Assembly: GCA_964545575.1 (NCBI GenBank)
Contig: CAZJFL010000001.1
Location: 153,896 to 217,895 of the forward strand
DNA length: 64,000 nucleotides
DNA from: an uncultured Planctomycetales bacterium
GTDB taxonomy: Bacteria; Omnitrophota; Gorgyraeia; Gygaellales; Profunditerraquicolaceae
Reading direction: 5' to 3'
Shown here piece by piece: positions 1 through 64,000 of the stretch. How positions within the stretch are numbered: position 1 is the stretch's first letter; each line of letters opens with the position of its first letter. Below the pieces are notes generated by a model, which saw only the letters and a list, made by a program, of their open reading frames with translations, did no database searches and had not been told where the DNA came from. Position numbers and translations under genes: made by a program.

Positions 1-900
1 AGTAGCGGCTATGCGTAGCCAGGGTGAACCGTGATATAGTTGCGCCAATCTGCCTAATATATCTGATATTACAAAGCCCGCATGTGCGCTAACACCGAAA
101 TTCGAAAGTACTGCGTCCAAAAAAAGTGAAGAAATAGCGATAGGAATAATTAATGAGAAAAAGAATGCGCTAGGCTTCTTCTTAAGTAAGGGTTGGCCAT
201 AAGGAGCAAATAGGATAAAGCCAACGGAAATCAGGTAACCAACGCTCAAGGTAACGATATCCCAATAATCACCAACATAAGTCTTGGGATTCGGATAAGC
301 CTTAGCTATCTGGTTTAGTTCAGCTACTAATTGCAGCCCTAGGTGAAGCGTCATCAAAGCTATTCCTATAAGAGCTGTATCCTTGAAGACTGAATCTAAC
401 TCTTCAGAGGATTTAGACATGGCTTTAAGTAGCCTGCCTATAAGATCAAGAATAAAGAATAAAATGGCTCCAAAACCCAGAGTAATTAGCAAATCGTTAA
501 AATGTGAAGGGATTAACGGTGAGAAGGAATTAAACAAAGAATATAATTGCGTGTCTTTAGCAAAAGATCTCCAAGCAGCAAGAACTAAAATTACTATCGA
601 TATTGAATAATAAAGCCATACCTTGATGTTTACCCTGCTACTACGAAAATAGGCAGAGATTCTAATCAACCACCCCCTGGTTGTGGTAATTAAAATTAGA
701 GGTAATGGTGTCATGACAGCTGCGCTAAGGAGAGTGATTGCGGATACGATAATAACCGCCAGCCACGGCGGACCGGTGAACTGCAAGTGCTTAAGGATTT
801 CCTGTGTATGCGGGGACCCAAGCTTAAACATCGCCGATCCGGAAATGCCGATGCCCAGAAGCGGGGTTAACAATTCAAGCAGGAAGAAGCCGGATGATTT
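1..900 (-). other. Membrane region with several transmembrane helices, the most C-terminal part in the window
   Basis: Verified translation of 1-960 gives successive hydrophobic helices, for example KSSGFFLLELLTPLLGIGISGSAMF, PPWLAVIIVSAITLLSAAVMTPLPLILITTT, WLYYSIVILVLAAW, LGFGAILFFILDLIGRLL, ALIGIALMTLHLGLQLVAEL, VTLSVGYLISVGFILFAPYG and FFFSLIIPIAISSLFLDAVLSNFGVSAHAGFVISDILG. It is preceded by a Pro/Ala linker LQPPAAPVPARPK at about 905-960. Confidence 0.5.
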
Positions 901-3900
901 CTTCGGGCGAGCGGGCACAGGGGCGGCGGGCGGCTGTAAAGGTAAATCTTGATTAATCACAGAAGTAAGATATCCGCGCAATAGCCGGCAAAACGGATCA
1001 TCATCGTCTGCCTCCTGCGACTCAAAAGGATAATCTTCTTTTAAACCATAAAATCCTCCATTATCATCATACTCTTTAAACTTCTGCAGCAGACTCTCAT
1101 CGCTTGTAATATGATTATCCTCAATAAATCTTTTATTTAGTATCTGCTTAAAGCCTTCTAAGCCACCCTCTGACTTAACAACATCTTCATCGGCAAATTG
1201 ACCTATCGTTCTATCTAAAACATACCAGCGCGAATCGCCTTGTATTTTCACCTCCACACAACTATGCCTCCTTATCAAACCTGGGTTTTCTTTCTTTGAA
1301 TCGTAATAACTTACTCTGACCGCTGTAATAAAATCCTCCTTTCTGAACCTATCGCAAATAGCATCTTTCCAATCTCTGCACCATCCTCGTAGCTGACGGC
1401 CCCTTTTACCCCTAATAGGCTCTTTGCATCCAACAACTAAACATTCTCCAAGAATAAGTTTTAGGGATGGCCAGAAGGGATTTTCCTTTAGCGGCGCAAG
1501 GGCCACGAAATCATCGCTGGAACAGGATTCCCGCCCGCCGTTTGCGCCGCAGCCGGGCGCAGGGGCGCGGTTAAAACGGTCGCGTTTGACAAAAGTGCAA
1601 ATAAAGGTGAAGCTATACAATACTACCAAGCAGTAAAGCGGCAGATCGGTCAGCGCATAAAGATAGGCCAGGATAATCAAGGGGATAAAATTAAGGCGGG
1701 TGACGTACCAGATGTTTTTTAGCGGCGAGGCTTTAGGCATCTGATTAGTCCTTAAGAAATGCAGAACAAAGAAGAGCCCCCAGGCAATCACCGTGGCCAG
1801 GCGGATATCCATAAAGAAAGCTAAGGCTAAATTCAGCCCCCAGAAAATCCCTTGCTCTATCCGCGCCTGTTTTTCCAGAGGAATGCCGTGCTGCATCAGG
1901 AAATAACTTAGGGCCGGGATCATACCGGCGCCAGAATTATTATCTTGTCGCGACGCTTGCGGCTCGGGCGCAGGGGCGGCGCCCTCCTCCCGGCCGGCGG
2001 CACCGCTGCCAGGCCGCGGCGCCTGAGACTGATATTTATCAATCCTTACCGCTAAGCCTAAAACCCTACCCTCTTTATCCCTGTTAATGTTTTCTAGTAG
2101 ATGCGGATTTTTCTCAATAAATGATTCCTGTAATCTCTGGGCTTCTGGAGTATTTAAAACAGGAATATGCAGGCTAATACCGGGGATCTCCCCTATATAA
2201 AACTTTCTTACGCCTATCTTTTTCAAATAAGCAAAAACCTCATCGCGCAACAGGCTACCTATACCTTTATCCCGCCAGTCGATGCTCACATAGATGCCGT
2301 CTCCGAAGGCTACGATTGCCTCTTCTAGCGCACAAACATAAAATTGATAAGCTGCTACCGGAGTATTTTTGATAAAGGCGATTATTGCATCCTTACCTTC
2401 ATAGCCGACCTTGGACTTAAACAAGCATACCGAGGAATAACGCCCGAAGAATGTATCGCCTGCCATGCTATCTGACAAATCTTCGGGAAGTTCGCTTAAA
2501 AGATAAAATCTTAAATCCTCAATTTCATCGCTCCGGCCAGAGTCGAGCGCAGGGGCAGCGAGCAGAACGGGAGACTCAGTGTCCCTATAGAAGATTTTTT
2601 CCCAGAACCTGGGGTCAGCCTCGTAAAGAAGAAACTCTTCGTCCCTGTCCAATACAAAGACGCTTTGTCCGTGTTCATGTTTTCTGATCAGGTAATCTAT
2701 AACGCTGGCAAAGAAATCTTGTTCCTCTTTAGTGAGGGGGTCATTTTTATTGAAATACGAATCGCCAAATACATACATCGCAAACTTATCACAAAAGAGC
2801 TCTTCATCAATATCCAGTTTATAGCCGTGCTGGAGGTGTTCGTCTCCTTGATTCTTTCTCCAATCAGAAAGAAAGCCTTCTCTCTTACAAGCTGAGCCAA
2901 ACCTATGCCTTAGTCTTTGCGGTATCAATAAATAAAGCACGTATCCGACCTCATGGTAGAAGCCATGCTCTTCTATGCTGAAAAATATTTCCTCCGCATC
3001 CTTATCTTTTGGACTTAGGCCTAAAGAGTGAAAGACCGTCCATAAAGCATTTACGCCCTGATCAAAAGTAAGGTCGAGGAAGTTGATTTCTGCAAATATA
3101 CGCTTGCCCTCTGCAATATCCATCGCTGCTCTTACCATGCCTATGGGAGCCCGGTTCACATGAGCATCTTTAGTTAAATTCGCAAAATTATAAGTTAATC
3201 CTTCCTCGAATATAAACGGCAGAATACGATAAATCCTTTCTGCCCAACGCTGTATCTGTCGCGGACGGAATTGCCTGATAAAACCTGCGCGCGGGCTGTC
3301 CAAAGGCACCGGTAGGCCAGAGTGAGATTCAAATTCTCTTCTTAGCCTAACCATAAGTAAGGCCATTACTTCTTTATCCAGTCCTTGCCGAAGCAAAGAT
3401 TCCTTTACTTCTTGAAACATCAATCGCCTGATATAATCCTGGCTGCCGTATCTGGCTTGGGTGCTTTGAATATAATTCCTATCATCCGGCGTAGAAGCAG
3501 ATGATGGTTCAGCAGGGGCTATCCCTGCCCCTCGGCTTCTAATAGGTATAGCGGGGATGGTTTTAGTCTTTAAATCAAACCTTAAGTCTCCTTCTTTGGT
3601 CGGTTCAAACCCAAGCGGGATATAAAAATTTTCTGCCTTCCCCTTAGCCGGCGCCAAAATTAAAAATTCACTGTAGCCATAATGTGTTGTTAACTCTAAC
3701 GCTTGGGTAATTAAATTAGAGCCTATGCTGCGAAACTGGTATGCGCTATCTACAAAAATGCCTTCCTTGGCTATAACGCGCCCTTTACCATCGTAAGCAG
3801 TACCGACTAAAACGGTAATGCCATCATCCATCAGGGAAAAATGGAGATAGCCGATAGCCTCACCGCCATGATTAACTTCGATTATCCCAACGCTCCTATG

Positions 3901-6900
3901 CGAGCATCTATTATCGTTGATGGCGATACTCCGATAGCAAAAATCAAACTTCTCCCCGTCTTCGGAATTAATAGTCAAGCGGCCTTGCCTGGCTAAAGTT
4001 TCCCCTATAGATAAGCGGTTAGTGGCGCGACTCCCCTTGCGCTCTGCAATAACTCCCGGGCAGCCGGGCCGAGTTCTTATTTTTCTTAAAACAGCTAATA
4101 TTGTATTCCCGGTAACCGCATAAACCCACCTTGTACCATCGAGGACTTCTGCCTCGTATACGATAGCGACTAATTTTCCTTTATAGAATACTGAGGCGCC
4201 GCAAATCCCACCGTGGTTTATCTCGGTACCGGTCGTATCTATCTCCAGGATATCCCTTGAGCCGTCGCTACAGAGCACTCGGCGTGCAGGCACGGTAACT
4301 ACATCTTTATAGCAGAATCTATTTCCGCTCCTGGCCTTACTGTAACGTATGAATGGGATGACTACTTCAAATTCGCCATCAAGGGGCGGAACGCCTATCT
4401 CTAAAGAATCAAATTCGGTAAGGTAATTCGGCGCAGGCCCTGCTGGGCCCGCAGAGGGGGTATAGGAAATGCTCGAAATGTATATGACCCCGATATCTTT
4501 GCCGGACTCATCGCAACAGGCCAAGATCCTTCCCATGGCAAAAAGTTTATCTTCTGTAAATTCCGCCATGACCAGGTCTCCCGGCTTCACCCGATGCCCC
4601 ACGGTCAAGACAAAAGCCGCATCCCTGGTTGATCTGATAATCGTCCCCTGATATAAAGTACTCTGGTCTACATCCTCCAGCCCAAGGATGCGCCGTAATG
4701 ACCTGTTTCTTTCTTCGCCTGCGACAAACCCTCCGTCTCTTTCCTCTGCCACCTGCGGCTCGGGCGCAGGGGTGGCGGCAGGCGATAATTTAGGATCGGG
4801 TTTAAACGCTACAGCATCACCTATTCCCTCATAGCCTTCTTTTACCCACTTCATGCGCAGTGGGAGAATGTCGTTCTCTATCCCTTTCTTTCCTCCTTCA
4901 TGCAGGCTATATATTAATGAACGAAGGCTATCGCAAAATTCATCAAATTTCATATCGCAGGCATGATCAGTTATACAACTTAATTTTCCTTCATATTGTA
5001 ATGTAGAGAAGTCTATAAGGAGGACCTTTCCGTTTGTGGTAATGAAAATATGCCGTAGGCTAGAATCGCCGTGAAAAATATGTAGTTCGCGATTAAGGAT
5101 CCCATAGACTCTGCCGATTTCCCTGAAAAAATATCTTTCGTTTGCTAAGAACATCTTGCGGTAATATCGATTACGACGATGCTGATCATCTATAACTTCT
5201 TCGAGGGAAAGGCCATCGCTGATCTCGCGGATTAGTAAAGTGTCCGCCACAACAACGGACGGCGGCGTAATCCCTCTCCGGGAAGCCTTGAGGGTTATTT
5301 TGTATTCGAGTGCGGTGGGGTTACGACGTTTTAGATTTGATGAATGGCGTAGTTTTGCGTAGAAAGATACTGGTCCTTTTTCTGTAGTAAGGGTAAATTT
5401 AAGAACGTATCCGAATATATCTGCTCTTTCGTATAGACCTCCTGGCCCTTCTTCTCCCGCAATCTCATGGGTGCTAGCCAAGATCTTTTTTACTCCGAGG
5501 AACTTTTTAATCGCTGCTTGCTTGTAAAGTATGCATTGTACTTTCTCAGCTACAAACGGTTGCTTTTCCTCATCTACCAAAAGCATTCCAATAAACCGAC
5601 TTATCACCGGCGGAGCGCGGGGACGGCGAGCTCCAGCCATCAATAGCCCGCCGACCAAGAGGCCAAGGATAATTCCTGCCAGAATCGGATTATATATTCC
5701 GTCGGCAAATAAAACCAAAAGTACGACAACGGCAGGCAAGCGGGCAATGGTGGCAGATGAATTTGTGCTGCCGGTTTGCGGCGCCTGCGGCCGAGCAGAA
5801 TCTGTGGGCTTGGCGCGGTCAGGGGCGGCCGCAGGGGCGGCGGGATTTGACTCTGACCAAAATGCCCGTAAATAACTTATAGGAATCTCTGGGTAGCGAT
5901 CGTATAAGACCTGATATTGCTGCTTGATCTTACGCAGGCGTACAAGGTCTGTACTGTCTAAAGAATATAACCTTATTTCTTTGACGACCCTTTTCGCCTC
6001 TCGATCCTGTATTAAAGGCTCGAGTGGCCTATCGTTAAGCTTGGCGACCAGCAGTCTTTCAATAAGTTTGAGTCGGTCTAAATCCCCAAAGAAACGTTCA
6101 AACTCAAAATCTTCTTTTCCAAATAACCAGGCCCACTGCAATGTCGCTTTGATCACCTCGATATGCGCGTGGCGAGTAAAACGCACAAAAATCTCATCTA
6201 CCAGGTCTGCCTCATCTACCGCCGCCTCAAATACCTCATGCGCAAAAGTAACCGGCGTATTTACGCTACCCTTAATATAATAAATACCCGACCCCTGAAT
6301 CTCGGGGCAGGCGATAATAGCCCGGAGTTGTGCCGGTTCGAATACGCCAGCGGAATTCCTATCGCGATAATATTTAACTCTTTCCCATACCTGAGAGTTA
6401 ATGTAAATCGCCTGCGTATGCAGATTATAGTCGCCACTTATTTCTTTGGCCCCTAATCTCCTGCCTAATTCAAGCGGATTTTGATTTAGAGAAGGCGCTT
6501 CTTCCAGGCGAACGGCCTGTGCTAGCTTGCGCCAAGCAGTGGCTATGGCTTCATCTATTTCCGGACAAGAAGGAAATAGTCCTTTCCACTCTTTTATAGG
6601 CATACTCCTTCTCTTTTTTGGAACAATTGGCGCCAATACTTCCTGACTATTATCACCCATGTTAGGTAAATGAACGTGGCCCGGCGCAGGGGCGGTAGAC
6701 GGTACGGCTGGAGACTTCTCCCAAATAAAATGCCATGATCCCACAGGCTCATTCCTGAACCCTCGCTTCAGATAAAAATCAGCCATTATCTCATCGGGTT
6801 CTCGGCCACTTTCATCTTGAACAAGAAAAAGAGGAGTATTAATCAAGGTAATGCGGCTAAATTTATTTTGGCAGAATTCTATTAAGGATCCGGCTATACC

Positions 6901-9900
6901 TCTATTGCGGTATTTTGGATGGACAAAGAAATCATCGAGAGAGACTGCATGAAAATCTTTCAGTGTATATACCAGATAACCAAATACTGTTTTGATTATT
7001 GGATCGACAGCTGCAATTAAATGTGTTATGCCACTCAGTAGCTCTTGGGTTCTACTTTCCAGAATATCTAAGTCAGAGTAACCAGGATCAATTGTTAATG
7101 CCTGACCGATACCTTGTTTATCGTATACAAAAATTATCTCTGGTTTAAGTCTTTCTCTCCCTTTTGGCTCAGGGTAAACGGCCACAGGGGCGGCGGCTCG
7201 ATTTTGCTCTGGACAGGCAGGTGAAGATAATCTCTTTACAGAAACATAAGACAATATTTGTGTACCGGAACAAACATCAACCCAGTCTAGGTCTACCGGG
7301 AAACGCTCAGAGAAATCTTGCCTGCGCCAGAATCTACGCGTGTTTCCTTCATCTACGCATGTGCCGTGAAGTAAAATAATATCAAAACCGCATCTTCTTA
7401 AGTATGGCTCAATAACTCTGCTATACCAAACATAACCTACTCCTTTACCGCGTAAAGAAGAATGGATCTCAAGCTTTTTTATAACTGCCATCCAATTAAG
7501 ATTGTAATAAGACCTTACTGATTTTTGACCGCCTGCGATGCCATGTATCATGTGCTCGTGGTAAGCGCTCGCATCGTTCCATAATACATCCCGAAGAAGA
7601 TCGTTAAGTTCACAGTCACCGTAAGCGATTCCCAGGGTATTTTCTACGCAGAGAGTCAAAGAAGCTGCTTCGCATTCCTTTTCAGCGGCCTCTCCTTCCC
7701 TCTTAAATAATAAGGAAAGGCTTATTTCGCCTTCTTTATAGACGGCTACCCGCGTTTCTAATCTTCCCTTCTCGCCTGTATCATCCATTACTTTTTTGAT
7801 TTCTCGGTACGGCAAAAGGCTATCTGGAGCAATTGTCAAGTCAAACTTTGGTTTTCCGCGCGCATCCTCTATTCTATCGGCGGGCGCAGGGGCGCTGTCG
7901 TCTTGCCTGGCCATTGCCAGCTCAAAACCAACAAAGCAGCCCATTGCGCCGCCTATAGGAGGAACAGGTGCATGATAGGGTAAAGCCAGCGGCACTATGA
8001 TGGTTCCGGCATAAGGATTACGCGAATTATATATATTTCGTTTTTCCGGGTCACTAAGCACCAGATAAGCTTCGATAATCTGACGCATGATTTCTCCCAG
8101 GCGCGCATCACTCTGGCAGATATCCGGATGATAGCGTTTGGTCAATTTTAAAAATTGCCCCTTAATCTCATCCGGAGCGGCATCCTTAGTAACCCCTAAA
8201 ACCCCGTAATAATCTTTTTTGTAATCCGCCTGGACGCCTGCGAATAAATCCCGATACTCTTGTTTAAGCCGCTCGAGCCACTTCTGCAATTCCCGTAACA
8301 TATCCTCGGCCATTATCTGGTCTCTAACCGCCTGCCGTAATAAAGCAGCGCTCTGTTTATTTGAATGCCGGGCATAGATATTTAAAAATAAACCTATAAC
8401 CCCAAAGATACCTCCTAAGATACCGAATAAAAACATAATCTCTCCCAGAGACGGCGCGCCTGTGGCGCCGACGAAACTGAAGACTATAAGGGCACCAAAC
8501 ATGGCCAAGAGGATGCGCTTGGCATTTTTATAGAGCCAGATGATCGGCTTGACTACCAGCCATTTAAAGACCAAGCCCGCCAGTGCCGTTACTCCGCTTT
8601 CCAGCAAACCTCCCTTTTCTCCCACGCCGGGTATCTTATCCGTTGCGTGTGAAATTGTGCTCTTGATGATATATTGTGCCAGCTCCGGATGGTCCTTACT
8701 GATCTCTAATGGCGCAGCTGCCAGGCCAAATGTCGGGACCAAACTCCAGAAAAGAGCCAAGAAATACTTTGGCCTGAAAGCGAAGACGATTAAAGAAACC
8801 ACAAACCTGAAGGCAACATCAATCGCCTCAGGGATTAACCAGCCCCACTCCGCCTTCCCCTGAAAAATCAGCGTCTTCAGGAATGCAACCATTCCTCCGG
8901 CTCCGACGATGGGCGGATTAACCACGCCTAAGACCCCCTTGAGAATTACATGCAGGCCGAAAAGAATAATCATATCGCGGTTATCTTTTGCCTCCATTTG
9001 CCGCCTTAATGATTGCGCTTCTTTTTCATCCAGCCGCCCGCTTTTTAAATCTTCGTCTATCCATTTATTGATGAGCTTTTTGGCGTAGACCAGGATCTTA
9101 TCGGGAATGGTCCTAACCCAGCGGAATATAGTAACGAATTGGTGAAATAATGCTTTTATCTTCCCGGTAAATAGATAAATCAAGGCCTGCTTCAAATGAT
9201 ACAGGGTTTGTTTGAAGGCGTAGTGAAAAGGAATGCATAGCGCCCTGACTTTAACATCAATATAGTCGCATAATTGCCAGAAAAGATTTAATAAATGCCG
9301 GGGTAAACTTTTTAAGGTCCTAAAGAGATACTCCCAATCAAAATGCAACGGTTCGCTTTCCCGCCACATTTTCAGGTAATACACCAGCCTCTGGAAATCC
9401 TCTTCTCTGCCAAGTTCGAGATGGCTGTCCACGTAACGCTTCAGCCGCTTAAGCGCTACTAAATCAGCAAAGACCGGCGAGCGACGGTTCAGTAAACCGA
9501 TGACCCAATATTTTATCTCCCACGGAGTCGCCACCACCGAACCCACTAAATCCATTATCCTGAAATCCCCTCCGGCGGTTTTTACGATATTGGCGAGGCT
9601 GTTCAGGTTAGCGCTATCTATCTGGCGGCCGATGCCGATAAAACCTAATTCTCTGACTAAGAAATCATAAAAATCAGCCGCCCTGTGCCTGAACTCGCTG
9701 ATATCAGAGAAACTATGCCGAACGATGCGGCACCCCTCCAGAAGCTGAAATGCCTGGGCATAGCAGCCGGCTTGGCTGTCATAATAAGTAAAAAGTAATT
9801 CCGGCGTTATATTTGCGCCAAATTCCTGCCTGAAGGCGCGGACAATAATCCTGTTGGAGAAATGGTTAGCCAATACTGCCCAGAGATTATTTTCATAGGA

Positions 9901-12900
9901 ATAGGGGTATCCCCGCCAGAGCCGGAACCAGAACCTGACCAAGGCAATGGCTATCTTCTTGGCGGTAGTCTTGGGCCAGATATGATAATATTTCACCGCA
10001 AAAGTCCGGTCGGCGGTTATATCTTTGGCCTTATATACCGTACCGGAAAGGCCCGCGCCCAGTTCGCCCAGTATCTGGATGGTAATGTTACCGGCTCCGT
10101 AAGTCCGGATGTCCTTGACATCTCCTGTTTTCGGCTCTACGCTGCTCACTTTTCTTCGGTCTAATGGCGTAACTACGTCAATAATCTCGGTGCTAAAATC
10201 TGAAGCAATCCCCGGTACCACTGGTTCACTTCTATCATCCGCAGATAACCGGTAGTCATAATGCAGGCCGAAGAAACGCATCACGGAAAACAGCAATAAG
10301 GCCGGGATATAGAATACGGCCGATTCGGCAAATTCATAGACTGCACCCCAGGGGTAGAAGCGGCTGCGCTTTAATAATTCATCACAAAAGTACGCATACC
10401 ACTTCAAATGCCCCTTAAGGTACGGTTCTTTTTTATAGCCGTTCTCGGCAAAGAATTTTAGACTGAAGGCGCGCCGGACAATCAAGTATTTTGTAATTTG
10501 TCTAGAGATAGTTATATTTGGCGTAAGATAAATCGTCCTGCTGACGGGGATATCTTTGCCTCCGAAAATAGCAACCATCGTGTAATCTGCGCTTAGCCGG
10601 ACATCCTCAGCCAGCGCAAGCGCCGCAAGCAATTCTCTATCGCCTGACTTCTCTGCCTGTTGCTTTAGTTCAACGCGGACTTCCCTGATACGTTCTTCAG
10701 GGCTCTTTTTTAAATATTGCGTCAATCTTAAAAATGCCGGAAGGTCCGTAAACGGGAAGTAGCCGATTAAAGGCAAAGCGGAAATAAAGACTAGAGTGCC
10801 AAACACGACCATACTCATAATGCGCAATGGTGCGGGGGTACATAAAATAAGGGCAATGAGCGCGAGGGGGATTAAATTGAGGCCTACGGCAACAAGGATT
10901 TTTCTCGCCCAGTCCGGCTTCGAATTCTTGCCCTGCCATCCAGAACCATCCCTGAGGGCGGATTTTGTTTTAGCTAAAACGATAAAGGCAGAATTGATTT
11001 CCTCAACAGTCAACCTGCTCAGGTCTTTTAATACCATATGCGCGCCAAAACTACGCAATGTCTCTATATCCCCTAAGCCGATAACCAAACCAAAATTACC
11101 GGATATTCCGGCCTTAATATCAGCATCGGCATCACCGATAACTATGGCCTGTTCAGGGGCAACGCCCATTCTTTTGGCAGCAAGCAGAAACATCTCCGGG
11201 TCAGGCTTGCCTCGCTGGACATCCCTACTTGTGATTACCACATCGAAGTTATTCTTTAGGCCAATCTTCTCTAAGATTTCCGGTGTAGCATCAGAGCCAG
11301 AACCAACCACCAGCCTAATCCCTGCCTCGCGCAGCCGGCTTATTAGCGCAAACGTTCCCTGGATTTTATTAACGCCTCTTAACTCTAGTAGCTGCATATA
11401 ATATTTCTGCCGCTCTTGAGCCATCAGTAAAACCTGAGCATCAGCCAATCCGGGAAACATCATCTCTATAGAAGTAGTTTCTTTCCTACCGTTAAGCCGC
11501 TCTTGAAAATATTGCATAGTTACTTCCGGGCCGCGGTGGGCCTCAGAGAGCATCCGCCAAGCCTGGAAATGCTCCTGAACGGTATCGATGATCACGCCAT
11601 CACAGTCAAAAATTACGGCCTTAAAGGAACTGTTCGGGGATAACCCTTCAGGGGACGCTTCTCCGATTGGCACAGGGCCTGGTCCTGCTTTGGCGCGAGA
11701 ACTGTCCCTGAAGAAAGTAAAGAGCCCGTAGGCCAGCGCTAAGAAAACTAAGGCAAAGAAGATAAAGTACGGTATCGCCGGGCGCGTAATCAAAGCGGCT
11801 AAATCTCGAGCGATAAATTGCCAGGTGCCGCTCTGAGTAAGAGTAATTTTAAAAACAGTAAAATAAGGCCATAATTTCAGCATTAAGGAATCAGAAACCA
11901 GCAACCAGCCGAAAACAAAAGCGCACAAAACCGCTGCCGCCGCAAAAGCATAGTAGGTAGGCTTACGCTGGGATTTAAAAACGGTTTGAACCATTCCGCG
12001 CAGTTCATTAAAGCGGGCAAGGAATTCGCCGCAGAAACCTTGATATTTGCGATGTAGCGGCTCATGGTAATCTCGGATGGAAATCTGGAATATTTTCGGC
12101 AGGTATTGGAACGCGGGATGTTGTCCTTCGGGCGTAGCAATATAAGTAGTTAACGCAGGCGGGCCTTTAATCAAACCGGCTTTTTTGGCATAGATCCGGA
12201 ATGCCCGCAGCACAAATAAGCCCTTTACTACAAAAACCAGACCGGCCAAAGCAACTAATACTGTCAGACCTAAACAGATTTTTCCTAACTGGGGGACGCT
12301 GTATACGAAGCCGGCCGCCACCAGAAAAGCAATGAAGGCAAATCCGAAATCCTCCAGCGCAGCGGATTTAGCACTTGCCGCTTTTAACCGCCATGGTCTT
12401 AGGATAAGAGCCCCTCTGCTTTTTTTCTGAATAATCATTTTAACTGCTGAAGAAATATCTATTGGCTTGCCACTCTTCTTGATTGCCTTATTTATCGCGG
12501 CAGAGGTCCAGCCATAACTGATAATCCGGCAGGCATCCCTATACTTTATTCTGGCTTCATCTAAAGCCGCCAAGCCGGCTTTTAATCTTCCCGTAAAAAC
12601 CTTAAACGCCTTACTGCCCAGCCAATCTGTATTATTGTATTTTATACGTTGCCTGTCAGGACGCGAAATTAAACCGTTCTCAACATACTTCTGGCGAAAA
12701 TAAGCTGCTTTATTTAGCTCTTTTACCCTGCGCTGGCCCGCAACATTAGCTACCACGGTTAGATTATCAATAATCTGCTGCGCTAATGTTTTAGGCAACC
12801 TCTCGGCTCTCAACGCCCGATAGAACTTCTTTCTAAATTCTGCTTCTGCTTTTTGTTTTAAAGAAAATCTTCTACTCCTAATCGTGCTTTCGCGGAAAAG

Positions 12901-15900
12901 CTTTATTTGTACTTCCCGAATAAACTTTTTCACAAGTTTATCTCGTTTAAAAATTTCCGGATCCAAGGTTAACCTTACTAACATCCCCTTAACCAGGGCA
13001 GGGTTAAATTTAAGACTCTGGAAAAATTGAAGATCAGACCAGTCAAGACGCGCGCTTACCGTTCCGCAGATATTGAGAGAAATGCCCGCCCTCCCCATCG
13101 CCTCTGCAAGAGCCTCTAAATTAATCCTTCTCGCATCTTGCTCTTCCGGTTCCGGCGCCTGCTCCGGCAGAAGCAGCTCAGGAACCAATCTCTCCAGCCT
13201 GGCAACTAATCCTTCCAGCAATTTCCGCAAGCAGCGGTCCTGCTTTTTTAAACGCCTGATCATCTTGCGCAAATCTCTAAGCGTCTTCTGGGAATCAAGG
13301 ATTCCCGTATCGGTATCGCTGTCTCTGATGCTCTTGCCACTGCTATCCACTAATTGAAAGCCTTCTAATTCTCTAGCTTCCGGTGTTTCCTCGTCTCCCT
13401 CATCTTCTAAAACCACCGGCTCTACCTCGTCATCAACCGCATTGGCATCTTTATCATCGTCTGGCTGCTCTTCTTCGGATTCAAGCTCTACATTTAATAT
13501 TTCAGCTGCCTCTGCTACTACCCGGGATAATTCGGATAAATGCAATCCCTCTGCCCTCTGCTGAATCTCTAATAATAAAATCTCATCCGGCAACTCGAAG
13601 ACAATATTTACCGCCCCGAGAATAATATCTAAAATCGGGCGCGGGACCGGCTGCTGATTTATTTTTCTGGCCTTAGCCCAAGCCTCGTATTGGCTCCACA
13701 AAGAAGCATCCTGGCTGGTCTTTAAGGTGCTGGCCCAAAGCATAGCCATGTTTTCCTGATCAGAAGAGCCTTGCGCTTCTAAACGGCGGGCCTCTTCCAT
13801 CGCACCCAAGGCTGCCTTAAACTGCTTAAGGAATTCCGGTTGAGCAAGAATATACTCTAACAACTGCCTTAATCCTTGCGGCCCGGGCAGCGGAGTAAAA
13901 ATCACTTTGCCCTTTAGCTCCTTAGGCAACTGGTTTTCCTTTAATCTTCCGGAATAGACCGCGGTAACCTGCGGCAGGCCGAGCATCCCGAAGTCATTCG
14001 GCCCGTCGCCGGAAACAAAAACTTCTGCCAGCGGAATTTTCAGGCGTTTGGCTAAAGCGGCTACCGCATCTTTTTTATCCACCAGCGCCACATCCACGGC
14101 AACTGAGGAATAGACAATATTCAACCCTTGAAGGCCTTCTAGGCATACCTTCAGTAACTCGACAAAGCGCAACAATTTAGCGCGCAACTCTTCTTTAGTA
14201 AAGAATAACGAAGCCTCTGAATATTTTTCGTGCACCTCTAATCCCCCCGAGGTTAGAGATTTTTCCAGGCCTAAGCTGCGCGCCGTATTTTTTATCTCGC
14301 CAACTATCCGCTGCCTTAAATCATCCGGCATTTGGCGGCTTAAATCTTTATCTAAAACCAAATCTCCTTTTTGGTCAAAATGCCAGACACAGCCGCCGCC
14401 TTCGGTGAGAATATGGATTTGCCGGCGGTATTTGATTCTGGCCTTCAGGGGAATGCGGTCGCAGAATAAGGTTTTTAAACCCGGCATGCTTCCTACTAGC
14501 CCCATTGCCCGGCCGGTAAGCACGGCAAGGTGGCTTTCCTGCTCTAATGCGTTAACTAGCAGCGCCAGCATTTCCGGAGAAATCGCCTCACGAAAATCCG
14601 CCAGATTATCATCATAGTCGTGAACATAAAGCTTAAACGCTTTCTGCCCATCGGCAGGATATCCCCTGATATCTATACTTAATCCGCAAGGAACATCGCA
14701 CAGAGTAAAGAGATAATCCGGCAGATATCGCTTGATCGAATCGGCTAAGCGCTTCTTCCACAGCGAACCCTGGGCTGACCTTAAGCAGGCCAAGAAATAA
14801 TCGCGCGCCAACATTACCCATTCCAAGAGCCGCGGCAGTATCGGGCCAAAGACGCCAAGGATACTGGCGATAGTGGTGATGATAGTGGTGGTGGTTACCG
14901 CGCTTAAGCCTAAACCAAAGCCTTCTAATTCAAAGTGGCGCGTCATTCTGGCGCGTTCCCTCTCTTTGGCTTTCCTAAAAGCCGTTGTTCTAAGGTCTCC
15001 AATCGTTTCTCTGTAGCGGGCAATCCTTTCCCGCAGCCCGCCGTTATCCGCAGCTGATATCCTAATCCCGCACAATAGCCTTGCTGCCCGGTCAAAATTA
15101 GCTACTGCTTCTGCGATATCCGGTTCTACTAGAAGGTCATCGGGCTGAAGCTGCCATATCCCTGCGTTAATAGCAATATCTATTTCTGCTGTTAAGATGT
15201 GGTTATTAATCGTTGTCCTGTAAATCGCCTTTACCTGTTGGCAGGTCATTTTGGCACCATTAATCTGATGAGTGGAGAAGGCCCGGGGAGGCATGCTGTC
15301 CAATATTGCCTGTGCTTGCCTAAATTTGCCGAGGGCTGCCTCTGGATCTTTGACCAGCGCTGCTAAGCCTTCGCGAATAAGGATAATCATTTCCATTTTG
15401 CTGATGAGAATAGCTGCTTCGGCCTCGGACTTCCGTAATTCTGCCGCTATTTTTTGCAACTTAATGTAGCGGCCAAAGAATGCCGCCTTCTCAGCAGGAA
15501 TGATGGTTTCCAAAATCTCTTTGGCTTGCTGATAGCGCGCCAATTCCGCCCTTAATTCCTCCAGAGTCTTCTTGCCGTTTGCCTGCTGCGTGGGCGCTTG
15601 CTGGAGCTGTTTAGCCATTCTAAGCTTACCAAGGATAGCTTTTAATCCCTCATAATCCGCGCAGATCTCTTTTTCTATAAAATCCCGCCAACCGCTATAC
15701 ATTACCACCTTGGTCCTTGCTTCTTTAATGAAGCAATAGAACCTGCCGCGAAAAGTAAAGCCTAAATTTTGGATGCTAAGAGTCAGGTTTTTGGAAATCT
15801 CCTCTATAGCTTTACTGACTACATATTCTTTCCTTTTCCATCTATCTTTCTCTTGGGGCAGAGGTTTATATTTCAAGCCGGCTAAGCGCGCTGCCCGGCG

Positions 15901-18900
15901 CATAGCCGTCTCCCATTTTATTTTCCATTCTTTATGATTACTGGACCAGGCTTTTTGTATATCATAACGCATTTTATTATCCCTGAGATATTCCAAAACA
16001 AGGTTATTGCGGAATCCCTCGTTCTTTTTAAATTCTTCTGCTAACTGCTGGATAAATCTTTCCTTTGTCCACTTAATGTGTATGGCCTTATACCCCCTGG
16101 CTTCCAAAAGCGCGTACCAATCTGGGTAACCATAATGCTTATGATATACGAAGGCGCCCATAAGCCCAGAATAACTATCATAAATCGCATCATAATCCGT
16201 GGTTCCCAGCCTTTGTATGGTCTTATCCAATTCTGCGCAAAAATATGGCCAGGTCCACTTCGTCATTTGCGTCCTTGCGTCAGTACGTTCAATACCCGCC
16301 TCCGCTACTGCAGCATCAAAGTCCTTAAATATTTCCAGCCTTAGCAAATGCCTGTACCAATTTTCCAATCTATGGTATTTGTTTTGAATAATATACGCTG
16401 AAACATGCCCCTCTTTTCTGTAAACCTCCCTCAATTGCTTACAAAACGCCTCTTTTTCTTCCTGAATCACGCCATTAAAACCTTTCTTTATAGAATCTAT
16501 TCTTTTTCTCCGGGCAGCATCGAAACGCATCTCTGATTCTAAAAGCCGCTTTAACATATCCTCTACAAAATAGATGAATCTCCACTTATTAGCTCTGGGC
16601 TTACGGGAAGCGTCCGGGCTAATCTGGCTTATTCTACCCATATATGATTCTATACTGCTGATTTGCCTTTCTATAAGCTTGGCTTCCGGGTCGGGGCTGG
16701 TGATGCAGAGTAATACATCTTTGCGCTCAAAAATCCTCAGCCATTTACACACCACTTCTATAGAATATCCGCATGATAAAGCCGCGGCAGTTTGACGGAC
16801 GGTCAAACTGGCCTTGCCCATTCTTAAAAGTTTGGCATTAATCCTAAAGGCCTCAGCTACTTTATCCGGCTGGACGAGTCTGATAAACTCATCGCTTGAC
16901 AAAAAATCTATTTTCTGTAACGCCTTTAACTGGATATTATCTAAGTAACTGCATTTAACAAAATTACTCCATTTCAAGTCACGGAACTCTCTGGTATTAG
17001 CCGGGTTAATAAAACCGGCAAGGCTGTTTATAATCTTGTTGATCATTACGGGAGAAAGGCGCTGCCTGACAAAGGCGCTCCGGAGAATCTCTATATTTTT
17101 AGCCCGGCATTGTAATCTTTGGCGCCTATGAGGCTCTTTTCGATTAACGGAGGAAACTGCCGGCACCGGCGGGAAGGTAAATAAGACATTCGGGGAATAA
17201 GCGAAAGAAAACTTTGCCAAAAACTTTTCCGGATAAAGCAGGTAGGATAAAATTTTGTCGCGGATAAACTCAAGCGGCGGGGCTTTGTTCCAAATGCTCC
17301 AGCGCATAATCTCGTCGCGATAATTATAAGCGGTTAAATAGACAAGCATAGCCAAACCAAGGGGGCCGGCACCGGCACAAAAAACAGCGCCTGCCGATTC
17401 AGTTCTTCTTTTTCTGCGGGAGCTTCTATACCTCCAGTTAAAATGTTGCATAACCAGGCCCTTGACCTCCCTCTTTACCTTGCGGATAATCCGCAGTATC
17501 TCGACTCTGTCAATATGATGACGTTTTACCAATTTATCCATGATTACGTCTTCTTCGAAGCCGAGCAGAAAGCCCCTTAGCCAATCAAGGAAAATTTTCC
17601 GTTCCTGAACCGTAAAACCATTAGTTTTAAGTTCTCTCCTGAAGGTATCGAATATTCTGGCTAGCGCCCTGTTATAACCATAATCCCTGCCGGGCATTGT
17701 TTCTTCCAAGGTATCTTTACCGTCTTCGTCGAACCCCTCCACGCACATATCTAAAGATACAGGGTTATTCCGGAAGGCTATACCGCGACAGTAGAACGCA
17801 TCCTGAATAGCTTTTCTAATCGCCCCCTTGAGGTATTCCTCAAAACCGCCTTCTCCGGGCTTGTATTCGTCTGATGCCTTATCAATACCGGACATTAATC
17901 CCAAGTTTCCAATACCGATTAATTCCTCTTCCCTTAAACCGCGCGGATGAATGATCTCTTCAAACACCTGAATGACCAGCGGCAGATAATGACAGATAAG
18001 CAACTCTCTAAACTCTTTACCGTTACCTTTAAGCAACTCAGTAATTGCTGCGCTTAACTGTTCGTCACTCAAGCGAGGAACGGTTTTCAGTTCATGACGA
18101 TATACTTCTGCTATATTACACTCGCCCCTCCTGCGAAGTCCCACTTTCATAACAGGTTTTTTTGCGCGCTTTCGCCTAGCAGCAGAAACAGACTCAAGCC
18201 CCAATTCCCTTAAATTATCCGCCAGGTATTCTGCAGTAACTTCTCTTCCATTGCGCAACTCTTCAAAAACCAGAAGGAAAAAATGCAGCAAGCCTATTCC
18301 TTTCTGGCTTAAGTTTCGCCCACCCCCTTGCCTGATCAATAACCCTAGCTTGCTTAATTTCTCTAAATGCAGGTGGAGTGGCTTAAGGTCACCTGTTTTC
18401 CCCCGGCCTTTAAGGGGGTGGCCGTACTGTTTCAACAACTCTATGATTTCTGAATTACTCCTTCCGTTGGCAACAGCTAAAAATATAATCAGCCTTCTTG
18501 TTGATAATGTGTGTAGCACAGGAAGCTTATAGATTACGCCGCTCTCAAAGATAGCCGTAAATTCATCATCCGAAAGAAAGCTGGCCCTCTGGACAGATGT
18601 TACTCTTGCGCTTTTAAGCGCGCCGGCAATCTCTTCTTCGCGCATTGAATCAATGGCTTCCATAACTTTATTACCTCGAGCAGAAAGCGCATAATCTCTA
18701 CCCTCTTTTACCACCAGGCCCCTTTTGATAAATACCTCCAAGCTCCTGCGTATCCGCCTGCGCTCTAGAGGAGTAGTATCGACTAAAAGCGCATATTTAG
18801 CCCAAAGCTTTCTGAATCCGGCAATCAGCGGCCTCTGGTCTGCCAATGCTTTAAACAGCGCATCAAGATCAGCCGGGGAAGAGGCGCTTTTTAGTATTTT

Positions 18901-21900
18901 TTCAGAGACAAAATCCTTGATCTCCTGAGAAGCGTAACAATAGGTATCCTCTGGATTAGAGAGCAGAAAACCGTCACGCACCATCTTCTGTAGGGTGTAT
19001 CGCACAATTGCCCGCTTCATTCCTGTAGACCTGTAAATCTCAAATATATTGCGCTTGCCTTTGGCAATGGCAAGCAAAACGATAATTACCGCCAGCCTCG
19101 CGATAGTCTTCTTTTCCCGTAAAACACCCTGCTCAGCAGGAAAAAGACGCCCCAAGACTACCGCCTCTATTGTATTTAAACCGAGCCCCTTTACCGCATG
19201 CTCAAAAGTAAATTCTTCAAATTTCGGAGTATATCCTAAGCTTATCAACAAATCATTTGGCTCCTGCTTAGTATCGGCAAGGTAGCCAAGGACTTTTTCT
19301 TTTATCTGCGGGCAAAGCGTATAAACAAATCCTATTCTCGCTGCCAATCTCTCCCCTACAAGGTTCCTTAAGACCTGTTCTACTCTAATCTTATAATTAA
19401 ATAATACGCCGTATGCCCGCCAAGGACGCGTATCATATGTCATATCCAGATAATTCCATAATTCGGATGCGCTGAAATAAGCTGATGGCCCGTTGAGCGC
19501 ATATCCCTCTAATACTGCTATCAGCGGCAAGAGCAAAAACGCGTTGTGCAATAAGCCCTTCATCTTATTATCCCAGGGAAATTCTAACAGCTTCTGAAAT
19601 TGTGTTTTAAATGCCGCGTCTCTTTCGGAAATAGAAACAGGCAGTCCGAAAGATACCCTGACGTCCCTCAGGCGCCTGCCTAAAGCGCGTAATTTCTCGG
19701 GGGCAAAAGGCCTTTGCGTAGCTTCTCTTATCGTTTCATCTATAAGAGACGTCAATCTTGCCGGAAATGCCTCTTTTGTAAGCCCGGCTTTACGCAAGGC
19801 CTGAATTTTATGGATAAGCTGCGCAAACAGAGCGGATAAAATTGCATCTTCAAGCCGGCCGATAAGGGAGCGGACCTGGTAAAAAATACCTTTGCTAAAA
19901 TAACGGTTAATCTCCTCTACGGTAATGATGGAAAGGAAATCCCATAGTTGGTATAAATGCTGCGCTTCTTTACTAGAAGAAGGCCGCATTAAAAGCTTTA
20001 CCCGGGCAATAGCATCTAAGAGCATTTCCCTACTTAGCAGCCCACGTACTTTTCTGAGCGGCGTAGGATAAAAGCGCGTTATTGCCCGAGCGGTATCAGT
20101 CTCTGCAGCCTCGATCTTTATGGTTTTTCCGTTTTCAATCCAGACTCTTAGCGTAGCGCCGTAATGGCGAATGGAAACGTATATCTGGCGCTCAATCGCA
20201 ATCCTGCCCTCTCTGTTTAATTTTAGTGTGGGCCCTTGCAAAATAATAATCCGCCCGGCAAACTTCCCCCGGTGCAAGGAGAGCATTACCTTTCTCTTAT
20301 TGCTCGGGAAAGAACCGATTATCTCTTTAGTCGCGGCATCGCGCATAAGGTTTAAATCTTCTCTTTTTTCGTTATCCGCCGCCAGCCTCACCCAGAATAA
20401 TATCCCTTTCTCAAAATAAGCTTCAATATCCTGTCCCGCAAAACGCTTAAAGTTATTGAAATTCTGGTCGGCAAATTCAAAACGCCCCAGCCGCGTCAAT
20501 CCCGGCAGCCGGGTGCGCAAAATGAGCTGCTTATGCAGCCTATTAAGCTCCTCCCAGCGGGTAGCTGAAACGCCCCAGCTGGATTTGTAAAGAGATTTGC
20601 CTGCGGGAGTGAGAATCTCCGTAAAACGCCTTTGCTTAAGATAACGCGGCCTTTGCGTTTGCGACGCTGTTTCAGCTACCGAAGCTGCTGCGCAACCCAA
20701 TCCCATACCAAATAGCTTATACCACTGCTGCATAAAACCGGAAAAGAACCAGCATAAAGCCGCAAAAACGCCAAGCGCAGTAATCAGAAAGATAATTTTT
20801 TTGCCGGTAGAAAGCCGCGGCCAGAAAACCTCCAGCCCGCCTAAACCGCAGGCAAGGACGCTATCGTCATTGTATTCGCCGTCGGCGTTAAATGGCCGGA
20901 CGCTGCGGTCAACATCAAGCTGCTTATCTTCTGATGTCGCGTCATCCGGAACCGGGCGCCTTGCTGCCGTAGGCTGCGGCTGAGTTTTTTCCCTGACGCT
21001 TTCCGGATGCGGGTGCTGCTTGCCGTTTCTTAATCCTGCCAATATAAAGGCTAAATGTCTTAAGTCTTCCTTTATAGGCATAAATGTTTCATATCTTAAA
21101 CTACTCTCCTCGGCATCGGCAAGTATAGAGCAAATCTCTTTTATCACTACTGTTAATTCTTCTAACACTTCTTTCGCTAATCGGCGCCTTAAATTAGGGG
21201 CTAAAGCCTCCAGAATATTTTCTGTCCGGCTGAATAAATCTAATGCCCTGGGAAAATCCTGCCGCACTATGGCTTCGTGCGCTTCGGAAATTATCCCGCG
21301 GATTTGTTGCGTCGGAGTAAGCGCCTTTGCTTTCGACGCCTTCTGCTGTGGCGTCTTCTGCTGCGCTGCTTGTCCTCGCTGGCTTTGCTGCCTGGCTGCT
21401 TCTTGCCGGGCTGCTTCTTGCCTGGCTGCTTCTTGCCGGGCTAATTTTAGCTTGGCTGCTTCTTGAGTAGCTGCTTCTCTGGTAGCATATCTGGCTAATT
21501 GTTCCCCTGTCCTGCGGAATGCCGCCGCTGCCTGTCTTTTAACTACCATCCTAAATTTCATTTCAGCTATCTTGGCCTGCCTTTGAGTTTCCCGTTTTTG
21601 CCTTGCCTGCTCTCGCTTCTCTAATTCAAGCCTTTTCTGTTCTATTTTCTCTTGCGCTATGGCTCTTCTTGCAGCTTCTCTTTTTTGTCGTTCCTCACTG
21701 ATAATCTCTTCTGTGTCACGGATTAACTGCCCAAGGTCGATCTTAAGCTGGCGCAACTCTTCTAAAACAGCAGCCTTAATTTTCGCCAATCTCTTTTCTT
21801 CGGCTACCGGCAACTCCAGGCGTCTAAGCATAACCTGATATCTTCTTAACCGCTGCAGCGGAAAATATTGCACTGCTTCTTCCAGGTCTAATCTTGCCTG

Positions 21901-24900
21901 CCGTAACTTACGAACTACAATGTGAACAAATACCTCATCTTTCATCTCCTGTCTTACGCGTAATCTCTTGGCTTGCCGCTCTGCGCCAAGCGCAATCAGC
22001 TTATTACGCAATTGTGCCACTAAGGCGTCTGCCCTAGCTAAAACCCGCGGCGACTCCTCTTTGTCTAACAAGCGTCTCAACCGCCCAAGATAATAATCGC
22101 AACGGGCGATTTGTAAATGTGGCGATATTGCTTCCATGCCTTCTAGGCGCCCGGGCAATTCTCGAATTAAAGTTTCCAAAGTCTGGCGAGGGCGAGAGGC
22201 GGCCCTGATCACTAAGCCCAAGGCAGTCAAATCTTCCCGCGCAGGAGCACTCTTATTATTTTGTAAAAATCCGAGTAATCTTAAACCTGCTTCAGTCGCC
22301 TCCGAAAGATGTTTTCCTTTTGCCAAAATCCCGGACTTCCTTAGTCCCATAAAATCATTGCGCACCGCTTGCGCCGAAGGCAATCCCAATTCTTCCTTTA
22401 TCTCTTGCGCGCTTAAACCGGCTAAAAAGTAAACGTATACCTGCATTCTTTTCTGTCCTTTTAACTTCTTCACCAGCGCTCTGGCTTGCTCCAGAGTAAT
22501 CACTTTTTTCCGGTATTTTGCGCCCCATTTAGTTACTCTTTTTCCCTTAATCAATTTTAATCTTCCGGCAGCAGCGGTATCAAACTGCCCTGCTTCTATT
22601 AAGCTGACTAATTCTTGGCCTTTGGCAGTTAACTGCCTTGCTGCGTCAATTAAGCGTAATTCCTGAAGTTTAGCCAGCATATTCTGGAGGCTTCCGTAAC
22701 TTATCTTTAGGCTCTGGGATAATTCCCTTCTCTCCCTGAGGCCAAAATTAATCCCCAAAAGCACTTTCATCCAGCTGGGTAAAACTTTAAGTTGTTTTCT
22801 TAATGCTTCGGGTAAAGCCATATATTTTTTCCATAGCCCCTCCAGTTGCGCCGGGACCGGCCGGATATCTTGCAGCCGGGGATCAGGGTTTTTAAATTCA
22901 AGCTCCAAGGCATACGCAGTTACCCTACCGCTCAATACTCCCGCTACCAACGCCTCTCCTTTCCCGCTCAGATGAAAAGGCGAAGGGCCTTGCTGAATAT
23001 AACCCCAGCCCGGTTCATTGCGCCTCTGGCGGTAAATAAATGCCTCGACATCATTCGGCTTCATCCCGGTCAGGCGGCTGATGCTAAAGGTAGTATTTTT
23101 TAAGCGATAAGGAAGCCTTCCGGAAACAAAAAGCGCCAAGAGAATAGTAAAGTGCTTTATTTTGACCGCATTTTTAGCGCTCAATTTCGCAAATACCTGT
23201 TGATAGCGCGCCAATTCACCACTTGTCAATATTTTTTCAAGCAGCAGGCCGCGTTTTACATTTTTCCAGTTAAATTCTTTAAAGTGCGGCAGGCCGTTCA
23301 GCTTAGCGCCCACGAGATCCTGCGGGTACGGCGTGGTACGCATGACCATAGCTGCCGCCAGAGTCAATAAGTGGTGTTCTCCGAGTGGCTGAACTAAAAA
23401 TTGCATTATTCCGCCGTGGGCGATAAATTCATAGGCGCTGCGCGCTAACTCTTGGCCTTGCGGATTATAGCAGATATAATAAACCGATAAAATTACTCCT
23501 ATAACTAGCAGCCCCAAATCAAATAATTGCACGCTGCCTCTTGCCTGTCCGGGGGTATCTTTATCCGGCGCAGGAGCGGATGTTTCTTTCTGAAATAAAA
23601 GCAGATATTTCCTAATAGTCCTTGGGGCGATATCGACGTTCGACTTTCCCGCCATTCTTATTGACCATTTTTCTCTAAATAAACCGGCTATCATAGACGG
23701 TACTAATTGGGCGGCGCTACAGCCCTGCTCACGGCATATCTCTTGAATTATATCCCTGGCCTGTAAATAGCCGTATCCCGTGCCAGGAACCAACAGCGAA
23801 AGAGGATAAACTTTACCCTTATACATTATTTCCTTTATTCCTTTTAAGAGCTTAATTACCGTGGTGTAATTAAAACCTATGGCCTCTGCGATATCGCGCA
23901 TATAAAGCGGGCAAAGCGAAACCATATTGCCATTTTCCAAATACTCCTTTTGCTTTTCAATGATTGTGTTTATCGCCAACAGTATAGATGCGCCGGGCAA
24001 TGGCTGCACAGGTAATCCATTCTGCATTTTCTCTAAAGCGCCTATTATGCCGCTATACGGAGCGCCCATCTTAAGATTTATAAAACCTAAGCGCCTGATT
24101 TGTCCTTCCTCGCTGATAAAATCTACAGAAGCTCTTTGCTTATATTTATCCCATAAGGCAAATAGTTTATTTCCTACCATCACCGCCTCTTCCTTTACAG
24201 CTGCCCGCATGCGCCAGAGATTGATCCTTCCGGTAAGTTTATGAGTAATGATTTTAGCGACCGCCTCTTCTATCTTTTTATCCAACGCTTTTGCAAAATC
24301 ACAGAAAGAACCATCAAGGTTCCAATTGTCAACCAGGGCGCCTATTTCATTAAGAACGGCTTTTAAAATATCTTCTGCCAGTTTATTGATTTCTTCATAA
24401 GCATAGAATATCTTCAAGGCGCTTACGGACCATTCAAAAGTATCAGCCATATCTTTGGCTAACCTATATTCATTCGATTCTGTAATGCGGCCCTGGTGGG
24501 CTTTGAAGTTATCGGATTTTTTTACCTCCTCAGGCGTGGGATGGTCAAACCCCTCCACATAGGTAAAGGCATTGGCAAACTTAGCCCGGAAATTATGCTC
24601 CAGCCAATCTAAATAAACCTCGGTCTTCTTCTCCTTTGCGCAAATAGCAAATTCTAATCTTGTAGCTAACTGGTGGTCGCCAAAAAGCTCTTCCCCTTTT
24701 TCATGTAGCGCAACATATCCTATAAACTCATCAGGAAACAAATCTCCGTCTACCAATAGAAAATAGCGTCCGTCAATAAAAATAGCCAGGCCCCCTAATT
24801 CTTTCCAGAAGAGCTCGAATGAAGGCTCGTCTTGATAATCCTTCTTTTTAATTACGCTATACTCAAAATCTAAACCGTGTCTCTGATAACGCCTCAGCCC

Positions 24901-27900
24901 TCCCGTCCTTCGTGCGGCCCGGCGGCAAATTTTAGGAACTACCTCTGCCAGATATTTATAAATACCTTCCAATTCCAGGCGTAGCTGCAGAATTCTTATT
25001 TCTAGCCTTTGCACCAACATCTGCCTTAGGCTCAAATCTTGACGCGTCTGCAGCACTAGCCCCAGCCCCAACCTCGTAGAATAATGCACCGGAAGAGCTG
25101 GCTCATAAGAAATATTGCGCTTAGTCGGCTTGATATCTGGCTTGATATAGCGATCCCCGAAGGCTGGAATTGGCAGAACGGTGGCTTCTTCTTTCTGCTT
25201 TTGCCAAAAGAGACCCCCTGCTTCAAGCAAATTCTTTAATTCCGCGTAGATATATTCTAATGCTGATTGGACTTCTTTTGCCTCCCAGTCAAACTCTCTA
25301 CCGGGCATGATACGCGCTGCAGCCGGTATCCCCAATATCTGCTTAATTTTCAAAAGTATATTGTGGGCTTTCCGATTAGTAAAACCATGTTCATGTAAAT
25401 CTGCCTCAAAAGCAATTATTCCTTGAAGCAGAGAGCTGAATAACTCTCTGGCTAAACGCTTTAGTTTCTCTTCTTCGCTTAACTGGACAGCGCCTTCTTT
25501 TTTATCTTCCGGTAGAGCAGGACGGTTAAGGCAAAAGCGTTTTCGCCCCACAGGCAAATTCTTTAATTCGGCAATAAGATAGCTTAAGATTCTTACTATC
25601 TGCGGCGAATCCCATTGAATAACCAACCTGGTAAAATGAACTCCAGAATTCAAGCCTAAGCCTTGATGGATTTCTTTACAGATACGCTTTATCTCAGCGG
25701 AGTTAAAACCGAGCCGTTGTAAAGCAAGCTCAAGGCCGATACGTCCGCTTTCGGGTAAGGGCTTTAATAACCTTATGGCGATACGCTTTAAGCCTGCTTC
25801 CTCTGTATCACTTACATCCTTTATGCTGCATCCGGCAGGGACATTCTGGAGGGTAAATAACCAACGGGGTAGGATTTGTTCGATAAGCGTAGCGATGGTT
25901 TCGGCGATAGGTGGGCCCTGGGCGCTGCGCAGGCAGGCCAAGAGATAATCGCGCGCTAACATTACCCCTTCTAATAGCCGCGGCAGGATCGGGCCAAAGG
26001 CGCCAAGGATACTGGTGATAGTGGTGATGATAGTGGTGATGGTTGCCGCGCTTAATCCTAAACCAAACGGCCAGAAAACGTCCCCTTTTGCCTGCTCAGG
26101 GGTATTTTTATCCGGTAAAGGTTGCTCTCTACTTTGGGCAGAGTACCCATCCGCTCCCGCTAATCGTCCCAACATAGTCATTTTCAGGCCGGTAGCAATT
26201 TTACCCAATAAACCGGGGACATAAAGATAAGCTTCGATAATACTGCTAAAGCCGGCTTTTTGCGCTAAGTGGTTTAAGAAATATAAATTCTTCAGTAAGA
26301 GGGTGATCTGAAGCGGGATAAATACGCCGTGCTTTTTTAGGCAAACCACTACTTCGGATAAACTCTGTCCGGAAGCCAAGCTCTCCAGCCTATTTTGTTG
26401 AGCAGCATTATCCATTAACTGCTTTACTTCCTGCGCAATCGCTTGCCGCTGGCTGCTTAACGGTTGATTTTCGGCTAAGCCAAAAAGGTAATCCAGGAGC
26501 TGATTGATTTTAGCGCCGGCGCCGGATAATTTTGCCAGGCCGCGCATTAATTCTCTTTCCTGCGCGCCTAATTCGAGGTAGAAGTTGCGGTCCAAAATGG
26601 CTACCCGGCCGTCAGGGGTAATGCGGAAGTTGCCTTCATGGGTATCGGAATGCACCAAGCCCAACCCATCGCCCAGCTGTTCTAAGTAATTCCGGATAAT
26701 CAAACTGACTATCTGCCGGTAATCTTCCTGCGCCACCACTCCTTGGGTTAAATCCGTGCTCTCCCCGATCTTAAGCTGCGTAAGATTGACCCCCTCGATA
26801 TATTCTTCGCGCTTGAGGTAACGGTAGTTAGGCTCAAAACTCTGCGGTACATAAATCGAGAGTCGGAAACCCTTTGGCCGCCAGCCATTATATCTTTCTC
26901 TAAAGCGGCGGTCATTTTCTAAGAAGCGGGTATCATTGATATCGCTGATTAACCAGCGCTCCAAATCCGGCAGCACGCTATCCCGCAACATAACATAGAT
27001 TTTATTTTCCGGCTCCTGCTCGATGAGTAAATCTAAAGTCTTTTTAAGCAAGGCCGCCATTTCTCTGATCCGCGCTTCGGCATTGGGGTTTAAAACTTTG
27101 AGGATATACTTTCTGCCGCTCTTTTCTTCTACCAGATAAACACTCACCAATGACCCGCCTCCGATACGCTCTACTAACCGGTCTTCGGGGCCTAAAAGCC
27201 CGGGCGCTTCCCTCTTAATGGTCTCATGGGCGGAAAGTTTAGACTGGCCGTGGATATCGTCATAAACCCGGGAAAATTCTTCCTGAACCGCTGGCGGTAT
27301 ATCTATATACTGACCTAAAACCTGCAGGCAACGCACGCCGAGGGCGCCAAAATGCTCGGCAACCCGGATAATTGCCGTCGGCCCGGAGAGTTTCTGCGTT
27401 TGTGGCGGATGGCGGCATTCCTCGGGAAGCTCGACAAAAATAGCCTGTTCTGCCGAAAGTAATTTTTCTACCTGACCAAGAGCAGAAAAAGCATAGCGGC
27501 TGGCTTTAGCCACCAGGCAGTCACCCTGAGTTTCATATTCTCTGCCATCCTTACCGGCACAGGGGCAGTGTAATCTAGCATCCCAAACCCCTTCATAGCG
27601 CACCTCTCCGTGTATATCACGCGTATTCTCTAAGAAATCCCGTACAAGCTCGGCAAAATCGTTCACCCTATTTTCCGGACGCCCAAAGATAGCCTTGACT
27701 AAAATCGGCGCTAAAAGAAAATAAAGGTCTTCTTTAGAGGAAACGCTGATAAAGGCCTTGACTATCCGCTCAACTGCCGCTTCATGCGCCTCGGATACTT
27801 CTACCTGATGCTCGATAAACTGAGCGGCCAGCTCTTCTACTTGCCCGGGATGATTAAGGATTCCGTTGGCGGGATCGGTTAAGGCCTTACGCAGCAGCAT

Positions 27901-30900
27901 CTGGCGCTCTAAAACATCGCTGTCATAGAGCCGCTCGATGAGCTCGCTGACGGATAAAAGATTGATCAGCTGGGCCTGGGTTTTATTTGCCTTTTTGACA
28001 TGTCTGTCCTCGTCATCGTCAGACATATTCCTCAATAAGTCATCAGCGGGAAATTTTTCTTCTGTCCAATGTAGGATATCTTCTGGCTTATCAAAATAAT
28101 CTAAGCCCGTCGGCTCCAGCGACTCTCTTAATATTCCGCTGTCTACCGTCCTGAGCCACCATTCCCACAAGCCAAAACGTAACAGTTCGTATTCGTCATT
28201 ACTGCTGCTTAAAGCAGCCAGCAGGAATTCCTGATTGTGCTGGAAACAGAATTTAATAAAGGCGTCGATAAATACGCCCCAGCTGGCTTTCTCTTCTGCG
28301 GCCTGGCTGCGGTATAAAGCCAGGAATTTCTCCCTTATTCTCTCTAGCTCCACCGGCGTCTGGGCAATTTTTTCTATGAATACTTCCATGCTGTTTCCTA
28401 ATCTGGCGCCTTGGCCTTCTTCCTCCTCCTGGCCAAAAACAATCTCCCAAGCAGCATTAAAATCAGCTCCTTTCAATAAAGCGCCCCGCGCATAATCTGC
28501 TACCTTTCTTTTGATATCCGGGTCAGAGAACAAGCAGGTTAAAAGCAGGAAGCGCTTAAGATTACCTTTTACCTGCGGATACATCCCGGAGATGACTTCC
28601 TCTGTCTCATCAATAAGGCTTCTTTGTTCAAGGGCATTAAGTAAATCCGGCGCAGTAATTAAAGCAAAGATATTTATGACGCATAATCTATTTATCCGCT
28701 CCAGGAATAACCAGGACTCTTCGGCTTTACCCGCTTTTAATAACTTAGCCAGGATGCGCACCGCGTCTTTCGTAAGCAAGTATTCAGCTTTGCGATAGGC
28801 TTCCTTGCGGTTACGCCACGGCGCCGTCTTTAAAACATCCTTTTTCTTAAAAACAGGTATCCGTTCCCGGATAAGCTCTAACAGAGAAATATAGCTATGG
28901 GTAAACTCTTTCCTACCGGACAGATTCCAGGAAGTAATGGAAAAATAGAGAATATCGTTAGCGCAATCTATGAGGGTTGCCGGAGGCAAATCATCCTGGG
29001 CCATTACAGCGATGAGTTCACGCAGAAAACTCTCCTCTATGACTATTTGCTCTTTTTCCTGGCCTTTCTTTACTTCCGCCATTTCATTTTTGTCTAACAC
29101 GCGCTGCATTATGTTGTCACAGAGCTTACGGTAACCCTTATCACGGATATCCTGCGGCTGGCCCTTGAATAATGCGTTAAGGTCTTGTATGCGCTGCTGG
29201 CCGGGATAACGGCTAAAATAATTTTTTAACCCTTCCAGAGCGAATTGATGCCAACGCCAGAGCTTGGTCAGCTCTGGATCATCTATCTCTTCTATCTGTT
29301 GAGCGGTTACGCTAGAACGAAACGAGAAATATACCATGTGTTCTATCTGGAATAGATTTTTGTGCCTTTTAATCGCCGGGCTATCCAGATAACTCGGGAT
29401 ACCTGACCCGCCAGAGAGAATCAGCAACAAAGCCAAGTGGGCCAAAGAATCATTGTCCGCAGCTTCTAAAATGCCGCTTTCTAAAATAATCCGGCTCCAA
29501 TCTCGTTTGTCGCTTAAAAAATAAGAAAGGTAGAGAGTCGTCTGCCATCTGTTTAAACCCTCCTGCGCTAGATAACCGCAGATATCTTCAAAAGAACTGG
29601 CGTTTGAAAAAAGGGCTAAGCTAAAGAGCAGGCGGCGTAAGTCTTCTATATCAGTTTCTTCGCCCTGAAAGGCCAAGCCTAAATCAGAAAGCCGCTCTGT
29701 CAGCCGTTCAGAAATACGGAAATATTTTGCACTGTCAAAATTACCGCTTTCAGCATCAATAAATAGTTCCGGCTCGCGGACGCAATAAGTGATAAAATCT
29801 ACAATTTTAAACCCCCATCCGTATTCCGGGCTGCTAAAAAACTGAATCCCTAACTTGCGGAAATATTCCGGATCTAATAAATTAAGGAAACCTTCCAGCT
29901 CGTTATCTCCTAAGAGATACATAAAGAACTCCTGGGCCAGGAATTTACCGTTTTGGCTGCGGAAGTCCAGTATGTTGCATAATCTCTCTTTCTCCTCGCT
30001 GTCATCACGGCCGATAATTTCTTCGCGAAAGAGCTCAACATCCATGGCAAAATAGAGAACTACCACCATAAATGCCCGGCGCTCCTGTTCCGATAAATGC
30101 GGTAGCTTCTTGGCGATTGCCTGCAATAACTTATCCACTATCAGTCTTGCCGCAGGAAAACCATTTTTATCTATTTGATAGAGCGGAAACTCAGTGCCGA
30201 TTTTATATTTTGGATAAGGGCTTAAGCCCAAGTCAGCCAGCTTGATGCCGCCCTTTGCGGATTCTTTTTTAGTCACTAAATGATCGCAAAGGTCAACCGC
30301 CACATTGAAGTAACTGGCGGCTAACGCCCTCTGCAGAATAACCAAGTCAGTGGTATTTCCTGCTAACATTCCCTGCACTAAATCTTCTATATCTCCTTCC
30401 TGTCCCTCTTGGATTTTTTTCAGGCGTTGCTTTAAAGAGTACTCTTCTTCCTTGACTTCTGTCAGTTCCTGCGCCACCTGCTTTTGCCACTGGGGGTTAA
30501 CCGGCGTCTGTAACCGCTGCATACCTTTGATATCCAAAATAAAAGCCAAAGAAAGAATATTTAACCTTCGGTCTTCCAGCCCGCCGTGTACCGCGTCCCA
30601 ATCCTGGCCCTGCTGAGCGTATTCCTTAAGATTCTGAAAGAAAGTTGCTCCGGCCAAAGGATAATATCCGGCCTCACCAAGCATGTTTACTACCGGCGCT
30701 AAGTCAGCCTCGTATTCTTTTAAACGATCTGCGCCCAGGTAAGTCGTCAACCCGGAAAGGCTTCCCTTTGCCTTCCTTAGATTATCCAGCGAGTGGCCGC
30801 TGTAGATATGTTGCAGTTCGTGGGCAAGGAAGACCGCGGCTTCGTCTTCGGTCTTTAAGTAGGTGAGTAATTTCAGGCTGGCGATAATACTGCCGTCCGG

Positions 30901-33900
30901 CAGGCCCAAGCCGATTAAATGCTGGGTCTCTTGCAGGACATAAAGATGAGGGTTAATGCCGGGCGCGGGTTTTCTTACCGCAAGCAGTTTGGCTAAAATA
31001 TCATTCAGATAACGCGGGATAAGATGGTCCTCGCTAAAAAATCCGTAACGCGCCTCTAATTCTGCCCGATATCTTTGGGTGGCCATAGTTAAAAGGCGGC
31101 TCTCTTCTGGCATAGGAACCACTGCCCTTGCTCTTAAAAAAGTCTGCTTTTTTACCGGTTTATCAGCTGCTCTTCTAAAACCAAGGAGTTCTTGCCGAAA
31201 TTCCTCATGCTCAATTCTCTCTAATTCTCTCCGAACTTCCTCTTTAACATACTTACGCAGCAACCGTCTGACTGGTCTATCCAGCGAGTTTCCGACTGTT
31301 CTCACATCCATAGCGTCGGTATCCTGGCTTAAGATTTCTTGGACTAAACGGCATCCCGCCTGCAACCTAAGAAATTCTATATCATAATTCCTCTTTCCTT
31401 CTAGGGGAGCAAAGAGATTATAAAAAGTTAGGCTTTGCGTTGCCTTAAAAATTAATGATAATAGCACAGACCCTAAGTCTAATTTCTTTTCCGGTGATGG
31501 ATATTTAAAGGCCTTTGTCATTATGTAAACACTTAATTCGTGACAGAACTTGGCAGGGAAAGTGCCGCCGCAACAGGCTATCTCTATAACCTTATCCCAG
31601 CTCTTTCCAAGAATCCCTTTTAATGGCGCGGAGTCGCCTTGGGTAAGAAAGATATTTACGGCTTCTTCCGCTCCCGGATACCTATTAATAATCACCTCTA
31701 AAAACTGTCTCTCAAATCCATAAGTCCTAAAAACCCAACTAGCAAATTTTCTGGGATCTTTATCATAAATTCTCTGCTGAAGCCGCTGTAAGCGGGGCAG
31801 GTAGGCAATTATTTCTTCCTCTATACCAGGCTCCCCAAGGCAAATATCGCCCATTATCCGTATGCTTAACTTTTCAGTCATTGCCTCATCTAATATAGAA
31901 AATAAAAATGACACACTACCTTTTATCCTTGCCATGCCTACGGAGAAATAGTTATGGACTAGCTCATGAATCAAGATTTTTAATATGACTAAAAGGCTTT
32001 TAAGTTCGTTGCGTATAAAGATTATACTGGTGCCGTTTTTGCCGTCGGAAATTGGCTTATTTATGCCCCCGGCATCAGGAAGCCTTAGTAATTCCCAAAG
32101 CCATGATGACTTCGGAATAAAGAATATCTTTTCCGAATCAAAATCAATATCGGGATATTTTTTCAGGGCCCTCTGCATAATATCTAAAGCGCGTTTCTGA
32201 GAAGAAGAGAGTTCTTTTTCTACCCCGCCCGGCATTTTTCTTAAGGCCCTGATGAATTCCCCTATTGTTGGCTCTCTCATATGGCTCTTTAATTCTGCGA
32301 TATTTGCTTCTGCCTGCCTTAATTTTTTTCTGCAAGTTTCCAAGTCGTCTTCCTCTATGCTAATTAAAGTCTCCCTTGCGATGCGTGTGCGGGGTGATTT
32401 TTTCAATTTCCTTAAGCGCTTTTTGGATTCTTCGATATCGTATATTTTGTCCTTAATATAATTATCCATCATACCTTCGATAGTGCGTATTCTGGATTTG
32501 GGCTGAACTGGCTCAAGAGCGGATGCGTCCTGTATGCTACATCCTAGAGGGGCATTCTGGAAGGTAAATAACCAACGGGGCAGGATTTTTTCGATTAAAT
32601 CGGCTAAGCGCTCCTTCCACGGCGGGCCGTGGGCGCTGCGCAGGCAGGCCAAGAGATAATCGCGCGCTAACATTACCCCTTCTAATAGCCGCGGCAGGAT
32701 CGGGCCAAAGGCGCCAAGGATACTGGTGATAGTGGTGATGATAGTGGTGATGGTTGCCGCGCTTAATCCTAAACCAAACGGCCAGAAAAGATTACCGGCC
32801 AAAGGCTCGCCTTTCTTCCCTTCGCTTTGGGGCTCTTCCTGTACGAGAGCCTGTTTCAGTTCTCTTTTATACATATCTCGATAACTGCTCAGGCGGCAAA
32901 ACAGCGCTTTATCTGCTTCATCGCCGGTAATGTTATATTTTTTGGCCATACTATGCGTAGCCCTAGACAGGCCTTTCACCAATAATGTTAGAGTAGAGGC
33001 CACCTTATCTTGATCGCGCAGAATTTGATACTTAGCGTAGAACATCTGTTGCACCATTGCCGCATTGAGCGCAGTAACCGCGGCCCTTTCAAAAAGCTCC
33101 GCTACTGTTGCATTTTCATCCGAACACTGCTGGAGAGAACGCGCCTGATGATAAAAGGCATTACTCAGCCACGCATAGGCACGGCTTAGCTCTCGATAGA
33201 GGGTGGTAATTATCTCATTATCTGCCTCCGTGGGTTCCTTGCGGCAGAGGGATAATAAGGCGGTATTTAAACGCACCAGGAGTTCACAGAAAGCAACCGC
33301 TACCGCGTAATCTTGCGGATCAGCATTATTCCAGGCCTGCTTCTCTATTGCTTCTATAATACGTAATAACTGCGTAACAACCGACTCTACAACAGGCAAA
33401 TACTGTTGCGGGTCAATTTCGTAACACTCGGGGAATAAATCAATCATCTGTTCGGCGATGCGCAGTATCTCGGGATATTCTGCGGGGGTAATTTCAGAAG
33501 CCGCCCTCCTCGCCCTGCAGACGATTGCCCAGTGCAAATCACCCAATGCCAGGCTAAGAGTATTCTGCCTGTCCATGTTGAAATAGCTAAGAGGTACGGC
33601 AGATAAGCGCAGACCCCATTCTGCCGACTTTGCGTAAAGCCTGCTTGCTTCAATATACTGGGCGCGGCTTACCGCAAAAGGCCTTTCTTCCCGGCAATGC
33701 GCAGCAAAGTGGCAATCGTTCGCCAACCGGCCTATCGCGCGGGATAAATAAGGAAGAATTCTCAGATGTTCATTAACCCGCACTATAGCCTCGCCTAACT
33801 CTATATCTAAGAGGCAGGCCTCATAGGCCAAATCAAAAGCATCCCGGCATTCCTTAAGCACTTTACGTTCCTCTGGGCTAAAGCCTCGTTTATCCCAATA

Positions 33901-36900
33901 CTTTCCTGTCTCTTCTTTTAATAACTTCTTTAAGAAGTCGGCTTTCTGACACATATATTGCGCAGCCAGATGCAGATAATGCTTTTGTTTGATTAAATGC
34001 ACGATTACCCTCTGGTCATATTCTCCCAGGTATCCTGACTTAATTTTAAATATCCGGCCGTGAAACTCTGAAATGTTCCTGGCAACTTCAAAGATTTCCT
34101 GATAGACCTGCGCTAATTCATATCCATCGTAGCAATATACGGCCCTCCCTAGTAAATATGCCAATGCATTCTTCTGTTCGGCAATGCCTCTGCTGCACAT
34201 CCTAACTTTATACCGGGATACCACGGAGCTGCCTAAGACCCGCCATTGAAAATAGTAATAGTTTGCCTCCCAGTTATCCCTTGCCCACATCGGTAAATCC
34301 CACAAGGTGCTCTCCAGAAGATCGTTGTCGAGTAAGCTATCTAAAAGCTCCAAAGCCGCGCGGCAGATAATCCTCTCTGACAGATCAAGTCCTGATGCTA
34401 AAAGTTTTGGATAAACTTTCCCGGGGCCAAAACAAAAGTAGATAGCGGCGCTATCCAAAAAGCGCAGAATCTCTGCATCCCTGAGCAATCCCTGAGGGGA
34501 ACAGTTTCTTTTCTCAGCCAGCAGATGCGCTAAACGGGCTACTTCTGGCTTGCCGGTTACTTCTGCAATAGGAACGCGTGACTGAAGGAGAGAATTTCTA
34601 TCTGACTTCTGTGTCATGCCGGCGCGTAGTTTCTCCATGGCCTTGCCGACCATTACCGCGGCTGCGCCGAAGAAATCGTAGGCAGTGACGGAAGGTAAGT
34701 TTCTGGGCGTCCCTGGTTCGGATTCCACATATTCGGCGACAAAGGCGTCTTTTTGGTAGCGCCCGCCTATCTCTGCCGGCCATTTCACCATTAACAAGAA
34801 CAAGCTGTCTTTAGTCGGCGCGCAATTGCGCACGGTAAGATAATTCCCCTGCCCTTTGAAGACCAACAGGTCTGCCTCCTGCCAGGCCCGGAAGAATTCA
34901 GGGGATATCCTTTGTAAATCCGTGCCCAGGCCGATGGTACCGGTAGAAACGCAGGGCAGTTTGTCTATACCTAACATTTCTTTAATCGCCGGCTCTTGCA
35001 ATAATTGCTCGATTTCCGTTTTTGTGGCATCATTGTAAGCAGGCAACTCATTAGCCGCCAGAGTAACGCTATGGCCTTGGGCGATTAAATAGTTAATAAA
35101 GACAAAATCCATGACATCCTCTCCGGCATTATCAAAGACGTAAATAATATTTTTCGGCCGGCCCTCTAATTTCTTCCTTAATTGGTCTATATCAAACCTC
35201 TCCCAGAAAATATCCCTCCGGAAGAAATCGCTAATTATATCTTCTAAATAATAATCGCCACCCTTCATGATGCGTTGACACAGCCGAGGATCAGCCATAT
35301 CTATGGCATTGGCAATAGCGGCAATGCGTAACACTGCTTCTAATTTATCCTGTGCGGCCATGGCTAAATCGACAGCCTTAGCCAGCACCGCTAATGCCTT
35401 GATACGCGACCAGCGCTTGATTCCCGCGTCCGGATCAATGTTGCCGAGTACCGAGCGGATAATCTCCAGAGTTACTTCCAAAGCCTCGTAATTAGTCATC
35501 TCTTTAGTTTCCGGCAAACTCAAGAATGCATCTACGGCGGCCTTGGCCTTGATTTTTAAATCTTCGTCTGTGGTTGTCGCCCGGTCAATCAGGGCGAATT
35601 CACTCTCTCTCCTGCGCACAAGCAGATTGGTATCAGGGTCATTTCCGGCGAGATAGTCTCTGATGAACATATCGCCGATGCGGTAGGGCGCGCTGGCTGC
35701 AGCAATCTCCGGCGAAACCGGCGCCAGTCTGCTGCGGTCGAGCTTAGCCAATATTTGCTTTACCAATGCCTCGGCAGAAACCTCTATGGGAACCTGACAG
35801 TGCGGCCAGCGCCTGCCATTATTGTCGTCCTGCTGCGGCCCTTTGGCTTGATTCAGGGCAAGCACAGGGACGACGAATTGGGCGGTGCGGGGACGGATAA
35901 ATTGCAAATACCAGGCCTCGTGCCGCTGGGCGAGGTGGGTGAGGGTAAATTTACTTTCTACAAATTTTCTTCTCTTACGGCCCATCTCCGCTCTTTTGAT
36001 AGGGTCGTCTAAGAGCTCCTCTAACCTGGCCGCAAATCCGTAGATATCGCCTTTCTTCACTAGATATCCGGTTTCACCATGCCGCATCGCCTCAGAAATT
36101 CCTCCCACATTATAGGCGATCACCGGCTTGCCCATTGCCTGGGCTTCTAAAAGAACCCTCGGCAAACCTTCGCTTTCGCTAGGCAAAACTATTACATCGC
36201 TGGCAGCATAATAATCACGTAATTGCTCTTGCGAAAGATCGCCGGTAAAAATAATATCCTGCGGATCTAACCCGGCTTTATTAGCCGCAGTGATTATTTT
36301 TGCCGTGAATTCTGGACCGGACTCAGGGCCGGCAAAGATGAACTTAGCTCTTTGACCGCTATTCCTAAGAATACCGGCAATGCGAATAAGGTCTAAATGC
36401 CCTTTTGCTTCATAAATTCTGGCAGCCAACAGCACTACGGGATGTTTAAAATCCAATACTTTGGCATTCTCCATTTTCCAGTACTCCGTATCAATACCAT
36501 CTAAAAGATTCCTGAACTTACGCTGAACTGACTTAGGAACACCCACGCCCGATACGCCTCCTACGCCATCTACCATATTTGCTAAAGGCTTATTCAAAAA
36601 CTTATTATCGCCATGATATTGGAACAAAATAGGAATATTTTCCTTCCGCGCTTCAGAAGCCAGCGATATCATATTCTTTATGAATAATGCATGAACGGTA
36701 ACTAAATCTACTCCGTATGTCTTAAAAGCTTCCTTAACCTTTTCCGTAATTTTATCCGTATCTAAAGGAGAATCATAAAACTTCCTTATTAGCGGTACCC
36801 CGAGTAGAAAAGTTGCAACTTTAAGATTACTTAGCCAGCGGATGATTACATTTTTTATCCTCAATAGCGTAAGCAATAACTTAATTATATTATAAAGCCG

Positions 36901-39900
36901 TGATTCTATCTTAGCGCTGAGGTCTCTCTTGGCTCTTGGGTGTAAAATGATAGGCATTTTTATCAACTTGCTGCCGTTTTCCATATTTTCAATACTGGTA
37001 GCCGCGACAAGCTGATCTTCTGTCAGGTATATTTGAATAATAGTAAGATTATGATTACGTTCTAATAAAACGCGATTCAAACACTGTAAATAATATTGCA
37101 ATCCTCCGGTTGTATCGTAGGCGTGCGTAATCCTAAGGATAGTCCGGTTGTCAAGGCATCCGGACTCAGTAACGTCCAACGCAGCGGTAGGTATAGTAGC
37201 GGGGCCTCTAATAGCGGGAGCGGGTTCCGAGCTAATCGGAGAGGTGTCCCCTTCGGGGGCGGCGGCGGAATTCTGCGATGGGGAATATGGCGCAAACAGA
37301 TGCGGCAGGAAAAAACTTAAAAGAGCTGCGGTATAGCAGGGAACGGATAACAAAAATGATCCGCCAAGAAAGAGCAAGGCGACGGCAAAACTGATCATCA
37401 ACTTATCTATAGAGAAGGCAAATTGCAGTTTCTTGCGGAAGTTTTGACCGGGCGCGCCGGGAATATGCAAGGGGTGCCAGAGAAGGAATTGGTAAGCGGC
37501 TAAGAAAGCAAACACAAACCAGAAGGGCGGGGCAAGGCTAAATGGCAGACCAAAAGCCAAACTCAATAGCCATGCCCCACCAGCCACAAAGAGAGGAGAA
37601 ATTAATGATTCAAAGATTGCCGGCGCCCACACCCAGCCCACTTTCTCACCATATTTTCCGGCTAACCGCCTATATATCGGCTTCATCCACGGCCACTGCC
37701 CGCCTAAGTGCGTACCGTAATCAACTGCCGGCAGATTCAGGGGAACGGACGCCAAAAACGGCTGTAGAGGAACAGCTGCCTCTTGGTCCTCTGGCCTGCG
37801 GGGGAAAAATTTATCCAGCTCTTCTTGCGCCACCCGCTTGAACTCGGCGTCAAACTTAAGGCGCACTACGTATTCAACCACAAATTCCTGCAGTTGGGAA
37901 TCTTTGCGGAACATCCCCATTAATACCCGCAGGCTATAACCTGCGGGTTCTTCCGGATAATCAAAATAAAAATGCAAAAACTCGGCAATTTCGCAGCGAT
38001 AATATTCAAGATCGTCTCTCTTAGCGCCGCCGGCATCTATAGCTTGGCGCAATGATAACCCGGTCTGCTCAATATAAAAACTCACTAATGCCTCTCTGAT
38101 GCCTGCGGGAACAAACTTCCGCAGAAAGTTGATCGGTTGGTATAACACATGCCCGCGCTTGTTCAAAAAGGCATTTGTTCTGTTATTATCATCGAGCCGG
38201 TAACACATATCACGTATTCCTGTAGCCTTCATATCTACCGGGGCAAGCGGATCACTAAAAAGAGAACCGAGGTCTAAAAGATATAGGTTACCCTGCTTAT
38301 CTATCCCATATTGCTTAAGAAAAGAATCACAACAGAACACTCCCCTGGCCATCATCTGATGTTCTAATTTTATTTTCTTCGCCAGAAGATCTTTGAGCGC
38401 TCTCTCAATTGTCGCCTCATCCTCACTGCGGCATATCTCTAACATAACCTCATTAAGGGGGGCGCGCTCTACCTGAATAATAGCTTTATGGCGGCTAAAC
38501 TTATCTCCTATCGTCAGGGGCACAGCAGGCATGAGGGAAAATTCCGCTGCCAGCCCTCCTAAGCGCTGCGCTGCCAAACTATAGCCGCTTTCTGTCTGCG
38601 GAAGGAACTGCCATCTGTTGTGAGGAATTTTGACTACAAACCCCATTCCGCGGCGGATGACTTTTACTTCAAAGCCCGCGGGATCGACTTCTGCGGAGAC
38701 GAATGCAGTTGAGGCAAGAACTTGCGAAAGTTGCTCTGCGGTTATCCCGCCGACTCGCGTTTCTACCTGTTTCCCCCGGTGGCTTACATTCTTTCTTAAA
38801 ATATAGGTGCTGTGCAGAACGCCGGGTGAATGATCTTTTGGATACATGACGGGTGAAGAATCCAGGACCTCCAAACCACCTCTGAGATCGCCAAATATAG
38901 ATGGTTCTTGTTCATGCTTTTTAGATTCAAAAGAAATATATGTAATTGCGCGAAGCCTGGCTAACTTGAAAAGGGTATCTAAGTGATTATTTATTATCCA
39001 CTGGCTAAATAATTCTTCACTTTCGCAAAATAAAGCGTGCTTTTTAGCTCTCTCGCCATAGGCATTATTCACGGCATATAGATATCTAGTCAGCGGCATC
39101 ATCATCCCGTTCATCATATCTGCAGAAACCACTAAATCCGCCTGTTCTAAACCTAAATCCTTCGCCTCTTTCATCCGAACTTCTCCGTTACCGGATTCCC
39201 TGCTTATATAGTGGCGGTAGAGGCCACTTAATGCTGATAAAAAGCTATCTATTTCTGCCGGCTGTCTTAATCTTCCTGCGGATAATAATTCATGCAATTT
39301 CTTATCAGCTTCTCTGACAATTTCAGCGTTAGCTCCGGAAACATCCTGCCTGACCAAAACCAGTCTTTCCTGCAGGTCCGGACGGTGGGATAACCGCTGA
39401 TAGGCAAAACTCAGCGCCTTGGCGTCTAAATCAACTAAAATCACCTTTTTAAAAGCTGAAGCCAGATCTTCCAGCGGTACATCCAGACAGATATTTGCCC
39501 CCAACACGATAACCGTGCCCTTATTCTCGGTATACTTGATCGCCTGACGGACTTTATTCTGCACACACTGGATGGTTTGGGTAAAAGGAGAGGTTCCGTT
39601 CTGCGATAATATTTTTATTGCCTTGCTAGTATACCATTCAAAAGCTTGCCGATAAGGTTGCGGTAATTCGCCTGTTCTATCATCGACGATCGGTTCTCTA
39701 TTATCAAATATAAATACCTGGCTGAAGTTTGCCGCGAATGTTTCAAAGTCTAATCCCGGTATTGCCAAGGCTTGATGCAGTTCGCCAAGGTCAGGTGGTC
39801 GATTTTTTATGATAAATTCGACCCTGCGCTCCCAAAATTCAGAGTGCTTCCTCGCATAGCGAAGAAGTCGGGAAAACTCCCCTAGCTGCGGTAAGCACCT

Positions 39901-42900
39901 GAGCTTATCTCTTAGCGCTGCATCGTCTGCGTGCAAAACATCTATAGCGGAATTATCCGGATCAGTTGCTTCGCTCTTAATTGTGTGTGTCAGATAGGGC
40001 TGGTAACCTTGCTTTAATAATTTAGTCACTGCCTTCGTATTTAAACGGCTCTCCAGGCGCCGCCTGATCATAGGGGTAGCTTCATCAGGAAAGCCTCTCT
40101 CTATATTCTGAAGAAATTCCTGATAATCGCCAAAAATATTCTTGAAGATTAAATGCGCGTAATCTATATTTCCTTGAGTATAATGGCGCAATAGTTCATC
40201 TATAAAGCGGTCAAATTTGCTATCCCGGATAATTAACTCTCTCTCTTCGGCCAAAAAGGCAGCGAAAATATCTTTATTTTTCCCTTTGACATAGGGCCGG
40301 TGTCCGAATTCATGAAAGAGCACTTTGGCGATAGCAGCCACAGCCACCAGTTTAGCCAGATCATCCGCAACAAGATACCACTTGATAACTTTCGCCAGAA
40401 ACTGCCGGTTAAAGATTATGCTCCGGCGAAAACGGGCAGCATCAGAATTTAGATTTCTGGCCACTTTATATTCTATTGACTGATTATCCGGCCGGCTGCC
40501 TAGCTCTGTCCAATAGCAGCATAAGGCATCATATTGACGCGCTATAGCAGCATAATGATCTTCGGACTGGCTGTCAGAGATTTTCAGAAGATTTAAAAGT
40601 TTAGATGCCTCGCTAACCAGGTGGGAGATTAAATCTTTATTCTGCTGGGCATAATCTGTATCATATCTAACCTCTGTAGCCCGCTGATATCCGCCGCTTC
40701 TGATATTGCTGGGCTGCAGTAAATCGTCTGGCGCATCTCCAGAAGTCTCCGGAGGGCCTTTTCTTTCTTCCTTCCAGACGCAACCCTTAAGCAGTTTGGC
40801 CTGCTCGGTATCCAAACCAAAATCCTGCGCCAGGGCCTCGGCCAGACCAGATAAATCTTCGCGGATAAGATGGATGCGGGATTTTTGAATGCCATTAAGG
40901 AACTTGCGCGTGCCAGCCAGTTTACGGCTACGCAGGGTGCGCGTTTTGAGCGCGTCTTTTAAATATTTGAATTCTAAGATATGGGCGTATAAAGAAATGG
41001 CCCCAAAGACAGGGTTGGGAATTCTTTTGCCACGCTTTCGCGGATGGTTAATTTTCAAGGGGATAAAAGCGGCTTGATAAAATTTTGCCCACCAGAGCGC
41101 GCGGCCTTGTGGAGACCCGCGCAAAAGTTGCGCCCGCTCCACAAAATAGAGGAAAGTTTCATTTAATAAAGCCATTCTGTCTATCGGCTCATCTTGCGCC
41201 AGTTCGCGCTGAAGCAGTTCGTCGCGGTAATGGCGCATCAGGGTCTGTAAAAATGCGGAGTTCTGAGCTTTCTTCCCAATCAGCGCCAGACAATCCATCG
41301 CCTTCTGGTATCTTTTCTTCTTCATCTGTCCCAGCGCAGCGTAAATCAGCTCATAGGTTCCCTGATATTCCGGTTCATCTTTGATGATATTCAGCCGGCT
41401 GATACCCAAAAGATTAGTACGCACCATTTCTAATTTCCGGTTTTTGATGAGGTTAATCACCCACTTCGCCCGGCCGGCAATTTTCTCGTTTCTGCGCCGG
41501 GCTAAGGCGCGCAGTTCTTCTAATCTGGTATTTTGCAGCTGCGCAATAATGCTTTCGTTATCGCTCAATCTTAATTGCAGGAATTCTAAAGCCAGATACA
41601 AAAGGTCAGCGGCGGTCTTTAAGTAATGCTGGCCGGCTGCCAAAATTGCCTCGGTAGCCGCCAGTAATATGCGGGCAATGCGCTTTTCTTCGGAAAGCAC
41701 AATATCCGTCATCCCGACCAGGATCTCCAGGGCGGTTTTAATCTGGGCCTGGGCATCGCTAAACTCTCCTTCGCTCAATTGATAATTTTTAGTTTTGATA
41801 AAGCCGTGTAGCGGCGAAAGGATCCCCAGGCATTTTTTCATTCTGCGCCGGTCAGCAATCTCAAAATCAATCTGCTCGTCAATGGCGCGGAAGGCCTCCC
41901 AGAGCGTGGCAAATTTTGATTCTCCGTATTGCAGCATCGTGCGCTTGCCGCCCTTGGGGATAACATGCCTTTGCTGCACGACCTTAATAAAAGTGCGGTC
42001 GCGGCGCACGCGCACCCTGCGGCGCTGCCGCTTGGCAATTCTCTCCCGGATTAACCTCAGCCGCGCGTCGCTGATGGCATGAATAACAGTAAATAAAATC
42101 CAGCTCGCTGCTGGCTCATTGCCTTTGCGAATCAACTCCACGGCTTCTGTAATTTGACGGTTGAGCCGGCTGACTAACCGGTTATATTGCCATTTATGAA
42201 ACTTATTCCCCGGATATTTTTCGGCAAGCGCAACTAATTCTTGGGCGAGCGCCTGCCTTTTCTCTATAGCCTCCCCTTCTTGCTCCTTTTCGGCTTTGCG
42301 CCGGGCCAAAAGCACCAGCAATTCTAAAGCCTTTTCATAAAGGTCCTCAAAATAATCGCGGAACAATATTTCATCTTGGTATCTTTTTTCCTTATATCTG
42401 CGGTCAATGGGCTGCCGGCGCAAACCTCCGCTATCCGCTGCCTGCACCATCGCTACCGGCATGACCAGCCCCGCCAGCAGGAACACCCATTCAAAACTGA
42501 GTCTTGAAACTAAACCCACCAGCCACGAGCGGATGCCAAAGAGATTAGCGGCGATGGCTCCGAGGATAAGGCCGATTGCCAAACCAATGCCCCCGAATAA
42601 AGCCCACCCGGTAAATCCTACTGCCACCGGATAGGCGATTTGGCATGCCGGCAGCGGAGACACTTTCCCGCTAGCTAATTCCACAAAAGAACCGTCAACG
42701 CCCCATTGATGAAACTTAACCGACATCTGCCTTAAACCTGCTCTATCAGGCTGTATATACGCTTTAATCACTAATGTCTTCTCGGCCGCAGGTATTTTGC
42801 TCTCCGCAATACACTCCATTTGAAGATGCGAATTTGCCTCATCATACAGCACAATCCTGTCTTTTTTGCCGCCTTCCTGCTCCATTTTGGAAAATAACAT

Positions 42901-45900
42901 TTTAAAATACGGCACGAGCCGGCAAAAGGGATCGGGTATTCGTTTTAGCTCTTCATAAATATCTGACAAGTTATAGTACATAGAATAATTGCGGAACATG
43001 CCGTCAACGGTCTGGCGGGAGGCGTCTCTTATCATGTCGAAAGACGCCTGGAGACAATCTCCTTGTATGACCAGAATGTTACGGTTTAAATTTAAGCCTA
43101 AATTTTTGAACGCTATTCCGTATGGAGGCACGGGGCCTCTAAATGCCGGGTCTATTGCTTTTGCCAAAGTTGTTTTACCTACACGCCCCTTTCCTCTATT
43201 ATCTCCATCTAAAAATATCAATACCGGACAATCCGGATTTTGCGGCCTCCATTCATTTTCGATGAATCTCTTAATGCTTGCTAATGCTTGAAGAATAGGC
43301 ACCCTTACCTCCCCCGCCTTATCTATCACAGGGACTGTCCCCGCCTTATCATTTCCTTGTTCTCCTAAGGGAGCTGTCCCTGAAACTGGTTGCTCTCCGT
43401 TACTGTCTAGGGGCACTTCTTGGTTCTGGCGAGAACCGTCCCTGTTAGGTAGGCGGATTTCGATGCGCGCGCCGCCTTCTTCGACGGAGGTAAATGAGCG
43501 AACCGCAGTAATTAAAGATACTATTCCTAGCCCTCTTAAGAAGATGCGTAGGACAGAGTGACGTATCATATATTCAGCGGGTAATTCATCGAGTGCTATT
43601 ATCGATTCGGCTACCTCCAGGCCGGCTGCCTGCAAAACATCCGAAAATTTCTTAAACCATCCGTATCGTTGTTCGCATCTGCGCTCGGTGATTACCGTTA
43701 ATTTTCCCCCATCATTAACTAACGGTGCAAGCATCGCGGCAAAACTATCATCACACATATCATTATTAACTTCGCGCCAATCCGGCGCCAAGATAAAGAC
43801 CTCATCAAAGCGAAGATTACCGAATAGCCTAAATTCCTCCAGGGTCAAACGAAGTAATACCACATCCTTCAGGCGCGCCCTTACAAGCCTATAGGCTACA
43901 TCGGTAGCAGGGCATTTTTGTGGCTCAAGCCCTATAATGACCGTCCTCTCATCCTTGCAATCTGCCAATCTGCGTCTTCCAAGAAGGAAACCTCCCATAC
44001 CCGAGCCTACCTCTAACACTAATCTGACCGGCTTACCCTCTATTATTGCCAGCCGGGTTTCTTCAGTTAACTTGTTACAGGCTAGCGATGGCTCTCCTAT
44101 CTTTATTAATTCCAATAGGCCAAGTAATCTCAGTAAGTTATTCTCTCCACGTCTAAGGTCCGCTTTTAGCATCTCTAAAAGTAAGAGTATTCTCCGTATA
44201 AATTCGGTGTAGTCAGTACATTCCTTTTCGGCAATCGCGCGAAGATAAGATATAATAAAGCCAAAATCCTTATTCTGCATCAACTCTGCAATAAAGACGG
44301 CTAACTTGGCCCTCACTACTCCATTATGGGAAGGTGGAGCCTTATCCACTGGAAGGATATTACCATAACTTTCATCTAATAATTGCTTCAGCGCATGTTT
44401 GAAGAAGGTAGCTACCTCCTCTATTCTTGCGGCGCTTGCGGGATATTTTTCGTAGGCCAGGCGGGCGGATTCAAGATGGGTCTTATGGTCTATAACTTCC
44501 AATTCTTCGTGAAAAGAGGCGGTTTCAAGGCCTTCTTTGGGATTATCTTTAGTTTTTTCTATAAATGGCAGGATGGTTGCTTCGGTAAATACAACGGCAA
44601 AGTCTTCTGTACGATCCACTCCAAAAATAAGCGGCTTATCCGGATTCTGTAAGGGCGGGCCGCGGCTAAAGTTAGCCTTACAGAACTTAACCTGCTTTTC
44701 TGCTGCGGTACGGATAGCGTATCCGGCAAATTCAGGTATCTCATCAAGCGTAATCCTGCCGTCAAGCACTGCCTGCTGATAAACTGCTATCTCCTCTTGG
44801 CTGCGGTCGCCGAAGAATCCTGCGGGCTCTTTAACTAATGCTTCCTTAACTTCCTCTGTTCCACTTATGCCCTGCCTTTCTAAAGCTGCTAATTCCAGAA
44901 TAATTCTCTGTATTAACGACGGAGTTTCCTTTAAGGCAAGTTGATATTGCTCTATGGCCTCGGCAACTTTCTCTTCGGTCATCAACCACCAGGCCTGGGC
45001 TAAAGATTCGCGAGCTTCCATGCTCACAGAAGGCTTAAGCGCAGGCTCATTCTTGATATCCCGTACCAGTCCCCAGAATAACCTCATCGGCGAAATAAAT
45101 TCATAATCATCTCCCGGGCCAAAGAAGAAACCCACGCCCTCTCTGCCCCCTATTCTTGCGGCGAATTCCCGCGCCTGCGCAAACATCCCAAACATTATCT
45201 GATGCAATTTTTCCAACAGTTCCCGCTGTGACGCAGGAAGCGGACCCTGTAAACTCTTTACAGCTTCCATTTCTTGCTTTAAGGTAACTTTTTCATCTCT
45301 CCTAATAGCAATAAAACCCGCCAGGAATTTACCTTCGGCAGAATCCCTGCTAATCCCTAAGGCATTCCAGACTGCGGCGTCAATAACCTTTTCATTTCTT
45401 AACTTCTCGCCCTGAATATTGAAAGTATCCGGATTTGACGCTCCCTTATAGCATCTGACATATAACTCATAGTAGACCCGGGGAGTAAAAGTCTTGCCCC
45501 AAACTGCTTCTTCCGGGTGCTCTAAAATATAGGCTGCCTCCGCAGAAAGGCCTTTTTTGTGCGAGGCGACCAGCTTTGCTTTTTCCTGCGCCAGCCAGGC
45601 GCAATCAAGCTGCGCCAGGTTTAATCCGGCCAGATTAGAATCGATTAACTCCTGGGCCGATTTATATTCTTCAGATTTTTCTATCTTTTCCCTGTACTGA
45701 CGATATTTTCTGTTGTGCGCTTTTAGAAGATCTACTGATTCCTCTTCGTACGTAAAGCAGATAAAGATATCATCAAATTTCACCTCCCAGCTTGCTTTCA
45801 TCCATTCCAGATAGGCCTGCAGGTTTCCTTCTTTGGCGCAAACCGCCAACTCCAGCAGGGTAGCCAGGTAATGGCTATCAAATAACGCCTCTCCTCTTTC

Positions 45901-48900
45901 GTGGACCGCTATATATTCTACGATTTGCTTAGGGAAAAATTTACTGTCAACCATAAGATAATAACGCCCGTTACTTAAAAACCCTCCGGCATGTTTCTTC
46001 TTCCACCAATATTCTATAAATAATGTTTCGCCGGCATAATCTTTTTTTATCGGCGCGGCATAGTCAAAGGATAAGCCGTGTTTAGCGTAATGCCTGATCC
46101 CTCCCGGCCGTTTTGCCACCCTCTCCCAGATCCGCGGGACTATTATTTTTGCCAAAGTATTCTCAGTTTCAATGTCTTCTATTTCTGCGTATAAATCGGA
46201 TAGATCGTCAAAAACTTCTTCGCCTTCCCCTTCCTCCGATGGCGCTTCGCCGATTGGCCCTCGAGCTTTCACTACTTCAGTAGGGACAGCGGAGGCATGG
46301 GTGACCCTTTGTTCCTCAGGGTAAACGGGCGAAGAGCCGCTGCCTTTACCCTGCCGCACCATCATCACCGCCACAGCGCCCAGCACAATCAGCCCCAGCA
46401 CCGGCAATACCCAGGGTGCAAGATGCAACGCCTTAGCCAGCGCCCCTAATATTACCGAAATCCTAAAAGGCGCAAAGGCAGGAAGCGTTGTTTTCGGCGC
46501 AGGGGCGGCAGGCTGCTGGCTAACAGAGAGCAAAGAAGAAACAGTTGGATCTATCTCCTGCAGGGGAATAACCTTAATATCTGTCCGGCCGTAGTTCTGA
46601 AGCAATACCGAAACTATGCCAATATATTTTTTATAGGTTGCGACAATTTCAATGGGCAATCTCTCTACTCTGTCCTCAAATACATGGTCTCTATGCAATA
46701 TGCCTTCTTTTATAGCCCAGTTGTCATAATCAGCCACGGGCTGGTCTTCTACCGAGAGTCCGGCTACAGAACCGATAATAATAACCGGTATCCTGGAAAG
46801 CTTATTAATCTCAGCTTGCGCATCCTCTGATAAATCAGCAAAATACCTCTGTATTTCAAGAAATCTGTCTAGCGCATTATTCACAGTTTCATCTGTAAGG
46901 TCACGCATAAAGGCCTTTGTCCAGCTCCTGACTTTTTCGTCAATATTGTCCGGAGCAATTCTATAACAAAACTGGAAGACCGTATCCCTTTCTGCGCTAC
47001 ATTCCGAAGCGTATTGCAGCGCCAAAACGGCATAATTATGTTTTTTATTTTTCATCGCCACTGATAAATTTATGGTCGATACCATATTTTCGGTTGTACC
47101 CGTAATAGCAAATCTTTCTCCCGAGAAAACTAAAAGTCCCCGCTTTAGAATCTCCTCTATTGATAGTAACGCTCCTGCTGTGGTTTCAAGTGCCCTCTTG
47201 AGAGCAAATACGTTAGTGCCATGGGCGTGATATTCTCTTGCGCTACGGCTGGCGACACCTTTACCTTGCTTTGCTATCCACAGCGCCGGAAACGGCAGGC
47301 CGAACGGCAATAACTCAAGAACTCGCGAACCCAATAACTCGCGAACTAACGCCGGCGGGCCGGTAGTAAAATGGCTAGCTAGCTGCTGCAGAAAATGCAG
47401 GTGAGAAACGGCAAATAAGGCTGTGCTGCTGATCAGCCCGATAACTAAAATTACGCCCAGTAATCCGATCATGGCAAAACCGCCAGGCGTAAAGCCCTCT
47501 TTGGGCTGGGGAGGGTCGGGGGAATCTTCGTCCTCGTCCTCCGGCACCACCTCAAAGCCGATGTTAATCTGATTTTGCTCTGTGGTATCAACTATCAAAT
47601 ATAATCTCATTCTTTGTTGCCCTAAGTAAGGCTTAGCTTCTTCAAGTATTTCCCAGCGAGCCCCAGGTAATGATTCCTCAAGCAGTATCCCTAGTTCAAC
47701 TAGCTGCTGCAGCACATCCTCAAGAGAATCTTCGTCTGAGAAAATACCCGCGAATTGCCAGAAACCGTTTGCGATACCTAATAATCTTTCCGTATATGCG
47801 CTTTTAGATATCGGCATTTGCGATATCGCAACTAAAACTTGCACCAATTCGGTTTTACAATATGCGTAATAGTCAAATCTCCGCTCACAGGCAAGCCGAT
47901 GGGCGACGTCCGGAGGAAGGCCTTGTCTTAAAGAGACCCATTCTGAGAATTCATGAGCGGCAACTTCTCTGCGCAATACCTGTGGAGTATCCTGATCAAA
48001 CAAGAGCCAGTGGATAGTAAAGATAAACTCCCCGTCTTCTTTTCTCATCTGAAATAAATCTGTATCTTTTTCGCCGACGATGACGGCCTTTACTCTTTCT
48101 CCTAATATCCCGCTATCAGGGGAATCATCCGACTCAGCGGGATAAAAATCATCCAGCAGCTCCTTAACCCAAGCGGGCAGGAATATTTCATCCTCGATAT
48201 CGAGCCCTTTTACTTTCTCCGTAGGCATTTTAAAAGTACCGCTTCCTTTTTCTTTAGTTAAAATAACTCTGGGCTTATCTATCTGCTTCAGGGATTTCTC
48301 GGCATAGGCGCGCGGCCTAGACATTTCTTTCTTATCTCTGGCTTCTTGGATAATCGCCGATTCTAATTGCTCAAGTGTCATTCCCGGCTTAATCAGGCCG
48401 CGAATCATCCTCGAGTCTGCGGTTGGTAACCTCTCTTTTTTTATCCTCGGCTTCATCCAGTAGTACATTGCTTCGGCGATACTCTTCTCTAAACGCTCAA
48501 TTAAACTCCGGAACACCCCCACCACTGCTTCTTCTATCTCTACTTTTTGTAATTCTGTCATGAAGGACCGTGAAAGCTTGGAGAAATCCACCACCTCGTC
48601 TACCCGTTGATAATTTTCAACTATATAATAAGTGATAATCTCCAACCAGATCCTTTCCTTTACTTCCCGAGCCCTCCCTCCTTCTTCCAGCGCATTCTTC
48701 AGAACCCAGGAATCATCTTTAGGGTAGAACCCTGCCTCAGTCAGCGCCGCTTTAGCCCGCTGCAGAAACCGCTCTGCAGCTATTCTCAGCAGGACGCGCC
48801 ACCCCTGCTCATCCCCGCCCTGCATTGCTTCTTTGACTTCGTCCAGAGAAACTTCCGCTAACGTCCGGAGCCTCTGCTGAATCGTAGCGTATTCTTTTAC

Positions 48901-51900
48901 GCAGCGCCTTCTTTCTATCCTATAGGCAAGATACCTAAAATATCCCGCCAGCTCAGCAGAAGGGAGCTTATCCAAATCTATGCTATCAATAAAAGCTTTT
49001 ACTTGTGTTAAAAAGGTATCAGGAGCAGTAACCCAGTCAAGGCAAGAAACAAATTGCCTGATTGCCTCTGAAAACGCCTCCCAGCTGCCGTTTGCGCCTT
49101 TATTCTTTCCCTTCCCTTTAGGCAGTTGCTCCCATAACCTTTTGATGATATCAAATATCTGCGGGTAGCTAATCCGGGCGAGGGCTGCCGGACAAAGCTT
49201 TATTACTCTGAGCCCCTTATCAAAATTACCCGTCTTTAAATAGGCACGAAGTAAATCCTCACCTAGGCAGGGATCATTCACTCCGGAAACTAAAATCTCA
49301 TTTAAATATCCCTCGGCTGCTTTAATCTCTCCCTTCTCTAATAAATAGGCGGCAAGCTCCAATCTAAACGCTATTCCTTTATCCGAGGTCAACTTTAAAC
49401 CGGTTTTTAACATTGTTAAGGCTAAATCTACTTTGCCTGCCGCACGATAAGCCCTGCCGGCGGTAAAAAGAAGTTCCGAGGCCGCTCTTTTTTGGAATGT
49501 TTTCGTGAGGTCGGCCATATTTTTGACTTCTCCGAAAGCAACCACAGCCAGGGCTAAAGATTCATCTGCCATTTCTTTCAACCCGGCGGTTTGCCCTTGC
49601 TGCAGGCGAATCTCCGTTATATCCCGGATCACCTCTGCTTTCAGGATAAGTAGTGAGGAATTTTCTTCCTCTTCAATCGCCTTATCCATTAATGGCAACG
49701 CTGATTCTAATAGCTGAAGCGCTTCTGTCAGCCGGCCGTGGGATTGATGCAGCGCTGCCAGAGAGCGCATTCCCTCGACCTGGAGATCTTCGCCGGCTTC
49801 TGCTAAAGCATCTTCAGCAAGAAGCCTTATGGCTTCCGCTTCATTGCCGAGCGCAGCGCAACAAATCCCCAGAGTCACGGTAATAATGGAATGGGGCACC
49901 TCTTCTTGCGCGGCAACTATCGCCTTACGCAAAGCATCTGCTGCCTGCTGATACTGGCGCCGGCGCAGAAAGTACATCCCTAAGCAAAAATATGCCTGCT
50001 CCATAACCTTAGCCCTTTCCTGCTCATAATAACGGCGCGCCTGATCTTTAGCGTCTGCGGGAATTATTAAGGGCGTCTCTTGCGCCTTTAAGACATATCT
50101 TTCTGTTTCCGGATAAAAAATAACCCCGTCTGACACTGCTTTTTCATACCAATAGTGGGCAATGCGTTTATAAGCAGAAGCGAGAAAATTAGGCGTGATG
50201 TACTTGCGGGCCTTCTCAGCATTAAGTTCCAAAAAGGTAACTACTTTCTTAAGATAGCCGATGGCTTTGTCGTAATCACCGAGATTGTAATAACAATGGC
50301 CGAGATTATAATTGCACATTGCCAGCAACGCAGAAACGTAGGTACTTTGCCGGAACTTTCCGGCTAGATTCTCTACCTCGGTCAGATACTTTATTGCCTC
50401 CTGAATTTCACCCAAATCAAGGCATGTCCCGCCTAAATTAAGGTAGGCGCGCATCCTCTTTGCATCATCGGTAAGCAGGCCGAGAAGCTCTAACAACGCC
50501 GCCTTTTCTCCCTGGCGATCCTCAACAGAAAGGCAGGAGGCGGCTTGAGCAAAGAGCTCTTGAATTCTATCCTTTGTCCCCAGCTCCTTAGCAAGCTCCC
50601 CCTTAAGAGTCGTAATCAGTTTGGTTAATTTGTTAGGATAGGCCACGCGGGGCTTTGCTGCCAGCTCTACTTGATTTAATAAATCTTCGGCAACCTGATA
50701 GTTTATTCCCGCAGCAGAAAAGGCTTTCACTAATACTAACTGAAAGACCATTAAAGCCATCTCGTCTCCTGTGTTAACTTTTGCTACCATAATGCCTGCT
50801 ATCGGCTGGAGTTGCTTTTGCTGAATCATAGCGGTGTATTCTTCTACAGTCAGTATCGCCTGCTGTCTCAATAGACTCCTCAGCGCATCTTTTCCTGCTC
50901 CTGATAGGCCTAACATAATCAGCAAACCGGTAATAGAATTATGGCCTATCCCAAGAAACGCTCCGATAAGAATTAATCCTGCCATCTGCGGCTGGGCGCG
51001 GATAAAACTCTCTAAACACTTTACAAAAGTCTTTAATAACTTAGCAAGAATACCCCAGAGGTATACTATTAATCCATAGCTCCATTGACGCACACTAAAC
51101 ATATTGCATACAAGAGCGCCGAGGAACAGGCCGACAGCAGCACCAATACCCGGCAGGCCCCACGCCATATAAGCAATCACTGCGCCGGTAAAAGCTAGGG
51201 CAATCGGAACGCGCATATTCGCTGTAGCATCGTTGATACTTGCGCGCTTCATTACTACCCCGGTTTTCGAATGTAATAATTTCTCTCTTTGCTCTCCGCT
51301 AAGGTCACGAAAGAGTATATGAGGCATAGTACAAAAGTTGAGATAGAGAGATAAGGGCGAGCCGGCAAAAGCAGGACCATAAATAATTAGGCCTTGCAAG
51401 AAAGGTGTTGGTTTCTCGGTATTTGGCTGTAGTTGTTTTCTTGCCGCATCAACTATATCCTTCGCCGCTGGATTTTCGGAATCTACAAGCAGCACATAAG
51501 GATAATCAATCTTCCTGGAAGTTAAATCTTCTGCATTTGTTAGCTCAATAACCCGGAATCCTTTTTGCGGCTGGGCAATCGCTGCCGTAGCTACGGCAGG
51601 CTGAGCTTCTTTTTGAGTGGGCGGCGCTGTTTCTACTCTGGCCTGCGAAACCTCCACTTCGACCTGCTGGGGCGCGGCTAATCCCTCTTTGATCCTGCTG
51701 ATAAGACTAGCTAGTCTGACGGGAGTGGCTTTTAGTCCGCTATTTTCTCGCGCTGCCTCTCTTTCTATATAATCAAGTATCGTAATTTTATCGGCATAAC
51801 GCATCCAGGTAGCTGTAAAGTTAACTGTATTAAAAGCTATTATCAAATTACGTATAAACCGCGCGGTATCTGGACAGTTGGGGCAATTGGCTACATTAAT

Positions 51901-54900
51901 AATTTCCTTAATCAGCCGGCCATACTGCAGCGGTTTTTCGCGCAACCCTTCCTTAATATACCTGATGTATTCTGCCAAATTGAGGACAACTAACCGAGCG
52001 GCGCTAGCGTCGTCATCACGCAGCGCTTCCCTGCCTCCGAGTAAATCGCTGTCGGAAATTACGCCGTAGATTTGCTCGTAAGCGTAGGGAGTCCTGTGCA
52101 TTGGTGGACAAACAAGCTTAAATTGCGCATTCCATTCTTTGCTTTGCACATCATAGGTAAGCAAGATAAAATATAACCTGCCTCCTTTCTCAATCACGGT
52201 GACAAAGCCGTATTTTCTTAAATCCTGCACATCCCTGGCCCTAAAACTTAACTGCACACCTAAATCTACTGACTCCTGCCTTAGCATCTCTAACCAAAGC
52301 CTTAACCCAAAGGCCTTGCCTTTAAGTTGCTCTTTCTTTAGGTGGTATTTATCTATTAATTTAGCTATCCACACTTCAAGATTGATGTCAGGAAATACGC
52401 GCGATAAGGCAATTAAGCCGCAATTTCCCTTGAGTGCCTCTATAAAAGCTGCTCTTGCGGCGGCTTCTTGCTCGGCTTTTACCTCTTTCGCTTGTTCGGC
52501 TATTCTGGCGGCTTCTTGCGCGGCTCTACCGGCGGCTGCTTCATCAATCCGGCGTGCGGGACTTTTAATTGTAGGCACGCGCTCTGCTTGCGCTACATCT
52601 CGAGTAGAAGAAAGCCTTTCTGCTGTTACCTCTTTACCTTTATCATCCCTACCAACCATCACATGGCCGTTAATCAACAATTCATCGATATTCCATCCTA
52701 TAAATTGATGTGTTTCCTCTTCATCGAGCAGACGATACCAAACCTCGCCCGGCTTAAGTACCTGAAGCATTAAAACCGGCTCGTTTTGGCCGGTCTCTGT
52801 TGAACTCTTCTCCATCATATTTGCTCTCATTATCGGATCATCGGGACTCATCCCGTCGGGAGTCTGAAATATATTCCCCATTCCATGGTTGGGGAAAAAC
52901 CGCGGAGAATTGTCATCCATCCGGCAAAAACGACAATCACGCCAACATTTAGAGGGTTCAATCTGAATTGCGCCGCAAGGCGCGCCGGACAATTCAATTG
53001 ACCGGGGGATATCTTTTCGGCTCGTAGTCGAGGCAAAGAAAATCAAACCAAGCACTTGTTCGCCGGGTACTCCTGCCGCCTCTAAACTGGCGATGATCGG
53101 CCCGGCAGCTACCTGAATAGGACTTCGATAAATTATTGGCGGATTTGTATCCCAAACATCTTCTCCTAAGGAAGCAGTTTTATAAACTCTCCTAAATCTT
53201 AATCCGGCAAAAATAGCGACCCTGGCTAAAACTATCGGCCAATCGTCTACGGGCATAAGACCATAGACTGGCTGCCCTGCTTCTTGAAGAAGTAAATCTA
53301 TTTCCGCCTGAAGGCTGTCTTTATATCTCTCAAGTGTTCTGGATATCCTCCTATATTGTTGACATAATTCTAAATGCTTCTTTGGTTCTGCTTCTAGTAT
53401 TATTTGGCTGACTATTTCTCTGTATCTTGCTGCCTCCCCTGCTTTACGTTCCTGTCCTTCCTTATTACCTTGCCCTTCTGCCTTCTTACCCGCCCTTTCT
53501 GCCTCTTCTGCCAGCTGCAGATTTCTTTGGATTATTTCTCTATTCTTTTCTCTAACTTTGCCCGCCGTCGCCAGAGACTTCTTAGCCAGTTCTCTATATA
53601 CCTGCGGCAATAAAGGTAATTCTGCCAAGAGAGACAGAAGAGTAGTGTGGTCATCGGTCTGATTTTCCAAGAAATGAATGAACTCATCTAATAGGGCATC
53701 CCAAAGAAGTTTCTTTAATCGGGGGTCTTCTTCTTTACCCATCAAATAATTCCAGAAAATCGGATGTAATCTAATGATTGCTAATGAGGATTTAGTGGCG
53801 GGAATAAATTCGGCAATATATCTTCTGCCTGTTTCGTCTATTTGGGTGGTTTGAGCAATCTCAATAACTACTCTTTCTTTATATTCTTGCTTCCGCCGTA
53901 ACGCGTCCTCTAAAGGCGGGGCGTGAATCAACATCGGTAGCAATTCTTCCAATAAGACCCGGCGAATACTTTCTGTTTCATCGCCGCTTAAATTTCCGGT
54001 GAGCGCCTTTAAGCCTACCTGCCAGTTGCTACTTATCTGCCCAAATCTGCAGCGAAGTTTTCTGGGAGTAAAATTATCATACCGGGCATCCCGCGTAATC
54101 CCCACCGGGTGGTGGCCGGGGCCGGGGCCGGCCGGCGGCTGGCTGGCCGGAGTAGTTTTGGCAGCCTGCCCGGTAACCTGTTCAATGGCCTTACCAATCA
54201 GTGCGATGGCTTTCTCATACTGTTCACCTGTTGTATTATATGCGCCGAAGCAATTTTTTATGCTTGCGCGAGCAAAAGAATGGATTGTGCAGCTCTGCGG
54301 CAATGACGCCCCTTTAACAGAAGATATAAGGGAATCATTCTTGCTCAGGAGCACGTAGGAAATGAACCTGTCGATCTCGAATAATGCCTTGTCTTCTGCC
54401 AGGGCAAGAAAAATAGCGAATGACTGCTTTCCTATCTCCGCCATAAATAATCTTACCTTTCCTTCCGGAAACAAACGGCAATCCAAATCCAGCAAAGCCT
54501 TATTTTCGGCAATCACGAAATACTCTGCTTCGGGGCTTTCCCTGATAATCCGCTCAATGAATCTGGAGTAGATAGCATCCTGGCCTTCGCCTGCGACCAC
54601 AAGGCTAATCCTCTCTGGTCCGATTTGATCTATTAGCCATTGATAGGCGAATTTGCTTTGCCAGGAATAAGAGGGGTTGCGAAAATCGCAGTCAGTGGCA
54701 AAAAAGCAAAGGGAAAGATTCCGGTGATAAGCTAAAAATGCCGCTATTACCCTGGCTGTATCCGGGCTAATGTTAGTTTTGCCTAAAGGAAAGATGACCC
54801 TGGCCGCTTGGAACCCCGGCTTAAGAAATGTCTCCTTGATGTAACTTAAGGCCTTTTCTCTTTCGACCACTTCTGAGTTTTCCTCCACAGCGATAACCAT

Positions 54901-57900
54901 GACCATTGCTTTCCTCTCCCCGAGGGCCGGCAAGGTCTGGCCACGGATAGACAGGGAACTGCGCAGCTCGTCATCTGTTAATGCCTGCTTGAGGTTATAG
55001 ACCTTGCCTTTAAAAGTAAAGGATATTTTGGCGGCTTCTCTTTCTCCCTCGCAATGTATGGCGTATACCTCGTAAAGTTTGCGCAAAATTTCCCACATTG
55101 TCTGCGTATCAATATCTCGCCTATTATCGGCATCAGGGACTATCGGCTGTACGACTTCCGCAAAGAAATCATAATCCTTCTCTCTTTGCAAGCGCTCCTG
55201 CGCTTCTAATACGCTGATACGGTCTAATTCCGGAAGCCGCCCTGTCTCTAACAGCTGCTTCACGGCCTGGGATAAGTAAGCGGCCGCCGAGTCAAGCAGC
55301 TGCGATTCAACCTGAAAACAGTCTTCTAATTCTCTGATCTTGTTGACTGTTCCTAACCCGTCAACAATGGCTACAAAATTATGGAAGGGGATCAAATCCC
55401 TGCTTTTTGCTGCCAGCAGCTTTCTTGCCCAATCCATCATCAGCGCTATCTCTGTTGACTGGAGGAAACTCACCTCTTCCGGCTCTGCGACGAATAAACG
55501 CTCAGTGGTAAAAATACCGTTTCTGGCGGCATTTACCACCAAATTGAGTTCCTCCATCATGGATTGCTGGTCAGGGATAAACCAGTCGTCATCCAGTAAA
55601 CTTTGGTAAATTGCGTATGTTTCTTCATCCAATGACTCCCGCAATATAGCCTGTACTTCCTCCCTCCTTTGCGAAGATAGCTTTGCGGTCCTGGAGTCAA
55701 GCAGGCTATAGCCCTCAAGAATCCCTGCCTTGTCTCCTAAGCGGAATCTGACATACTTTTCCACCTCTTCCTGGGCAACAAATATCAAGATGCGCCGAAT
55801 CCCGTATTTAAGCGCCATCAATTTAGCAAATACCACTCCATAATTCTGCAGCGTAGCATTTACGACCGCTGATGCCCGCGCTAATCTGGAGGTAATCGCC
55901 GGGTTATCGTGGATTTCTAAGCTTCCCAGGCCTGATCTCAATTCTTGTATTTGCTTAGTGAAATTAGCAGATGCCGGCCTTAATAGCTTAAATAACGCCT
56001 CTGCCCCTCCCAGGACAACGGCGTTGTACTCATCCATATCTGCGTATTGTCTCTTAACGTCGCTCCGCCCCGCTTCAAGGACTCGGGCTATAAAGAGGTT
56101 TTGGAACTGCGGGTTACTAGCAGCCTGCTCCCCAAACATGCTGATTCGATTCATGCCTGCAGCAGCTAACCTTTCTTTATATGTCCTTTTAGTAAAAGGC
56201 AGGATACGCTCATAAAAATCTGCCAGTTTTGCTTGCACTATAGCCACTTCCTCGGGCTTGATGGAAGCAATCTCTTCATCAAGAAAAATACCGATTACGC
56301 CTACTTCTCTCTCGATAAAATCCAGCGCCTCACGGAGCTCATCTCTTTTACGTGCATCAAAATCCAGCCAGGCCCTGTTGACGGACCCTCTGAGCGTATT
56401 GAAGTGTGTCCTTGTTGCGGAGGTAACGGCGCACAAATGCTCCCGTCTTTCCAGAGCAGCTACCGCCTGTTGCAGGCGCAGATAAGCGGCGTCTTCTGCG
56501 ATATTGCCTAAGTCTAAATCAAACCATTCCTGCCTCAGCGCCAACAGCCTTCCTTCTATATCCAAGAATTGGCTGACCGGCTCTAGCTCAGCTGCGATTG
56601 ACTTTTTCTCTTCATCAAAGCGGGCGCGCGCTTCTATCTTGGTTAAATCCGCGGCTTGCGTGCGGCAGCCCGTTAACACCTCTCTCAGGATAACCTTGGC
56701 AGTATCCCCCAGCAGGGATTGCGCAGTTAACCCGGATAATCTGGCAAGCAGCTGCTTGATTTGTCCAGCTAAGCTTTCGCTGGCATGCCTCTTGCTCCCC
56801 TCAATCTGGTCTATTGCCTGCAATGCTAAATTCCTGATCTCTCTCAGGCGGGCAAGGGCATAACCAAAAGTCTCTGCATTCGGTTTAGCATAGAATTTAT
56901 CTAATTGCTGGCCTACTGCCTGCCAGAGCCTGAGGCGGTTGATGATCCCATGCGCTCTCTCTGCGTCAATTACCCCCCACCTTCTGCCTAAGACAACCAG
57001 CGCTATAATGCGCTGCTTCATATTCAAGAGCCGCTTTTCATCATCCTTAAACTTGGAAGCCATTATTTTACTGTCAAAACCCCTTCTGCCCCGCCTGTAG
57101 AGATCTTTTTCTTTTTGCTTTGCTTCTTCGGCCGCCCTGGCAGCGTATATTTTCCCAACTACACGCATGATCTCTGCGGAAACTTCTTTTTCAAAGAAAA
57201 ATTCATGGACCCAGGCCAAGCGTTCTTTCAATCGAGGGAGTACGTCGGGCAAAACCATCTCTTGCATCCCCTTCAGGCGTTGGTCTTCAGGGATACTCCG
57301 ATCAGCCCAGAAATCATCGATCAGGAGAAGGCTTCTAGTTCCCGCTTCTCTTCTAGCGCCCTGCAGCTGGGCGGCAAGGGCTACTTCTTTAAAATCGTCT
57401 TTCTGGCCCTGGTCAAAATCTTCTGATTCTACCCCTACCAGTTCATCGATGGCTTGTTGGAGAGGGATAAAACGGCCCTTTTCTATTTCTATCGGAGTAG
57501 CGCCGATCTCTCCCAAGCCCTCCAGGTATAAAGAGGAGTCAACTGCGGGGCCCTGCAGGCTTCTTAATAAATTCAGCGCATCTTCGCCGGCGGTAGGAGA
57601 CCAAATATTCTCTTTACGCTCATGCGAATCTATCAGCGCCAGGAAAATAGTCTTCAGCCCCCGGTTTACCACATAAAATATGGCTGCGGGTTTGCTGAAA
57701 TGGACGTGTCCGGTTAATAACCCTCCGGGGGTACCACTCAAGGGATCGATTACTTCTTCTGCCTCTATCCAACGATGATACAGGCGCAATATTCTTTTAC
57801 CAACTTGCTGCTGCGCTTTCGGCTCTAATCTTTCCCAGTATTCCATAAATGGCAGGGTTCTGGCAAAAACCGGATATTCGGCCCTGTCGATGGCCCCTTG

Positions 57901-60900
57901 AGACAATATCGCTCTCACGCCCATCTTTTCACCCGCGCCCGGAACAACGCCGGCGGGCTCAACTTGTGTATTTCTTTTAACCAGTTGCAAAACCTGAGGC
58001 ACAAAATCCTTAGGCAGTTGGCCTTCGTATCTGCGTAAGGCCTCCTCAATTACGCCTATCTTGACATCCGGGTCTTTCTTTAGTATAGAAACGAGGATTC
58101 TGCTTACATCGCGCGGATAGGGAAGGCGCGAATTATCAGCGGCACAAATCTCAAAAATAGTTTCCACGACTAGCATTCCTCTTTTTTTGCCTCCCATTTC
58201 AGATAAAGCGTCTGCTGCGGGATCACTCCAATTGCATTCATTAGCCCAAGGGCCGCGATAAGAACTCCACAACTCTTTAGCTGCCTGCTTAACCAGCGCA
58301 TCAGCCCCCGGTATTCTCGCTACTACCTGCGCCAGAGCAGGTATTATCCGAACAAGACAAATATTATTCCAACCTTCCTGAGGATTTACAAAAGCGCCTG
58401 CGCGCCATAACGTTAAAGCCTCAAAATATGCCTCGACTGCTCTCTCGCCCCCTATTTTAGCTAAGGCCTTAACTGCTGCCTCTTTAACCGCGGTTTCCAG
58501 GCCTCTTACCGGGTTGCGGCATAAAAAGTATTTCAATCTACTCACCGCTCTTTCATCCCCTATATTACCAAGCGAAGAAATTGCCGCAGGGATAAGCAGC
58601 CGCTTATCTTGCTCTCTCTTTAAAAAGCCTAACCAAAAATCAAGCAGCGCTGGATCGCGCATATTAGCCAAAGCATCTGCTGCTTGCAAATAGGCTTCAG
58701 GCAGGCTTGTCCCAAGCTTCAAGCCTCGTCTCACTATTTCAATTAAAGAATCAGCTACTGGCGCCCCGATTTTACTTAAAGCCTCTGCCGCAGCCTTTGA
58801 TAATCCATCCCTGATATCAGCCTTAGAATCATCCTTTAGCTCAAGCATATTCTTCTTTAAAGCCTCCAATAAATCTTCCTTTGCTTCCATAGCACGCAGT
58901 TCTCCCAGCGCCTTGGCGCTGGCAACAAAAGCATCCAGGCCTTTATGAGCCAAAGCATAATTACTATTGTGCATACTCTCATTCAGGCTAAATTTCAAGC
59001 ATTCCAGCAAAGTATTGATTATTCTTTCTCTTATTACCAGCCTTATTTTAGCCAGCGTAACAAATTTCGGAATGACTGCGCTATCTACAGTCCGCACAGG
59101 CTCCTGGCGTAAGGGAGACGAATCGTGCTGCACGTACAAGGCAAAGAAAAGGCAGCTAAATCTATAAAGTGCATCCGCCTTAAAATGATCCCCAACCAGA
59201 TGCTCAATTGCTTCGTGGATCAATATTTCTCCTAAATCGGGCTGTTTATCCGGCGCCTGGAGGAGGCTGTAGAAATCATGGCTGATGCAGAAGACAACCT
59301 TAAGGAGACCTTCTATTTCTAATTCAACTAAACCTGAACGATAATCTACTCCTAAATCCACTACCCAGACTTGATCGATACGCTCAGGCAGGGCGAGCTG
59401 ACCTTGCGGACCAATCACTTCCCCGCAGATCCTCTTTAGCATAGGCCCGGCTGCCTCAAATTCTTTATTAATCATCTCTCCTAAGGCCGAAGTAACATCC
59501 TGTTGTTTCTCTGTGCCGATTGTCTCTTTGATAGCGGCGATAAATTCATCCCTGGTGCCGGGAAACGCACCATTATGGCCCTGACAAGGAGCAGAGGGGC
59601 CAGCTGGCGTCCGGCGGCTGGGGTCGGCGGCGGGCAATGAGGAAACGTTCAAGCTCCTCGCCATAGGAAAGATGAAGTCAAAGAAACTATCATCCGGGCA
59701 CCCATCATTAAGCTGCCTTGTTGTCCCGAAAAATCCTAGTTTTTTCCAGAACCTGCTCGTCTGCGCAATATTATTACATGTCCCCCAGAAAACAACGACT
59801 TGGAAACCGCATCGCCTGAAGTAAGGCGCAAGGTGATCCTCAAACCATAGCCTACCGATACCTTTGCGCCTTATTCTTTCATCAAGCCGATAATAAGTAA
59901 TCAAGGGTATCCACTTTAAATTATGATATGTGATTATCCACATCCTTCCCGGCCTGACAGCCGTACGTACGCTCTTTGGTGTCCAAAGCAAATCTTTTAT
60001 TTCTTTGCCATACCATTCAAGTGGCTGAGCATCCTCTTGCCCAACACCATCGATTTCTAATTTGTTTGTAGCATCCACCTCTACTTCAGCTATTTTTCCA
60101 CTTGATCCCCTCCGTCTAACTGTTATATAAGCTTTACGCTGTTCAGTAATTTCAGCCTCTACTTTAAGCTGTTTTATCCCCACGCCCAAGGCCCGGGCGA
60201 TTTCCTTAAGAGGAGCTAAGCTTTCCAGGGGAATTGCGCTATTAAAAGTAATCCTCTCGGAAGAACGTAACTCTAACGCCGTAACAAAATGGGACCAGCC
60301 GCCGCAAAATAACATCTTATCCATAATTACCTGTGTCATCTCCGGCCGCTGCAAAGCGCAATCTGCCAGAGGAACTAATGCCTCATCGAGACGCCTCTTA
60401 AATTCAGTTATCTCGGACGCATAACGCCTTTCATGGTCAGACTCTCGGTTATGGCTACACAAAAATTCAGAATACTCCCAACTTCTTTCACGATAAACAG
60501 CGATCAGGGCATCGACATCAACCACTGCGGCGACTGGCTGCCGACCGGCGCGGGCAGGGCCGCTGTAAGCCTCCACCACCTCTGCTACTGTTTCTTCCCT
60601 GGGTTTCGCAATATAAAATTTCTGCCTGAGGTCAAATTTTAAAGTCGCTGCCAATGCCGCGGCTCTTGTGTGGGCAGCGCTACCTTCAAGGCCTTCCTCG
60701 ACCCTGGCTAAGAAATGTCCTATTTCATGCTTTAATATTTTTTCGCTCCCCCCTTTTTCGACGACAACAGAAAATACGTACTTTTCAGACGACCGCCACA
60801 TTCTGTAACTATCTTTCACCAGCACCCCGCCGCCCCACCTGCTTAAGCGGCCTGGTGAAAATTCATAGACTCGAATTTGATAGCTATCCTTCTGCCCTTT

Positions 60901-63900
60901 TATTTGGATAATCTTAACATCACACGGCACATTCTGTTTTAAGTCCACGGCATCACCCGGATTGACCTTATTGTTATAGGCACCAAGCACCTGGCCGCGG
61001 CCGGGGCCGGCTGGCGGCTGGCTGCTTGAGCCGGTGCCTGACAAGACGAGGCCGGTGTTGCGCGCCAGGAGAGCGGCGGAGATTTGATATTCATTAAGTG
61101 TATAGCCTCTATCCGAGAATGTGCCGTTAAAGGTAAACCCTAACTTTCTATGCAAGCTATTAGTCGCCAGATTGTCTGCTAAGGTTAATATCACTAACGT
61201 CGGCTCACTGCTATGATCAAGCAAGAAATAGCGCGGGCCCTGTTGCGCATAATCAAAAGGCAGGACCAATTCTATGCCGTTGGCCTCGCAATATTCTTTA
61301 ACCTCCCTGAATATCGCCAGGTATTTAGCCAGGTCTTTCTCTTTGGGCATCAGGGATTTTCCCATATCTTGCCCGAAGAAATGTAAGCCGACATTGGCTA
61401 ATGCGCCGATAATAAATACTTTATCGCCGGGCTGTAATCTATTCTTGACGATTTCCAGAATCCCGTCGTATTTATCGAACTTTGCGCCGCCAAAAATCGC
61501 CACCCACGGATGCTTAGCGCTCTTTTCGAAGGCGCTGATTTTAGCCATCTCGGCCTGCGTATATTCTCCTGTCCTGCGGTTTCCCGCGGCAAAAAGATTG
61601 ATCATTTCTATCGATGCTTCTTTGGGGCGATGCCATTTATCCACTGCCTCAAAAACATAATATTTTGCCCCGGTCAGCTCGATGATTCTCTCGGCAAAGG
61701 CCTTTCTCTCGGCGGCATCTTTGGATTTCTCCTGCCGATAGAATCTGACATTTTCAAAGATAAAGATTGCCTTGGGATATTGGCGCCTGGTTTCGGCAAT
61801 CTGCTTTTGGGCGTTATCCAGGTCAAAATCTAAAAGCACGACCGGAATATCTATACCTTCTGCGGCAAGAATCTCTTTTAATCTGGCTGCTACCGGCTTA
61901 AGGCTGTATTTTTCTTCAAAGCCTTCTCCTTTGGGCCGGCCCATATGCGTCATCACAAAAAGGTAATCAAGTTCTCCCAGCGATTTCTTTATCGTTGGGA
62001 CGGCCTGCCGGATTCGCTGATCGTCTCGGATGGCGCCTCCTTTATCCAGAGAAACATTAAAATCTGCTGCCAGGATCGCCGCCTTCTCCGGCGTATTCCG
62101 CTTACCCGCCACCGCTGCAACGCCCATCGAAACCGCTTTCGCCAAACCTAAAATAAAAACGGGCAGGATAAAACTGAAATCTAAATGCGCAGCCGGCGCT
62201 GGTGCCTGATTTGCGGCAAATAATAAATTGGGCAATAAGAGAATTGTGCCGATAACAAAAGGCAGGATGGATTTCAGATACCGGCTTGCCTCAAGGCCTT
62301 TGCCTGCCGGCGCTAATTCCTCTTTCCTAGCTTCTGCCAATTCATTTTTCCGGGCTTCTACCAACAGACGGAACTTAGCCAATAAAAGTTCCAGGTGCGG
62401 AATCGAAGAGTCTACCTTGTGCTCCACCTTGCGTTGCCCGGCCTCATAATCGTCTGTAATTACCTCTTGCTCTTCTTGCTTCTCTTGCTCCTCCTCCATA
62501 AGCTGCCAGAAGAGCCTCGCTGGCCACTCTGCTATAATCTTTTCTTCGCGGTAATAGAGGCAATAGCCGATGAACTTCCTGATTTCTGCGGCGTACAGGC
62601 TGAATCCCCGCGCATCAAAATATCCTTCGGTAAGGATAAACTTCAGCCAGGCCGCCTCCAGGTAAGTGAGCTCTAAATCATATCCTACTTCTTTTAAAGA
62701 AAAGTTAACCCCTGTCCCGGCGCAGAATATCTCCACGGCCTTTTCCGCGTAGGGCTCAAATAAACCGCGCAGCTTCGCTACAAAATCCTGCCAGATTACC
62801 AACGCCGGAGCAGCAACCAATCTTTCTTCATCCGCTATATAAGCCCCGGCAGGATTAAAATAATAATTAAGCAAATGCTTTGCATTCTGATAGATGCGGG
62901 CAAAGGAATCTCTTCTTAAAGTAGAAAACTCGGCATCGCACCTATTTGCCTGCGCCAGCGCCCGGTGCATTGTTTTCTCAATCCGCCGGTAAAGTTCTCC
63001 GGTTAAACGGTGCGAGATTTTATCTTCCGTAACATAAGCCAAGAAAACCTTTACGCCTTCTAAATCCAAACAATACGGCTCCCTGCCTACGGCTGTTGCC
63101 ACTGCCTGTTTTACCAAATTCGGATGTTTTATTGCGCCGCCTGCATCCAGCGCTTTTATGCCGCAGAGAATAGCGGCAATAAATCTTCTCTCGTGATCGT
63201 AAAGCTTGGCATTGATTGCCTGCTGTTCCGGGTTAGCCTGATTTGCTTCCTGCTCAAGCTCCGCCAGCGCTGCCACTGCTGCCTCATATTTAAGCCGGTC
63301 TTGCCTGTCCGTTCCTACTGCCGCCGCAATAAACCCGCCCATCGAAAGCGCTTCCGCGGCAGCTAAAATAAAAAGAGGCCAGAATAACAGATTATGGCGG
63401 CTGGCTTCGCTGCGCCTGCCTTTAAACAAAGGATACAGCGCTACTAATAATAAAATTCCGATAAGCGCAACCGACAGCACCCAATCATAAGAAAACAACT
63501 TGGATAAAAGCATGGCCAGTTGCGCAAAAGGATCTACCTTAGGAACCGGATATATAAGCCCTGCGTAAGCCGGCAAAACAAATATAGGTAACAGCATTCC
63601 GGCAGCGATTGCCCCGGCGCCCGGGCGGGCGGCTTTCTTTTTTCGAAGAGAGGGACGCCTCAGAAAAGAAAGCATGCGTATGCCGCTTATTCCGTCAGCG
63701 TCTAAAGTCCAATCTTTTCCCGGGTCAAATCCCAGAGACTCGAAGAAATTCTGCGCCCGCTCTTTTGCCAACCTGCTATCTTTTGTCTCGCCGGCAGATA
63801 AGGGGTTGGCTTTTAAAAACCAAGCATCCTTAAGGTATCCTTCAGCTTGCGCCAATAATAAATACACAAAAGCCCTACCTAAGCCCAAACCATGGTTTCC

Positions 63901-64000
63901 TTCACCGATAATTTCTATCTTATCAATAATATAGGTATGATTTTTTTCGTTATCCTCCCCAAATTGTTCGTCTTTAGGTTTAGCAGGTGCAATTATTAAA
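1..64000 (-). CDS. Giant ORF with no start or stop inside the window, at least about 21,300 codons. It would encode a multi-domain mega-protein or polyprotein with interleaved membrane anchors.
   Basis: Minus-strand frame with codons at plus positions 3k+1..3k+3. About 150 sixty-base lines sampled from 1 to 64000 were translated codon by codon. None contains TTA, CTA or TCA in frame on plus, which are the minus-strand stops, and all give protein-like sequence with recognisable motifs. All 15 minus-strand ORFs in the supplied track have high coordinate congruent to 1 or 2 mod 3, none to 0, and none exceeds 88 aa. Plus-strand ORFs are short and low-complexity, as expected for antisense. I did not scan every one of the 21,333 codons, so a single isolated in-frame stop cannot be excluded. 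Confidence 0.8.
1150..1480 (-). other. Transglutaminase-like, papain-fold cysteine peptidase core
   Basis: Verified line 1321-1380 reads C-R-D-W-K-D-A-I-C-D-R-F-R-K-E-D-F-I-T-A. Reading-pass context is LILGECLVVGCKEPIRG...GWCRDWKDAICDRF...HSCVEVKIQGDSRWYVLDRT. This matches the transglutaminase-core pattern G-x-C-R-D-[FW]-A ... H-x-W-x-E-V ... W-x-x-x-D-[PR]-T, with Cys, His and Asp in the canonical order. Confidence 0.45.
2050..2540 (-). other. GNAT acetyltransferase-like module 1
   Basis: Verified lines 2221-2340 read YVCALEEAIVAFGDGIYVSIDWRDKGIGSLLRDEVFAYLK. The GNAT motif A is R-x-x-G-I-G-x-x-L. Confidence 0.5.
3560..3980 (-). other. GNAT acetyltransferase-like module 2
   Basis: Verified lines 3661-3780 read RVIAKEGIFVDSAYQFRSIGSNLITQALELTTHYGYSEFL. 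The motif-A-like stretch is QFRSIGSNLI. Confidence 0.45.
4000..4700 (-). other. Possible chymotrypsin or 3C-like protease fold with a cysteine nucleophile, very tentative
   Basis: Verified lines 4141-4260 read SRDILEIDTTGTEINHGGICGASVFYKGKLVAIVYEAEVL. G-x-C-G followed by G-K-L-V resembles the nucleophile region of 3C-like and trypsin-fold proteases. No His/Asp partners were identified. Confidence 0.2.
4850..5560 (-). other. Protein-kinase-like module 1, possibly Kdo/RIO-like and atypical
   Basis: Verified lines 4981-5280 read ...SLEEVIDDQHRRNRYYRKMFLANERYFFREIGRVYGILNRELHIFHGDSSLRHIFITTNGKVLLIDFSTLQYEGKL. HGD as catalytic-loop-like and L-I-D-F as DFG-like have the order and spacing typical of Kdo/RIO/APH-type kinases. 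There is no canonical Asn after HGD, so it may be a pseudokinase. A TM helix LPAVVVLLVLFADGIYNPILAGIILGLLVGGLLMAG precedes it at about 5620-5720. Confidence 0.4.
6700..7150 (-). other. GNAT acetyltransferase-like module 3
   Basis: Verified lines 6841-6960 read KDFHAVSLDDFFVHPKYRNRGIAGSLIEFCQNKFSRITLI. This is a classic GNAT motif A, V-x-P-x-Y-R-x-R-G-I-[AG]-x-x-L. Confidence 0.5.
7260..7800 (-). other. GNAT acetyltransferase-like module 4
   Basis: Verified lines 7261-7560 read HEHMIHGIAGGQKSVRSYYNLNWMAVIKKLEIHSSLRGKGVGYVWYSRVIEPYLRRCGFDIILLHGTCVDEGNTRRFWRRQDFSERF. These are GNAT motifs A (RGKGVG) and B (N..RFW.RQ.F). Confidence 0.55.
8030..8215 (-). other. J-domain (DnaJ/Hsp40 type) with intact HPD motif
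   Basis: Verified lines 8041-8220 read KKDYYGVLGVTKDAAPDEIKGQFLKLTKRYHPDICQSDARLGEIMRQIIEAYLVLSDPEK. It has the canonical D-Y-Y-x-x-L-G-V, K-x-Y-H-P-D and A-Y-x-V-L-S-D elements. Confidence 0.75.
8250..8900 (-). other. Cluster of transmembrane helices N-terminal to the J-domain
   Basis: Verified line 8401-8460 reads GAPSLGEIMFLFGILGGIFG. Reading-pass context gives further hydrophobic helices, for example LAMFGALIVFSFVGATGAP and GVTALAGLVFKWLVVKPIIWL. Confidence 0.45.
9500..10150 (-). other. Protein-kinase-like module 2
   Basis: Verified lines 10021-10140 read VEPKTGDVKDIRTYGAGNITIQILGELGAGLSGTVYKAKD, a Gly-rich loop G-x-G-x-x-G-x-V-Y-K followed by FAVKYY, a beta3-Lys-like element. Verified lines 9541-9660 read LVRELGFIGIGRQIDSANLNSLANIVKTAGGDFRIMDLVG. 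QIDSANLN is catalytic-loop-like with D and N, and IMDLVG is DFG-like. Confidence 0.5.
11100..11620 (-). other. Haloacid dehalogenase (HAD) superfamily hydrolase domain, subfamily IA (beta-phosphoglucomutase/phosphatase-like)
   Basis: Verified lines 11101-11640 read SPNSSFKAVIFDCDGVIIDTVQEHFQAWRMLSEAHRGPEVTMQYFQERLNGRKETTSIEMMFPGLADAQVLLMAQERQKYYMQLLELRGVNKIQGTFALISRLREAGIRLVVGSGSDATPEILEKIGLKNNFDVVITSRDVQRGKPDPEMFLLAAKRMGVAPEQAIVIGDADADIKAGIS. All four HAD motifs are in order: I FDCDG, II S-G-S, III K-P-D-P, IV G-D-x-x-x-D. Confidence 0.8.
11700..12400 (-). other. Transmembrane helices between the two HAD-type domains
   Basis: Reading-pass translation gives FGFAFIAFLVAAGFVYSVPQLGKICLGLTVLVALAGLVFVV and YYAFAAAAVLCAFVFGWLLV...PAIPYFIFFALVFLALAYGLFTFF. 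A Pro/Ala-rich linker RAKAGPGPVPIGEASPEG follows at about 11630-11690. Confidence 0.4.
13330..13520 (-). other. Highly acidic low-complexity linker
   Basis: Codon-level pass gives ELESEEEQPDDDKDANAVDDEVEPVVLEDEGDEETPEARELEGF. Confidence 0.4.
13960..14660 (-). other. HAD superfamily module 2, subfamily IIB (Cof / sugar-phosphatase-like)
   Basis: Verified lines 13981-14100 read AVDVALVDKKDAVAALAKRLKIPLAEVFVSGDGPNDFGML, the hallmark IIB motif IV G-D-G-x-N-D-x-x-M-L preceded by K. Verified line 14581-14640 reads AFKLYVHDYDDNLADFREAI, a candidate motif I D-x-D about 205 aa upstream. Confidence 0.55.
14797..14950 (-). repeat. Diverged third copy of an intragenic hydrophobic module shared with 25921-26078 and 32632-32789
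   Basis: Codon-level translation gives ELEGFGLGLSAVTTTTIITTIASILGVFGPILPRLLEWVMLARDYFLACLRSAQGS. It is about 75-80 percent nucleotide-identical to the other two copies, with the same reading frame and the same Thr/Ile-rich helix. Confidence 0.6.
17650..18200 (-). other. Sigma-70 family region 2-like module (core-binding, -10 recognition-like)
   Basis: Verified lines 17761-17940 read GLREEELIGIGNLGLMSGIDKASDEYKPGEGGFEEYLKGAIRKAIQDAFYCRGIAFRNNP. This matches the sigma-70 region 2.2-2.4 consensus [DE]-L-I-x-x-G-N-x-G-L-M-x-x-x-D-K-F...G-x-x-F-x-x-Y-x-x-x-x-I-R-x-A-I. Reading-pass context upstream, ...FRELLICHYLPLVIQVFEE..., resembles region 2.1. Confidence 0.6.
21350..22100 (-). other. Highly charged K/E/R/Q-rich helical region (single-alpha-helix or coiled-coil-like) containing a QEAAR pentapeptide tandem repeat
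   Basis: Verified lines 21361-21480 read REAATQEAAKLKLARQEAARQEAARQEAARQQSQRGQAAQ. Verified line 21601-21660 reads IAQEKIEQKRLELEKREQAR. Confidence 0.6.
21389..21466. repeat. Tandem 15-nt repeat, about 4 units of cc(t/g)ggctgcttcttg, encoding (QEAAR)n on the minus strand
   Basis: Plus strand reads cctggctgcttcttg ccgggctgcttcttg cctggctgcttcttg ccgggct..., followed by a degenerate unit gcttggctgcttcttg. Confidence 0.7.
22560..22760 (-). other. Winged-helix, MarR/GntR-type helix-turn-helix-like segment
   Basis: Verified lines 22621-22740 read LRERRELSQSLKISYGSLQNMLAKLQELRLIDAARQLTAKGQ. The pattern is helix, turn, recognition helix, then G-L-I-like wing. Confidence 0.35.
24600..24790 (-). repeat. 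Copy A of an internally duplicated paralogous protein domain with an H-E-[KR]-G-E ... D-H cluster
   Basis: Verified lines 24661-24780 read FIDGRYFLLVDGDLFPDEFIGYVALHEKGEELFGDHQLAT. Copy B at about 45830-45960 reads YLMVDSKFFPKQIVEYIAVHERGEALFDSHYLATLLELAV. Confidence 0.6.
25921..26078. repeat. 158-nt perfect direct repeat, copy 1 (copy 2 at 32632-32789; in-frame spacing 6,711 bp = 2,237 codons)
   Basis: Both copies match base for base over the stretch ggcgctgcgcaggcaggccaagagataatcgcgcgctaacattaccccttctaatagccgcggcaggatcgggccaaaggcgccaaggatactggtgatagtggtgatgatagtggtgatggttgccgcgcttaatcctaaaccaaacggccagaaaa. Flanks diverge immediately on both sides. Minus-strand translation gives FWPFGLGLSAATITTIITTITSILGAFGPILPRLLEGVMLARDYLLACLRSA, a transmembrane-like helix. 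Confidence 0.85.
26450..27400 (-). other. Protein-kinase-like module 3, ABC1/UbiB (aarF-domain)-like atypical kinase
   Basis: Verified lines 27061-27180 read RLVERIGGGSLVSVYLVEEKSGRKYILKVLNP, which compares with UbiB I-A-A-A-S-I-G-Q-V-H ... V-A-V-K-V-Q-R-P. Verified lines 26581-26700 read IIRNYLEQLGDGLGLVHSDTHEGNFRITPDGRVAILDRNF, which compares with UbiB F-H-A-D-P-H-P-G-N-I ... D-G-R-I-A-L-L-D-F-G. Confidence 0.55.
30700..31000 (-). other. HExxH zinc-metallopeptidase-like module, M48/Ste24/HtpX-like context, HELQH at about 30808-30822
   Basis: Verified lines 30781-30960 read GINPHLYVLQETQHLIGLGLPDGSIIASLKLLTYLKTEDEAAVFLAHELQHIYSGHSLDN. This resembles the M48 segment N-A-x-x-x-G ... I-x-x-x-x-x-L-L ... 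E-x-x-A-V-L-A-H-E-L-G-H. Confidence 0.45.
31954..31968 (-). other. Second HExxH motif (HELVH)
   Basis: Verified line 31921-31980 reads KILIHELVHNYFSVGMARIK. Confidence 0.4.
32632..32789. repeat. 158-nt perfect direct repeat, copy 2
   Basis: Identical to 25921-26078. Downstream protein context differs (...RSAHGPPWKERLADLIEKILPRWLFTFQNAPLGCSIQDAS here, ...RSAQGPPIAETIATLIEQILPRWLFTLQNVPAGCSIKDVSDTE at copy 1), so the repeat is embedded in diverged paralogous modules. Confidence 0.85.
34700..35250 (-). other. DUF89 / ARMT1-like (damage-control phosphatase family) module
   Basis: Verified line 35101-35160 reads RPKNIIYVFDNAGEDVMDFV. Verified line 34981-35040 reads AYNDATKTEIEQLLQEPAIK. Verified line 34801-34860 reads FKGQGNYLTVRNCAPTKDSL. 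The D-N-A-G-E and K-G-Q-G-N signatures are characteristic of this family. Confidence 0.5.
35950..37100 (-). other. Glycosyltransferase family 4 (GT-B fold, Glycos_transf_1-type) domain
   Basis: Verified lines 36001-36480 read WKMENAKVLDFKHPVVLLAARIYEAKGHLDLIRIAGILRNSGQRAKFIFAGPESGPEFTAKIITAANKAGLDPQDIIFTGDLSQEQLRDYYAASDVIVLPSESEGLPRVLLEAQAMGKPVIAYNVGGISEAMRHGETGYLVKKGDIYGFAARLEELLDDP. This is the canonical GT4 C-terminal motif set, E-x7-E-G-x-G-L-P-x-L-E-A-x-A-x-G-x-P-V-I-A ... G-G-x-x-E-x-V. Confidence 0.8.
37330..37700 (-). other. Transmembrane helices immediately N-terminal to the GT4 domain
   Basis: Verified lines 37441-37620 read AIFESLISPLFVAGGAWLLS, LAFGLPFSLAPPFWFVFAFL and AAYQFLLWHPLHIPGAPGQN. 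Confidence 0.5.
40300..40314 (-). other. Third HExxH motif (HEFGH)
   Basis: Verified line 40261-40320 reads LFHEFGHRPYVKGKNKDIFA. Confidence 0.4.
43290..43440. repeat. Short imperfect tandem and dispersed repeats (units ctcccccgccttatc / ctgtccccgccttatc and gctgtccctgaaactgg / accgtccctgttagg) encoding D-K-A-G-[TE]-V-[PR]-V peptide repeats
   Basis: Verified lines 43261-43440 read ...DGSRQNQEVPLDSNGEQPVSGTAPLGEQGNDKAGTVPVIDKAGEVRVPILQALASIKRFI. Confidence 0.5.
43700..44050 (-). other. Class I SAM-dependent methyltransferase motif, TrmB-like (tRNA m7G46 methyltransferase-like)
   Basis: Verified lines 43921-44040 read EGKPVRLVLEVGSGMGGFLLGRRRLADCKDERTVIIGLEP, which compares with TrmB L-E-I-G-F-G-M-G ... 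F-L-G-I-E. Verified lines 43741-43920 read ...RARLKDVVLLRLTLEEFRLFGNLRFDEVFILAPDWREVNNDMCDDSF, which compares with TrmB F-P-D-P-W. Confidence 0.55.
49250..50700 (-). other. Tetratricopeptide-repeat (TPR) region
   Basis: Verified line 50221-50280 reads GDYDKAIGYLKKVVTFLELN. Verified line 50401-50460 reads KRMRAYLNLGGTCLDLGEIQ. These show the TPR signature G-x-Y-x-x-A-x-x-x-Y, and reading-pass context shows repeated 34-aa-type helical units. Confidence 0.5.
50850..51250 (-). other. Transmembrane helix cluster
   Basis: Verified line 51121-51180 reads VIAYMAWGLPGIGAAVGLFL. Adjacent reading-pass sequence is similarly hydrophobic. Confidence 0.4.
52924..52977 (-). other. Cysteine cluster C-x9-C-x3-C-x2-C, a radical-SAM-like CxxxCxxC or other Fe-S/Zn site
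   Basis: Verified line 52921-52980 reads PCGAIQIEPSKCWRDCRFCR. Confidence 0.5.
58300..58900 (-). other. HEAT / PBS-lyase-type helical repeats
   Basis: Verified line 58441-58500 reads LETAVKEAAVKALAKIGGER. Verified line 58561-58620 reads KREQDKRLLIPAAISSLGNI. The periodicity ...V-R-x-x-A-x-x-A-L-G-x-I-G-x-x-x-A-V... repeats several times in the reading pass. Confidence 0.5.
59200..59217 (-). other. Fourth HExxH-like motif (HEAIEH)
   Basis: Verified line 59161-59220 reads IHEAIEHLVGDHFKADALYR. Confidence 0.35.
59700..60000 (-). other. GNAT acetyltransferase-like module 5
   Basis: Verified line 59821-59880 reads ERIRRKGIGRLWFEDHLAPY. Reading-pass context is ...ITYYRLDERIRRKGIGRLWFEDHLAPYFRRCGFQVVVFWGTCNNIAQTSRFWKKLGF. 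Confidence 0.5.
60715..60729 (-). other. Fifth HExxH motif (HEIGH)
   Basis: Verified lines 60661-60780 read YVFSVVVEKGGSEKILKHEIGHFLARVEEGLEGSAAHTRA. Confidence 0.4.
61150..62080 (-). other. Phosphoglycerate kinase (PGK)-like domain, N-terminal substrate-binding domain plus the start of the C-domain, apparently truncated before the nucleotide-binding tail
   Basis: Verified lines 61861-62040 read GGAIRDDQRIRQAVPTIKKS...LGELDYLFVMTHMGRPKGEG FEEKYSLKPVAARLKEILAA, which compares with PGK R-V-D-F-N-V-P ... D-D-x-R-I-R-A-A-L-P-T-I ... S-H-L-G-R-P ... K-Y-S-L-x-P-V-A. Verified lines 61381-61500 read AIFGGAKFDKYDGILEIVKNRLQPGDKVFIIGALANVGLH, which compares with A-I-L-G-G-A-K-V-S-D-K-I ... L-I-I-G-G-G-M-A. 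Downstream reading pass lacks the PGK G-G-G-A-S and W-N-G-P motifs. Confidence 0.7.
62150..62300 (-). other. Transmembrane helices immediately N-terminal to the PGK-like domain
   Basis: Reading-pass translation gives YLKSILPFVIGTILLLPNLLFAANQAPAPAAHLDFSFILPVFILGLAKAVSMGVAAVAG. Confidence 0.35.
63300..63560 (-). other. Transmembrane helices near the N-terminal edge of the window
   Basis: Verified lines 63301-63600 read GMLLPIFVLPAYAGLIYPVP, VLSVALIGILLLVALYPLFK and LLFWPLFILAAAEALSMGGFIAAAVG. Confidence 0.5.

What the first reader, a model, noticed from the sequence alone, without database searches (positions are those of the whole stretch)
1..64000. The whole 64 kb window is the interior of a single stop-free reading frame: a giant gene of more than 21,000 codons
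Every sampled stretch of the minus strand translates in one frame without stops and with real protein motifs. The supplied ORF track contains no ORF in that frame, as expected if neither end of the ORF lies in the window. Prokaryotic genes above 60 kb are extremely rare; established knowledge holds that the largest known come from a few lineages such as Omnitrophota and Chlorobium-like taxa. This one carries an unprecedented cargo of cytoplasmic-type enzyme and regulator domains. Both gene ends lie outside the window, so the true size is unknown.
Basis: partly seen in the sequence, partly recalled or inferred. Interest (0 to 1): 0.95.

Follow-up and report, generated by a model that had tools for sequence, protein, structure and literature searches.

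The report
Interior of a giant mosaic membrane-protein gene
The whole 64 kb window really is the middle of one unbroken bacterial gene of more than 21,333 codons, but it belongs to an already described kind: the membrane-threaded, multi-enzyme giant proteins best known from Omnitrophota.

Summary
Observation confirmed. The minus strand, frame offset 1 (window 1-63999), has 0 stop codons in 21,333 codons. The other five frames have 689-1,531 stops, and chance probability is about 1e-540. Coding statistics and codon usage are uniform throughout.

The product is almost non-repetitive. It has 33-45 hydrophobic TM-like segments, mostly hairpins, separating soluble stretches. These carry PGK-like, HEAT, TPR, GT4, ARMT1-like, M48 peptidase, ABC1/UbiB kinase, wHTH/MarR, HAD, J-domain and GNAT domains. 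About 80-90% is unannotatable.

Two complete proteins that stand alone elsewhere are embedded end to end: a ~430-aa GT4 glycosyltransferase and a ~1,600-aa M48...ABC1 protein. The second keeps all family-invariant residues and is bracketed by a 160-nt perfect direct repeat of a hydrophobic cassette.

No close or collinear relative was found in any collection searched. Lineage is unproven; codon usage and module context point to Omnitrophota or a related PVC lineage.

Such giants, up to 147,155 aa with GT1, GNAT, HAD, HEAT and TPR cargo and many TM helices, are published. Verdict: a new member of a known kind, of moderate interest.

The parts
1..63999 (-). Interior of one stop-free ORF, 21,333 codons. 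Amino acid i ends at window position 63999-3(i-1). Both the start and the stop lie outside the window.
63319..63609 (-). First TM hairpin region (aa 131-227). It is paralogous to the second hairpin at aa 578-631 (window 62107-62268).
61243..62088 (-). PGK-like domain (aa 638-919). It is truncated, matching only profile positions 8-263 of 379. It keeps THMGRPKG, DDQRIR and GGAKF but lacks the C-terminal part of the nucleotide-binding domain.
58414..58701 (-). HEAT-like repeats (aa 1767-1862); the match is weak.
49387..50454 (-). TPR repeat region (aa 4516-4871), preceded by a TM cluster at aa 4264-4432 (window 50704-51210).
45637..46176 (-). A ~170-aa module (aa 5942-6121), paralogous at 41% identity to part of the P0158-like module.
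35890..37173 (-). Embedded complete GT4/GT1 glycosyltransferase unit (aa 8943-9370). It follows a TM cluster (aa 8794-8890) and a Pro/Ser/Ala-rich linker.
34783..35484 (-). ARMT1-like (DUF89) damage-control phosphatase domain (aa 9506-9739).
32512..32841 (-). Hydrophobic 'junction cassette', copy A (aa 10387-10496). The 160-nt perfect-repeat core lies at window 32630-32789.
26164..31107 (-). Embedded complete unit of the ~1,500-aa M48-peptidase...ABC1/UbiB-kinase family (aa ~10,965-12,612). The HExxH motif is near aa 11,051 and the ABC1 domain spans aa 12,279-12,486.
25801..26130 (-). Junction cassette, copy B (aa 12624-12733). The 160-nt perfect-repeat core lies at window 25919-26078, which is 6,711 nt (2,237 codons) from copy A.
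23398..25071 (-). Module homologous to smaller proteins of 608-867 aa (P0158, P0217, P0273) and to part of the 3,765-aa protein P0135 (aa 12,977-13,534).
18634..22767 (-). Region carrying three winged-helix/MarR-type motifs: aa 13745-13800, 14972-15018 and 15067-15122.
14674..14919 (-). Junction cassette, copy C (aa 16361-16442), about 93% identical to A and B over the core.
11101..11625 (-). HAD phosphatase domain (aa 17459-17633) with an intact DxDG motif (FDCDGV) and GDADAD. It is flanked by TM clusters at aa 17218-17430 and 17701-17912.
8026..8214 (-). J-domain (DnaJ, aa 18596-18658) with an intact HPD motif.
3592..7023 (-). Two GNAT acetyltransferase domains (aa 18993-19082 and 20034-20136), with a TM hairpin at aa 19417-19457 between them.
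100..888 (-). Polytopic hydrophobic region of about 8 TM-like segments (aa 21038-21300) at the C-terminal edge of the window.

Best explanation
The window is the interior of a real, very long bacterial gene of more than 21,333 codons. It encodes a membrane-threaded mosaic protein: a single chain in which hydrophobic hairpins or cassettes and Pro/Ser/Ala-rich linkers join many unrelated soluble modules. Some modules are complete enzymes that exist as stand-alone proteins in other organisms, namely a GT4 glycosyltransferase and an M48-peptidase...ABC1-kinase protein. Others are single domains: PGK-like, ARMT1-like, HAD, J-domain, GNAT, wHTH/MarR, TPR and HEAT. Most of the chain is orphan sequence.

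This is the architecture published for Omnitrophota giant proteins (Archaeovorin type, or the 'multi-enzyme metabolic cluster' class).

Inferred mechanism: the hairpins tether the chain to the inner membrane, with most soluble modules on the cytoplasmic face. That concentrates sugar-nucleotide, phosphotransfer, acetyl-CoA and chaperone-recruiting activities at the envelope. By analogy with Velamenicoccus archaeovorus, this probably serves a host- or prey-associated lifestyle.

Shown here: the ORF, its coding quality, the domains, the embedded whole units, and the lack of collinear relatives. Inferred only: the topology, single-polypeptide expression, the biological role, and the lineage.
For: ORF and coding quality.
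Domain cargo.
Intact motifs: HAD DxDG, J-domain HPD, M48 HExxH and the ABC1 motif HxDxHxGN.
Non-repetitive sequence.
TM-like segments: 33-45 in total, mostly hairpins 19-45 aa apart, with K+R density 0.17-0.19 in the flanks against 0.09 in the loops.
Embedded M48...ABC1 unit: P0121 residues 81-1634 of 1,650 align to giant aa 10,982-12,596 in one HSP at 39% identity. The family has 272 representatives at E <= 1e-30, and the giant keeps every invariant column.
Embedded GT4 unit: P0013 residues 1-435 of 438 align to giant aa 8,943-9,368.
Module context: the M48...ABC1 unit is a ~1,500-aa stand-alone protein in CPR and other MAGs. In Omnitrophota- and Planctomycetes-labelled MAGs it sits inside ORFs of 4,558 to more than 8,173 aa.
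Codon usage: RSCU r = 0.72-0.85 with those large ORFs and -0.06 to 0.52 with the CPR genes.
Literature match.
Against: No marker gene is present, and the source contig was not found in any collection, so the lineage is unproven.
The nearest named relatives of the embedded unit carry mixed labels: 'Actinomycetota', Margulisiibacteriota, Omnitrophota and CPR.
No SecA_DEAD, C39, methyltransferase or NUDIX domain was found in the window.
Topology is unresolved. Several hydrophobic segments appear single rather than paired, so simple parity would put GT4, HAD or MarR on the opposite side from PGK and ABC1.
The closest stand-alone relative, P0121, starts with a lipoprotein-type signal, and the unit's M48 end resembles periplasmic BepA.
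West-Roberts et al. predicted mostly extracellular domains.
The PGK-like domain is truncated.
There is no expression evidence for this gene.
Confidence: 0.8

Rival explanations
1. Assembly chimera. The continuous ORF could be an in-frame mis-join of two or more large genes, or of strain variants, at shared cassette repeats. In that case the module order, and possibly the 'single gene' itself, would be an artefact.
For: A 160-nt perfect direct repeat lies at window 32630-32789 and 25919-26078, and a third copy is about 93% identical. That is longer than typical short-read k-mers. A join inside a coding cassette would preserve the reading frame.
Against: Codon usage and tetranucleotide composition are homogeneous along the window. 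The sequence flanking every copy is unique and stays in frame. Only this one repeat family could mediate a mis-join. Even if split at the cassettes, the pieces would still be open ORFs of several thousand codons that run off both ends of the window.
Confidence: 0.07
2. It is an extracellular or surface effector, following the predation model for Archaeovorins. Most soluble modules would be exported and would act on a host or prey cell envelope, with the TM segments anchoring the exported chain.
For: West-Roberts et al. predicted most Archaeovorin domains to be extracellular and proposed cell-wall attack. The closest stand-alone relative of the M48...ABC1 unit has a lipoprotein-type signal, and its M48 domain resembles periplasmic BepA. 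TPR and HEAT repeats and a GT domain are all present.
Against: The cargo needs cytoplasmic cofactors or partners: the J-domain with HPD needs DnaK and ATP, ABC1 and PGK-like need ATP, GT4 needs NDP-sugar, GNAT needs acetyl-CoA, and MarR/wHTH needs DNA. The hairpin arrangement and the positive-inside bias keep the flanks on one side. No glycoside hydrolase, lytic transglycosylase, dockerin or adhesin domain was found.
Confidence: 0.2
3. It is a polyprotein. The giant ORF would be translated once and then cut, for example by its own M48-type peptidase(s), into separate functional proteins. Alternatively, internal starts would yield separate products, so the 'giant protein' would never act as one chain.
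For: Whole stand-alone-type proteins are embedded with flexible linkers. An HExxH peptidase unit is present. An in-frame ATG at aa 10,897 lies close to where the stand-alone relatives start. West-Roberts et al. raise cleavage by C39/S8 domains as a possibility.
Against: No conserved cleavage motif was found at the module borders. The SD-like motif upstream of the ATG is weak. Nothing in these data shows processing. Published proteomics for V. archaeovorus cannot resolve the question.
Confidence: 0.15
4. It is a giant gene of the same architectural kind but from a lineage other than Omnitrophota, for example Planctomycetota, Margulisiibacteriota or an unsampled phylum.
For: The relatives carry mixed taxon labels. 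No relative exceeds ~41% identity over the unit (57% over the kinase domain alone) in GTDB representatives or JGI metagenomes. Large ORFs carrying the same unit occur in Planctomycetes-labelled MAGs, including L011 at more than 8,173 aa and L005 at 5,803 aa. West-Roberts et al. list Margulisbacteria and Planctomycetota as rich in very large genes.
Against: Five of the 19 GTDB loci are Omnitrophota, and the best codon-usage matches are Omnitrophota-labelled (L018 r = 0.85, L008 r = 0.80). Published multi-enzyme, TM-rich giants of more than 20 kaa are concentrated in Omnitrophota.
Confidence: 0.35

Closest known systems
Archaeovorin-type giant proteins of Omnitrophota (type: the 39,678-aa protein of Velamenicoccus archaeovorus LiM; West-Roberts et al. 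2023, Seymour et al. 2023)
   Same: A single ORF of tens of kilobases. Dozens of TM helices are scattered along the chain (42 in 39,678 aa there, 33-45 in 21,333 aa here). The cargo includes HEAT, TPR, GT1, GNAT, peptidase and glycolytic-enzyme-like domains. Few domains can be annotated, and conservation is poor.
   Different: No SecA_DEAD, C39/S8, methyltransferase, NUDIX or glycoside-hydrolase domain occurs in this window. No sequence-level collinear homology was detected. The lineage and full length are unknown. The cargo here includes a J-domain, ABC1 kinase, ARMT1-like, MarR/wHTH and PGK-like domains; PGK, DnaJ, ABC1 and MarR were searched for in the main text of Nielsen & Lui, and PGK, DnaJ and M48 in West-Roberts et al., and none was found.
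'Multi-enzyme metabolic cluster' class of long Omnitrophota proteins with TM-only topology (Nielsen & Lui 2026; e.g. KR0015B_u4168876_114, 147,155 aa)
   Same: Many distinct Pfam families tile the chain and none dominates. GT1, GNAT, HAD and HEAT/TPR domains are present. TM helices take up a few percent of residues. There is very little nucleotide tandem repeat. The sequence is unique, as with the 80% of their clusters that are singletons.
   Different: Only a 21,333-aa interior piece is available. The presence of a signal peptide, the genome context and the taxon cannot be checked.
The ~1,500-aa M48-peptidase...ABC1/UbiB-kinase proteins (annotated 'AarF/UbiB family protein'), common in CPR, Omnitrophota and other MAGs
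   Same: Giant aa ~10,965-12,612 aligns end to end with these proteins at 39% identity to P0121, and keeps all invariant residues.
   Different: Here the unit has no start or stop codon of its own. It is fused in frame between two copies of a hydrophobic cassette inside a much larger ORF.
Repeat-type giant adhesins (e.g. the 36,805-aa protein of Chlorobium chlorochromatii) and NRPS/PKS megasynthases
   Same: A very long single ORF in a prokaryote. NRPS/PKS are also multi-enzyme chains.
   Different: This ORF has no tandem domain repeats, no Ig, cadherin, haemagglutinin or RTX domains, and no C/A/T or KS/AT/ACP modules. Its composition is rich in Leu, Ala, Glu and Arg rather than Thr, Ser, Gly, Asp and Asn.

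Membership tests
Archaeovorin-type Omnitrophota giant protein (West-Roberts 2023) | ORF >= 30,000 aa (their 'giant' threshold; 'large' is >= 10,000 aa) | not testable with these tools
   At least 21,333 aa lie in the window and both ends lie outside it. The source contig was not found in any collection.
Archaeovorin-type Omnitrophota giant protein (West-Roberts 2023) | Encoded in an Omnitrophota genome | tested here: inconclusive
   The window holds no marker gene. RSCU is most similar to large ORFs in Omnitrophota-labelled MAGs (r up to 0.85). The shared unit sits inside large ORFs in Omnitrophota- and Planctomycetes-labelled MAGs. The closest relatives carry mixed labels.
Archaeovorin-type Omnitrophota giant protein (West-Roberts 2023) | Numerous transmembrane regions along the chain | tested here: met
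   Kyte-Doolittle scanning finds 33 segments at KD >= 1.9 and 45 at KD >= 1.6. This is a crude method; DeepTMHMM was not available.
Archaeovorin-type Omnitrophota giant protein (West-Roberts 2023) | Cargo of HEAT, glycosyltransferase, TPR, GNAT, peptidase and glycolysis-type enzyme domains | tested here: met
   HEAT (weak), TPR, GT1/GT4, GNAT x2, M48 and PGK-like domains were found. Methyltransferase, NUDIX and glycoside-hydrolase domains were not found in the window.
Archaeovorin-type Omnitrophota giant protein (West-Roberts 2023) | Divergent SecA_DEAD / SecA preprotein-binding domain ('most' members, near the C-terminus) | tested here: not met
   No SecA family hit at E <= 0.01 anywhere in the 21,333 aa. 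The domain could lie outside the window.
Archaeovorin-type Omnitrophota giant protein (West-Roberts 2023) | N-terminal C39 or S8 peptidase near a signal peptide | not testable with these tools
   The N-terminus lies outside the window.
Multi-enzyme metabolic-cluster long proteins (Nielsen & Lui 2026, class 1) | Protein >= 10 kaa with many distinct Pfam families tiling it and none dominating by copy number | tested here: met
   At least 14 distinct families were found, none with more than 2-3 copies. Self-comparison finds only 8 internal similarities.
Multi-enzyme metabolic-cluster long proteins (Nielsen & Lui 2026, class 1) | Membrane-associated (TM helices at about 2% of residues) with little nucleotide tandem repeat | tested here: met
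   TM-like segments cover about 3-4% of residues. TRF finds a single 90-nt array.
Repeat-scaffold or adhesin giant proteins | One domain or repeat family repeated many times; adhesin-type domains | tested here: not met
NRPS/PKS megasynthases | Condensation / adenylation / PCP modules, or KS / AT / ACP modules | tested here: not met
   No such Pfam family was found at E <= 0.01.
M48...ABC1 ~1,500-aa protein family (applies to the embedded unit only) | End-to-end homology with the conserved HExxH and ABC1 HxDxHxGN motifs | tested here: met
M48...ABC1 ~1,500-aa protein family (applies to the embedded unit only) | A separate gene with its own start and stop codons | tested here: not met
   The unit is fused in frame on both sides. 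The same is seen in L004, L005, L008, L011 and L018.

The most novel reading that the evidence does not exclude
The giant gene grows by in-frame capture of whole stand-alone genes between copies of a conserved hydrophobic 'junction cassette'. Gene conversion would keep the cassette copies identical. Here, 160-nt perfect direct repeats lie exactly 2,237 codons apart and bracket a complete M48...ABC1 protein. If so, cassette-mediated homologous recombination would be the engine that adds, removes and shuffles modules in giant ORFs. This example would come from a lineage with no close relative in current public collections.
Probability: 0.12. Interest if true: 0.65.

Novelty: new member of a known kind. 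Interest (0 to 1): 0.38.

Why it matters
How giant prokaryotic genes are built, inserted into the membrane and used is still unknown. This example adds a sequence-unique member to the group. It also gives two concrete leads.

First, complete proteins that stand alone in other lineages are embedded as modules. This suggests the giants arise by fusion of whole genes.

Second, the only repeated elements are hydrophobic linker cassettes. One pair is a perfect 160-nt direct repeat that brackets such a module. This suggests a recombination mechanism for gaining and losing modules, which could be tested across the published catalogue of giant proteins.

In itself the finding does not change what is known. 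Size, membrane threading and multi-enzyme cargo are all already described.

Tried and rejected
1. Finding the source contig or the gene ends. Scans of genome contigs, metagenome contigs and viral contigs with aa 1-4,900 found nothing.

2. Word-indexed protein searches of orphan stretches. Searches with aa 2,001-3,500 and aa 17,900-19,400 found nothing, not even the query itself. A 5,000-aa query timed out.

3. NCBIfam and PDB sequence searches added no domain beyond those found by Pfam.

4. A relaxed Pfam scan (E <= 0.5) of ten dark segments gave only noise.

5. Single-sequence AlphaFold2 of aa 17,915-18,340 and aa 225-575 gave mean pLDDT of 40.7 and 39.6. The models are unusable, so no fold search was run.

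6. Collinearity with the large ORFs in 56 related loci. Only the M48...ABC1 unit is shared, plus stray ARMT1, GT, HAD and PGK hits. Operon-to-fusion ancestry is therefore not supported.

7. RNA structure in the 160-nt repeat core: z = 0.39, so none.

8. Taxon names for the closest GT4 relatives: none were available.

9. Chance, recoding, pseudogene, NRPS/PKS and adhesin readings were all rejected.

10. Assigning topology by TM parity. The Kyte-Doolittle candidates gave inconsistent sides for cofactor-dependent domains, so no topology is claimed.
Full report
**Observation.** The minus strand read from window position 63,999 downward (frame offset 1) has no TAA, TAG or TGA in 21,333 consecutive codons. 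The other five frames carry 689-1,531 stops each, and none stays open for more than 639 nt. From base composition a stop is expected at 5.7% of codons, so the chance probability of this open frame is about 1e-540. The frame looks like coding sequence along its whole length. GC1 (~0.55) > GC3 (~0.47) > GC2 (~0.38) holds in every 1,000-codon bin, and off-frame stop density is even. Relative synonymous codon usage correlates at r = 0.74-0.88 among eight 8-kb segments, and tetranucleotide frequencies correlate at r >= 0.82. The first residues of the window already lie in the end of a GNAT-like domain, and the last ones lie in a polytopic hydrophobic region. Both gene ends are therefore outside the window. 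No tRNA or Rfam family is present. The only other ORFs are antisense and at most 201 aa.

**Anatomy.** The protein is rich in Leu, Ala, Glu and Arg, unlike Thr/Ser/Gly-rich adhesins. It is almost free of internal repeats. Self-comparison finds eight similarities in all, and Tandem Repeats Finder finds one 90-nt array. Hydropathy scanning gives 33 strong and 45 permissive TM-like segments. Most are hairpins 19-45 residues apart, separated by soluble stretches of 300-3,600 aa. There are also denser clusters at aa 17,218-17,912, aa 18,343-18,540 and aa 21,038-21,300.

Pfam finds the following domains:
- a truncated PGK-like domain (aa 638-919)
- HEAT (weak) and TPR repeats
- GT1/GT4 (aa 9,181-9,345)
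- ARMT1-like (aa 9,506-9,739)
- an M48 HExxH motif (aa ~11,050)
- ABC1/UbiB kinase (aa 12,279-12,486)
- three wHTH/MarR motifs
- an S6PP-like fragment
- HAD (aa 17,459-17,633)
- a J-domain (aa 18,596-18,658)
- two GNAT domains

Key motifs are intact: HAD DxDG, J-domain HPD, M48 HExxH and ABC1 HxDxHxGN. The PGK-like domain lacks the C-terminal part of the nucleotide-binding domain. By my own sum of the matched stretches, Pfam hits above the gathering score cover only about 10% of the residues. Adding the homology-defined units raises this to about 21%. NCBIfam, PDB sequence search and a relaxed Pfam scan of ten dark segments added nothing.

**Embedded whole proteins.** An exhaustive HMMER search with aa 12,200-13,399 found 855 relatives, 272 of them at E <= 1e-30. 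Most are ~1,500-aa proteins with an M48-like N-terminus and an ABC1-like C-terminus. The best, P0121 (1,650 aa), aligns over its residues 81-1634 with giant aa 10,982-12,596 in a single HSP at 39% identity. In a 12-sequence alignment the giant keeps every invariant column. A profile of that alignment matches soluble M48 peptidases, including BepA, at the N-terminal end, and a UbiB-like protein at the C-terminal end.

Stand-alone ~430-aa GT4 glycosyltransferases also align end to end with giant aa ~8,943-9,370; for example, P0013 aligns over residues 1-435 of 438. This unit sits just after a TM cluster and a Pro/Ser/Ala-rich linker. A third module (aa 12,977-13,534, with a paralogue at aa 5,942-6,121) matches smaller proteins of 608-867 aa. 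The ORF is therefore a chain of units, at least some of which are complete proteins elsewhere.

**Relatives and lineage.** The source contig and any close relative are absent from the 15-billion-protein collection, the GTDB species representatives, the JGI metagenomes and IMG/VR. Scanning GTDB genomes with the unit alignment gave 19 loci. Five are labelled Omnitrophota and two Planctomycetes. The rest are several CPR lineages plus 'Actinomycetota', Delta- and Gammaproteobacteria MAGs. A cluster-mate of another relative is labelled Margulisiibacteriota.

In CPR and most other MAGs the unit is a stand-alone gene of ~1,470-1,650 aa. In the Omnitrophota- and Planctomycetes-labelled MAGs it lies inside ORFs of 4,558, 5,803, >5,710, >6,270 and >8,173 aa. 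Those large ORFs share nothing else with the window's protein apart from one ARMT1-like domain in a different order. The same holds for 37 metagenome loci, where identity reaches at most 41%. Codon usage of the window matches the large ORFs of Omnitrophota-labelled MAGs best (r = 0.85, 0.80, 0.72), followed by the Planctomycetes-labelled ones (0.77, 0.74). It matches the CPR genes poorly (-0.06 to 0.52). This points to Omnitrophota or a related PVC lineage but does not prove it.

**The cassette repeat.** The main repeated elements are hydrophobic linker segments:
- aa 178-227 resembles aa 581-631.
- aa 4,265-4,314 resembles aa 7,124-7,167 at 45% identity.
- A ~110-aa cassette occurs three times, at aa 10,387, 12,624 and 16,361.

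Copies A and B of the cassette share a perfect 160-nt direct repeat at window 32,630-32,789 and 25,919-26,078. This is the only long exact repeat in the window. The copies are 6,711 nt apart, which is exactly 2,237 codons. Similarity is lost sharply on the 5' side. Copy C is about 93% identical over the core. The two perfect copies bracket the embedded M48...ABC1 unit. The core has no unusual RNA fold (z = 0.39), and the cassette is absent from all 56 related loci. The likeliest reading is a recent gene-conversion tract between paralogous linker cassettes. Such repeats would also allow in-frame gain or loss of modules by unequal recombination. They are also the one place where a short-read assembler could mis-join.

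**How it probably works.** Shown: one long ORF with good coding quality, intact catalytic motifs, and whole enzyme units joined by linkers and hydrophobic hairpins. Inferred: the hairpins anchor the chain in the inner membrane and return it to the same side, so most soluble modules face the cytoplasm. Two lines of evidence support this. The flanks of the hairpins are richer in Lys and Arg (0.17-0.19) than the short loops (0.09). The cargo depends on cytoplasmic partners: DnaK for the J-domain, ATP for ABC1, NDP-sugars for GT4, acetyl-CoA for GNAT and DNA for MarR.

Other evidence argues against it. Several hydrophobic segments look single, which would flip sides. P0121 has a lipoprotein-type signal. 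The M48 end resembles periplasmic BepA. West-Roberts et al. predicted mostly extracellular domains and themselves called such predictions unreliable. Topology is therefore unresolved. Whether the chain is later cut into pieces also remains open.

**Comparison with what is known.** Seymour et al. 2023 report ORFs > 20 kb in 77 of 116 Velamenicoccia genomes. They also report the 39,678-aa, 42-TM protein of V. archaeovorus, with few annotated domains and poor conservation. West-Roberts et al. 2023 describe giants of up to 85,804 aa. Their Archaeovorin type carries HEAT, GT, TPR, GNAT, peptidase and glycolytic-enzyme domains and many TM regions. Nielsen & Lui 2026 report 3,650 proteins >= 10 kaa and a maximum of 147,155 aa. 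They describe a 'multi-enzyme metabolic cluster' class with GT1, GNAT, HAD and HEAT/TPR domains, TM density of about 2% of residues, and 80% sequence singletons. They read the TM-only topology as membrane-anchored with cytoplasmic domains.

The window fits this kind on every feature that could be tested. It lacks SecA_DEAD, C39, methyltransferase and NUDIX domains, which may lie outside the window. Term searches of the main text found no mention of fused or stand-alone units in either paper, none of PGK, DnaJ, ABC1 or MarR in Nielsen & Lui, and none of PGK, DnaJ or M48 in West-Roberts et al.. These details are modest additions rather than a new category.

**Verdict.** It is a new, sequence-unique member of a known kind. 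The embedded whole-protein units and the perfect cassette repeat are the points worth following up.

Noticed in passing
window 32630-32789 and 25919-26078 (third copy at 14674-14919): A 160-nt perfect direct repeat, exactly 6,711 nt (2,237 codons) apart, lies inside a thrice-repeated hydrophobic cassette. It brackets the embedded M48...ABC1 unit and is the only long exact repeat in the window. It may be a gene-conversion tract, a substrate for in-frame recombination, or a risk point for mis-assembly.
   Followed up: partly
window 21389-21478 (aa ~14,187-14,205): A 15-nt tandem repeat of 6 copies encodes (QEAAR)n inside a Gln/Ala/Lys-rich low-complexity stretch. It is the only tandem array in 64 kb.
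   Followed up: partly
aa 993-1001 and 3286-3294 (window ~60,997-61,023 and ~54,118-54,144): The linker motif SQPPAGPG occurs twice, with a similar TPAGPS at aa 1,464, in Pro/Gly-rich stretches after GNAT-like or helical segments. It could be a recurring linker or a processing site.
   Followed up: no
window 31309-31311 (aa 10,897): An in-frame ATG with a weak AGGA motif 11-14 nt upstream lies within about 5 residues of where the N-terminus of the stand-alone relative P0121 would map. It may be a relic of the captured gene's start codon, or an internal start.
   Followed up: partly
P0121 / locus L001 9752-14710: The closest stand-alone relative of the embedded unit begins with a lipoprotein-type signal peptide (MRFVRLVLALSMVLPAGC). 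Other family members have hydrophilic N-termini, so the cellular side on which this family acts may differ between lineages.
   Followed up: no
L011 (contig CAYHAI010000102.1, labelled Planctomycetales), 2-24520: An ORF carrying the same M48...ABC1 unit stays open across the whole 24.5-kb locus (more than 8,173 aa, running off both ends). L008 and L018 (Omnitrophota-labelled) also run off their contigs at more than 6,270 and more than 5,710 aa. These are further fragmentary giant genes in public MAGs.
   Followed up: partly
window 61243-62088 (aa 638-919): The PGK-like domain stops at about profile position 263 of 379 and runs straight into a GNAT-like fragment (…LHRKLGF…). It may be a decayed or repurposed substrate-binding domain rather than an active kinase.
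   Followed up: partly
window 1-64000: GC skew on the + strand is negative in every 2-kb bin (cumulative -3.73), so the coding strand is G-rich throughout. This fits the purine bias of a coding strand and/or a leading-strand location.
   Followed up: no

Follow-up and report, generated by a model that had tools for sequence, protein, structure and literature searches.

The window (the whole 64,000-nt stretch of DNA that was analysed) is occupied by one continuous ORF on the minus strand (Table 1). None of the 21,333 codons of this frame is a stop, and the other five frames contain 689-1,531 stops each; taking the lowest stop density of another frame (∼3.2% per codon), the probability of finding zero stops is ∼e^-689. 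Since all types of stop codon are missing from the frame, its openness is independent of the genetic code, and the gene extends past both ends of the window, so that 63,999 nt is a lower bound on its length. GC content by codon position in this frame is 0.54/0.38/0.48. GC content and GC skew are uniform over the whole window, relative synonymous codon usage is correlated at 0.74-0.88 among eight segments, and the codons of Pfam domains resemble the remainder (correlation of 0.88), which argues for a native gene and not for a patchwork. [quoted passage not shown] As the first-pass annotation had claimed, a single frame carries all modules (every Pfam match lies in it), and no stop occurs anywhere along it.

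The window matches no plasmid, phage or vector, and no RNA families, tRNAs or introns were found embedded in it. Three plus-strand ORFs of at least 150 aa have no Pfam match and were taken as chance. DNA repeats in the window amount to a single dispersed family and trivial tandem repeats.

Pfam was run on 30 overlapping 1,000-aa pieces of the translation, backed by PDB sequence searches and NCBIfam. The window holds 12 or more distinct domain types, the commonest being GNAT with five copies (two of them inferred), and significant matches to differing families span aa 635 to aa 20,602; ∼87% of the 21,333-aa protein has no Pfam match. The chain is a non-repetitive mosaic of modules. A megasynthase of the NRPS/PKS type was considered and rejected, as the window has no such domains.

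Table 1. Features of the giant ORF, ordered along the protein; aa, residues of the 21,333-aa translation; E-values follow the family names
Feature	aa	Window positions	Strand	Evidence
Continuous ORF, 21,333 codons, open at both window ends		1-63999	-	Stop count by frame
Cluster of ~6 hydrophobic (transmembrane-like) helices	124-632	62104..63630	-	Hydropathy scans
PGK-like module	635-928	61216..62097	-	PF00162 4.6e-45
GNAT-like module a	1334-1470	59590..60000	-	Paralogue of module b; PF00583 E=0.096
HEAT repeats	1734-1862	58414..58800	-	HEAT_2 1e-8, HEAT_PBS 9.5e-8; PDB alphaRep/HEAT chains
TPR repeat region	~4475-4875	49375..50577	-	TPR_2 3.6e-17, TPR_12, TPR_16, others; PDB, NCBIfam
HExxE-x5-H domain copy 1	5933-6125	45625..46203	-	41% identity, 3e-38, to copy 2
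GT4 glycosyltransferase module, complete	8943-9369	35893..37173	-	PF00534 GT1/GT4 5.7e-35
ARMT1/DUF89 damage-control-phosphatase-like module	9479-9745	34765..35565	-	PF01937 1.3e-33, profile 47-295 of 311
Repeated 'punctuation' module copy c1	10387-10496	32512..32841	-	
M48 metallopeptidase-like fragment	11019-11080	30760..30942	-	PF01435 1e-6, profile 27-87 of 186
UbiB/ABC1-type atypical kinase module	12210-12577	26269..27372	-	PF03109 ABC1 1e-12, APH 1e-5
Repeated module copy c2	12624-12733	25801..26130	-	
HExxE-x5-H domain copy 2	12965-13330	24010..25107	-	Alignment of relatives
Weak sigma-54-DBD-like, wHTH, sigma-70-r4-like region	13340-13900	22300..23982	-	
Second winged-helix-like region	14970-15125	18625..19092	-	HVO_A0261_N 3e-5, MarR_2 7e-4, HTH_45 1.4e-3
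Repeated module copy c3, more diverged	16340-16449	14653..14982	-	
HAD-IIB (S6PP/Hydrolase_3) C-terminal fragment	16624-16690	13930..14130	-	PF05116/PF08282
Beta-phosphoglucomutase-type HAD-IA module, complete	17458-17671	10987..11628	-	PF00702/PF13419 5.7e-28
Cluster of ~5-7 hydrophobic helices	18343-18544	8368..8973	-	Hydropathy; immediately upstream of J-domain
J-domain	18594-18660	8020..8220	-	PF00226 2e-17, profile 1-63 of 63
GNAT-like module b	18802-18940	7180..7596	-	Internal paralogy
GNAT module c	18994-19083	6751..7020	-	Acetyltransf_7 1.1e-9; Acetyltransf_1 2e-8
GNAT module d	20035-20135	3595..3897	-	Acetyltransf_1 1.4e-7
GNAT module e, marginal	20535-20602	2194..2397	-	Acetyltransf_1 7.3e-4, 20.2 bits vs cut-off 20.7
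Cluster of ~9-11 hydrophobic helices, C-terminal side of window	20765-21305	85..1707	-	Hydropathy

The GT4, beta-PGM-type HAD, ARMT1-type phosphatase, UbiB/ABC1-type kinase, J-domain and GNAT modules are complete. The GT4 module is full length by BLAST (residues 18-435 of a 436-aa stand-alone protein, P0001, at 39% identity) and has an E-x7-E motif, read by eye in the sequence. It matches stand-alone GT4s, of which the named ones are from Omnitrophica and the closest sit in Wzy/Wzx-type surface-polysaccharide clusters. The ARMT1/DUF89 module has PDB matches 1xfi and 2g8l (63 vs 440 bits for the damage-control phosphatase equivalog), and the UbiB/ABC1-type module covers positions 52-403 of the 436 of the UbiB model (43 bits vs a cut-off of 488). 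The beta-PGM-type HAD module, with transmembrane helices on either side, aligns to residues 1-214 of PDB bPGM chains (NCBIfam: bPGM 121.5 vs 189 bits, subfamily 142 vs 153). The J-domain scores 62 bits against the DnaJ equivalog (cut-off 377) and its match is limited to the 63-residue J-domain; as a full DnaJ needs the G/F region, the zinc finger and the C-terminal substrate-binding domains, it is a J-domain module and not a DnaJ.

Three other modules are truncated: the PGK-like module (N-terminal two-thirds kept), the M48 fragment and the HAD-IIB fragment. The PGK-like module aligns to profile positions 8-263 of 379 (residues ∼12-286 of PDB PGKs) and contains the 3-PG-site motifs RI..PTI, HMGRPKG, NVRF and GGAKF. 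It is without approximately the last 115 profile positions, including the C-terminal nucleotide-binding part, and the sequence past aa 928 bears no relation to PGK; the score against NCBIfam PGK/TIM is 138 bits (equivalog cut-off 883). The module is thus not the full two-domain enzyme of a functional PGK. For the HAD-IIB fragment (S6PP 9.7e-6, 25.8 vs 20.3 bits; Hydrolase_3 23.2 vs 20.9) the match is limited to profile positions 145-219.

None of the matches in the window reaches an NCBIfam equivalog cut-off, and the modules are family-level relatives of enzymes, not housekeeping orthologues. The first-pass annotation, which saw a housekeeping proteome in one gene, was in this respect overstated, given also the truncated PGK and the missing sigma-70 domain and TrmB methyltransferase. 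Out of the 12 Pfam families it had listed, nine were recovered (PGK, DnaJ, GT1/GT4, two HAD types, GNAT, ABC1/UbiB, ARMT1/DUF89 and M48), and PF04542 (sigma-70 region 2), PF02390 (TrmB methyltransferase) and PF01841 (transglutaminase) have no match at E<=1 in any piece. Signals related to the proposed sigma-70 region 2-like domain are weak (Sigma70_r4_2 or ECF at E∼0.1, Sigma54_DBD at 1.8e-4). A Pfam match called 'TrmB' belongs to PF01978, a wHTH regulator (E=0.011), and not to the methyltransferase. The five GNATs hold, as three PF00583 matches plus two recognized through internal paralogy (modules a and b, 28% identity, 1.6e-17) and a weak match. Of the three kinase-like modules suggested, the ABC1/UbiB-APH one is significant and a second has just a Pkinase match at E=0.14. 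The same annotation had asked whether catalytic residues are conserved or degenerate: the motifs HPD (J-domain), DxD and GDxxxD (beta-PGM-type HAD) and HELQH (M48-like fragment) are intact, and the PGK-like module lacks its nucleotide-binding end. The HEAT and TPR repeats and the winged helix it named are all matched; the winged-helix and sigma-54-DBD-like matches, which span aa 13340-13875 and 14972-15121, are below or near the Pfam cut-offs: at aa 13340-13900 all matches are of this kind (Sigma54_DBD 1.8e-4; wHTH-PRTase_assc 6.9e-6; Sigma70_r4_2 0.099), and at aa 14970-15125 all scores fall under the gathering cut-offs.

A crude hydropathy scan yields 51-60 hydrophobic stretches of ∼19 aa or more, mostly clustered between modules, and at this level bears out the membrane helices expected between domains. 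One further transmembrane cluster (aa 4264-4433) precedes the TPR repeat region. The parity of the helix counts is inconsistent between cofactor-dependent modules, and the counts are too unreliable to place modules inside or outside.

For an HExxE-x5-H domain present in two copies, sequence searches of Pfam, NCBIfam and the PDB gave no match, and neither did a fold comparison with the PDB (an AF2 model of copy 2 has pLDDT 81). H135, E136, E139, H145 and E152 are invariant in the alignment of its relatives, which were missed by a word-indexed search with this region, whereas the full HMMER search found them. Relatives of ∼360 aa, aligned over their full length, come from Patescibacteria and DPANN genomes and not from Omnitrophota; further relatives are embedded in proteins of 2-5 thousand aa (the longest in the full HMMER search has 4,610 aa), and these long proteins have one module alone in common with the giant gene. 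The chain also contains five HExxH motifs: HEIGH at aa 1091, HEFGH at 7896, HELVH at 10678, HELQH at 11060 and HEPLH at 17312.

A module of ∼110 aa occurs three times (copies c1, c2 and c3), with 57-75% protein identity, at sites whose flanks are unrelated. In copy c1 a T/I-rich hydrophobic helix is followed by FGPILPRLLEGVMLARDYLLACLRSA and then GCS; the module as a whole, a helix plus FGPILPRLLEG...LRSAQGPP, is near-invariant. Copies c1 and c2 differ by 1 nt in their first 150 nt. The module is also conserved in an independent metagenome fragment, and a search of it against metagenome_contigs returned nothing. Apart from this module and one ARQEA tandem, no recurring short motifs were found at module borders.

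Independent metagenomes contain natural relatives of individual modules, 35-70% identical to them. Four out of five of the named nearest relatives, collected for two regions of the gene, are from Omnitrophota (P0020 and P0049 labelled Ca. Omnitrophica, P0143 and P0155 Ca. Omnitrophota; for P0143, found in an Omnitrophota MAG, the contig ends within the ORF), a taxonomic signal that comes from few named distant relatives, in a window without marker genes. The fifth, P0122, a near relative of one module, is labelled Patescibacteria group and is an incomplete protein from a contig of 2.6 kb. A search of 5.8 billion proteins with an unannotated 1,000-aa piece returned no homologue, and the single-sequence AlphaFold model of a dark 1,000-aa piece (aa 2201-3200) is uninformative at pLDDT 41.5; for the N-terminal 600 aa no matching locus was found in genome_contigs or metagenome_contigs.

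The architecture had been called undescribed, but giant ORFs of 20-147 thousand aa, rich in transmembrane helices and carrying multiple enzymes, are already published for Omnitrophota (Seymour 2023, PMC10066038; West-Roberts 2023, 10.1101/2023.11.21.568195; Nielsen & Lui 2026, 10.64898/2026.06.07.730766). The accessible text of these reports lists GT1, GNAT, HAD, HEAT, TPR, peptidases and glycolysis-type enzymes among their domains, and describes the bearers as ultra-small symbiotic or predatory bacteria. The Omnitrophota catalogues of Nielsen & Lui comprise 916 and 5,761 proteins, and West-Roberts 2023 covers 46 giants. The ORF (at least 63,999 nt) exceeds the 20 kb used by Seymour et al. to call a giant ORF (PMC10066038); the definition in the available part of West-Roberts 2023 is an ORF of >90 kb (>30,000 aa).

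Archaeovorin, in the same source the 39,678-aa type protein of Ca. Velamenicoccus archaeovorus LiM (10.1101/2023.11.21.568195), resembles our gene in its length (one ORF, tens of thousands of codons), its many transmembrane helices and mostly unannotated sequence, and in its HEAT, TPR, GT1, GNAT, HAD_2, peptidase and central-sugar-metabolism domains, strongly divergent from stand-alone homologues. The domain set given for the Archaeovorin type consists of glycosyltransferases, methyltransferases, glycoside hydrolases, peptidases and NUDIX, HEAT and TPR being common; the window has GT4, the M48 fragment, HEAT, TPR, GNAT and HAD. It differs in that SecA_DEAD, NUDIX, methyltransferase, glycoside-hydrolase and SLT domains are absent from the window. 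Most full-length giants, as far as the accessible text of West-Roberts 2023 goes, have SecA_DEAD, an N-terminal C39/S8 peptidase, NUDIX, methyltransferases and glycoside hydrolases. In the window, which is part of the gene, no methyltransferase, glycoside hydrolase or NUDIX is matched at E<=1 and there is no such C39/S8 peptidase; no SecA family matches any of the 30 pieces, and one might sit beyond the window.

Also similar is the Class 1 'multi-enzyme metabolic cluster' of Gorgyraeia (10.64898/2026.06.07.730766), defined by a range of distinct Pfam families among which no single one prevails in copy number, and this is what the window contains. From what the preprint's available text states, Class 1 proteins share with it GNAT (PF00583), HAD (PF13419), GT1 (PF00534) and HEAT/TPR scaffolding, and are likewise transmembrane-rich, poor in nucleotide-level repeats and mostly sequence-unique; their dominant starch synthase, PGM/PMM, histidine-kinase ATPase, receiver and radical-SAM domains are absent here. 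In the accessible literature 46% of giant proteins are 'TM-only' and interpreted as membrane-anchored with cytoplasmic domains, and one 'metabolic' giant was moved to the extracytoplasmic side by DeepTMHMM (10.64898/2026.06.07.730766). Patescibacteria (CPR) and DPANN archaea, too, have large multi-domain proteins at the surface or in the membrane; these are comparable in coming from episymbiotic ultra-small organisms and in the HExxE-x5-H relatives found there, but their ORFs are much shorter.

It is likely that we are looking at a native giant gene of the Omnitrophota kind, of the sort catalogued as 'Archaeovorin' or 'multi-enzyme' giant proteins (the taxonomy being read from few distant relatives), which would make a membrane-anchored enzyme platform; the membrane-tethered multi-enzyme scaffold proposed in the first-pass annotation survives within this reading. 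Its other proposals fare less well. A processed polyprotein, whose embedded metallopeptidase-like modules cut the chain into separate membrane-anchored or soluble enzymes and whose three-copy module is a punctuation, docking or cleavage element, is unlikely: the five HExxH motifs (HELQH within the M48-like match) and the two copies of a domain with invariant HExxE-x5-H speak for it, but the M48 match is a 60-residue fragment and no relative of the HExxE domain was detected among peptidases of solved structure. The conservation of the ∼110-aa module at three sites and in a metagenome fragment, despite unrelated flanks, could mark such punctuation, yet module borders share no short motif besides it, and recent gene conversion would account equally well for the near-identity of the c1 and c2 DNA. 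Self-cleavage by C39/S8 domains has been raised for giants, according to the available text of West-Roberts 2023 (10.1101/2023.11.21.568195). A self-matured, membrane-tethered 'assembly line', in which the three-copy module would be the punctuation signal (anchor, docking, cleavage) and the J-domain would recruit DnaK, we also hold to be doubtful.

Many unrelated catalytic modules in one translation product are a feature of MARTX toxins and of viral and eukaryotic polyproteins, too, and a secreted or injected MARTX-like multi-effector toxin would have its modules act in the prey or host cytoplasm, where ATP, acetyl-CoA and Hsp70 occur. The cofactor dependence of the modules suits any cytoplasm, the prey's included, giant-protein peptides of V. 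archaeovorus rise in cells attached to larger cells, and other giants are reported with flanking secretion and pilus genes. However, ∼50 hydrophobic helices threaded along the chain favour permanent membrane embedding, and the window has neither RTX or other translocation repeats nor an autoprocessing cysteine-protease domain, a signal peptide or regular cleavage motifs, so that a toxin seems quite improbable. Hardly credible is an artefact, be it a chimera made in assembly, a synthetic concatenation or an ORF without function that is decaying. The truncated PGK, M48 and HAD-IIB modules and the homologue-less 1,000-aa piece could be taken that way, but lacking homologues is the reported norm for giants (80% of giant-protein clusters are singletons in the published text available), and zero stops in 21,333 codons is neither chance nor maintainable without selection. 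Synthetic concatenation, also raised by the earlier annotation, is effectively excluded by homogeneous composition and codon usage (across segments and between domain and non-domain sequence), by the lack of vector, plasmid or phage matches and by the natural metagenomic relatives of the modules. As a possibility akin to the self-matured assembly line, and likewise doubtful, the gene may come from a lineage outside Omnitrophota, e.g. a Patescibacteria-like episymbiont, in which case ORFs of >20,000 aa would reach a new phylum.

If the gene is a native Omnitrophota giant, as we favour, its recognisable modules, which would depend on ATP, acetyl-CoA, nucleotide-sugars, sugar phosphates or DnaK, may form a cytoplasm-facing platform, anchored in the membrane, on which sugars and sugar phosphates are modified and acyl modifications made. 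Such a platform would work for the envelope of a host-dependent cell or for its site of contact, and the J-domain near the membrane helices would bring in DnaK so that the very long chain is folded or held. The three-copy ∼110-aa module, with two copies differing at 1/150 nt, suggests that the mosaic may have grown by module insertion and intragenic recombination.

Nothing is overturned by this gene, as its general architecture was previously in the literature. Few coding sequences are as poorly understood as giant bacterial genes, each nearly sequence-unique, and the 21,333-aa stretch separates complete enzyme modules from degenerate ones. It also adds module types that the accessible portions of the published descriptions of Omnitrophota giants do not mention: a PGK-like N-domain, an ARMT1-type phosphatase, a UbiB-type kinase and a membrane-proximal J-domain. 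The near-identity of c1 and c2 is a trace of possible intragenic gene conversion.

The minus-strand frame running from position 63999 to position 1 of the window is free of stop codons over all its 21,333 codons, while each of the five remaining frames has 689 to 1,531 stops in the same six-frame count. This result is independent of the genetic code, because stop codons of every type are absent, and it bears out the single continuous frame proposed in the first-pass annotation. The frame is also open at both ends, therefore the window shows an internal part of a gene whose length is 64 kb or more. GC content at codon positions 1, 2 and 3 of the giant ORF is 0.54, 0.38 and 0.48, and its amino acids occur in the proportions usual for an L-, A-, E- and R-rich protein. 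Only three plus-strand (antisense) ORFs of at least 150 aa are found; since none of them has a Pfam match, they are treated as chance ORFs.

The translated ORF was scanned against Pfam as 30 overlapping 1,000-aa pieces (first at E ≤ 0.01, then at E ≤ 1), with PDB sequence searches and NCBIfam as cross-checks. Every recovered module sits in one and the same frame (see table). Nine of the 12 Pfam accessions predicted from the sequence alone were recovered in the scan to E ≤ 1 and three were not: PF04542 (sigma-70 region 2), PF02390 (TrmB methyltransferase) and PF01841 (transglutaminase). One of the three predicted kinases is solid; the other two are not. The GT4 module pairs in alignment with residues 18-435 of a stand-alone 436-aa GT4. 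Recognisable domains make up ∼13% of the residues (an estimate from match coordinates). Membrane helices between modules had also been proposed, and a hydropathy scan of the ORF indeed found 51-60 hydrophobic stretches, largely clustered (before PGK, before TPR, around HAD, before the J-domain and on the C-terminal side of the window). The weak matches to DNA-binding folds lie inside a membrane-threaded giant protein.

Features of the giant ORF and antisense ORFs in the window
Feature	aa	Window position	Strand	Evidence or remark
PGK-like	635-928	61216-62097	minus	Pfam 4.6e-45
PGK-like with adjoining GNAT-like stretch	635-990	down to ∼61030	minus
HEIGH	1091	60715-60729	minus	motif
GNAT-like	1334-1470		minus	internal paralogy
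HEAT	1734-1862		minus	Pfam
TPR	∼4475-4875		minus	Pfam
HExxE-x5-H domain, copy 1	5933-6125	45625-46203	minus
HEFGH	7896	40300-40314	minus	motif
GT4 glycosyltransferase, full length	8943-9369		minus	PF00534 5.7e-35
ARMT1/DUF89	9479-9745		minus	Pfam 1.3e-33
Repeated module, copy 1	10387-10496		minus
HELVH	10678	31954-31968	minus	motif
M48 fragment with HELQH	∼11019-11080		minus	Pfam 1e-6
UbiB/ABC1-type kinase	12210-12577		minus	Pfam 1e-12
Repeated module, copy 2	12624-12733		minus
HExxE-x5-H domain, copy 2	12965-13330	24010-25107	minus
Sigma-54 DBD, wHTH (MarR-like), sigma-70 r4/ECF-like, weak	13340-13875; 14972-15121	22300-23982; 18625-19092	minus	Pfam
ARQEA tandem repeat	∼14187-14203	21389-21478	minus
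Repeated module, copy 3	16340-16449		minus
Dispersed DNA repeat		32533-32778; 25822-26067; 14674-14919	minus	∼246 nt
HAD-IIB fragment	16624-16690		minus	Pfam
HEPLH	17312	12052-12066	minus	motif
β-phosphoglucomutase-type HAD, complete, motifs intact	17458-17671		minus	Pfam 5.7e-28
J-domain with HPD	18594-18660		minus	Pfam 2e-17
GNAT-like	18802-18940		minus	internal paralogy
GNAT (three)	18994-19083; 20035-20135; 20535-20602		minus	Pfam
Antisense ORFs ≥150 aa (three)		10796-11401; 52199-52708; 57167-57676	plus	no Pfam match

None of the NCBIfam matches reached its equivalog cut-off: PGK/TIM scored 138 bits (cut-off 883 bits), DnaJ 62 bits (377 bits), UbiB 43 bits (488 bits), bPGM 121.5 bits (189 bits) and the damage-control phosphatase 63 bits (440 bits). 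The PGK-like module retains N-domain substrate motifs, and its match ends at about PGK residue 286 and is followed by unrelated sequence; therefore the nucleotide-binding end is missing. The end of this module adjoins a short stretch resembling a GNAT C-terminal motif (ATNSLHRKLGFTF), and the boundary looks like a junction of two truncated domains. The J-domain stands alone, the remainder of DnaJ being absent. The missed cut-offs, the truncated PGK and the isolated J-domain speak against the idea that 'housekeeping' enzymes have been fused here; judged by sequence, the modules are best regarded as enzyme domains at the level of the family, of which some are complete and others degenerate. The closest stand-alone GT4s belong to Wzy/Wzx surface-polysaccharide clusters of an ordinary kind.

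The ORF contains two copies of a domain marked by an invariant H-E-x-x-E-x5-H and, further downstream, an E. Relatives of this domain number ∼100: many are ∼360 aa long and align over their full length, these being found in Patescibacteria and DPANN genomes (loci L001-L010), and others are embedded in proteins of 2-5 thousand aa. Its AlphaFold model is confident (pLDDT 81), and searches against Pfam, NCBIfam, PDB sequences and PDB folds gave no match. Four extra HExxH motifs fall outside recognised peptidase families (see table); two of them come straight after a hydrophobic helix, and the four could belong to cryptic zincin-like modules.

A ∼110-aa module is found three times and coincides with the only dispersed DNA repeat. 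It opens with a T/I-rich hydrophobic helix, which is followed by FGPILPRLLEGVMLARDYLLACLRSAQGPP and lastly by GCS. Protein identity among the copies is 57-75% (∼73% in the conserved core), and the sequences that flank them are unrelated. The first 150 nt of copies 1 and 2 contain a single difference, after which the two diverge; copy 3 has diverged by both synonymous and non-synonymous changes; the near-identical start of copies 1 and 2 points to a putative recent gene conversion. An unrelated metagenome fragment (P0130) carries the module (∼70% identical) after an HD-associated domain. The ARQEA repeats are encoded by an in-frame tandem repeat (15-nt period, ∼6 copies).

When aa 12597-13796 were searched with full HMMER, 106 matches were obtained among 1.84 billion representatives; these have one module in common with the giant gene and nothing else. 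They include an Omnitrophota protein (P0155), a protein labelled Patescibacteria (P0122), a complete protein of 3,765 aa (P0121) and a 4,610-aa protein (P0126), whose clear sigma-70 r2/r4 domains adjoin its HExxE domain. Another match, P0143, comprises the 2,126 C-terminal aa of an ORF that runs into the contig end in an Omnitrophota MAG (L015:1-6398, GCA_028715425.1, JAQURW010000080.1), and probably belongs to a further large or giant gene truncated in the assembly; downstream of it lie an ABC transporter gene, rpsB, tsf and a gene of the amino-acid-kinase family. Of the five named nearest relatives, four come from Omnitrophota, and the named GT4 relatives among the top matches are from Ca. 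Omnitrophica only; this majority is a suggestive pointer to lineage, not proof.

It had been suggested that the ORF might be an engineered or artefactual concatenation. GC content is 44-49%, with GC skew of one sign, in all 16 4-kb bins; among eight segments of 2,666 codons the correlation of relative synonymous codon usage is 0.74-0.88, and between Pfam-domain codons and all others it is 0.88. Such uniform codon usage would not be expected if genes of separate origin had been joined. Plasmid and phage searches of the window gave no match, Rfam family and tRNA searches found none, and the window has one dispersed DNA repeat family and trivial tandem repeats. The modules have natural relatives in independent metagenomes: stand-alone GT4s are 34-40% identical across the full GT4 module (40-48% in the best local segment of a protein search), several proteins match a ∼500-aa region at 27-36% identity, and the repeated module has a counterpart of ∼70% identity in a short JGI fragment. 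An artefact or synthetic concatenation is therefore excluded for practical purposes. Of the other explanations, that the giant protein is self-processed into many products or that its modules are delivered into prey, neither is favoured by the present data, and nor is an artefact.

The architecture had been called undescribed, which does not hold against the published giants. Many Omnitrophota have giant ORFs longer than 20 kb; that of V. archaeovorus LiM encodes 39,678 aa with 42 transmembrane helices, and its peptides rise in attached cells (Seymour et al. 2023, PMC10066038). Among ORFs that reach 85,804 aa and have many transmembrane regions is an 'Archaeovorin' type with HEAT, GT, TPR, GNAT, HAD_2, peptidase and glycolysis-type enzyme domains (West-Roberts et al. 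2023, 10.1101/2023.11.21.568195). A catalogue of 916 long proteins (up to 147,155 aa; 94% membrane-targeted, most sequence-unique) defines a 'multi-enzyme metabolic cluster' class, with recurrent families including GNAT, HAD, GT1 and HEAT/TPR (Nielsen & Lui 2026, 10.64898/2026.06.07.730766). What the first-pass annotation observed thus stands for the most part, and its interpretation stands in part: the gene is real, a giant of a kind already known and most likely from Omnitrophota, with enzyme-family domains, and not a fused housekeeping proteome. Its PGK-like, J-domain, ARMT1 and UbiB-type modules are absent from the descriptions of those giants that we drew on, and may extend the repertoire.

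The continuous mosaic ORF combines modules that are complete with others that are truncated; it also has hydrophobic helices in clusters and bears a trace of recombination within the gene. Its GT4, GNAT, kinase, HAD and J modules would require nucleotide-sugars, acetyl-CoA, ATP, sugar phosphates and DnaK. We infer that the giant protein may gather sugar- and acyl-modifying activities at the envelope of a cell that depends on a host, where the membrane-proximal J-domain would recruit DnaK to handle the giant chain.

Follow-up and report, generated by a model that had tools for sequence, protein, structure and literature searches.

The question raised by this locus is what kind of product a bacterial reading frame with no visible end could encode and, if that product is anchored in the membrane at many points, on which side of the membrane its bulk lies and whether it stays in one piece. 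The window, by which we mean the whole stretch of 64,000 nt that was analysed, is fully open in one minus-strand frame (1-63999; 21,333 codons, stop-free and open at both window ends), with 0 stops against about 1,207 expected from base composition, while the remaining five frames of the same 64 kb carry 689-1,531 stops each. The frequency of G at codon position 1, a coding signal, was highest in the minus-strand ORF among three frames in 42 of 42 segments of 1.5 kb. Amino acid i of the translation lies at window position 63999-3(i-1), in descending order, and all features below are on the minus strand. The original prediction of one mega-protein ORF stood; its extent of 1-63560 did not, as 63,560 marks where the last helix cluster lies rather than the edge of the gene, and the ORF passes both window ends. 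The 64 kb of the window come from the interior of a single real gene on the minus strand, which is uninterrupted over at least 21,333 codons. An uninterrupted ORF of more than 20 kb, which characterises the giant ORFs of Omnitrophota (Seymour 2023, West-Roberts 2023), is therefore present here at a length of at least 63,999 nt.

Separate cistrons with internal initiation were rejected because Shine-Dalgarno plus start sites are not over-represented in frame (12/606, compared with 22/626 in the +1 frame). Rfam, tRNA and tandem-repeat scans of the window were empty or trivial. Nucleotide repeats are limited to 7 very small tandem arrays and a single dispersed repeat in 3 copies, and internal protein repeats are few.

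Word-indexed searches of 5.8 billion proteins with aa 1401-2400, 17200-19100 and 560-1000 returned no close homologue or giant relative; the matches were at domain level only, with about 30-37% identity (HEAT, beta-PGM HAD, ordinary 400-aa PGKs). Scans of GTDB species genomes, JGI metagenome contigs and viral contigs with a 1,000-aa piece, a 3-copy module alignment and an alignment of the HExGE domain described below yielded no locus that could be confirmed. A HMMER search of 1.84 billion representatives with aa 5500-6699 gave 73 matches, all single-domain (best E=8e-19), and Pfam assigned no family to the uncharacterised domains of eight relatives. Of five distant relatives of these domains that carry a name, three come from Omnitrophota MAGs, a mere hint of an Omnitrophota origin; marker genes are absent from the window.

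Transmembrane helices along the chain

Helices were called with a Kyte-Doolittle/Hessa 19-mer scan, a hydropathy heuristic, which gave about 41 stringent and 52 lax calls in 21,333 residues, the stringent TM-grade helices sitting at about 20 sites along the ORF. Compared with composition shuffles, the excess was small at the lax threshold (KD>=1.6; 54 vs 39.7) and large at KD>=2.2 (18 vs 4.0); segments with a Hessa sum<=0 numbered 15 vs 1.5, and uncharged runs of at least 30 aa numbered 13 vs 0.5. Of the 52 lax calls, about 11 probably represent buried helices; those at aa 7876 and aa 10659, each immediately preceding an HExxH motif, are examples. The same scan made 0 stringent calls in a soluble control of 120 PGKs (48,238 residues), against 41 in the giant, and 2 in a second control of 17 other long proteins (25,328 residues). 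In an AF2 model of aa 17190-17760 six hydrophobic segments form long helices, including two helix-turn-helix pairs, and lie outside the confidently folded HAD domain (pLDDT ~90). On the soluble-protein control and this model, the idea that the hydrophobic stretches are the buried cores of globular domains was rejected. Numerous TM helices along the chain, a further feature of Omnitrophota giant ORFs, are thus found here where the controls give about none.

All ten hydrophobic clusters of the original prediction were recovered where it had placed them, as were the helices in three copies of a repeated module (32716-32772, 26005-26061 and 14857-14913). From the N-terminal side, a cluster of 3 helices (aa 131-227; 63319-63609), whose helices 2-3 have a paralogue in the hairpin at aa 582-632, is followed by a hairpin (aa 578-632; 62104-62268) with a K/R-free loop of 17 aa and K/R-rich flanks, directly preceding the PGK-like domain. 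A 4-helix cluster (aa 4264-4432; 50704-51210) opens with a tight hairpin, its first helix pair, that has a paralogue at aa 7124-7164, and a cluster of 2-3 helices (aa 8799-8885; 37345-37605) runs into a Pro-rich linker. Towards the C-terminal side lie a 4-helix cluster (aa 17218-17430; 11710-12348; K+R per loop 3,1,7,3,3), modelled by AF2 as long helices outside the HAD fold; a hairpin (aa 17701-17745), seen in both scan and AF2 model, with a single helix (aa 17894-17912; together 10264-10899); and a cluster of 4-6 helices upstream of the J-domain (aa 18343-18539; 8383-8973) that ends in a tight hairpin. The hairpin at aa 19414-19457 (5629-5760) has a 6-aa loop and RRPR on its C-terminal flank; beyond it are a helix pair (aa 20728-20804; 1588-1818) and a cluster of 6-7 helices (aa 21038-21298; 106-888), possibly cut by the window end, whose ends are paralogous to aa 5493-5551 and aa 5841-5864.

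Six helix sites were added by the scan. Two are single strong helices, each following a Pro-rich linker: one at aa 5513-5531 (47407-47463; Hessa sum -1.9) and one at aa 5863-5881 (46357-46413), the latter with the first HExGE copy about 70 aa after it. The others are a hairpin (aa 7133-7185; 42445-42603), single helices at aa 13492-13510 (23470-23526) and aa 15539-15557 (17329-17385), and a strong single helix at aa 14402-14420 (20740-20796; Hessa sum -2.4) between two winged helix-turn-helix (wHTH) matches, both weak, at aa 13745-13800 and aa 15067-15122. Helix clusters do alternate with soluble domains, but the alternation is not regular as had been proposed, the spacing ranging from about 0.25 to about 3.6 kaa. 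The description of the product as a multi-anchored membrane mega-protein is supported: many TM-grade helices lie outside folded soluble domains within one uninterrupted ORF.

The repeated module, a Thr-rich hydrophobic helix plus an amphipathic helix in copy 1 (aa 10405-10496; 32512-32787), recurs as copy 2 (aa 12642-12733; 25801-26076), to which copy 1 is identical over 160 nt (32630-32789 in copy 1), and as copy 3 (aa 16361-16442; 14674-14919). Pro-rich linkers number 11, compared with 0.8 in shuffles, but no more than 6 of them are found at a distance of 50 aa or less from a helix.

These data bear on whether the locus is one functional gene at all. An artefact of assembly or annotation, or a stop-free array of cistrons with internal starts whose hydrophobic stretches are buried cores, could be argued from the absence of the protein from the 5.8-billion-protein database and all contig collections searched, from the exact 160-nt repeat within the ORF, and from the roughly one fifth of lax hydrophobic calls that are at chance level. 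A chimera or indel, however, would break the frame, which is stop-free over 64 kb; the coding signal is uniform along the ORF, Shine-Dalgarno plus start sites are fewer in frame than in the +1 frame, TM calls are near zero in soluble control proteins, and the catalytic motifs described below are intact. We consider this reading very improbable and regard it as largely refuted.

Soluble domains and the side of the membrane

About 14 distinct domain families were found in the translated window with Pfam and NCBIfam, none of them dominating, and most of the soluble domains identified retain their catalytic motifs. The J-domain, PGK and GT4 noticed originally were all confirmed by these searches, the PGK only in truncated form. 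This PGK-like domain (aa 638-919; 61243-62088) keeps the N-domain and GGAK, while GLDIGP, WNGPMGVFE, GGGDS and STGGGASLE are absent. A canonical active PGK was rejected because the nucleotide-binding motifs are missing, and the sequence suggests a truncated domain that is probably not catalytic; it is equidistant, at 30-37% identity, from PGKs of many phyla. HEAT repeats (aa 1767-1857; 58429-58701) and TPR repeats (aa 4516-4873; 49381-50454) follow. Further along are a GT4 glycosyltransferase (Glycos_transf_1; aa 9181-9345; 35965-36459) with its E-x7-E motif, an ARMT1-like damage-control phosphatase domain (aa 9506-9739; 34783-35484), and an ABC1/UbiB-type kinase-like domain with an HxDxHxGN motif (aa 12279-12486; 26542-27165). 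A HAD hydrolase of the beta-phosphoglucomutase family (aa 17459-17640; 11080-11625; model pLDDT ~90) has DxDG and GDxxxD motifs, the J-domain (aa 18596-18658; 8026-8214) has an intact HPD motif, and two GNAT acetyltransferase domains lie at aa 18993-19082 (6754-7023) and aa 20034-20131 (3607-3900). This set, with HEAT, GT and TPR alongside divergent metabolic-enzyme-like domains, GNAT and HAD, is the combination that characterises the Archaeovorin type. A PDB sequence search with aa 1-10,000 gave nothing beyond the Pfam results.

An NRPS or PKS megasynthase was ruled out, as Pfam and NCBIfam found no condensation, adenylation or carrier domains and no KS, AT or ACP domains in the whole translation. 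Neither dockerin/TSP3 domains nor one dominating Pfam family or nucleotide tandem was found, and so the protein does not fall among giants of the dockerin or tandem-repeat-scaffold type.

Tight helix-turn-helix hairpins are the most frequent type of anchor (8 cases, with loops of 2-17 aa). Eight of the nine complete multi-helix clusters have an even number of helices, and seven even-numbered clusters were all N-in/C-in by K+R count. The positive-inside check suggested with the original prediction gave K+R densities of 0.066 per residue in hairpin loops and 0.158 in their flanks, a difference in the expected direction but a trend only (Fisher p=0.065). A hairpin enters and exits the membrane on the same side and so acts as a staple; because it is the dominant anchor and returns the chain to the side it came from, the favoured picture is of a membrane-stapled chain whose enzyme domains mostly lie in the cytoplasm. 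Several intact-motif domains, moreover, depend on partners or cofactors of the cytoplasm (HPD J-domain, DxDG HAD, E-x7-E GT4, HxDxHxGN ABC1). On balance, and with modest confidence, we read the giant as a membrane-stapled chain of the Omnitrophota 'Archaeovorin' or 'multi-enzyme' kind that carries most of its enzyme domains on the cytoplasmic face. The hydrophobic hairpins would be inserted co-translationally (SRP/SecYEG/YidC) as the chain is made, each entering and leaving on one side of the membrane as a staple; the enzyme modules of such a chain would be the HPD J-domain, the beta-PGM-type HAD, GT4, the UbiB/ABC1 kinase, the GNATs, the ARMT1 phosphatase and the PGK-like domain, and a minority of segments between single-pass helices may be exported.

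The parity of helices between domains expected to be cytoplasmic is at chance level: of nine non-empty intervals, 5 hold an even and 4 an odd number of helices. Two of the odd intervals hold one clean helix each, in the module at aa 10410 and at aa 14402. Single-pass helices of this kind, about nine of which would switch sides, could instead belong to a coat or effector protein that is mostly extracytoplasmic, with an N-terminal signal beyond the window and its soluble mass outside, acting on prey or host surfaces. That is the published reading of the closest class (Velamenicoccus archaeovorus and the Archaeovorins), in which HEAT, GT and glycolytic-like domains are predicted to be extracellular, although the original authors themselves doubt such predictions (bioRxiv 10.1101/2023.11.21.568195). 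Tight hairpins with K/R-rich flanks predominate in the window, however, and a J-domain (Hsp70, ATP), ABC1 kinase (ATP), GNATs (acetyl-CoA), GT4 (NDP-sugar) and wHTH would have no obvious role outside the cell. Pfam and NCBIfam found no dockerin, lectin, Ig-like, CBM or adhesin domains in the window, nor hydrolase domains of extracellular type. A domain at aa 5586-5826 lies between two single TM helices and has relatives (P0150) in proteins with an N-terminal anchor only; further relatives (P0174, P0196) lack any signal. With relatives both with and without N-terminal anchors, this domain was dropped as a marker of exported loops. We think a largely extracytoplasmic protein quite improbable.

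Evidence for and against cleavage

Five HExxH motifs occur in the translation where 0.41 are expected, an enrichment of about 12-fold (maximum 4 in 300 shuffles). Four of the five stand in a zincin-like helix context and one falls in a match to Peptidase_M48 (aa 11019-11076; 30772-30945), which is partial and covers profile positions 27-87 of 186; the motif scan placed the others at aa 1091, 7896, 10678 and 17312. An uncharacterised domain with a conserved His/Glu motif, HExGE...H...E, is present in two copies, copy 1 at aa 5952-6121 (45637-46146) and copy 2 at aa 13020-13187 (24439-24942). In the giant and in two relatives this domain follows a TM helix at a distance of about 65 aa, and a structure search with its model (pLDDT 87) matched no peptidase significantly.

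These motifs suggest a membrane-embedded polyprotein, in which the TM clusters would fix the topology and embedded metalloprotease-like domains, or signal or rhomboid-type peptidases of the host, would release anchored enzymes. The enriched Pro-rich linkers, about half of them adjoining helices, fit this, and released pieces that orient independently would dissolve the parity conflicts noted above. Cleavage has already been put forward for Omnitrophota giants, as a hypothesis only (bioRxiv 10.1101/2023.11.21.568195). The conserved flanking residues that had been envisaged as protease sites did not materialise, none recurring at the 82 boundaries of 41 helices, and a 5-mer scan found no repeated junction peptide. 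The sequence GPP[AW]L follows a helix three times, in paralogous modules, and was rejected as a general junction. Pfam and NCBIfam detected no C39, S8 or signal-peptidase domains within the window, so that a recognisable protease domain together with a recurrent junction motif, the mark of a self-cleaving polyprotein, was not found there. With the M48 match partial and the HExGE model unlike known peptidases, we regard release by cleavage as unlikely.

The more specific proposal of a bacterial membrane polyprotein whose hairpins position zincin-like HExxH and HExGE domains for cutting in cis, into dozens of anchored enzymes, is doubtful. If true, one promoter and one pass of a ribosome would yield a complete, stoichiometric and membrane-organised set of enzymes, a cellular counterpart of viral polyprotein expression. 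Polyproteins of the flavivirus and pestivirus type also alternate TM segments with soluble enzyme domains, which sets the side of each domain; they are viral, about 3 kaa long, carry well-defined protease domains and are cut at conserved sites. The window resembles them as a single alternating chain, but is more than 21 kaa long, and neither such protease domains nor such sites were found in it.

Comparison with known giant proteins

Among the relatives, P0140 (4,610 aa, from a JGI metagenome) and P0134 (3,765 aa) share the HExGE domain with the giant at 32-39% identity, in the same arrangement of a TM helix, about 65 aa and then the domain. Their TM helices likewise alternate with soluble regions, at one helix per 630-660 aa. 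Unlike the giant they are five times shorter, complete genes in ordinary neighbourhoods, and they have one domain in common with it.

Giant proteins of Omnitrophota combine numerous TM helices with HEAT, GT, TPR, glycolytic-enzyme-like, GNAT and HAD domains (bioRxiv 10.1101/2023.11.21.568195). The Archaeovorin type (West-Roberts et al. 2023) resembles the window in its uninterrupted ORF of tens of kb, scattered TM regions and largely uncharacterised sequence, and in its HEAT, glycosyltransferase group 1, TPR, GNAT, HAD_2 and highly divergent glycolytic-enzyme-like domains; no homologue was found at sequence level. 'Most' Archaeovorins have divergent SecA DEAD/preprotein-binding domains (West-Roberts 2023, bioRxiv 10.1101/2023.11.21.568195), and C39 or S8 peptidase domains are a further mark of the type. 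SecA-DEAD, C39 and S8 are absent from the 21,333-aa slice, whose ORF continues past both ends; its peptidase-like features are the HExxH motifs and the partial M48 match. The glycolytic-like domain of the window is a PGK, which does not appear in the Archaeovorin list (West-Roberts et al. 2023). The giant of V. archaeovorus LiM, with 39,678 aa and 42 predicted TM helices according to the account of Kizina et al. 2022 in PMC10066038, is similar as a giant ORF with many TM helices, and no search detected sequence similarity to it; the same account gives peptides of that giant detected by proteomics, which indicates that such ORFs are translated.

In the survey of Nielsen & Lui 2026 (bioRxiv 10.64898/2026.06.07.730766), 46% of giants are 'TM-only', read as cytoplasmic domains anchored in the inner membrane, at a helix density of roughly one per 370-1,000 aa. 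The window, at one helix per about 410-520 aa, is inside this range; the class also requires the absence of a signal peptide, and the N-terminus of the giant lies beyond the slice. Giants are largely sequence-unique (80% singleton clusters), and for some comparable giants DeepTMHMM assigns a large share of the mass to the cell exterior (bioRxiv 10.64898/2026.06.07.730766); the topologies there come from DeepTMHMM on full-length proteins, those here from a heuristic caller on a slice. The 'multi-enzyme metabolic cluster' giants are like the window in having many distinct Pfams, none dominating, among them GNAT, HAD, GT1, HEAT and TPR.

The general phenomenon is already described, in two preprints and one paper. 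Few parts of bacterial genomes are as poorly understood as giant genes of more than 60 kb, and this slice adds a sequence-unique example. It also contributes three points: the usual anchor is a same-side helical hairpin and not a side-switching single helix, enzyme-like domains retain motifs sensible only in the cytoplasm, and motifs of the metalloprotease type are in excess, although a recurrent cleavage motif was not found. These three points sharpen, but do not settle, the published disagreement on whether the bulk of the giants lies inside or outside the cell. Three features of the window go unreported in Nielsen & Lui 2026, namely its hairpin-staple pattern, its excess of HExxH motifs and its 3-copy module.

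Coding continuity and domain content

On the minus strand a single frame is open over the full 64,000 nt of the window (21,333 codons in the six-frame translation), and it contains no TAA, TAG or TGA at all, compared with about 1,207 stops expected for its base composition; the remaining five frames carry 689-1,531 stops each. G occupies 34% of codon positions 1, and this frame ranks highest for that signal in 42 of 42 consecutive 1.5-kb windows, so it is coding throughout, linkers included; that the product of this frame, here called the giant, is an artefact is very unlikely. The original prediction placed its end at 63,560, which is merely the last helix cluster; the ORF runs on to the window edge there and extends beyond the window on both sides, and aa 1-100 (numbered along the slice inside the window) resemble the last part of another domain. 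Start sites with a Shine-Dalgarno sequence are no commoner in frame (12 of 606) than in the +1 frame (22 of 626), and internal initiation within the ORF is therefore unlikely. GC skew on the plus strand is negative in 32 of 32 2-kb windows, the coding strand being G-rich, and GC content is steady at 44-50%; both fit one long coding unit without compositional breaks. The only complete ORFs of at least 150 aa in the window (10796-11401, 52199-52708 and 57167-57676) are all on the plus strand, antisense to the giant ORF, and for this reason are probably chance ORFs. Rfam, tRNA and tandem-repeat scans of the window returned nothing of note.

Scanning the complete translation with Pfam and NCBIfam models identified, all on the minus strand, a PGK-like domain (aa 638-919, window 61243-62088), HEAT (aa 1767-1857) and TPR (aa 4516-4873) repeats, a GT4 glycosyltransferase (aa 9181-9345), an ARMT1-like phosphatase (aa 9506-9739), a partial M48 HExxH match (aa 11019-11076), a UbiB/ABC1 kinase-like domain (about aa 12210-12577), weak winged-helix matches (aa 13745-13800 and 15067-15122), a HAD-IIB fragment (aa 16624-16689), a HAD of the beta-phosphoglucomutase family (aa 17459-17640, 143.9 bits), a J-domain (aa 18596-18658), two GNATs (aa 18993-19082 and 20034-20131) and a weak Bud32-like kinase match (aa 19558-19684). 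The three soluble domains named in the original prediction, J-domain, PGK and GT4, are all among them, PGK as a PGK-like domain. Catalytic or signature motifs are intact in four domains, namely HPD in the J-domain, DxDG and GDxxxD in the HAD, E-x7-E in GT4 and HxDxHxGN in ABC1. The PGK-like domain, which has 30-37% identity to ordinary PGKs of many phyla without taxonomic preference, is truncated: it retains its N-domain and the GGAK motif, but GLDIGP, WNGPMGVFE, GGGDS and STGGGASLE are absent, and the later nucleotide-binding and hinge motifs are all missing. Judged by these motifs it is probably a ligand-binding remnant and not a kinase; a GNAT-like tail follows it. Over half of the chain matches no family in these databases, and the same scans detected no dockerin, lectin, Ig-like, CBM, SecA, C39 or S8 domain within the window.

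Hydrophobic helices and their arrangement in the membrane

A 19-residue Kyte-Doolittle (KD)/Hessa scan of the giant translation recovered, in place, all of the hydrophobic clusters originally predicted, together with the three copies of a repeated module, and added six helix sites (aa 5513, 5863, 7133-7185, 13492, 14402 and 15539). Because the giant is generally hydrophobic (LIVFMA fraction 40%), counts were compared with composition-preserving shuffles. The excess is small at KD of at least 1.6 (54 observed, 39.7 in shuffles) but large under stricter criteria, where the corresponding counts are 18 and 4.0 at KD of at least 2.2, 15 and 1.5 at a Hessa sum of at most 0, 21 and 2.8 for uncharged runs of at least 25 aa, and 13 and 0.5 for runs of at least 30 aa. 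A helix was considered credible if its Hessa sum was at most 3.5 and it contained at most one charged residue, and 41 of 52 calls pass; those that fail, such as aa 7876 and 10659, each directly before an HExxH motif, are probably buried helices. Against real soluble proteins, which make a better control than shuffles, the same caller returned no credible helix in 120 PGKs (48,238 residues; LIVFMA 0.42) and two in 17 other long proteins (25,328 residues), compared with the 41 of the giant. In an AlphaFold2 model of aa 17190-17760 the HAD domain is confidently folded (pLDDT ~90) and all six hydrophobic segments are long helices outside the HAD fold, two pairs of which form helix-turn-helix hairpins; these helices are of low confidence, as expected without an alignment. 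Since the soluble controls give almost no calls and the helices are modelled outside the HAD fold, the alternative, in which the hydrophobic stretches would be buried in the cores of globular domains, is rejected for the main clusters.

The helix observation is well above chance, and the original reading of a multi-anchored membrane mega-protein is right. The alternation of helices and soluble domains is irregular, and not regular as had been proposed, because cluster spacing varies from ~250 to ~3,600 aa. The Pro-rich linkers of that proposal do exist in excess (11 versus 0.8 in shuffles), but only six of the 11 are within 50 aa of a helix.

Topology was approached by three indirect tests on the hydropathy-called helices: geometry, the positive-inside rule and parity. 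Eight tight helical hairpins consist of helix pairs 2-17 residues apart, and loops this short must bring the chain back to the side from which it came. An even number of credible helices is present in eight of the nine complete multi-helix clusters. The positive-inside check suggested with the original prediction orients the even clusters consistently, both flanks being on the K/R-rich side in 7 of 7, but the bias between loops and flanks of the eight tight hairpins (0.066 and 0.158 K+R per residue, respectively) amounts to no more than a trend (Fisher p=0.065). The hairpin geometry and positive-inside results therefore support a picture in which hairpins staple the helix clusters, segments between single-pass helices excepted. 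Parity between domains expected to be cytoplasmic is no better than chance, with five even and four odd among nine non-empty intervals. Borderline helices could repair two of the four odd intervals; a single clean helix lies in the odd interval between ARMT1 and ABC1 (the module at aa 10410) and in that between both winged-helix matches (aa 14402). According to West-Roberts et al. 2023 (bioRxiv 10.1101/2023.11.21.568195), real predictors meet the same difficulty with sidedness. That the giant forms a mostly extracytoplasmic coat seems to us quite unlikely. We lean towards a mechanism in which the chain would be inserted co-translationally into the membrane, same-side hairpins would act as staples tethering it there, and most enzyme-like domains would end up on the cytoplasmic face.

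Internal repeats, His/Glu motifs and cleavage

Such giant proteins are of interest for how the chain is built and for whether it is then cut. Self-comparison of the giant revealed paralogous anchor modules, with aa 179-229 resembling 582-632, aa 4265-4311 resembling 7124-7164, and aa 5493-5551 and 5841-5864 resembling both ends of the 21026-21328 cluster. The peptide of the three-copy module consists of two helices, the first hydrophobic and Thr-rich (ITTIITTIT), the second amphipathic. Module copies 1 and 2, 6.7 kb apart, share 160 nt of exact DNA identity (window 32630-32789 and 25919-26078) in a block with sharp borders, and a third, 92%-like copy is near window 14700-14920; the exact identity suggests that the giant gene has recently undergone internal duplication or gene conversion. 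Such a repeat is also an assembly hazard. Three sites (aa 5547, 17279 and 21076) carry the motif GPP[AW]L 15-18 residues past the end of a TM helix; the motif is the mark of a paralogous anchor-module family and not a general junction signal.

A processed polyprotein, that is, a giant chain cut after synthesis, would gain from the enrichment of HExxH, which occurs five times versus 0.41 expected (maximum 4 in 300 shuffles), at aa 1091, 7896, 10678, 11060 and 17312 (window about 60729, 40314, 31968, 30822 and 12066, minus strand). Four of the five are in a zincin-like context after a hydrophobic helix, and control patterns (H..EH, HD..H, HQ..H and others) have no occurrences. However, the conserved helix-flanking residues envisaged as possible protease sites did not materialise, no residue pattern recurring across the 82 ends of these 41 helices, and a 5-mer scan of the giant found no recurrent junction peptide apart from the paralogous modules. 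We consider processing of this kind unlikely.

An uncharacterised domain, here called the HExGE domain, has H-E, H and E as its invariant residues (VHExGE...H...ATxLEF), is present in two copies (aa 5952-6121 and 13020-13187; window 45637-46146 and 24439-24942) and belongs to no Pfam family. It is shared, at up to 41% identity, with 60-odd other proteins of 238-4,610 aa, and lies ~65 aa past a TM helix in the giant and in two mid-size multi-TM relatives, P0134 (3,765 aa) and P0140 (4,610 aa), which alternate TM helices and soluble parts as the giant does, on a smaller scale; the gene for P0140 is complete and its surroundings are ordinary. The AlphaFold2 model of the domain is confident (pLDDT 87, pTM 0.81) and has no significant fold match in the PDB. 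The domain may represent a new metal-binding or hydrolase fold; that it is a protease is speculation.

Relatives and comparison with published giants

The giant is absent from a collection of 5.8 billion proteins, none of the pieces searched has a close homologue, and searches of GTDB genomes, JGI metagenome contigs and viral contigs turned up no related locus. A sensitive search with aa 5500-6699 returned single-domain relatives, and the five named by organism are divided between Candidatus Omnitrophota MAGs (three: UCG35688.1, MDD5618777.1 and MCM8814251.1), Patescibacteria (one) and a Deltaproteobacteria MAG (one). A second uncharacterised domain (aa 5586-5826, window 46525-47244; HAHGTN...SGES...PSNID), set between two strong single TM helices as well as Pro-rich linkers, has relatives that include the Omnitrophota MAG protein UCG35688.1 and one protein with a fused calcineurin-like phosphoesterase.

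[quoted passage not shown] 2023, PMC10066038); in that study the V. archaeovorus giant is 39,678 aa long, contains 42 TM helices and is represented by peptides seen in proteomics. West-Roberts et al. report that giants reach 85,804 aa and that every one has numerous TM regions, and they describe an "Archaeovorin" class with abundant HEAT, GT, TPR, GNAT and HAD_2 as well as divergent glycolytic-enzyme-like domains; they doubt some extracellular predictions and hypothesise cleavage (bioRxiv 10.1101/2023.11.21.568195). Nielsen and Lui 2026 (bioRxiv 10.64898/2026.06.07.730766) extend the giants to 147,155 aa, define a "multi-enzyme metabolic cluster" class, read the 46% that are "TM-only" as inner-membrane-anchored proteins with cytoplasmic domains, and give a helix density of one per about 370-1,000 aa, with 80% of giants being sequence singletons. 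The SecA-DEAD and C39/S8 domains of Archaeovorin are not found within the window, which is an internal slice without the N-terminus. The window resembles the published giants in length, domain repertoire, domain divergence and absence of homologues, and its helix density, one per 410-520 aa, falls in line with theirs; on this match, read from an internal slice, the giant is a sequence-unique example of an already described phenomenon.

Follow-up and report, generated by a model that had tools for sequence, protein, structure and literature searches.

Do the zinc-peptidase motifs scattered along one enormous reading frame belong to machinery that cuts the frame's own product, or are they part of its enzyme cargo? 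The question bears on whether bacterial ORFs of 20,000 to 150,000 codons act as one chain or get cut. An ORF scan of the window (the whole 64-kb stretch of DNA analyzed here) revealed only one open frame, which is on the minus strand, spans 21,333 codons with no stop and is open at both ends. Enzyme and repeat domains are tiled along it (PGK, HEAT, TPR, GT4, ARMT1-like, M48, ABC1, wHTH, two HAD, DnaJ, and two or three GNAT domains), and 58 hydrophobic segments, detected over the whole ORF by a crude hydropathy scan, punctuate it. We conclude that the window lies inside a giant gene that exceeds 64 kb, has the TM-punctuated multi-enzyme layout, and joins whole proteins in frame. The window end had no exact DNA match among GTDB representative genomes.

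A first-pass annotation had called bacterial polyproteins of such scale essentially unknown. This is outdated: Omnitrophota ORFs of 30,000 to 147,155 aa, rich in both enzyme domains and TM helices, have been published, and embedded C39 and S8 peptidases were previously proposed to cleave giant proteins (bioRxiv 10.1101/2023.11.21.568195; bioRxiv 10.64898/2026.06.07.730766). Thus, giant multi-enzyme bacterial ORFs and their cleavage by embedded peptidases are both already published ideas. With more than 10,000 aa, many distinct enzyme domains and TM segments, the present ORF is of the Omnitrophota type. Common to both (West-Roberts et al. 2023; Nielsen & Lui 2026) are a single ORF exceeding 20,000 codons, tiling by unrelated enzyme Pfams (GT group 1, GNAT, HAD, HEAT/TPR), dozens of hydrophobic segments, an essentially unique sequence, and peptidase domains, there proposed to cleave the product. 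However, the C39, S8, dockerin, and SecA-like domains stressed for the published proteins are absent from the window, the peptidase-type domains of which are, unlike C39 and S8, M48-like or members of an unannotated gluzincin-like family. The 2026 text (bioRxiv 10.64898/2026.06.07.730766) makes no mention of M48; in the 2023 text (bioRxiv 10.1101/2023.11.21.568195), "zinc" is absent and "metallo" occurs once, for an M36 domain.

All motif strings quoted in the first-pass annotation were present at their positions in the sole open frame (Table 1). Its count of at least five HExxH motifs also stands, but not its list: HEAIEH is HExxxH, and the fifth strict motif is HEPLH, which had been missed. 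From its composition, the whole ORF should contain 0.39 strict motifs, whereas five were observed (Poisson P = 5.4e-5); not one of 1,000 local shuffles of the ORF reached even four. The extended zinc-protease signature was matched only by HEFGH and HELVH, with 0.016 to 0.018 matches expected per protein. The metzincin signature HExxHxxGxxH/D is absent at all five sites, none of which has Gly at +3 and His or Asp at +6 after the second His. A metzincin assignment was therefore rejected for every site, and this makes a check for a Met-turn inapplicable. Searches of Pfam, NCBIfam, and PHROGs with 400-aa and tighter segments around every motif gave no match except M48. A conserved third ligand, also proposed as a check, was found at HELQH and HELVH, but HEFGH and HEIGH gained no such confirmation by homology or fold.

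Table 1. Features of the 64-kb window
Feature	Position	Strand	Residues and remarks
Giant ORF, internal part	1..64000	-	at least 21,333 codons
HEIGH	60715..60729	-	aa 1091-1095; after beta-rich stretch
HEAIEH domain	58960..59457	-	third copy of in-window family
HEFGH	40300..40314	-	aa 7896-7900; context VLFHEFGHRP
R1	32512..32793	-	aa 10403-10496; hydrophobic/amphipathic repeat directly upstream of HELVH domain
HELVH domain	31210..32493	-	aa 10503-10930; unannotated gluzincin-like family
HELVH	31954-31968	-	aa 10678
M48-like metallopeptidase domain	30463..31110	-	aa 10964-11179; Pfam PF01435
HELQH	30808-30822	-	aa 11060
Complete M48-like + ABC1-kinase module	26212..31110	-	aa 10964-12596; ~1,630 aa
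R2	25801..26082	-	aa 12640-12733; directly downstream of M48 + ABC1 module
R3	14653..14934	-	aa 16356-16449; diverged third copy
HEPLH	12052..12066	-	aa 17312-17316; loop between hydrophobic segments, Pro within motif
Transglutaminase-like core candidate	1207..1386	-	aa 20872-20931; soluble stretch between two hydrophobic-segment clusters

The HELQH domain matched PF01435 with 31.8 bits (cut-off, 20.3), above the Pfam gathering threshold. Since the match covers only profile positions 26 to 89 of 186 (about 60 positions, a third of the profile) and not a full-length M48 domain, we call the domain M48-like. Its motif, HELQH-IYSG-H (aa 11060-11069; window 30793-30822), is followed by the putative third ligand E11095 (window 30715-30717) within RLKEYEAD, and alignment to the solved M48 protein 3C37 covers both HExxH and the third-ligand motif (SREYENQAD in 3C37). 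In the homologues, the H/E/H residues are conserved in 117/117, H11069 in 108/117, E11095 in 109/111, and D11099 in 108/111 sequences; free-standing homologues score 38 to 46 bits against PF01435. Family M48 (HtpX, BepA, Oma1, soluble 3C37) and the window domain thus have in common HExxHxxxxH and, about 30 residues on, R-x-x-E-x-x-x-D with the zinc-binding Glu. Judged by this conservation, HELQH is a genuine zinc-metallopeptidase-type active site with a conserved third ligand, in a predicted divergent soluble M48-type domain (HExxHxxxxH ... RxxExxxD) that has no internal TM helices.

Unlike its M48 relatives, the window-type domain invariably continues into a long middle region and, at the C terminus, an ABC1/UbiB-type kinase. 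In the window it forms the N terminus of such a module, which is collinear with free-standing proteins of 1,400 to 1,650 aa. One of them, P0001, is a separate 1,650-aa ORF in the sole related locus found, which belongs to a MAG labelled Actinomycetota. Hence, over about 1,630 aa the giant chain reproduces in full a protein encoded elsewhere by a free-standing gene, which is direct evidence of growth by in-frame whole-gene fusion. We found no published description of the conserved M48 + ABC1-kinase architecture, an uncharacterized item that is also present outside giant genes, and a word-indexed protein search with aa 10560-11300 gave no match.

The HELVH domain lies next to the M48-like domain. 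H10678, E10679, and H10682 are conserved in 35/35 and E10705 (window 31885-31887) in 34/34 aligned homologues, and Y10760 and E10763 are conserved as well. An invariant HExxH followed by a Glu 18 to 30 residues past the second His, in the next helix, is the gluzincin pattern, and the AlphaFold2 model of the domain is confident, with helices at 170-185 and 197-223. The closest known counterparts are gluzincins (M1 aminopeptidases, M30 hyicolysin/lugdulysin, M9 collagenases, M3, and MATCAP). We conclude that HELVH is, as predicted from its conserved residues, a genuine zinc-metallopeptidase-type active site in a domain of about 350 to 430 aa, with HExxH-x22-E and conserved Tyr and Glu. An exhaustive HMMER search yielded 274 matches to the family, and free-standing members of 460 to 560 aa exist (P0007 is one); a word-indexed protein search with the alignment returned only two of the alignment's own members. 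This gluzincin-like family (HExxH-x22-E) is newly defined and uncharacterized, and it occurs outside giant genes too. HMMs of the HELQH and HELVH domain families, run over the whole ORF, detected no further diverged copies and gave motif-level matches only, at HEFGH and HEIGH.

HEFGH, which has Glu residues 18 to 21 positions past its second His, is probably a zincin-like site and is kept as a candidate; no homologue or family was found for it in Pfam, NCBIfam, PHROGs, a PDB sequence search, or metagenome scans. For HEIGH, a zincin site is plausible but less sure than for HEFGH, and the HExxH enrichment statistics are what supports it; neither a homologue nor a family was found in Pfam, NCBIfam, or PHROGs. 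A PDB sequence match of HEIGH was rejected as an artefact from designed armadillo repeats. HEPLH does not fit the extended zinc signature and is probably a chance occurrence. Finally, HEAIEH (aa 1595-1600; window 59200-59217) belongs, by its alignment, to a separate triplicated domain characterized by H-E-x-x-E-x5-H, with invariant H81, E82, E85, and H91 in the three-copy in-window family (HExxE-x5-H); it is not an HExxH site.

A papain-fold transglutaminase-like core had also been suggested, between 1150 and 1480. A Cys-His-Asp pattern (C20874, H20912, D20929; window 1213-1380) does lie there, in canonical order and spacing, and the triad can be aligned to the solved PF01841 cores 3ISR and 6G49, with which the candidate has in common G-x-C-R-D ... 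V-S-x-Y ... H-x-C-x-E-V ... W-x-x-L-D-x-T. With a two-sequence profile of 3ISR and 6G49, the best match of the whole ORF was obtained here, at 10.8 bits and with the triad aligned, whereas the runner-up reached -0.8 bits; on the isolated region, P is 2.4e-5. Smith-Waterman comparison with 3ISR gave z = 6, yet a chance segment elsewhere equals this score in plain Smith-Waterman. Unlike the solved cores, the candidate is below Pfam detection (PF01841 did not match the isolated core even at E = 10), its AlphaFold2 model is unreliable (pLDDT 42) and matched no transglutaminase fold, and the PDB sequence search was empty. Relatives were found neither by word-indexed protein search nor in metagenome scans, and tblastn against plasmids returned noise. 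The C-terminal Cys-His-Asp segment is thus probably a small transglutaminase/papain-like domain, a weakly supported assignment.

Could the motifs have arisen merely by chance, given the great length of the protein? About 0.39 are expected at random, HEPLH looks like such a case, and HEIGH is supported by context alone. However, the excess of HExxH over expectation and shuffles, the two matches to the extended signature against 0.017 expected, and the invariance of the motif across 35 (HELVH) and 117 (HELQH) homologues make this highly improbable for the set as a whole; for HELQH and HELVH, conservation refutes it. A different doubt concerns function, since the HExxH domains could bind metal and yet be oxygenases or hydroxylases of the HExxH type, other hydrolases, or inactive scaffolds. 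In line with this, Foldseek with the HELVH model against the PDB returned no match, peptidase or other, and neither Pfam nor NCBIfam annotation covers the family. Since the HELVH domain combines HExxH with Glu at x22 and a conserved Tyr, and the M48-like domain keeps all three ligands at a score above threshold, we regard a non-peptidase role as rather improbable.

The arrangement that we favor, and consider fairly probable, is a giant TM-punctuated multi-enzyme gene with zincin-type cargo modules and no dedicated repeated self-processing system. The zincin domains would have been inherited as parts of whole-protein modules fused in frame. Each would bind one zinc via His, His, and Glu and would hydrolyze peptide bonds of membrane-proximal substrates; they would be cargo enzymes like the other modules, although the giant protein may in addition be trimmed by some of them. 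The HELQH and HELVH domains look like cargo because both families also occur free-standing, in ordinary proteins, and are therefore not dedicated to processing. The competing proposal of candidate self-processing machinery, in which zincin and transglutaminase-like domains cut the precursor in cis or trans at junctions and release the enzymes, is borne out insofar as complete proteins are joined end to end, with no fewer than two real peptidase-type domains among them. Furthermore, large relatives show an HExxH excess too (one example is P0004, in which 5,935 aa contain 6 motifs where 0.16 would be expected), the idea has been published with regard to C39 and S8 domains, and internal translation starts at module boundaries, which would be an alternative route to separate products, were rejected (21 SD-ATG observed, 21.2 expected). 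But the junction motif that such processing called for was not found: a k-mer recurrence scan recovered nothing beyond the three R modules, R2 sharing 156 identical nt with R1, and low-complexity linkers. Conserved HELVH-M48 adjacency was rejected as well, no other protein of the hit set having both families, and the papers on giant proteins cited here give no proteomic evidence of cleavage. Self-processing is thus unlikely. Viral polyproteins with embedded proteases likewise hold several complete functional units and protease-type domains in one chain, whereas here the gene is bacterial and chromosome-scale, TM anchors are many, the protease families differ, conserved cleavage sites are lacking, and cleavage is only hypothetical. 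To our knowledge, no polyprotein autoprotease is known from the M48 or gluzincin families. We give little credence to a true bacterial polyprotein whose chain, after membrane insertion, would be cut into separate enzymes by its own zincin modules (M48-like, HELVH, HEFGH, and HEIGH) and the transglutaminase-like cysteine peptidase, with the hydrophobic R module as punctuation (an insertion signal, or a recognition element beside the peptidase modules).

The cargo arrangement and its alternatives come with testable candidates: two zinc-peptidase-type domains for which the ligand residues can be named, another two sites, and a possible cysteine-peptidase core. Free-standing homologues are compatible with fused copies acting on the giant chain.

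Six-frame translation of the window revealed 21,333 codons without a stop at offset 1 of the minus strand, and 689 to 1,531 stops in each of the remaining five frames. The ORF is open at both window ends and the gene is therefore longer than 64 kb. Pfam domains tiled its whole length (see the table), and a crude hydropathy scan detected 58 strongly hydrophobic 19-residue segments clustered between the soluble domains. The same architecture was published for the giant proteins of Omnitrophota, which are multi-enzyme, TM rich, unique in sequence, and up to 147,155 aa long (bioRxiv 10.1101/2023.11.21.568195; 10.64898/2026.06.07.730766). An exact DNA search against GTDB representatives gave no match, and the single related locus lies in a MAG labelled Actinomycetota. 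The PGK domain spans only profile positions 8 to 263 of 379 and directly follows a cluster of hydrophobic segments.

Features of the giant ORF, with codon numbers of the minus-strand frame and window positions
Feature	aa	Window	Strand	Remark
PGK	638-919	61243-62088	minus	Pfam, 152.7 bits
Triplicated ~170-aa domain, HEAIEH copy	~1515-1680	58960-59457	minus	HEAIEHLVGDH
Triplicated ~170-aa domain, copy	5953-6121	45637-46143	minus	HERGEALFDSH
Triplicated ~170-aa domain, further copy	13020-13187	24439-24942	minus	
GT4 glycosyltransferase	~9181-9345		minus	Pfam
ARMT1-like phosphatase	9506-9739		minus	Pfam
R1	10403-10496	32512-32793	minus	directly before HELVH domain
Peptidase_M48	~11019-11076		minus	Pfam
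ABC1 kinase	12279-12486		minus	Pfam
R2	12640-12733	25801-26082	minus	directly after M48 + ABC1 module
R3	16356-16449	14653-14934	minus	diverged copy
HEAT repeats			minus	Pfam
TPR repeats			minus	Pfam
Winged-helix domains			minus	Pfam
HAD hydrolases (2)			minus	Pfam
DnaJ			minus	Pfam
GNAT domains (2-3)			minus	Pfam

All motif strings listed by the first-pass annotation were found in place once the minus strand was translated. Five strict HExxH motifs are present in the ORF: HEIGH (aa 1091), HEFGH (aa 7896), HELVH (aa 10678), HELQH (aa 11060), and HEPLH (aa 17312), the last of which was absent from that list. The annotated HEAIEH (aa 1595) is an HExxxH string. Composition predicts 0.39 strict motifs (Poisson P = 5.4e-5), and at least four were reached in 0 of 1,000 shuffles within 200-aa blocks. 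Furthermore, permuted control patterns (H..EH, H.E.H, H..HE, and others) occurred zero to two times in the ORF. The original observation was largely right and not due to chance. None of the sites carries the metzincin extension, and therefore no Met-turn, which had been proposed as a check, is expected.

The HELQH domain matched Pfam PF01435 with 31.8 bits (cutoff, 20.3; profile positions 26 to 89 of 186), and phmmer against PDB sequences aligned this region with 3C37, an M48 protein of solved structure (LAHELQH/LAHEINH). The alignment continued downstream (ADRLKEYEAD...GYYP...FFQNL/SREYENQAD...GYNP...FFQKL) through a stretch that we take to correspond to the M48 segment bearing the third zinc ligand. 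With aa 10400 to 11599 as the query, an exhaustive HMMER search retrieved 274 proteins (E <= 1e-3). Across an alignment of 117 sequences, H11060, E11061, and H11064 were invariant, and H11069 (108/117), R11092 (104/111), and D11099 (108/111) were strongly conserved. The downstream Glu sought as a third ligand, E11095, was kept in 109 of 111 sequences. A word-indexed protein search missed homologues with 38% identity (e.g., P0001) that the exhaustive search recovered, and its empty results are therefore weak evidence for such sequences.

About 80 of 116 homologues are 1,300 to 1,800 aa long with the M48-like domain at the N terminus, and aa 10964 to 12596 of the giant protein (window 26212 to 31110) are collinear with them. 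For the homologues P0001, P0009, and P0038, Pfam gave exactly an N-terminal M48 and a C-terminal ABC1 domain; P0001 is a separate ORF of 1,650 aa with its own neighbors (locus L002). We conclude that aa 10964 to 12596 are an in-frame copy of a complete protein that is free-standing elsewhere. Judged from sequence, HELQH is a divergent M48-type domain within an M48 + ABC1 module, and the fusion of this module as a whole into a giant gene is new. The free-standing family (1,400 to 1,650 aa; approximately 80 representatives at 50% clustering; the L002 member at 6884 to 11836) has an M48-like peptidase at the N terminus and an ABC1/UbiB-type kinase at the C terminus, separated by a long stretch without annotation, an architecture for which we found no published description.

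With the same HMMER query, 33 proteins (34 domains) matched aa 10500 to 10930, around HELVH. The H, E, and H of the motif were kept in 35/35 sequences, and the third-ligand check identified E10705, 22 residues past the second His in L-x-E-A-x-x-E, as conserved in 34/34. This ligand pattern is thus established from conserved residues. Y10760 (33/34), E10763 (32/34), G10788, and G10798 were also conserved. Pfam gave no consistent match among ten members, no NCBIfam family matched, and the family profile found nothing among PDB sequences. An AF2 model from a 14-sequence alignment (pLDDT, 87.7; pTM, 0.86) has a pair of long helices at the N terminus, followed by a small sheet (strands 126 to 129, 146 to 152, and 157 to 164) and then by two motif helices, with HExxH on helix 170 to 185 and the Glu on the long helix 197 to 223. 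Foldseek with this model returned no match below E = 0.3, and a gluzincin-like fold is only moderately supported. We read HELVH as defining a new gluzincin-like family without earlier annotation, whose activity we infer. Members also occur as free-standing proteins of 460 to 560 aa (e.g., P0007 at locus L001) and within larger multidomain proteins. One of the latter, P0020 (3,964 aa), combines a GHKL ATPase with an intein splicing domain (PF14890; 80.7 bits). We detected no intein in the window.

Within the ORF, the extended zinc-protease signature, which we take to be PROSITE PS00142, was matched only by HELVH and by HEFGH (VLFHEFGHRP, with Glu residues 18 to 21 positions past the second His); the expectation was 0.016 analytically and 0.0175 by local shuffling. 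HEFGH had no homologue or family in Pfam, NCBIfam, PHROGs, PDB sequences, or a metagenome scan. HEIGH follows a beta-rich stretch, fails the signature because of Lys at -1, and had no matches in Pfam, NCBIfam, PHROGs, or PDB sequences. HEPLH, with a Pro within the motif and located in a loop that separates hydrophobic segments, is the likeliest chance occurrence among these three unverified sites. Given 0.39 expected motifs, a random origin of at least two of the three has a probability of about 6%; one or two of them are therefore probably real.

The HEAIEH region aligned (z = 5.6) to two in-window paralogues that share 40% identity with each other. The second His is not conserved, and the motif common to all three copies is an invariant H-E-x-x-E-x5-H (HERGEALFDSH, HEKGEELFGDH, and HEAIEHLVGDH). 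HEAIEH was accordingly reassigned to this triplicated domain. This domain, without a Pfam, NCBIfam, or PHROG match, may be a metal-binding domain of a new type. HE..E occurs seven times in the ORF (expected, approximately 1.9).

For the transglutaminase-like segment (GWCRDWKDAICDRFRKEDFITAVRVSYY...RRHSCVEVKIQGDSRWYVLDRT), Pfam on the isolated core gave nothing even at E = 10, nor did a PDB sequence search, and no homologues were found by metagenome scan, word-indexed protein search, or tblastn against plasmids. For a targeted test, the solved cores 3ISR and 6G49 were retrieved with a bait sequence. Smith-Waterman alignment to 3ISR matched Cys, His, and Asp (z = 6.0; 1 of 1,000 shuffles equally high), but an unrelated segment near aa 15400 scored equally. 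When the whole ORF was scanned with a two-sequence profile of both cores, the top match was exactly aa 20872 to 20931, with the triad aligned (profile positions 3 to 67; 10.8 bits; P = 2.4e-5 for the isolated region); the next best place scored -0.8 bits. Allowing for ORF length, the E-value is about 0.006, and the segment is a probable but unconfirmed transglutaminase-like core.

The first-pass annotation had proposed these embedded peptidase-type domains as candidates for cutting the giant chain, as in a self-processing polyprotein, a reading that is only partly supported. Peptidase-type domains do lie within the chain, its modules are complete proteins strung together, and HExxH is overrepresented in large relatives too. 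In-frame Shine-Dalgarno plus ATG sites numbered 21, against 21.2 expected, and so do not make internal initiation an obvious alternative. However, both verified families, M48-like and HELVH, occur in ordinary free-standing proteins, their adjacency is not conserved elsewhere, and no recurrent junction motif was found in the ORF, the sole repeated element being the R module. To our knowledge, M48 and gluzincin-like peptidases are not known as autoprocessing enzymes. Nor is the concept new, since proteolytic maturation of giant bacterial proteins was already proposed for C39 and S8 domains (bioRxiv 10.1101/2023.11.21.568195; 10.64898/2026.06.07.730766); our analysis adds a list of exact residues open to testing.

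Three copies of the partly hydrophobic R module (FWPFGLGLSAATITTIITTITSILGAFGPILPRLLEGVMLARDYLLACLRSA...; approximately 94 aa) are present. R1 and R2 are identical over 156 nt, whereas R3 has diverged, with 25 nt differences in 52 codons. The 156-nt identity therefore points to recent duplication or gene conversion and not to selection on a cleavage site. The 6.7-kb HELVH + M48-ABC1 segment is flanked by R1 and R2 much as a cassette is by direct repeats. Recombination that shuffles modules could account for this arrangement, as could an assembly problem. A copy of the module with 65% identity is present in P0016, a metagenomic fragment of 375 aa.

Further repeats were observed. GNAT-like paralogues with 28 to 30% identity lie at aa 1334 to 1470 (window ~59592 to 60000), aa 18802 to 18940 (~7180 to 7596), and aa 880 to 985, each followed by a Pro/Gly/Ala-rich linker; SQPPAGPG occurs at aa 993 and again at aa 3286. 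Two hydrophobic hairpins with 45% identity (aa 4265 to 4314, window ~51058 to 51207; aa 7124 to 7167, ~42499 to 42630) suggest reuse of TM anchor units. Finally, the pentapeptide ARQEA forms a perfect tandem of three to four copies at aa 14187 to 14203 (window 21391 to 21441).

Follow-up and report, generated by a model that had tools for sequence, protein, structure and literature searches.

A predicted class C J-domain beside a membrane helix cluster in a giant open reading frame of the Omnitrophota type

The stretch of DNA analysed here (the window, 64,000 nucleotides) is spanned on its minus strand by one stop-free reading frame that carries, late in its chain, a single J-domain, the DnaJ-type module by which the Hsp70/DnaK chaperone is activated. 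On balance, and with moderate confidence, we favour the interpretation that a class C J-domain has been built as a late add-on into a membrane-threaded multi-enzyme giant, where it would serve in cis as a local holdase or folding aid. The J-domain itself is ordinary, and it is the host and the neighbouring domains that are unusual. The features concerned are collected in Table 1.

Table 1. Features of the giant reading frame in and around its J-domain, with positions in the window and residues of the frame.
Feature	Positions	Strand	Residues	Basis or description
Giant open reading frame	1..63999	minus		Stop-free, both ends open
Probable kinase-like domain	9325..10077	minus	~17975-18225	Motifs; N-terminal half of a conserved family
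TM cluster	8383..8973	minus	18343-18539	Seven hydrophobic segments, most likely six spans
Last TM hairpin	8383..8514	minus	18496-18514 and 18521-18539	Charge pattern of the loops
Linker helix (46 residues)	8221..8358	minus	18548-18593	Predicted model, helix 64-109, pLDDT 75-90
J-domain (PF00226)	8026..8214	minus	18596-18658	Full length, four helices
HPD tripeptide	8122..8130	minus	18624-18626	Helix II-III loop; sole HPD in the window
Disordered tail	7900..8001	minus		Rich in proline and hydrophobic residues; pLDDT <50
Domain C (unknown, conserved)	7300..7872	minus	~18710-18900	Relatives in Omnitrophota giant-ORF fragments
GNAT acetyltransferase domain	6754..7023	minus	~18993-19082	Pfam; same TM-free segment as the J-domain

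Results

A giant frame with mixed enzyme domains

The frame extends over 21,333 codons, which bears out the more than 21,000 residues claimed when the sequence was read on its own, and, being open at both ends of the window, it represents a fragment of a giant gene. Stop codons occur at ~7% in the other two minus-strand frames and are absent from the giant frame (ln P ~ -1580). Every Pfam domain of the window sits in this one frame, namely PGK, HEAT, TPR, glycosyltransferase group 1 (GT1), ARMT1-like, ABC1, wHTH and HAD domains, together with two GNAT domains and one DnaJ domain. The frame also contains 85 hydrophobic 19-residue windows, many of them overlapping, which are clustered and scattered along the chain. 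A size of at least 21,333 codons, many TM segments and a mixture of enzyme domains place the protein with the giants of the Omnitrophota type, for which the threshold is at least 10,000 residues. An internal repeat of 110 amino acids had no match in metagenome collections.

The protein shares with Omnitrophota giants its length of more than 20,000 codons, its scattered TM helices, and the presence of GNAT, HAD and GT1 domains on predicted cytoplasmic stretches, and it resembles the 'TM-only' architecture combined with Pfam modules 1 and 2 of a 2026 catalogue of 916 proteins (10.64898/2026.06.07.730766). Divergent SecA-DEAD and C39/S8 peptidase domains are described in 'most' full-length giants, and self-cleavage by these peptidase domains has been proposed (West-Roberts et al. 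2023, bioRxiv 10.1101/2023.11.21.568195). The window differs in this respect, as profile searches (E up to 0.01) of its 21,333 residues, in a frame that continues past both ends and may carry such domains there, detected no SecA-DEAD, C39, S8, dockerin or TSP3 domain, and no obvious cleavage site was found within it. The main text of neither study refers to DnaJ, J-domains, Hsp70 or DnaK, and one supplementary file of the 2026 catalogue holds no match to DnaJ or PF00226.

A full-length J-domain close to that of DnaJ

The sequence-only reading had proposed a canonical J-domain with an intact HPD, and this was confirmed by a PF00226 match that covers the profile from end to end (1-63 of 63) and scores 62.3 bits, well above the gathering cutoff (27.8), with E = 4.6e-17. 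The motifs then quoted without a strand, DYYGVLGV, KRYHPD and AYLVLSDPEKR, all map to the minus-strand frame, at residues 18596-18654. Given the length and composition of the protein, chance would supply ~0.7 copies of a bare HPD; the tripeptide alone therefore proves nothing, and it is the profile match that carries the identification. The domain is 43% identical to the J-domain of E. coli DnaJ and 43-50% identical to those of housekeeping DnaJ proteins, Thermus DnaJ2 being matched with E ~6e-16, and every one of its top NCBIfam matches is to a DnaJ model. It is the only J-domain in the 21,333 residues, starts at or beyond residue 18,596 of the protein and is followed by at least 2,675 further residues. 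Its codon usage falls at the 92nd percentile of the frame's own windows and its composition is not foreign, so that a recent horizontal insertion is unsupported on both counts. No orthologue of a giant bearing this J-domain was found.

The helices surrounding the HPD, whose presence in a structural model had been singled out as the point to check, were all found. Helices I-IV were modelled with pLDDT 94-97, and the HPD falls in the II-III loop, which joins model helices 125-138 and 148-165; the fold is a prediction, and the high pLDDT is partly due to an alignment that consisted of J-domains alone. The model superimposes on the DnaK-bound E. coli J-domain (5nro_B) with an rmsd of 1.0 Å over 62 residues, and comparison with 2dn9 and 5nro_B gave rmsd values of 0.8-1.0 Å and target-normalised TM-scores of 0.80-0.91. 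The HPD and every core position match a consensus drawn from 173 J-domains, and helix IV retains its KR motif.

The residues of helices II and III that contact DnaK, which had also been proposed for inspection, gave a mixed result. E. coli DnaJ is positioned on DnaK by the charges of R22, K26, R27, K48 and K51 (PMC8215388). At these positions the giant has K, L, K, R and I, so that three of the five charges are kept and two are lost (K26 to L and K51 to I). Helix II is still basic, with a further K30 and R31, and the HPD is followed by an atypical IC where K/R-N is usual. Interface residues beyond the HPD are known to vary and to co-evolve with the partner (PMC7289447), and J-domains partnered with HscC or HscA share 16-25% identity with that of DnaJ (PMC8215388). 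The J-domain looks canonical and competent in sequence and model. Because its identity to DnaJ is 43%, against 16-25% for the HscC and HscA type, we infer that its partner is DnaK, the source genome being assumed to encode one.

The membrane cluster, the linker helix and the side of the membrane

The cluster of TM helices reported earlier is real and reaches slightly beyond the upper bound of 8900 given then. It forms the C-terminal half of a conserved kinase-like/TM family and carries the family loop PG(F/V)G(E)(R/K)G. The J-domain had been placed directly downstream of the cluster; it does follow it, but across a gap of 56 residues, 46 of which are modelled as a single helix. This linker helix was also continuous in a 706-residue model of the whole unit.

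TM predictors are reported to disagree on giant proteins (West-Roberts et al., 10.1101/2023.11.21.568195), and the topology was derived here by hand analysis of charges and hydrophobicity. The loop ahead of the last hairpin has a charge of +4 (KPIIWLYKNAKR), the two helices of the hairpin are joined by a short acidic loop, APSLGE, and a basic flank follows them. Residues 18540-19416, a stretch that includes the GNAT domain, contain no hydrophobic segment. The positive-inside rule at the last hairpin, together with the adjoining GNAT and kinase-like domains, which are of the acetyl-CoA and ATP type, predicts that the J-domain is cytoplasmic, on the same side as DnaK; the GNAT domain is a marker of the cytoplasmic side. 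No in-frame start codon with a Shine-Dalgarno-like motif was found at residues 18150-18600, that is, over the 450 codons before the J-domain.

Neighbouring domains

The region upstream of the TM cluster has a Gly-rich loop GELGAGLSGTVYKA, a lysine in FAVK, a hinge LLEG, and the motifs GRQIDSANLN and RIMDLVG. Together with the cluster it makes up a conserved family for which there is no Pfam model. A weak Pkinase match was obtained (13 bits, E = 0.067), a profile search of the PDB returned Ser/Thr kinases exclusively, with a weak E = 0.19 at the Gly-rich loop alone, and a PADLOC check for defence systems gave nothing except a 12.9-bit match at the same loop. Alignment by hhalign with the giant's own ABC1 domain gave a probability of 37% and E = 3.6e-4 over 216 columns. 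Like the ABC1/UbiB atypical kinases, the module has a putative soluble kinase-like part ahead of its C-terminal TM helices, and its motifs for the Gly-rich loop, the lysine, the hinge and the catalytic loop are in register with the ABC1 domain that Pfam detects in the giant. The statistics, however, are weak, and PF03109 did not match the kinase-like region. The 706-residue model, whose alignment held no homologues of the other parts, was confident for the J-domain alone, with a kinase-like pLDDT of ~40-55.

On the other side of the J-domain, the disordered tail, NPYAGTIIVPLALPYHAPVPPIGGAMGCFVGFELAMA, is a candidate cis binding segment for DnaK by the motif definition given in PMC8215388. Domain C follows; it has a paralogue in the same giant (residues 1334-1470), and its relatives are contig-filling ORF fragments from Omnitrophota MAGs, in which no J-domain was found.

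Comparison with known J-domain proteins

By its domain content the giant's J-domain is of class C, in which the J-domain is the sole DnaJ element, may lie anywhere in the chain and is often found with TM regions and unrelated domains (PMC8215388; PMC10410713). PF00226 is present with no G/F region, zinc finger (PF00684) or DnaJ C-terminal domain (PF01556), which rules out a class A or B DnaJ (Hsp40). The giant departs from other class C proteins in its length, at least 21,333 residues against '54 to more than 1,000' (PMC8215388), and in its combination with a kinase-like/TM module and an unknown domain, which is new among 1.84 billion representative proteins.

A DjlA-like function had been suggested for this protein. 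Here the order of parts stood, as both proteins carry a cytoplasmic J-domain after a membrane anchor, with DnaK as the likely partner, but membership of the family did not: the DjlA equivalog PRK09430, whose cutoff is 162 bits, scored 14.4 bits and aligned over no more than profile positions 191-231 of 267, which cover part of the J-domain. DjlA also has a single N-terminal TM helix, a central domain and a C-terminal J-domain in ~270 residues, whereas in the giant the J-domain is preceded by seven hydrophobic segments, has a long chain after it and is nearer in sequence to that of DnaJ itself. The tail-anchored type of DjlB and DjlC, in which the J-domain is N-terminal and the TM anchor C-terminal, was likewise rejected, since the order is reversed in the giant, with the TM cluster before the J-domain, and its 43% identity compares with ~23-25% for that type (PMC8215388).

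Among eukaryotic membrane J-domain proteins, Sec63 and Pam18/Tim14 are small dedicated subunits of import machines that face the lumen or the matrix. In these proteins, as in the giant, a J-domain at the membrane beside TM helices would put Hsp70 where a polypeptide emerges (Sec63 is mentioned in PMC10410713), and they offer the nearest mechanistic analogy for a putative cis 'capture at the membrane' role. The giant's J-domain differs in that it faces the bacterial cytoplasm and belongs to the putative client itself, and no homology to Sec63 or Pam18/Tim14 was seen outside the J-domain.

Distribution of the fusion

An exhaustive search of the 1.84 billion representatives returned no protein in which a J-domain is paired with either of its neighbours. 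Nine relatives of the kinase-like/TM module lack a J-domain; among them are a contig-filling fragment of 2,697 amino acids and P0027, a stand-alone kinase-like/TM protein of 733 amino acids from an Abditibacteriaceae MAG. One relative of the TM module comes from a Verrucomicrobiae MAG. P0036, a second ORF fragment of giant type in which this TM module occurs, has no J-domain. A scan of the collections with a narrower alignment of the TM module matched only the Abditibacteriaceae locus that encodes P0027, and the TM segment itself had no close relatives in genome, metagenome or viral collections. The neighbours of P0027 are two PAP2 genes, a tyrosine-phosphatase-family gene, NAPRTase and isochorismatase, with no chaperone gene among them.

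When the TM cluster and J-domain were used together as a query in a word-indexed protein search, the J-domain words swamped the search and only ordinary DnaJ proteins were returned, at 12-17% query coverage over the J-domain stretch; these all carry PF01556, with or without PF00684. In the same type of search the TM-module alignment recovered just one of its own inputs and domain C gave no match. P0020, which matched over six stretches with 120 bits, was considered as a homologue of the whole module and rejected, as the stretches are six tandem J-domains. Other multi-J top matches were eukaryotic and irrelevant to the giant.

J-domains are sometimes late add-ons that provide 'chaperone power' (PMC8215388). 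Since nine module relatives lack the domain and the fusion is absent among the 1.84 billion representatives, it is somewhat probable, taken jointly with a local chaperone role in cis, that the J-domain joined a single module at a late evolutionary stage and is not a general device of giant proteins.

Discussion

Recruitment of DnaK to this giant membrane protein, as claimed earlier, can reasonably be supposed from a competent-looking J-domain on the predicted cytoplasmic side, and sequence and model point to local recruitment at the giant's membrane face as the most likely function. The chain would re-enter the cytoplasm after the last helix of the ~six-span cluster, and the rigid 46-residue helix would keep the J-domain off the membrane. 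The basic helix II and the HPD loop would then bind ATP-loaded DnaK and trigger ATP hydrolysis, by which DnaK would be clamped on a nearby unfolded hydrophobic segment. With action in cis, the most probable clients would be neighbouring parts of the same polypeptide: the hydrophobic, disordered tail that adjoins the J-domain, the cytoplasmic domains in the next ~750 residues, and nearby TM segments not yet inserted.

Folding or quality control of the whole giant, the purpose suggested earlier, is not borne out. The J-domain comes so late in the chain that it cannot aid the co-translational folding of the at least 18,595 residues that precede it, and this late position, the single copy, the absence of the domain from P0036 and the lack of any mention of J-domains in the giant-protein papers searched favour a local role, at the level of the module, over one that serves the whole protein. 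It seems rather doubtful that the giant encodes its own co-chaperone in the fuller sense, with the J-domain loading DnaK onto emerging or re-entering segments and so aiding both folding and TM threading; DnaK would then act as a holdase or an entropic ratchet, by analogy with Hsp70 at the Sec63 and Pam18 translocons.

It is also possible, if unlikely, that the J-domain works in trans in the manner of DjlA and concentrates DnaK at the inner membrane face for other membrane or envelope proteins, either from the intact giant or from a cut piece comprising the kinase-like, TM and J parts. The order of anchor and J-domain follows the general logic of DjlA, TM regions are a common feature of class C J-domain proteins in bacteria (PMC8215388; PMC10410713), and the stand-alone existence of the kinase-like/TM module in P0027 means that the unit could be autonomous. 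Release of such a piece would agree with the self-cleavage proposed by West-Roberts et al., but the window has neither a C39/S8 domain nor an obvious cleavage site, no in-frame start preceded by a Shine-Dalgarno-like motif was found over the 450 codons before the J-domain, and the DjlA model scores far below its cutoff. Doubtful too, and a little more so than the fuller cis role, is a passenger without current function, a small J-domain gene that was fused into a mosaic frame and is kept as recent or neutral. The housekeeping-type domains of the mosaic (PGK, GT1, HAD, GNAT, ABC1), the uniqueness of the fusion, the lack of a J-domain in relatives of both neighbours and some unusual surface positions would suit this explanation; the intact core positions, HPD and helix IV KR, and a profile score typical of working J-domains, would not. 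Its host-like codon usage speaks against a very recent arrival, and its place on the predicted DnaK side, where a dedicated linker helix carries it, also tells against a passenger.

Membrane-anchored DjlB and DjlC of E. coli pair with HscC (PMC8215388), and the two replaced DnaK-positioning charges and atypical residues after the HPD could mean a different partner surface; a specialised Hsp70 paralogue, HscC-like or other, in place of DnaK is nevertheless improbable given the identity to housekeeping DnaJ proteins and the exclusively DnaJ-type NCBIfam matches. Least credible of all is that the frame is not one protein, and that through an assembly or frame artefact, or many products from internal starts, the J-domain belongs to a protein of ordinary size. 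Both ends of the frame do lie outside the window, but the lack of stops, the placement of all Pfam domains in the same frame and the missing start signal before the J-domain are against it, and complete Omnitrophota genomes are documented to contain ORFs of comparable kind.

How chains of tens of thousands of residues are synthesised, folded and inserted is an open question raised in the papers on Omnitrophota giant genes. The J-domain is a small, cloneable piece of a giant protein with a clear biochemical activity to assay, the predicted stimulation of the DnaK ATPase, which a mutation of the HPD would abolish. Heterologous J-domains have been placed in E. coli DnaJ and assayed by complementation before (PMC1906734). 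If it works, giant-protein biology would be linked to the Hsp70 system, and class C architectures would be extended to a host more than 10 times longer than the upper length range of the 2021 review. If giants carry J-domains only in rare, isolated cases, which is what the comparisons suggest, this would be another late single-module addition and not surprising. A giant that does encode a co-chaperone for itself in cis would be a bacterial client with the means of its own chaperoning, and would give experimental access to the making of giant membrane proteins.

A giant minus-strand gene fills the window

One minus-strand frame of the window contained no stops in 21,333 codons, and the remaining five frames held 689 to 1,531 stops each in a six-frame count. 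At a stop frequency of ~7%, taken from two other same-strand frames, the log-probability of such an open frame by chance was ~ -1580. All Pfam domains detected lay in this same frame, and 85 hydrophobic 19-residue windows, many overlapping, were clustered along the chain. The window is therefore an internal piece of a giant, membrane-threaded multi-enzyme gene. Omnitrophota giant proteins are described with the same layout: ORFs of >20,000 residues, transmembrane (TM) clusters, and predicted cytoplasmic stretches that carry GNAT, HAD and GT1 domains. In the 2026 catalogue (10.64898/2026.06.07.730766), the giant falls with the 'TM-only, membrane-anchored cytoplasmic-domain' class and with Pfam modules 1 and 2. 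Full-length Omnitrophota giants commonly carry SecA-DEAD and C39 domains (West-Roberts et al., 10.1101/2023.11.21.568195); Pfam detected neither within the 21,333-codon window, and no close relatives of the giant were found in genome, metagenome and viral collections.

Features of the giant ORF and of the opposite strand (window positions; residues counted in the giant's translation within the window)
Feature	Window	Residues	Strand	Basis or remark
PGK, HEAT, TPR			-	Pfam
GT1, ARMT1-like, ABC1, weak M48			-	Pfam
wHTH, HAD, GNAT (two), DnaJ (one)			-	Pfam
PGK match	61243-62088	638-919	-	151 bits; profile positions 8-263 of 379 only
Winged-helix domains	22600-23500 and nearby	~13745-13800, ~14970-15120	-
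Piece A family (probable kinase-like + TM)	8383-10077	~17975-18539	-	No Pfam model
Piece A		18108-18218 + 18284-18519	-	HMMER search; includes TM cluster
Hydrophobic cluster	8383-8973	18343-18539	-	Seven segments
J-domain (piece B)	8026-8214	18596-18658	-	PF00226
Piece C	7300-7872	~18710-18900	-	HMMER search; ~190 aa
Piece C paralogue	~59590-60000	1334-1470	-	28% identity, E = 5e-17
Repeat, ~80-110 aa	32512-32841	10387-10496	-	Internal comparison
Repeat, ~80-110 aa	25801-26130	12624-12733	-	Internal comparison
Repeat, ~80-110 aa	14674-14919	16361-16442	-	Internal comparison
Paralogous pair	~45640-46140 vs ~24440-24940	5953-6121 vs 13020-13187	-
Second paralogous pair		4265-4314 vs 7124-7167
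Antisense ORFs	10796-11401, 52199-52708, 57167-57676		+	Complete, >=150 aa

The two internal paralogous pairs were 39-50% identical and show that internal duplication contributed to the growth of the giant ORF. The three copies of a further repeat, which contains a Thr/Ile-rich hydrophobic stretch (GLGLSAATITTIITTITSILGAFGPILPRLLEGVMLARDYLLACLRSA), were 67-87% identical and much more alike than all other internal repeats, which points to a recent duplication or to gene conversion; JGI metagenomes yielded no relative of this repeat. The incomplete PGK lies between TM clusters, an odd location for a glycolytic enzyme fragment. The winged-helix matches (wHTH-PRTase_assc, 30.8 bits, above cutoff; MarR_2, 28.8 bits against a cutoff of 27, no single stretch passing alone) and weak 'GT4-conflict' matches of the glycosyltransferase belong to the vocabulary of conflict systems; PADLOC found no defence system around the J-domain. 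The only complete ORFs of at least 150 residues lie opposite the giant gene, in those plus-strand frames that have fewest stops; most likely they arise from codon bias on the coding strand and are not genes. Plus-strand GC skew was negative in all 2-kb bins (cumulative -3.7); the coding strand is thus evenly rich in G throughout the 64 kb, consistent with one transcription and replication orientation.

The giant carries one canonical J-domain

The motifs DYYGVLGV…KRYHPD…AYLVLSDPEKR, from which the sequence-only reading had proposed a J-domain, were all found on the minus strand, and the PF00226 match was full-length (profile 1-63 of 63; E = 4.6e-17, 62.3 bits against a cutoff of 27.8). HPD occurs once in the 21,333 residues and ~0.7 occurrences are expected by chance, so it is the profile match, and not the tripeptide, that carries weight. 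The nearest solved relatives are housekeeping J-domains, those of Thermus DnaJ2 (E ~6e-16) and E. coli DnaJ (43% identity). The hydrophobic cluster said to lie directly upstream does precede the J-domain, but 56 residues separate its last segment from the domain.

A structure model of residues 18485-18700, prepared with an alignment of the DnaJ matches from the protein search, gave a J-domain (pLDDT 94-97) with the HPD in the II-III loop, preceded by two TM helices and one helix of 46 residues and followed by a disordered tail. In Foldseek the modelled domain lay 1.0 Å (62 residues) from 5nro_B, the E. coli J-domain in a crystal with DnaK, with a target TM-score of 0.91, and 0.8 Å from human Tid1. 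An HPD stripped of its helices would have counted against the original proposal; in the model helices I-IV were all present. Note, however, that the alignment was built from J-domains, so this outcome was likely, and it confirms the fold rather than the activity. The observation is correct and well beyond chance, and the domain itself is ordinary. Three defining features of the J-domain family are present; of a fourth, the basic positioning surface on helices II and III, three of five charges are kept, and Hsp70 stimulation is a prediction. The giant is by definition a class C J-domain protein; classes A and B were rejected, the G/F region, zinc finger and C-terminal domains being absent by Pfam, as was a DjlB/DjlC-like arrangement, in which the domain order is reversed.

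The J-domain lies between two conserved modules

An exhaustive HMMER search with residues 18101-18900 against 1.84 billion representative proteins resolved this region into three independent conserved pieces, A, B (the J-domain) and C. Relatives of piece A ranged from 243 to 2,697 residues (P0022, P0024, P0026, P0027, P0036, P0040, P0044, P0057, P0092); no Pfam domains, J-domain included, were found in these nine, and they end RRWR…W(R/K)FG(L/M)P where the giant runs on into the linker helix. Extended N-terminally, the family has LGxGLxGTVY as a Gly-rich loop, FVEK/FAVK with a conserved lysine, YVEG as a hinge, ARQVDPxNxN and, at the DFG position, LLD(V/I)VPG; these motifs are protein-kinase-like hallmarks. 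This part is probably a protein-kinase-like domain, the statistics being suggestive only (13 bits against Pkinase; Ser/Thr kinases as the only PDB profile matches, E = 0.19; hhalign against the ABC1 domain of the giant itself, probability 37%, the motifs lining up across 216 columns). In the family it is fused to a TM domain of about six spans with an invariant PGFGERG loop, and the whole may be a membrane lipid kinase or atypical kinase. The family also occurs inside giant-type ORFs, and in stand-alone form as an ordinary 733-residue protein of an Abditibacteriaceae MAG (P0027; L001:9293-11569), the neighbours of which are two PAP2 phosphatase genes and a tyrosine-phosphatase-family gene, with no chaperone genes.

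Piece B gave 27,892 matches (E up to 1e-3), all of them generic; the multi-J proteins ranked highest among them are eukaryotic. Relatives of piece C were multi-domain proteins with GNAT, histidine-kinase/receiver, methyltransferase or LOG domains; three, labelled 'partial, Candidatus Omnitrophota bacterium', each fill their contig end to end. Piece C itself faintly resembles GNAT (PF00583, E = 0.12).

No protein among the 1.84 billion representatives paired a J-domain with piece A or C; such a fusion would outscore every listed match. A contig-filling fragment of 2,697 residues from a Verrucomicrobiae-labelled MAG (P0036) carries piece A without a J-domain, and GC, GC3 and synonymous codon usage of the J-domain lie inside the giant ORF's own range. 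The J-domain is therefore a lineage-specific addition, set between two modules that are older than it, and its arrival is not obviously recent.

Predicted membrane topology and likely Hsp70 partner

The last TM hairpin is preceded by a loop of net charge +4 (KPIIWLYKNAKR), has a short, acidic connecting loop (APSLGE) and is followed by a basic flank; under the positive-inside rule the chain would leave the membrane on the cytoplasmic side. The stretch N-terminal to the cluster is strongly basic as well (15 K/R in 63 residues). The fifth segment, which follows the conserved PGxGxxG loop of the piece A family, is weakly hydrophobic, and if it is not a span the basic loops all face inward, giving six spans and two cytoplasmic flanks. 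No hydrophobic segment was found in residues 18540-19416, which include a GNAT domain, and its cofactor, acetyl-CoA, is cytoplasmic. From the charge rule, applied by hand, and the GNAT neighbour, we infer that the J-domain faces the cytoplasm. TM predictors disagree on giant proteins (West-Roberts et al., 10.1101/2023.11.21.568195).

Against a profile built from 173 J-domains that the exhaustive search had returned, the giant has the consensus residue at all core positions (Y7, L10, G11, A16, I21, L28, Y32, A53, Y54, L57, D59, R63 and Y66, E. coli numbering, plus HPD). H33, P34 and D35 are the catalytic contacts of DnaJ with DnaK, and R22, K26, R27, K48 and K51 the charges that position it (PMC8215388). 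The giant retains the former, has K, L, K, R and I at the latter, keeping three of five charges, and adds K30 and R31. Interface residues beyond HPD reportedly vary and co-evolve with the partner (PMC7289447), so this pattern is compatible with function and is no proof of it.

Possible roles of the J-domain

The best explanation, held with slightly better than even confidence, is that a membrane-proximal cytoplasmic J-domain would recruit DnaK-ATP and trigger ATP hydrolysis, and DnaK would then clamp unfolded hydrophobic segments close by. The nearest candidate clients would be on the same chain, in the disordered tail and in cytoplasmic domains further downstream. The 34-residue tail has a hydrophobic core, TIIVPLAL; a basic residue stands six positions before it, and acidic residues are absent from its vicinity. 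As a candidate site it fits the DnaK motif, in which basic flanks enclose five hydrophobic core residues (PMC8215388).

It could be that the protein instead acts in trans as a membrane co-chaperone, DjlA-like in action and possibly after processing, which we consider unlikely; the architectural likeness to DjlA proposed earlier failed as family membership (14.4 bits against a cutoff of 162), DjlA having a different TM arrangement and the giant's J-domain being non-terminal. A functionless passenger domain is distinctly unlikely beside the intact HPD and core. J-domains dedicated to HscC or HscA share 16-25% identity with that of DnaJ (PMC8215388) and the giant's shares 43-50% with those of housekeeping DnaJ proteins, which points to DnaK as the most likely partner; a specialised Hsp70, to which the altered charges might be suited, is improbable. 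That the stop-free ORF is not translated as one chain is very improbable.

Only one J-domain is present, it comes late in the chain, and relatives of its module lack it, so it reads as a local addition and not as a means of folding the giant as a whole; late addition of J-domains to proteins has been described (PMC8215388). That the giant supplies a co-chaperone in cis to serve its own biogenesis is distinctly unlikely. DnaJ, J-domain, Hsp70 and DnaK go unmentioned in the main text of the Omnitrophota giant-gene papers and the huge-protein survey. Within the libraries and papers searched, this setting is new, both in the length of the host, at least 21,333 residues, and in the fusion of the domain to a kinase-like/TM module that lacks annotation. 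By analogy, the J-domain may work there like DjlA or Sec63/Pam18, tethering Hsp70 activity to the membrane surface.
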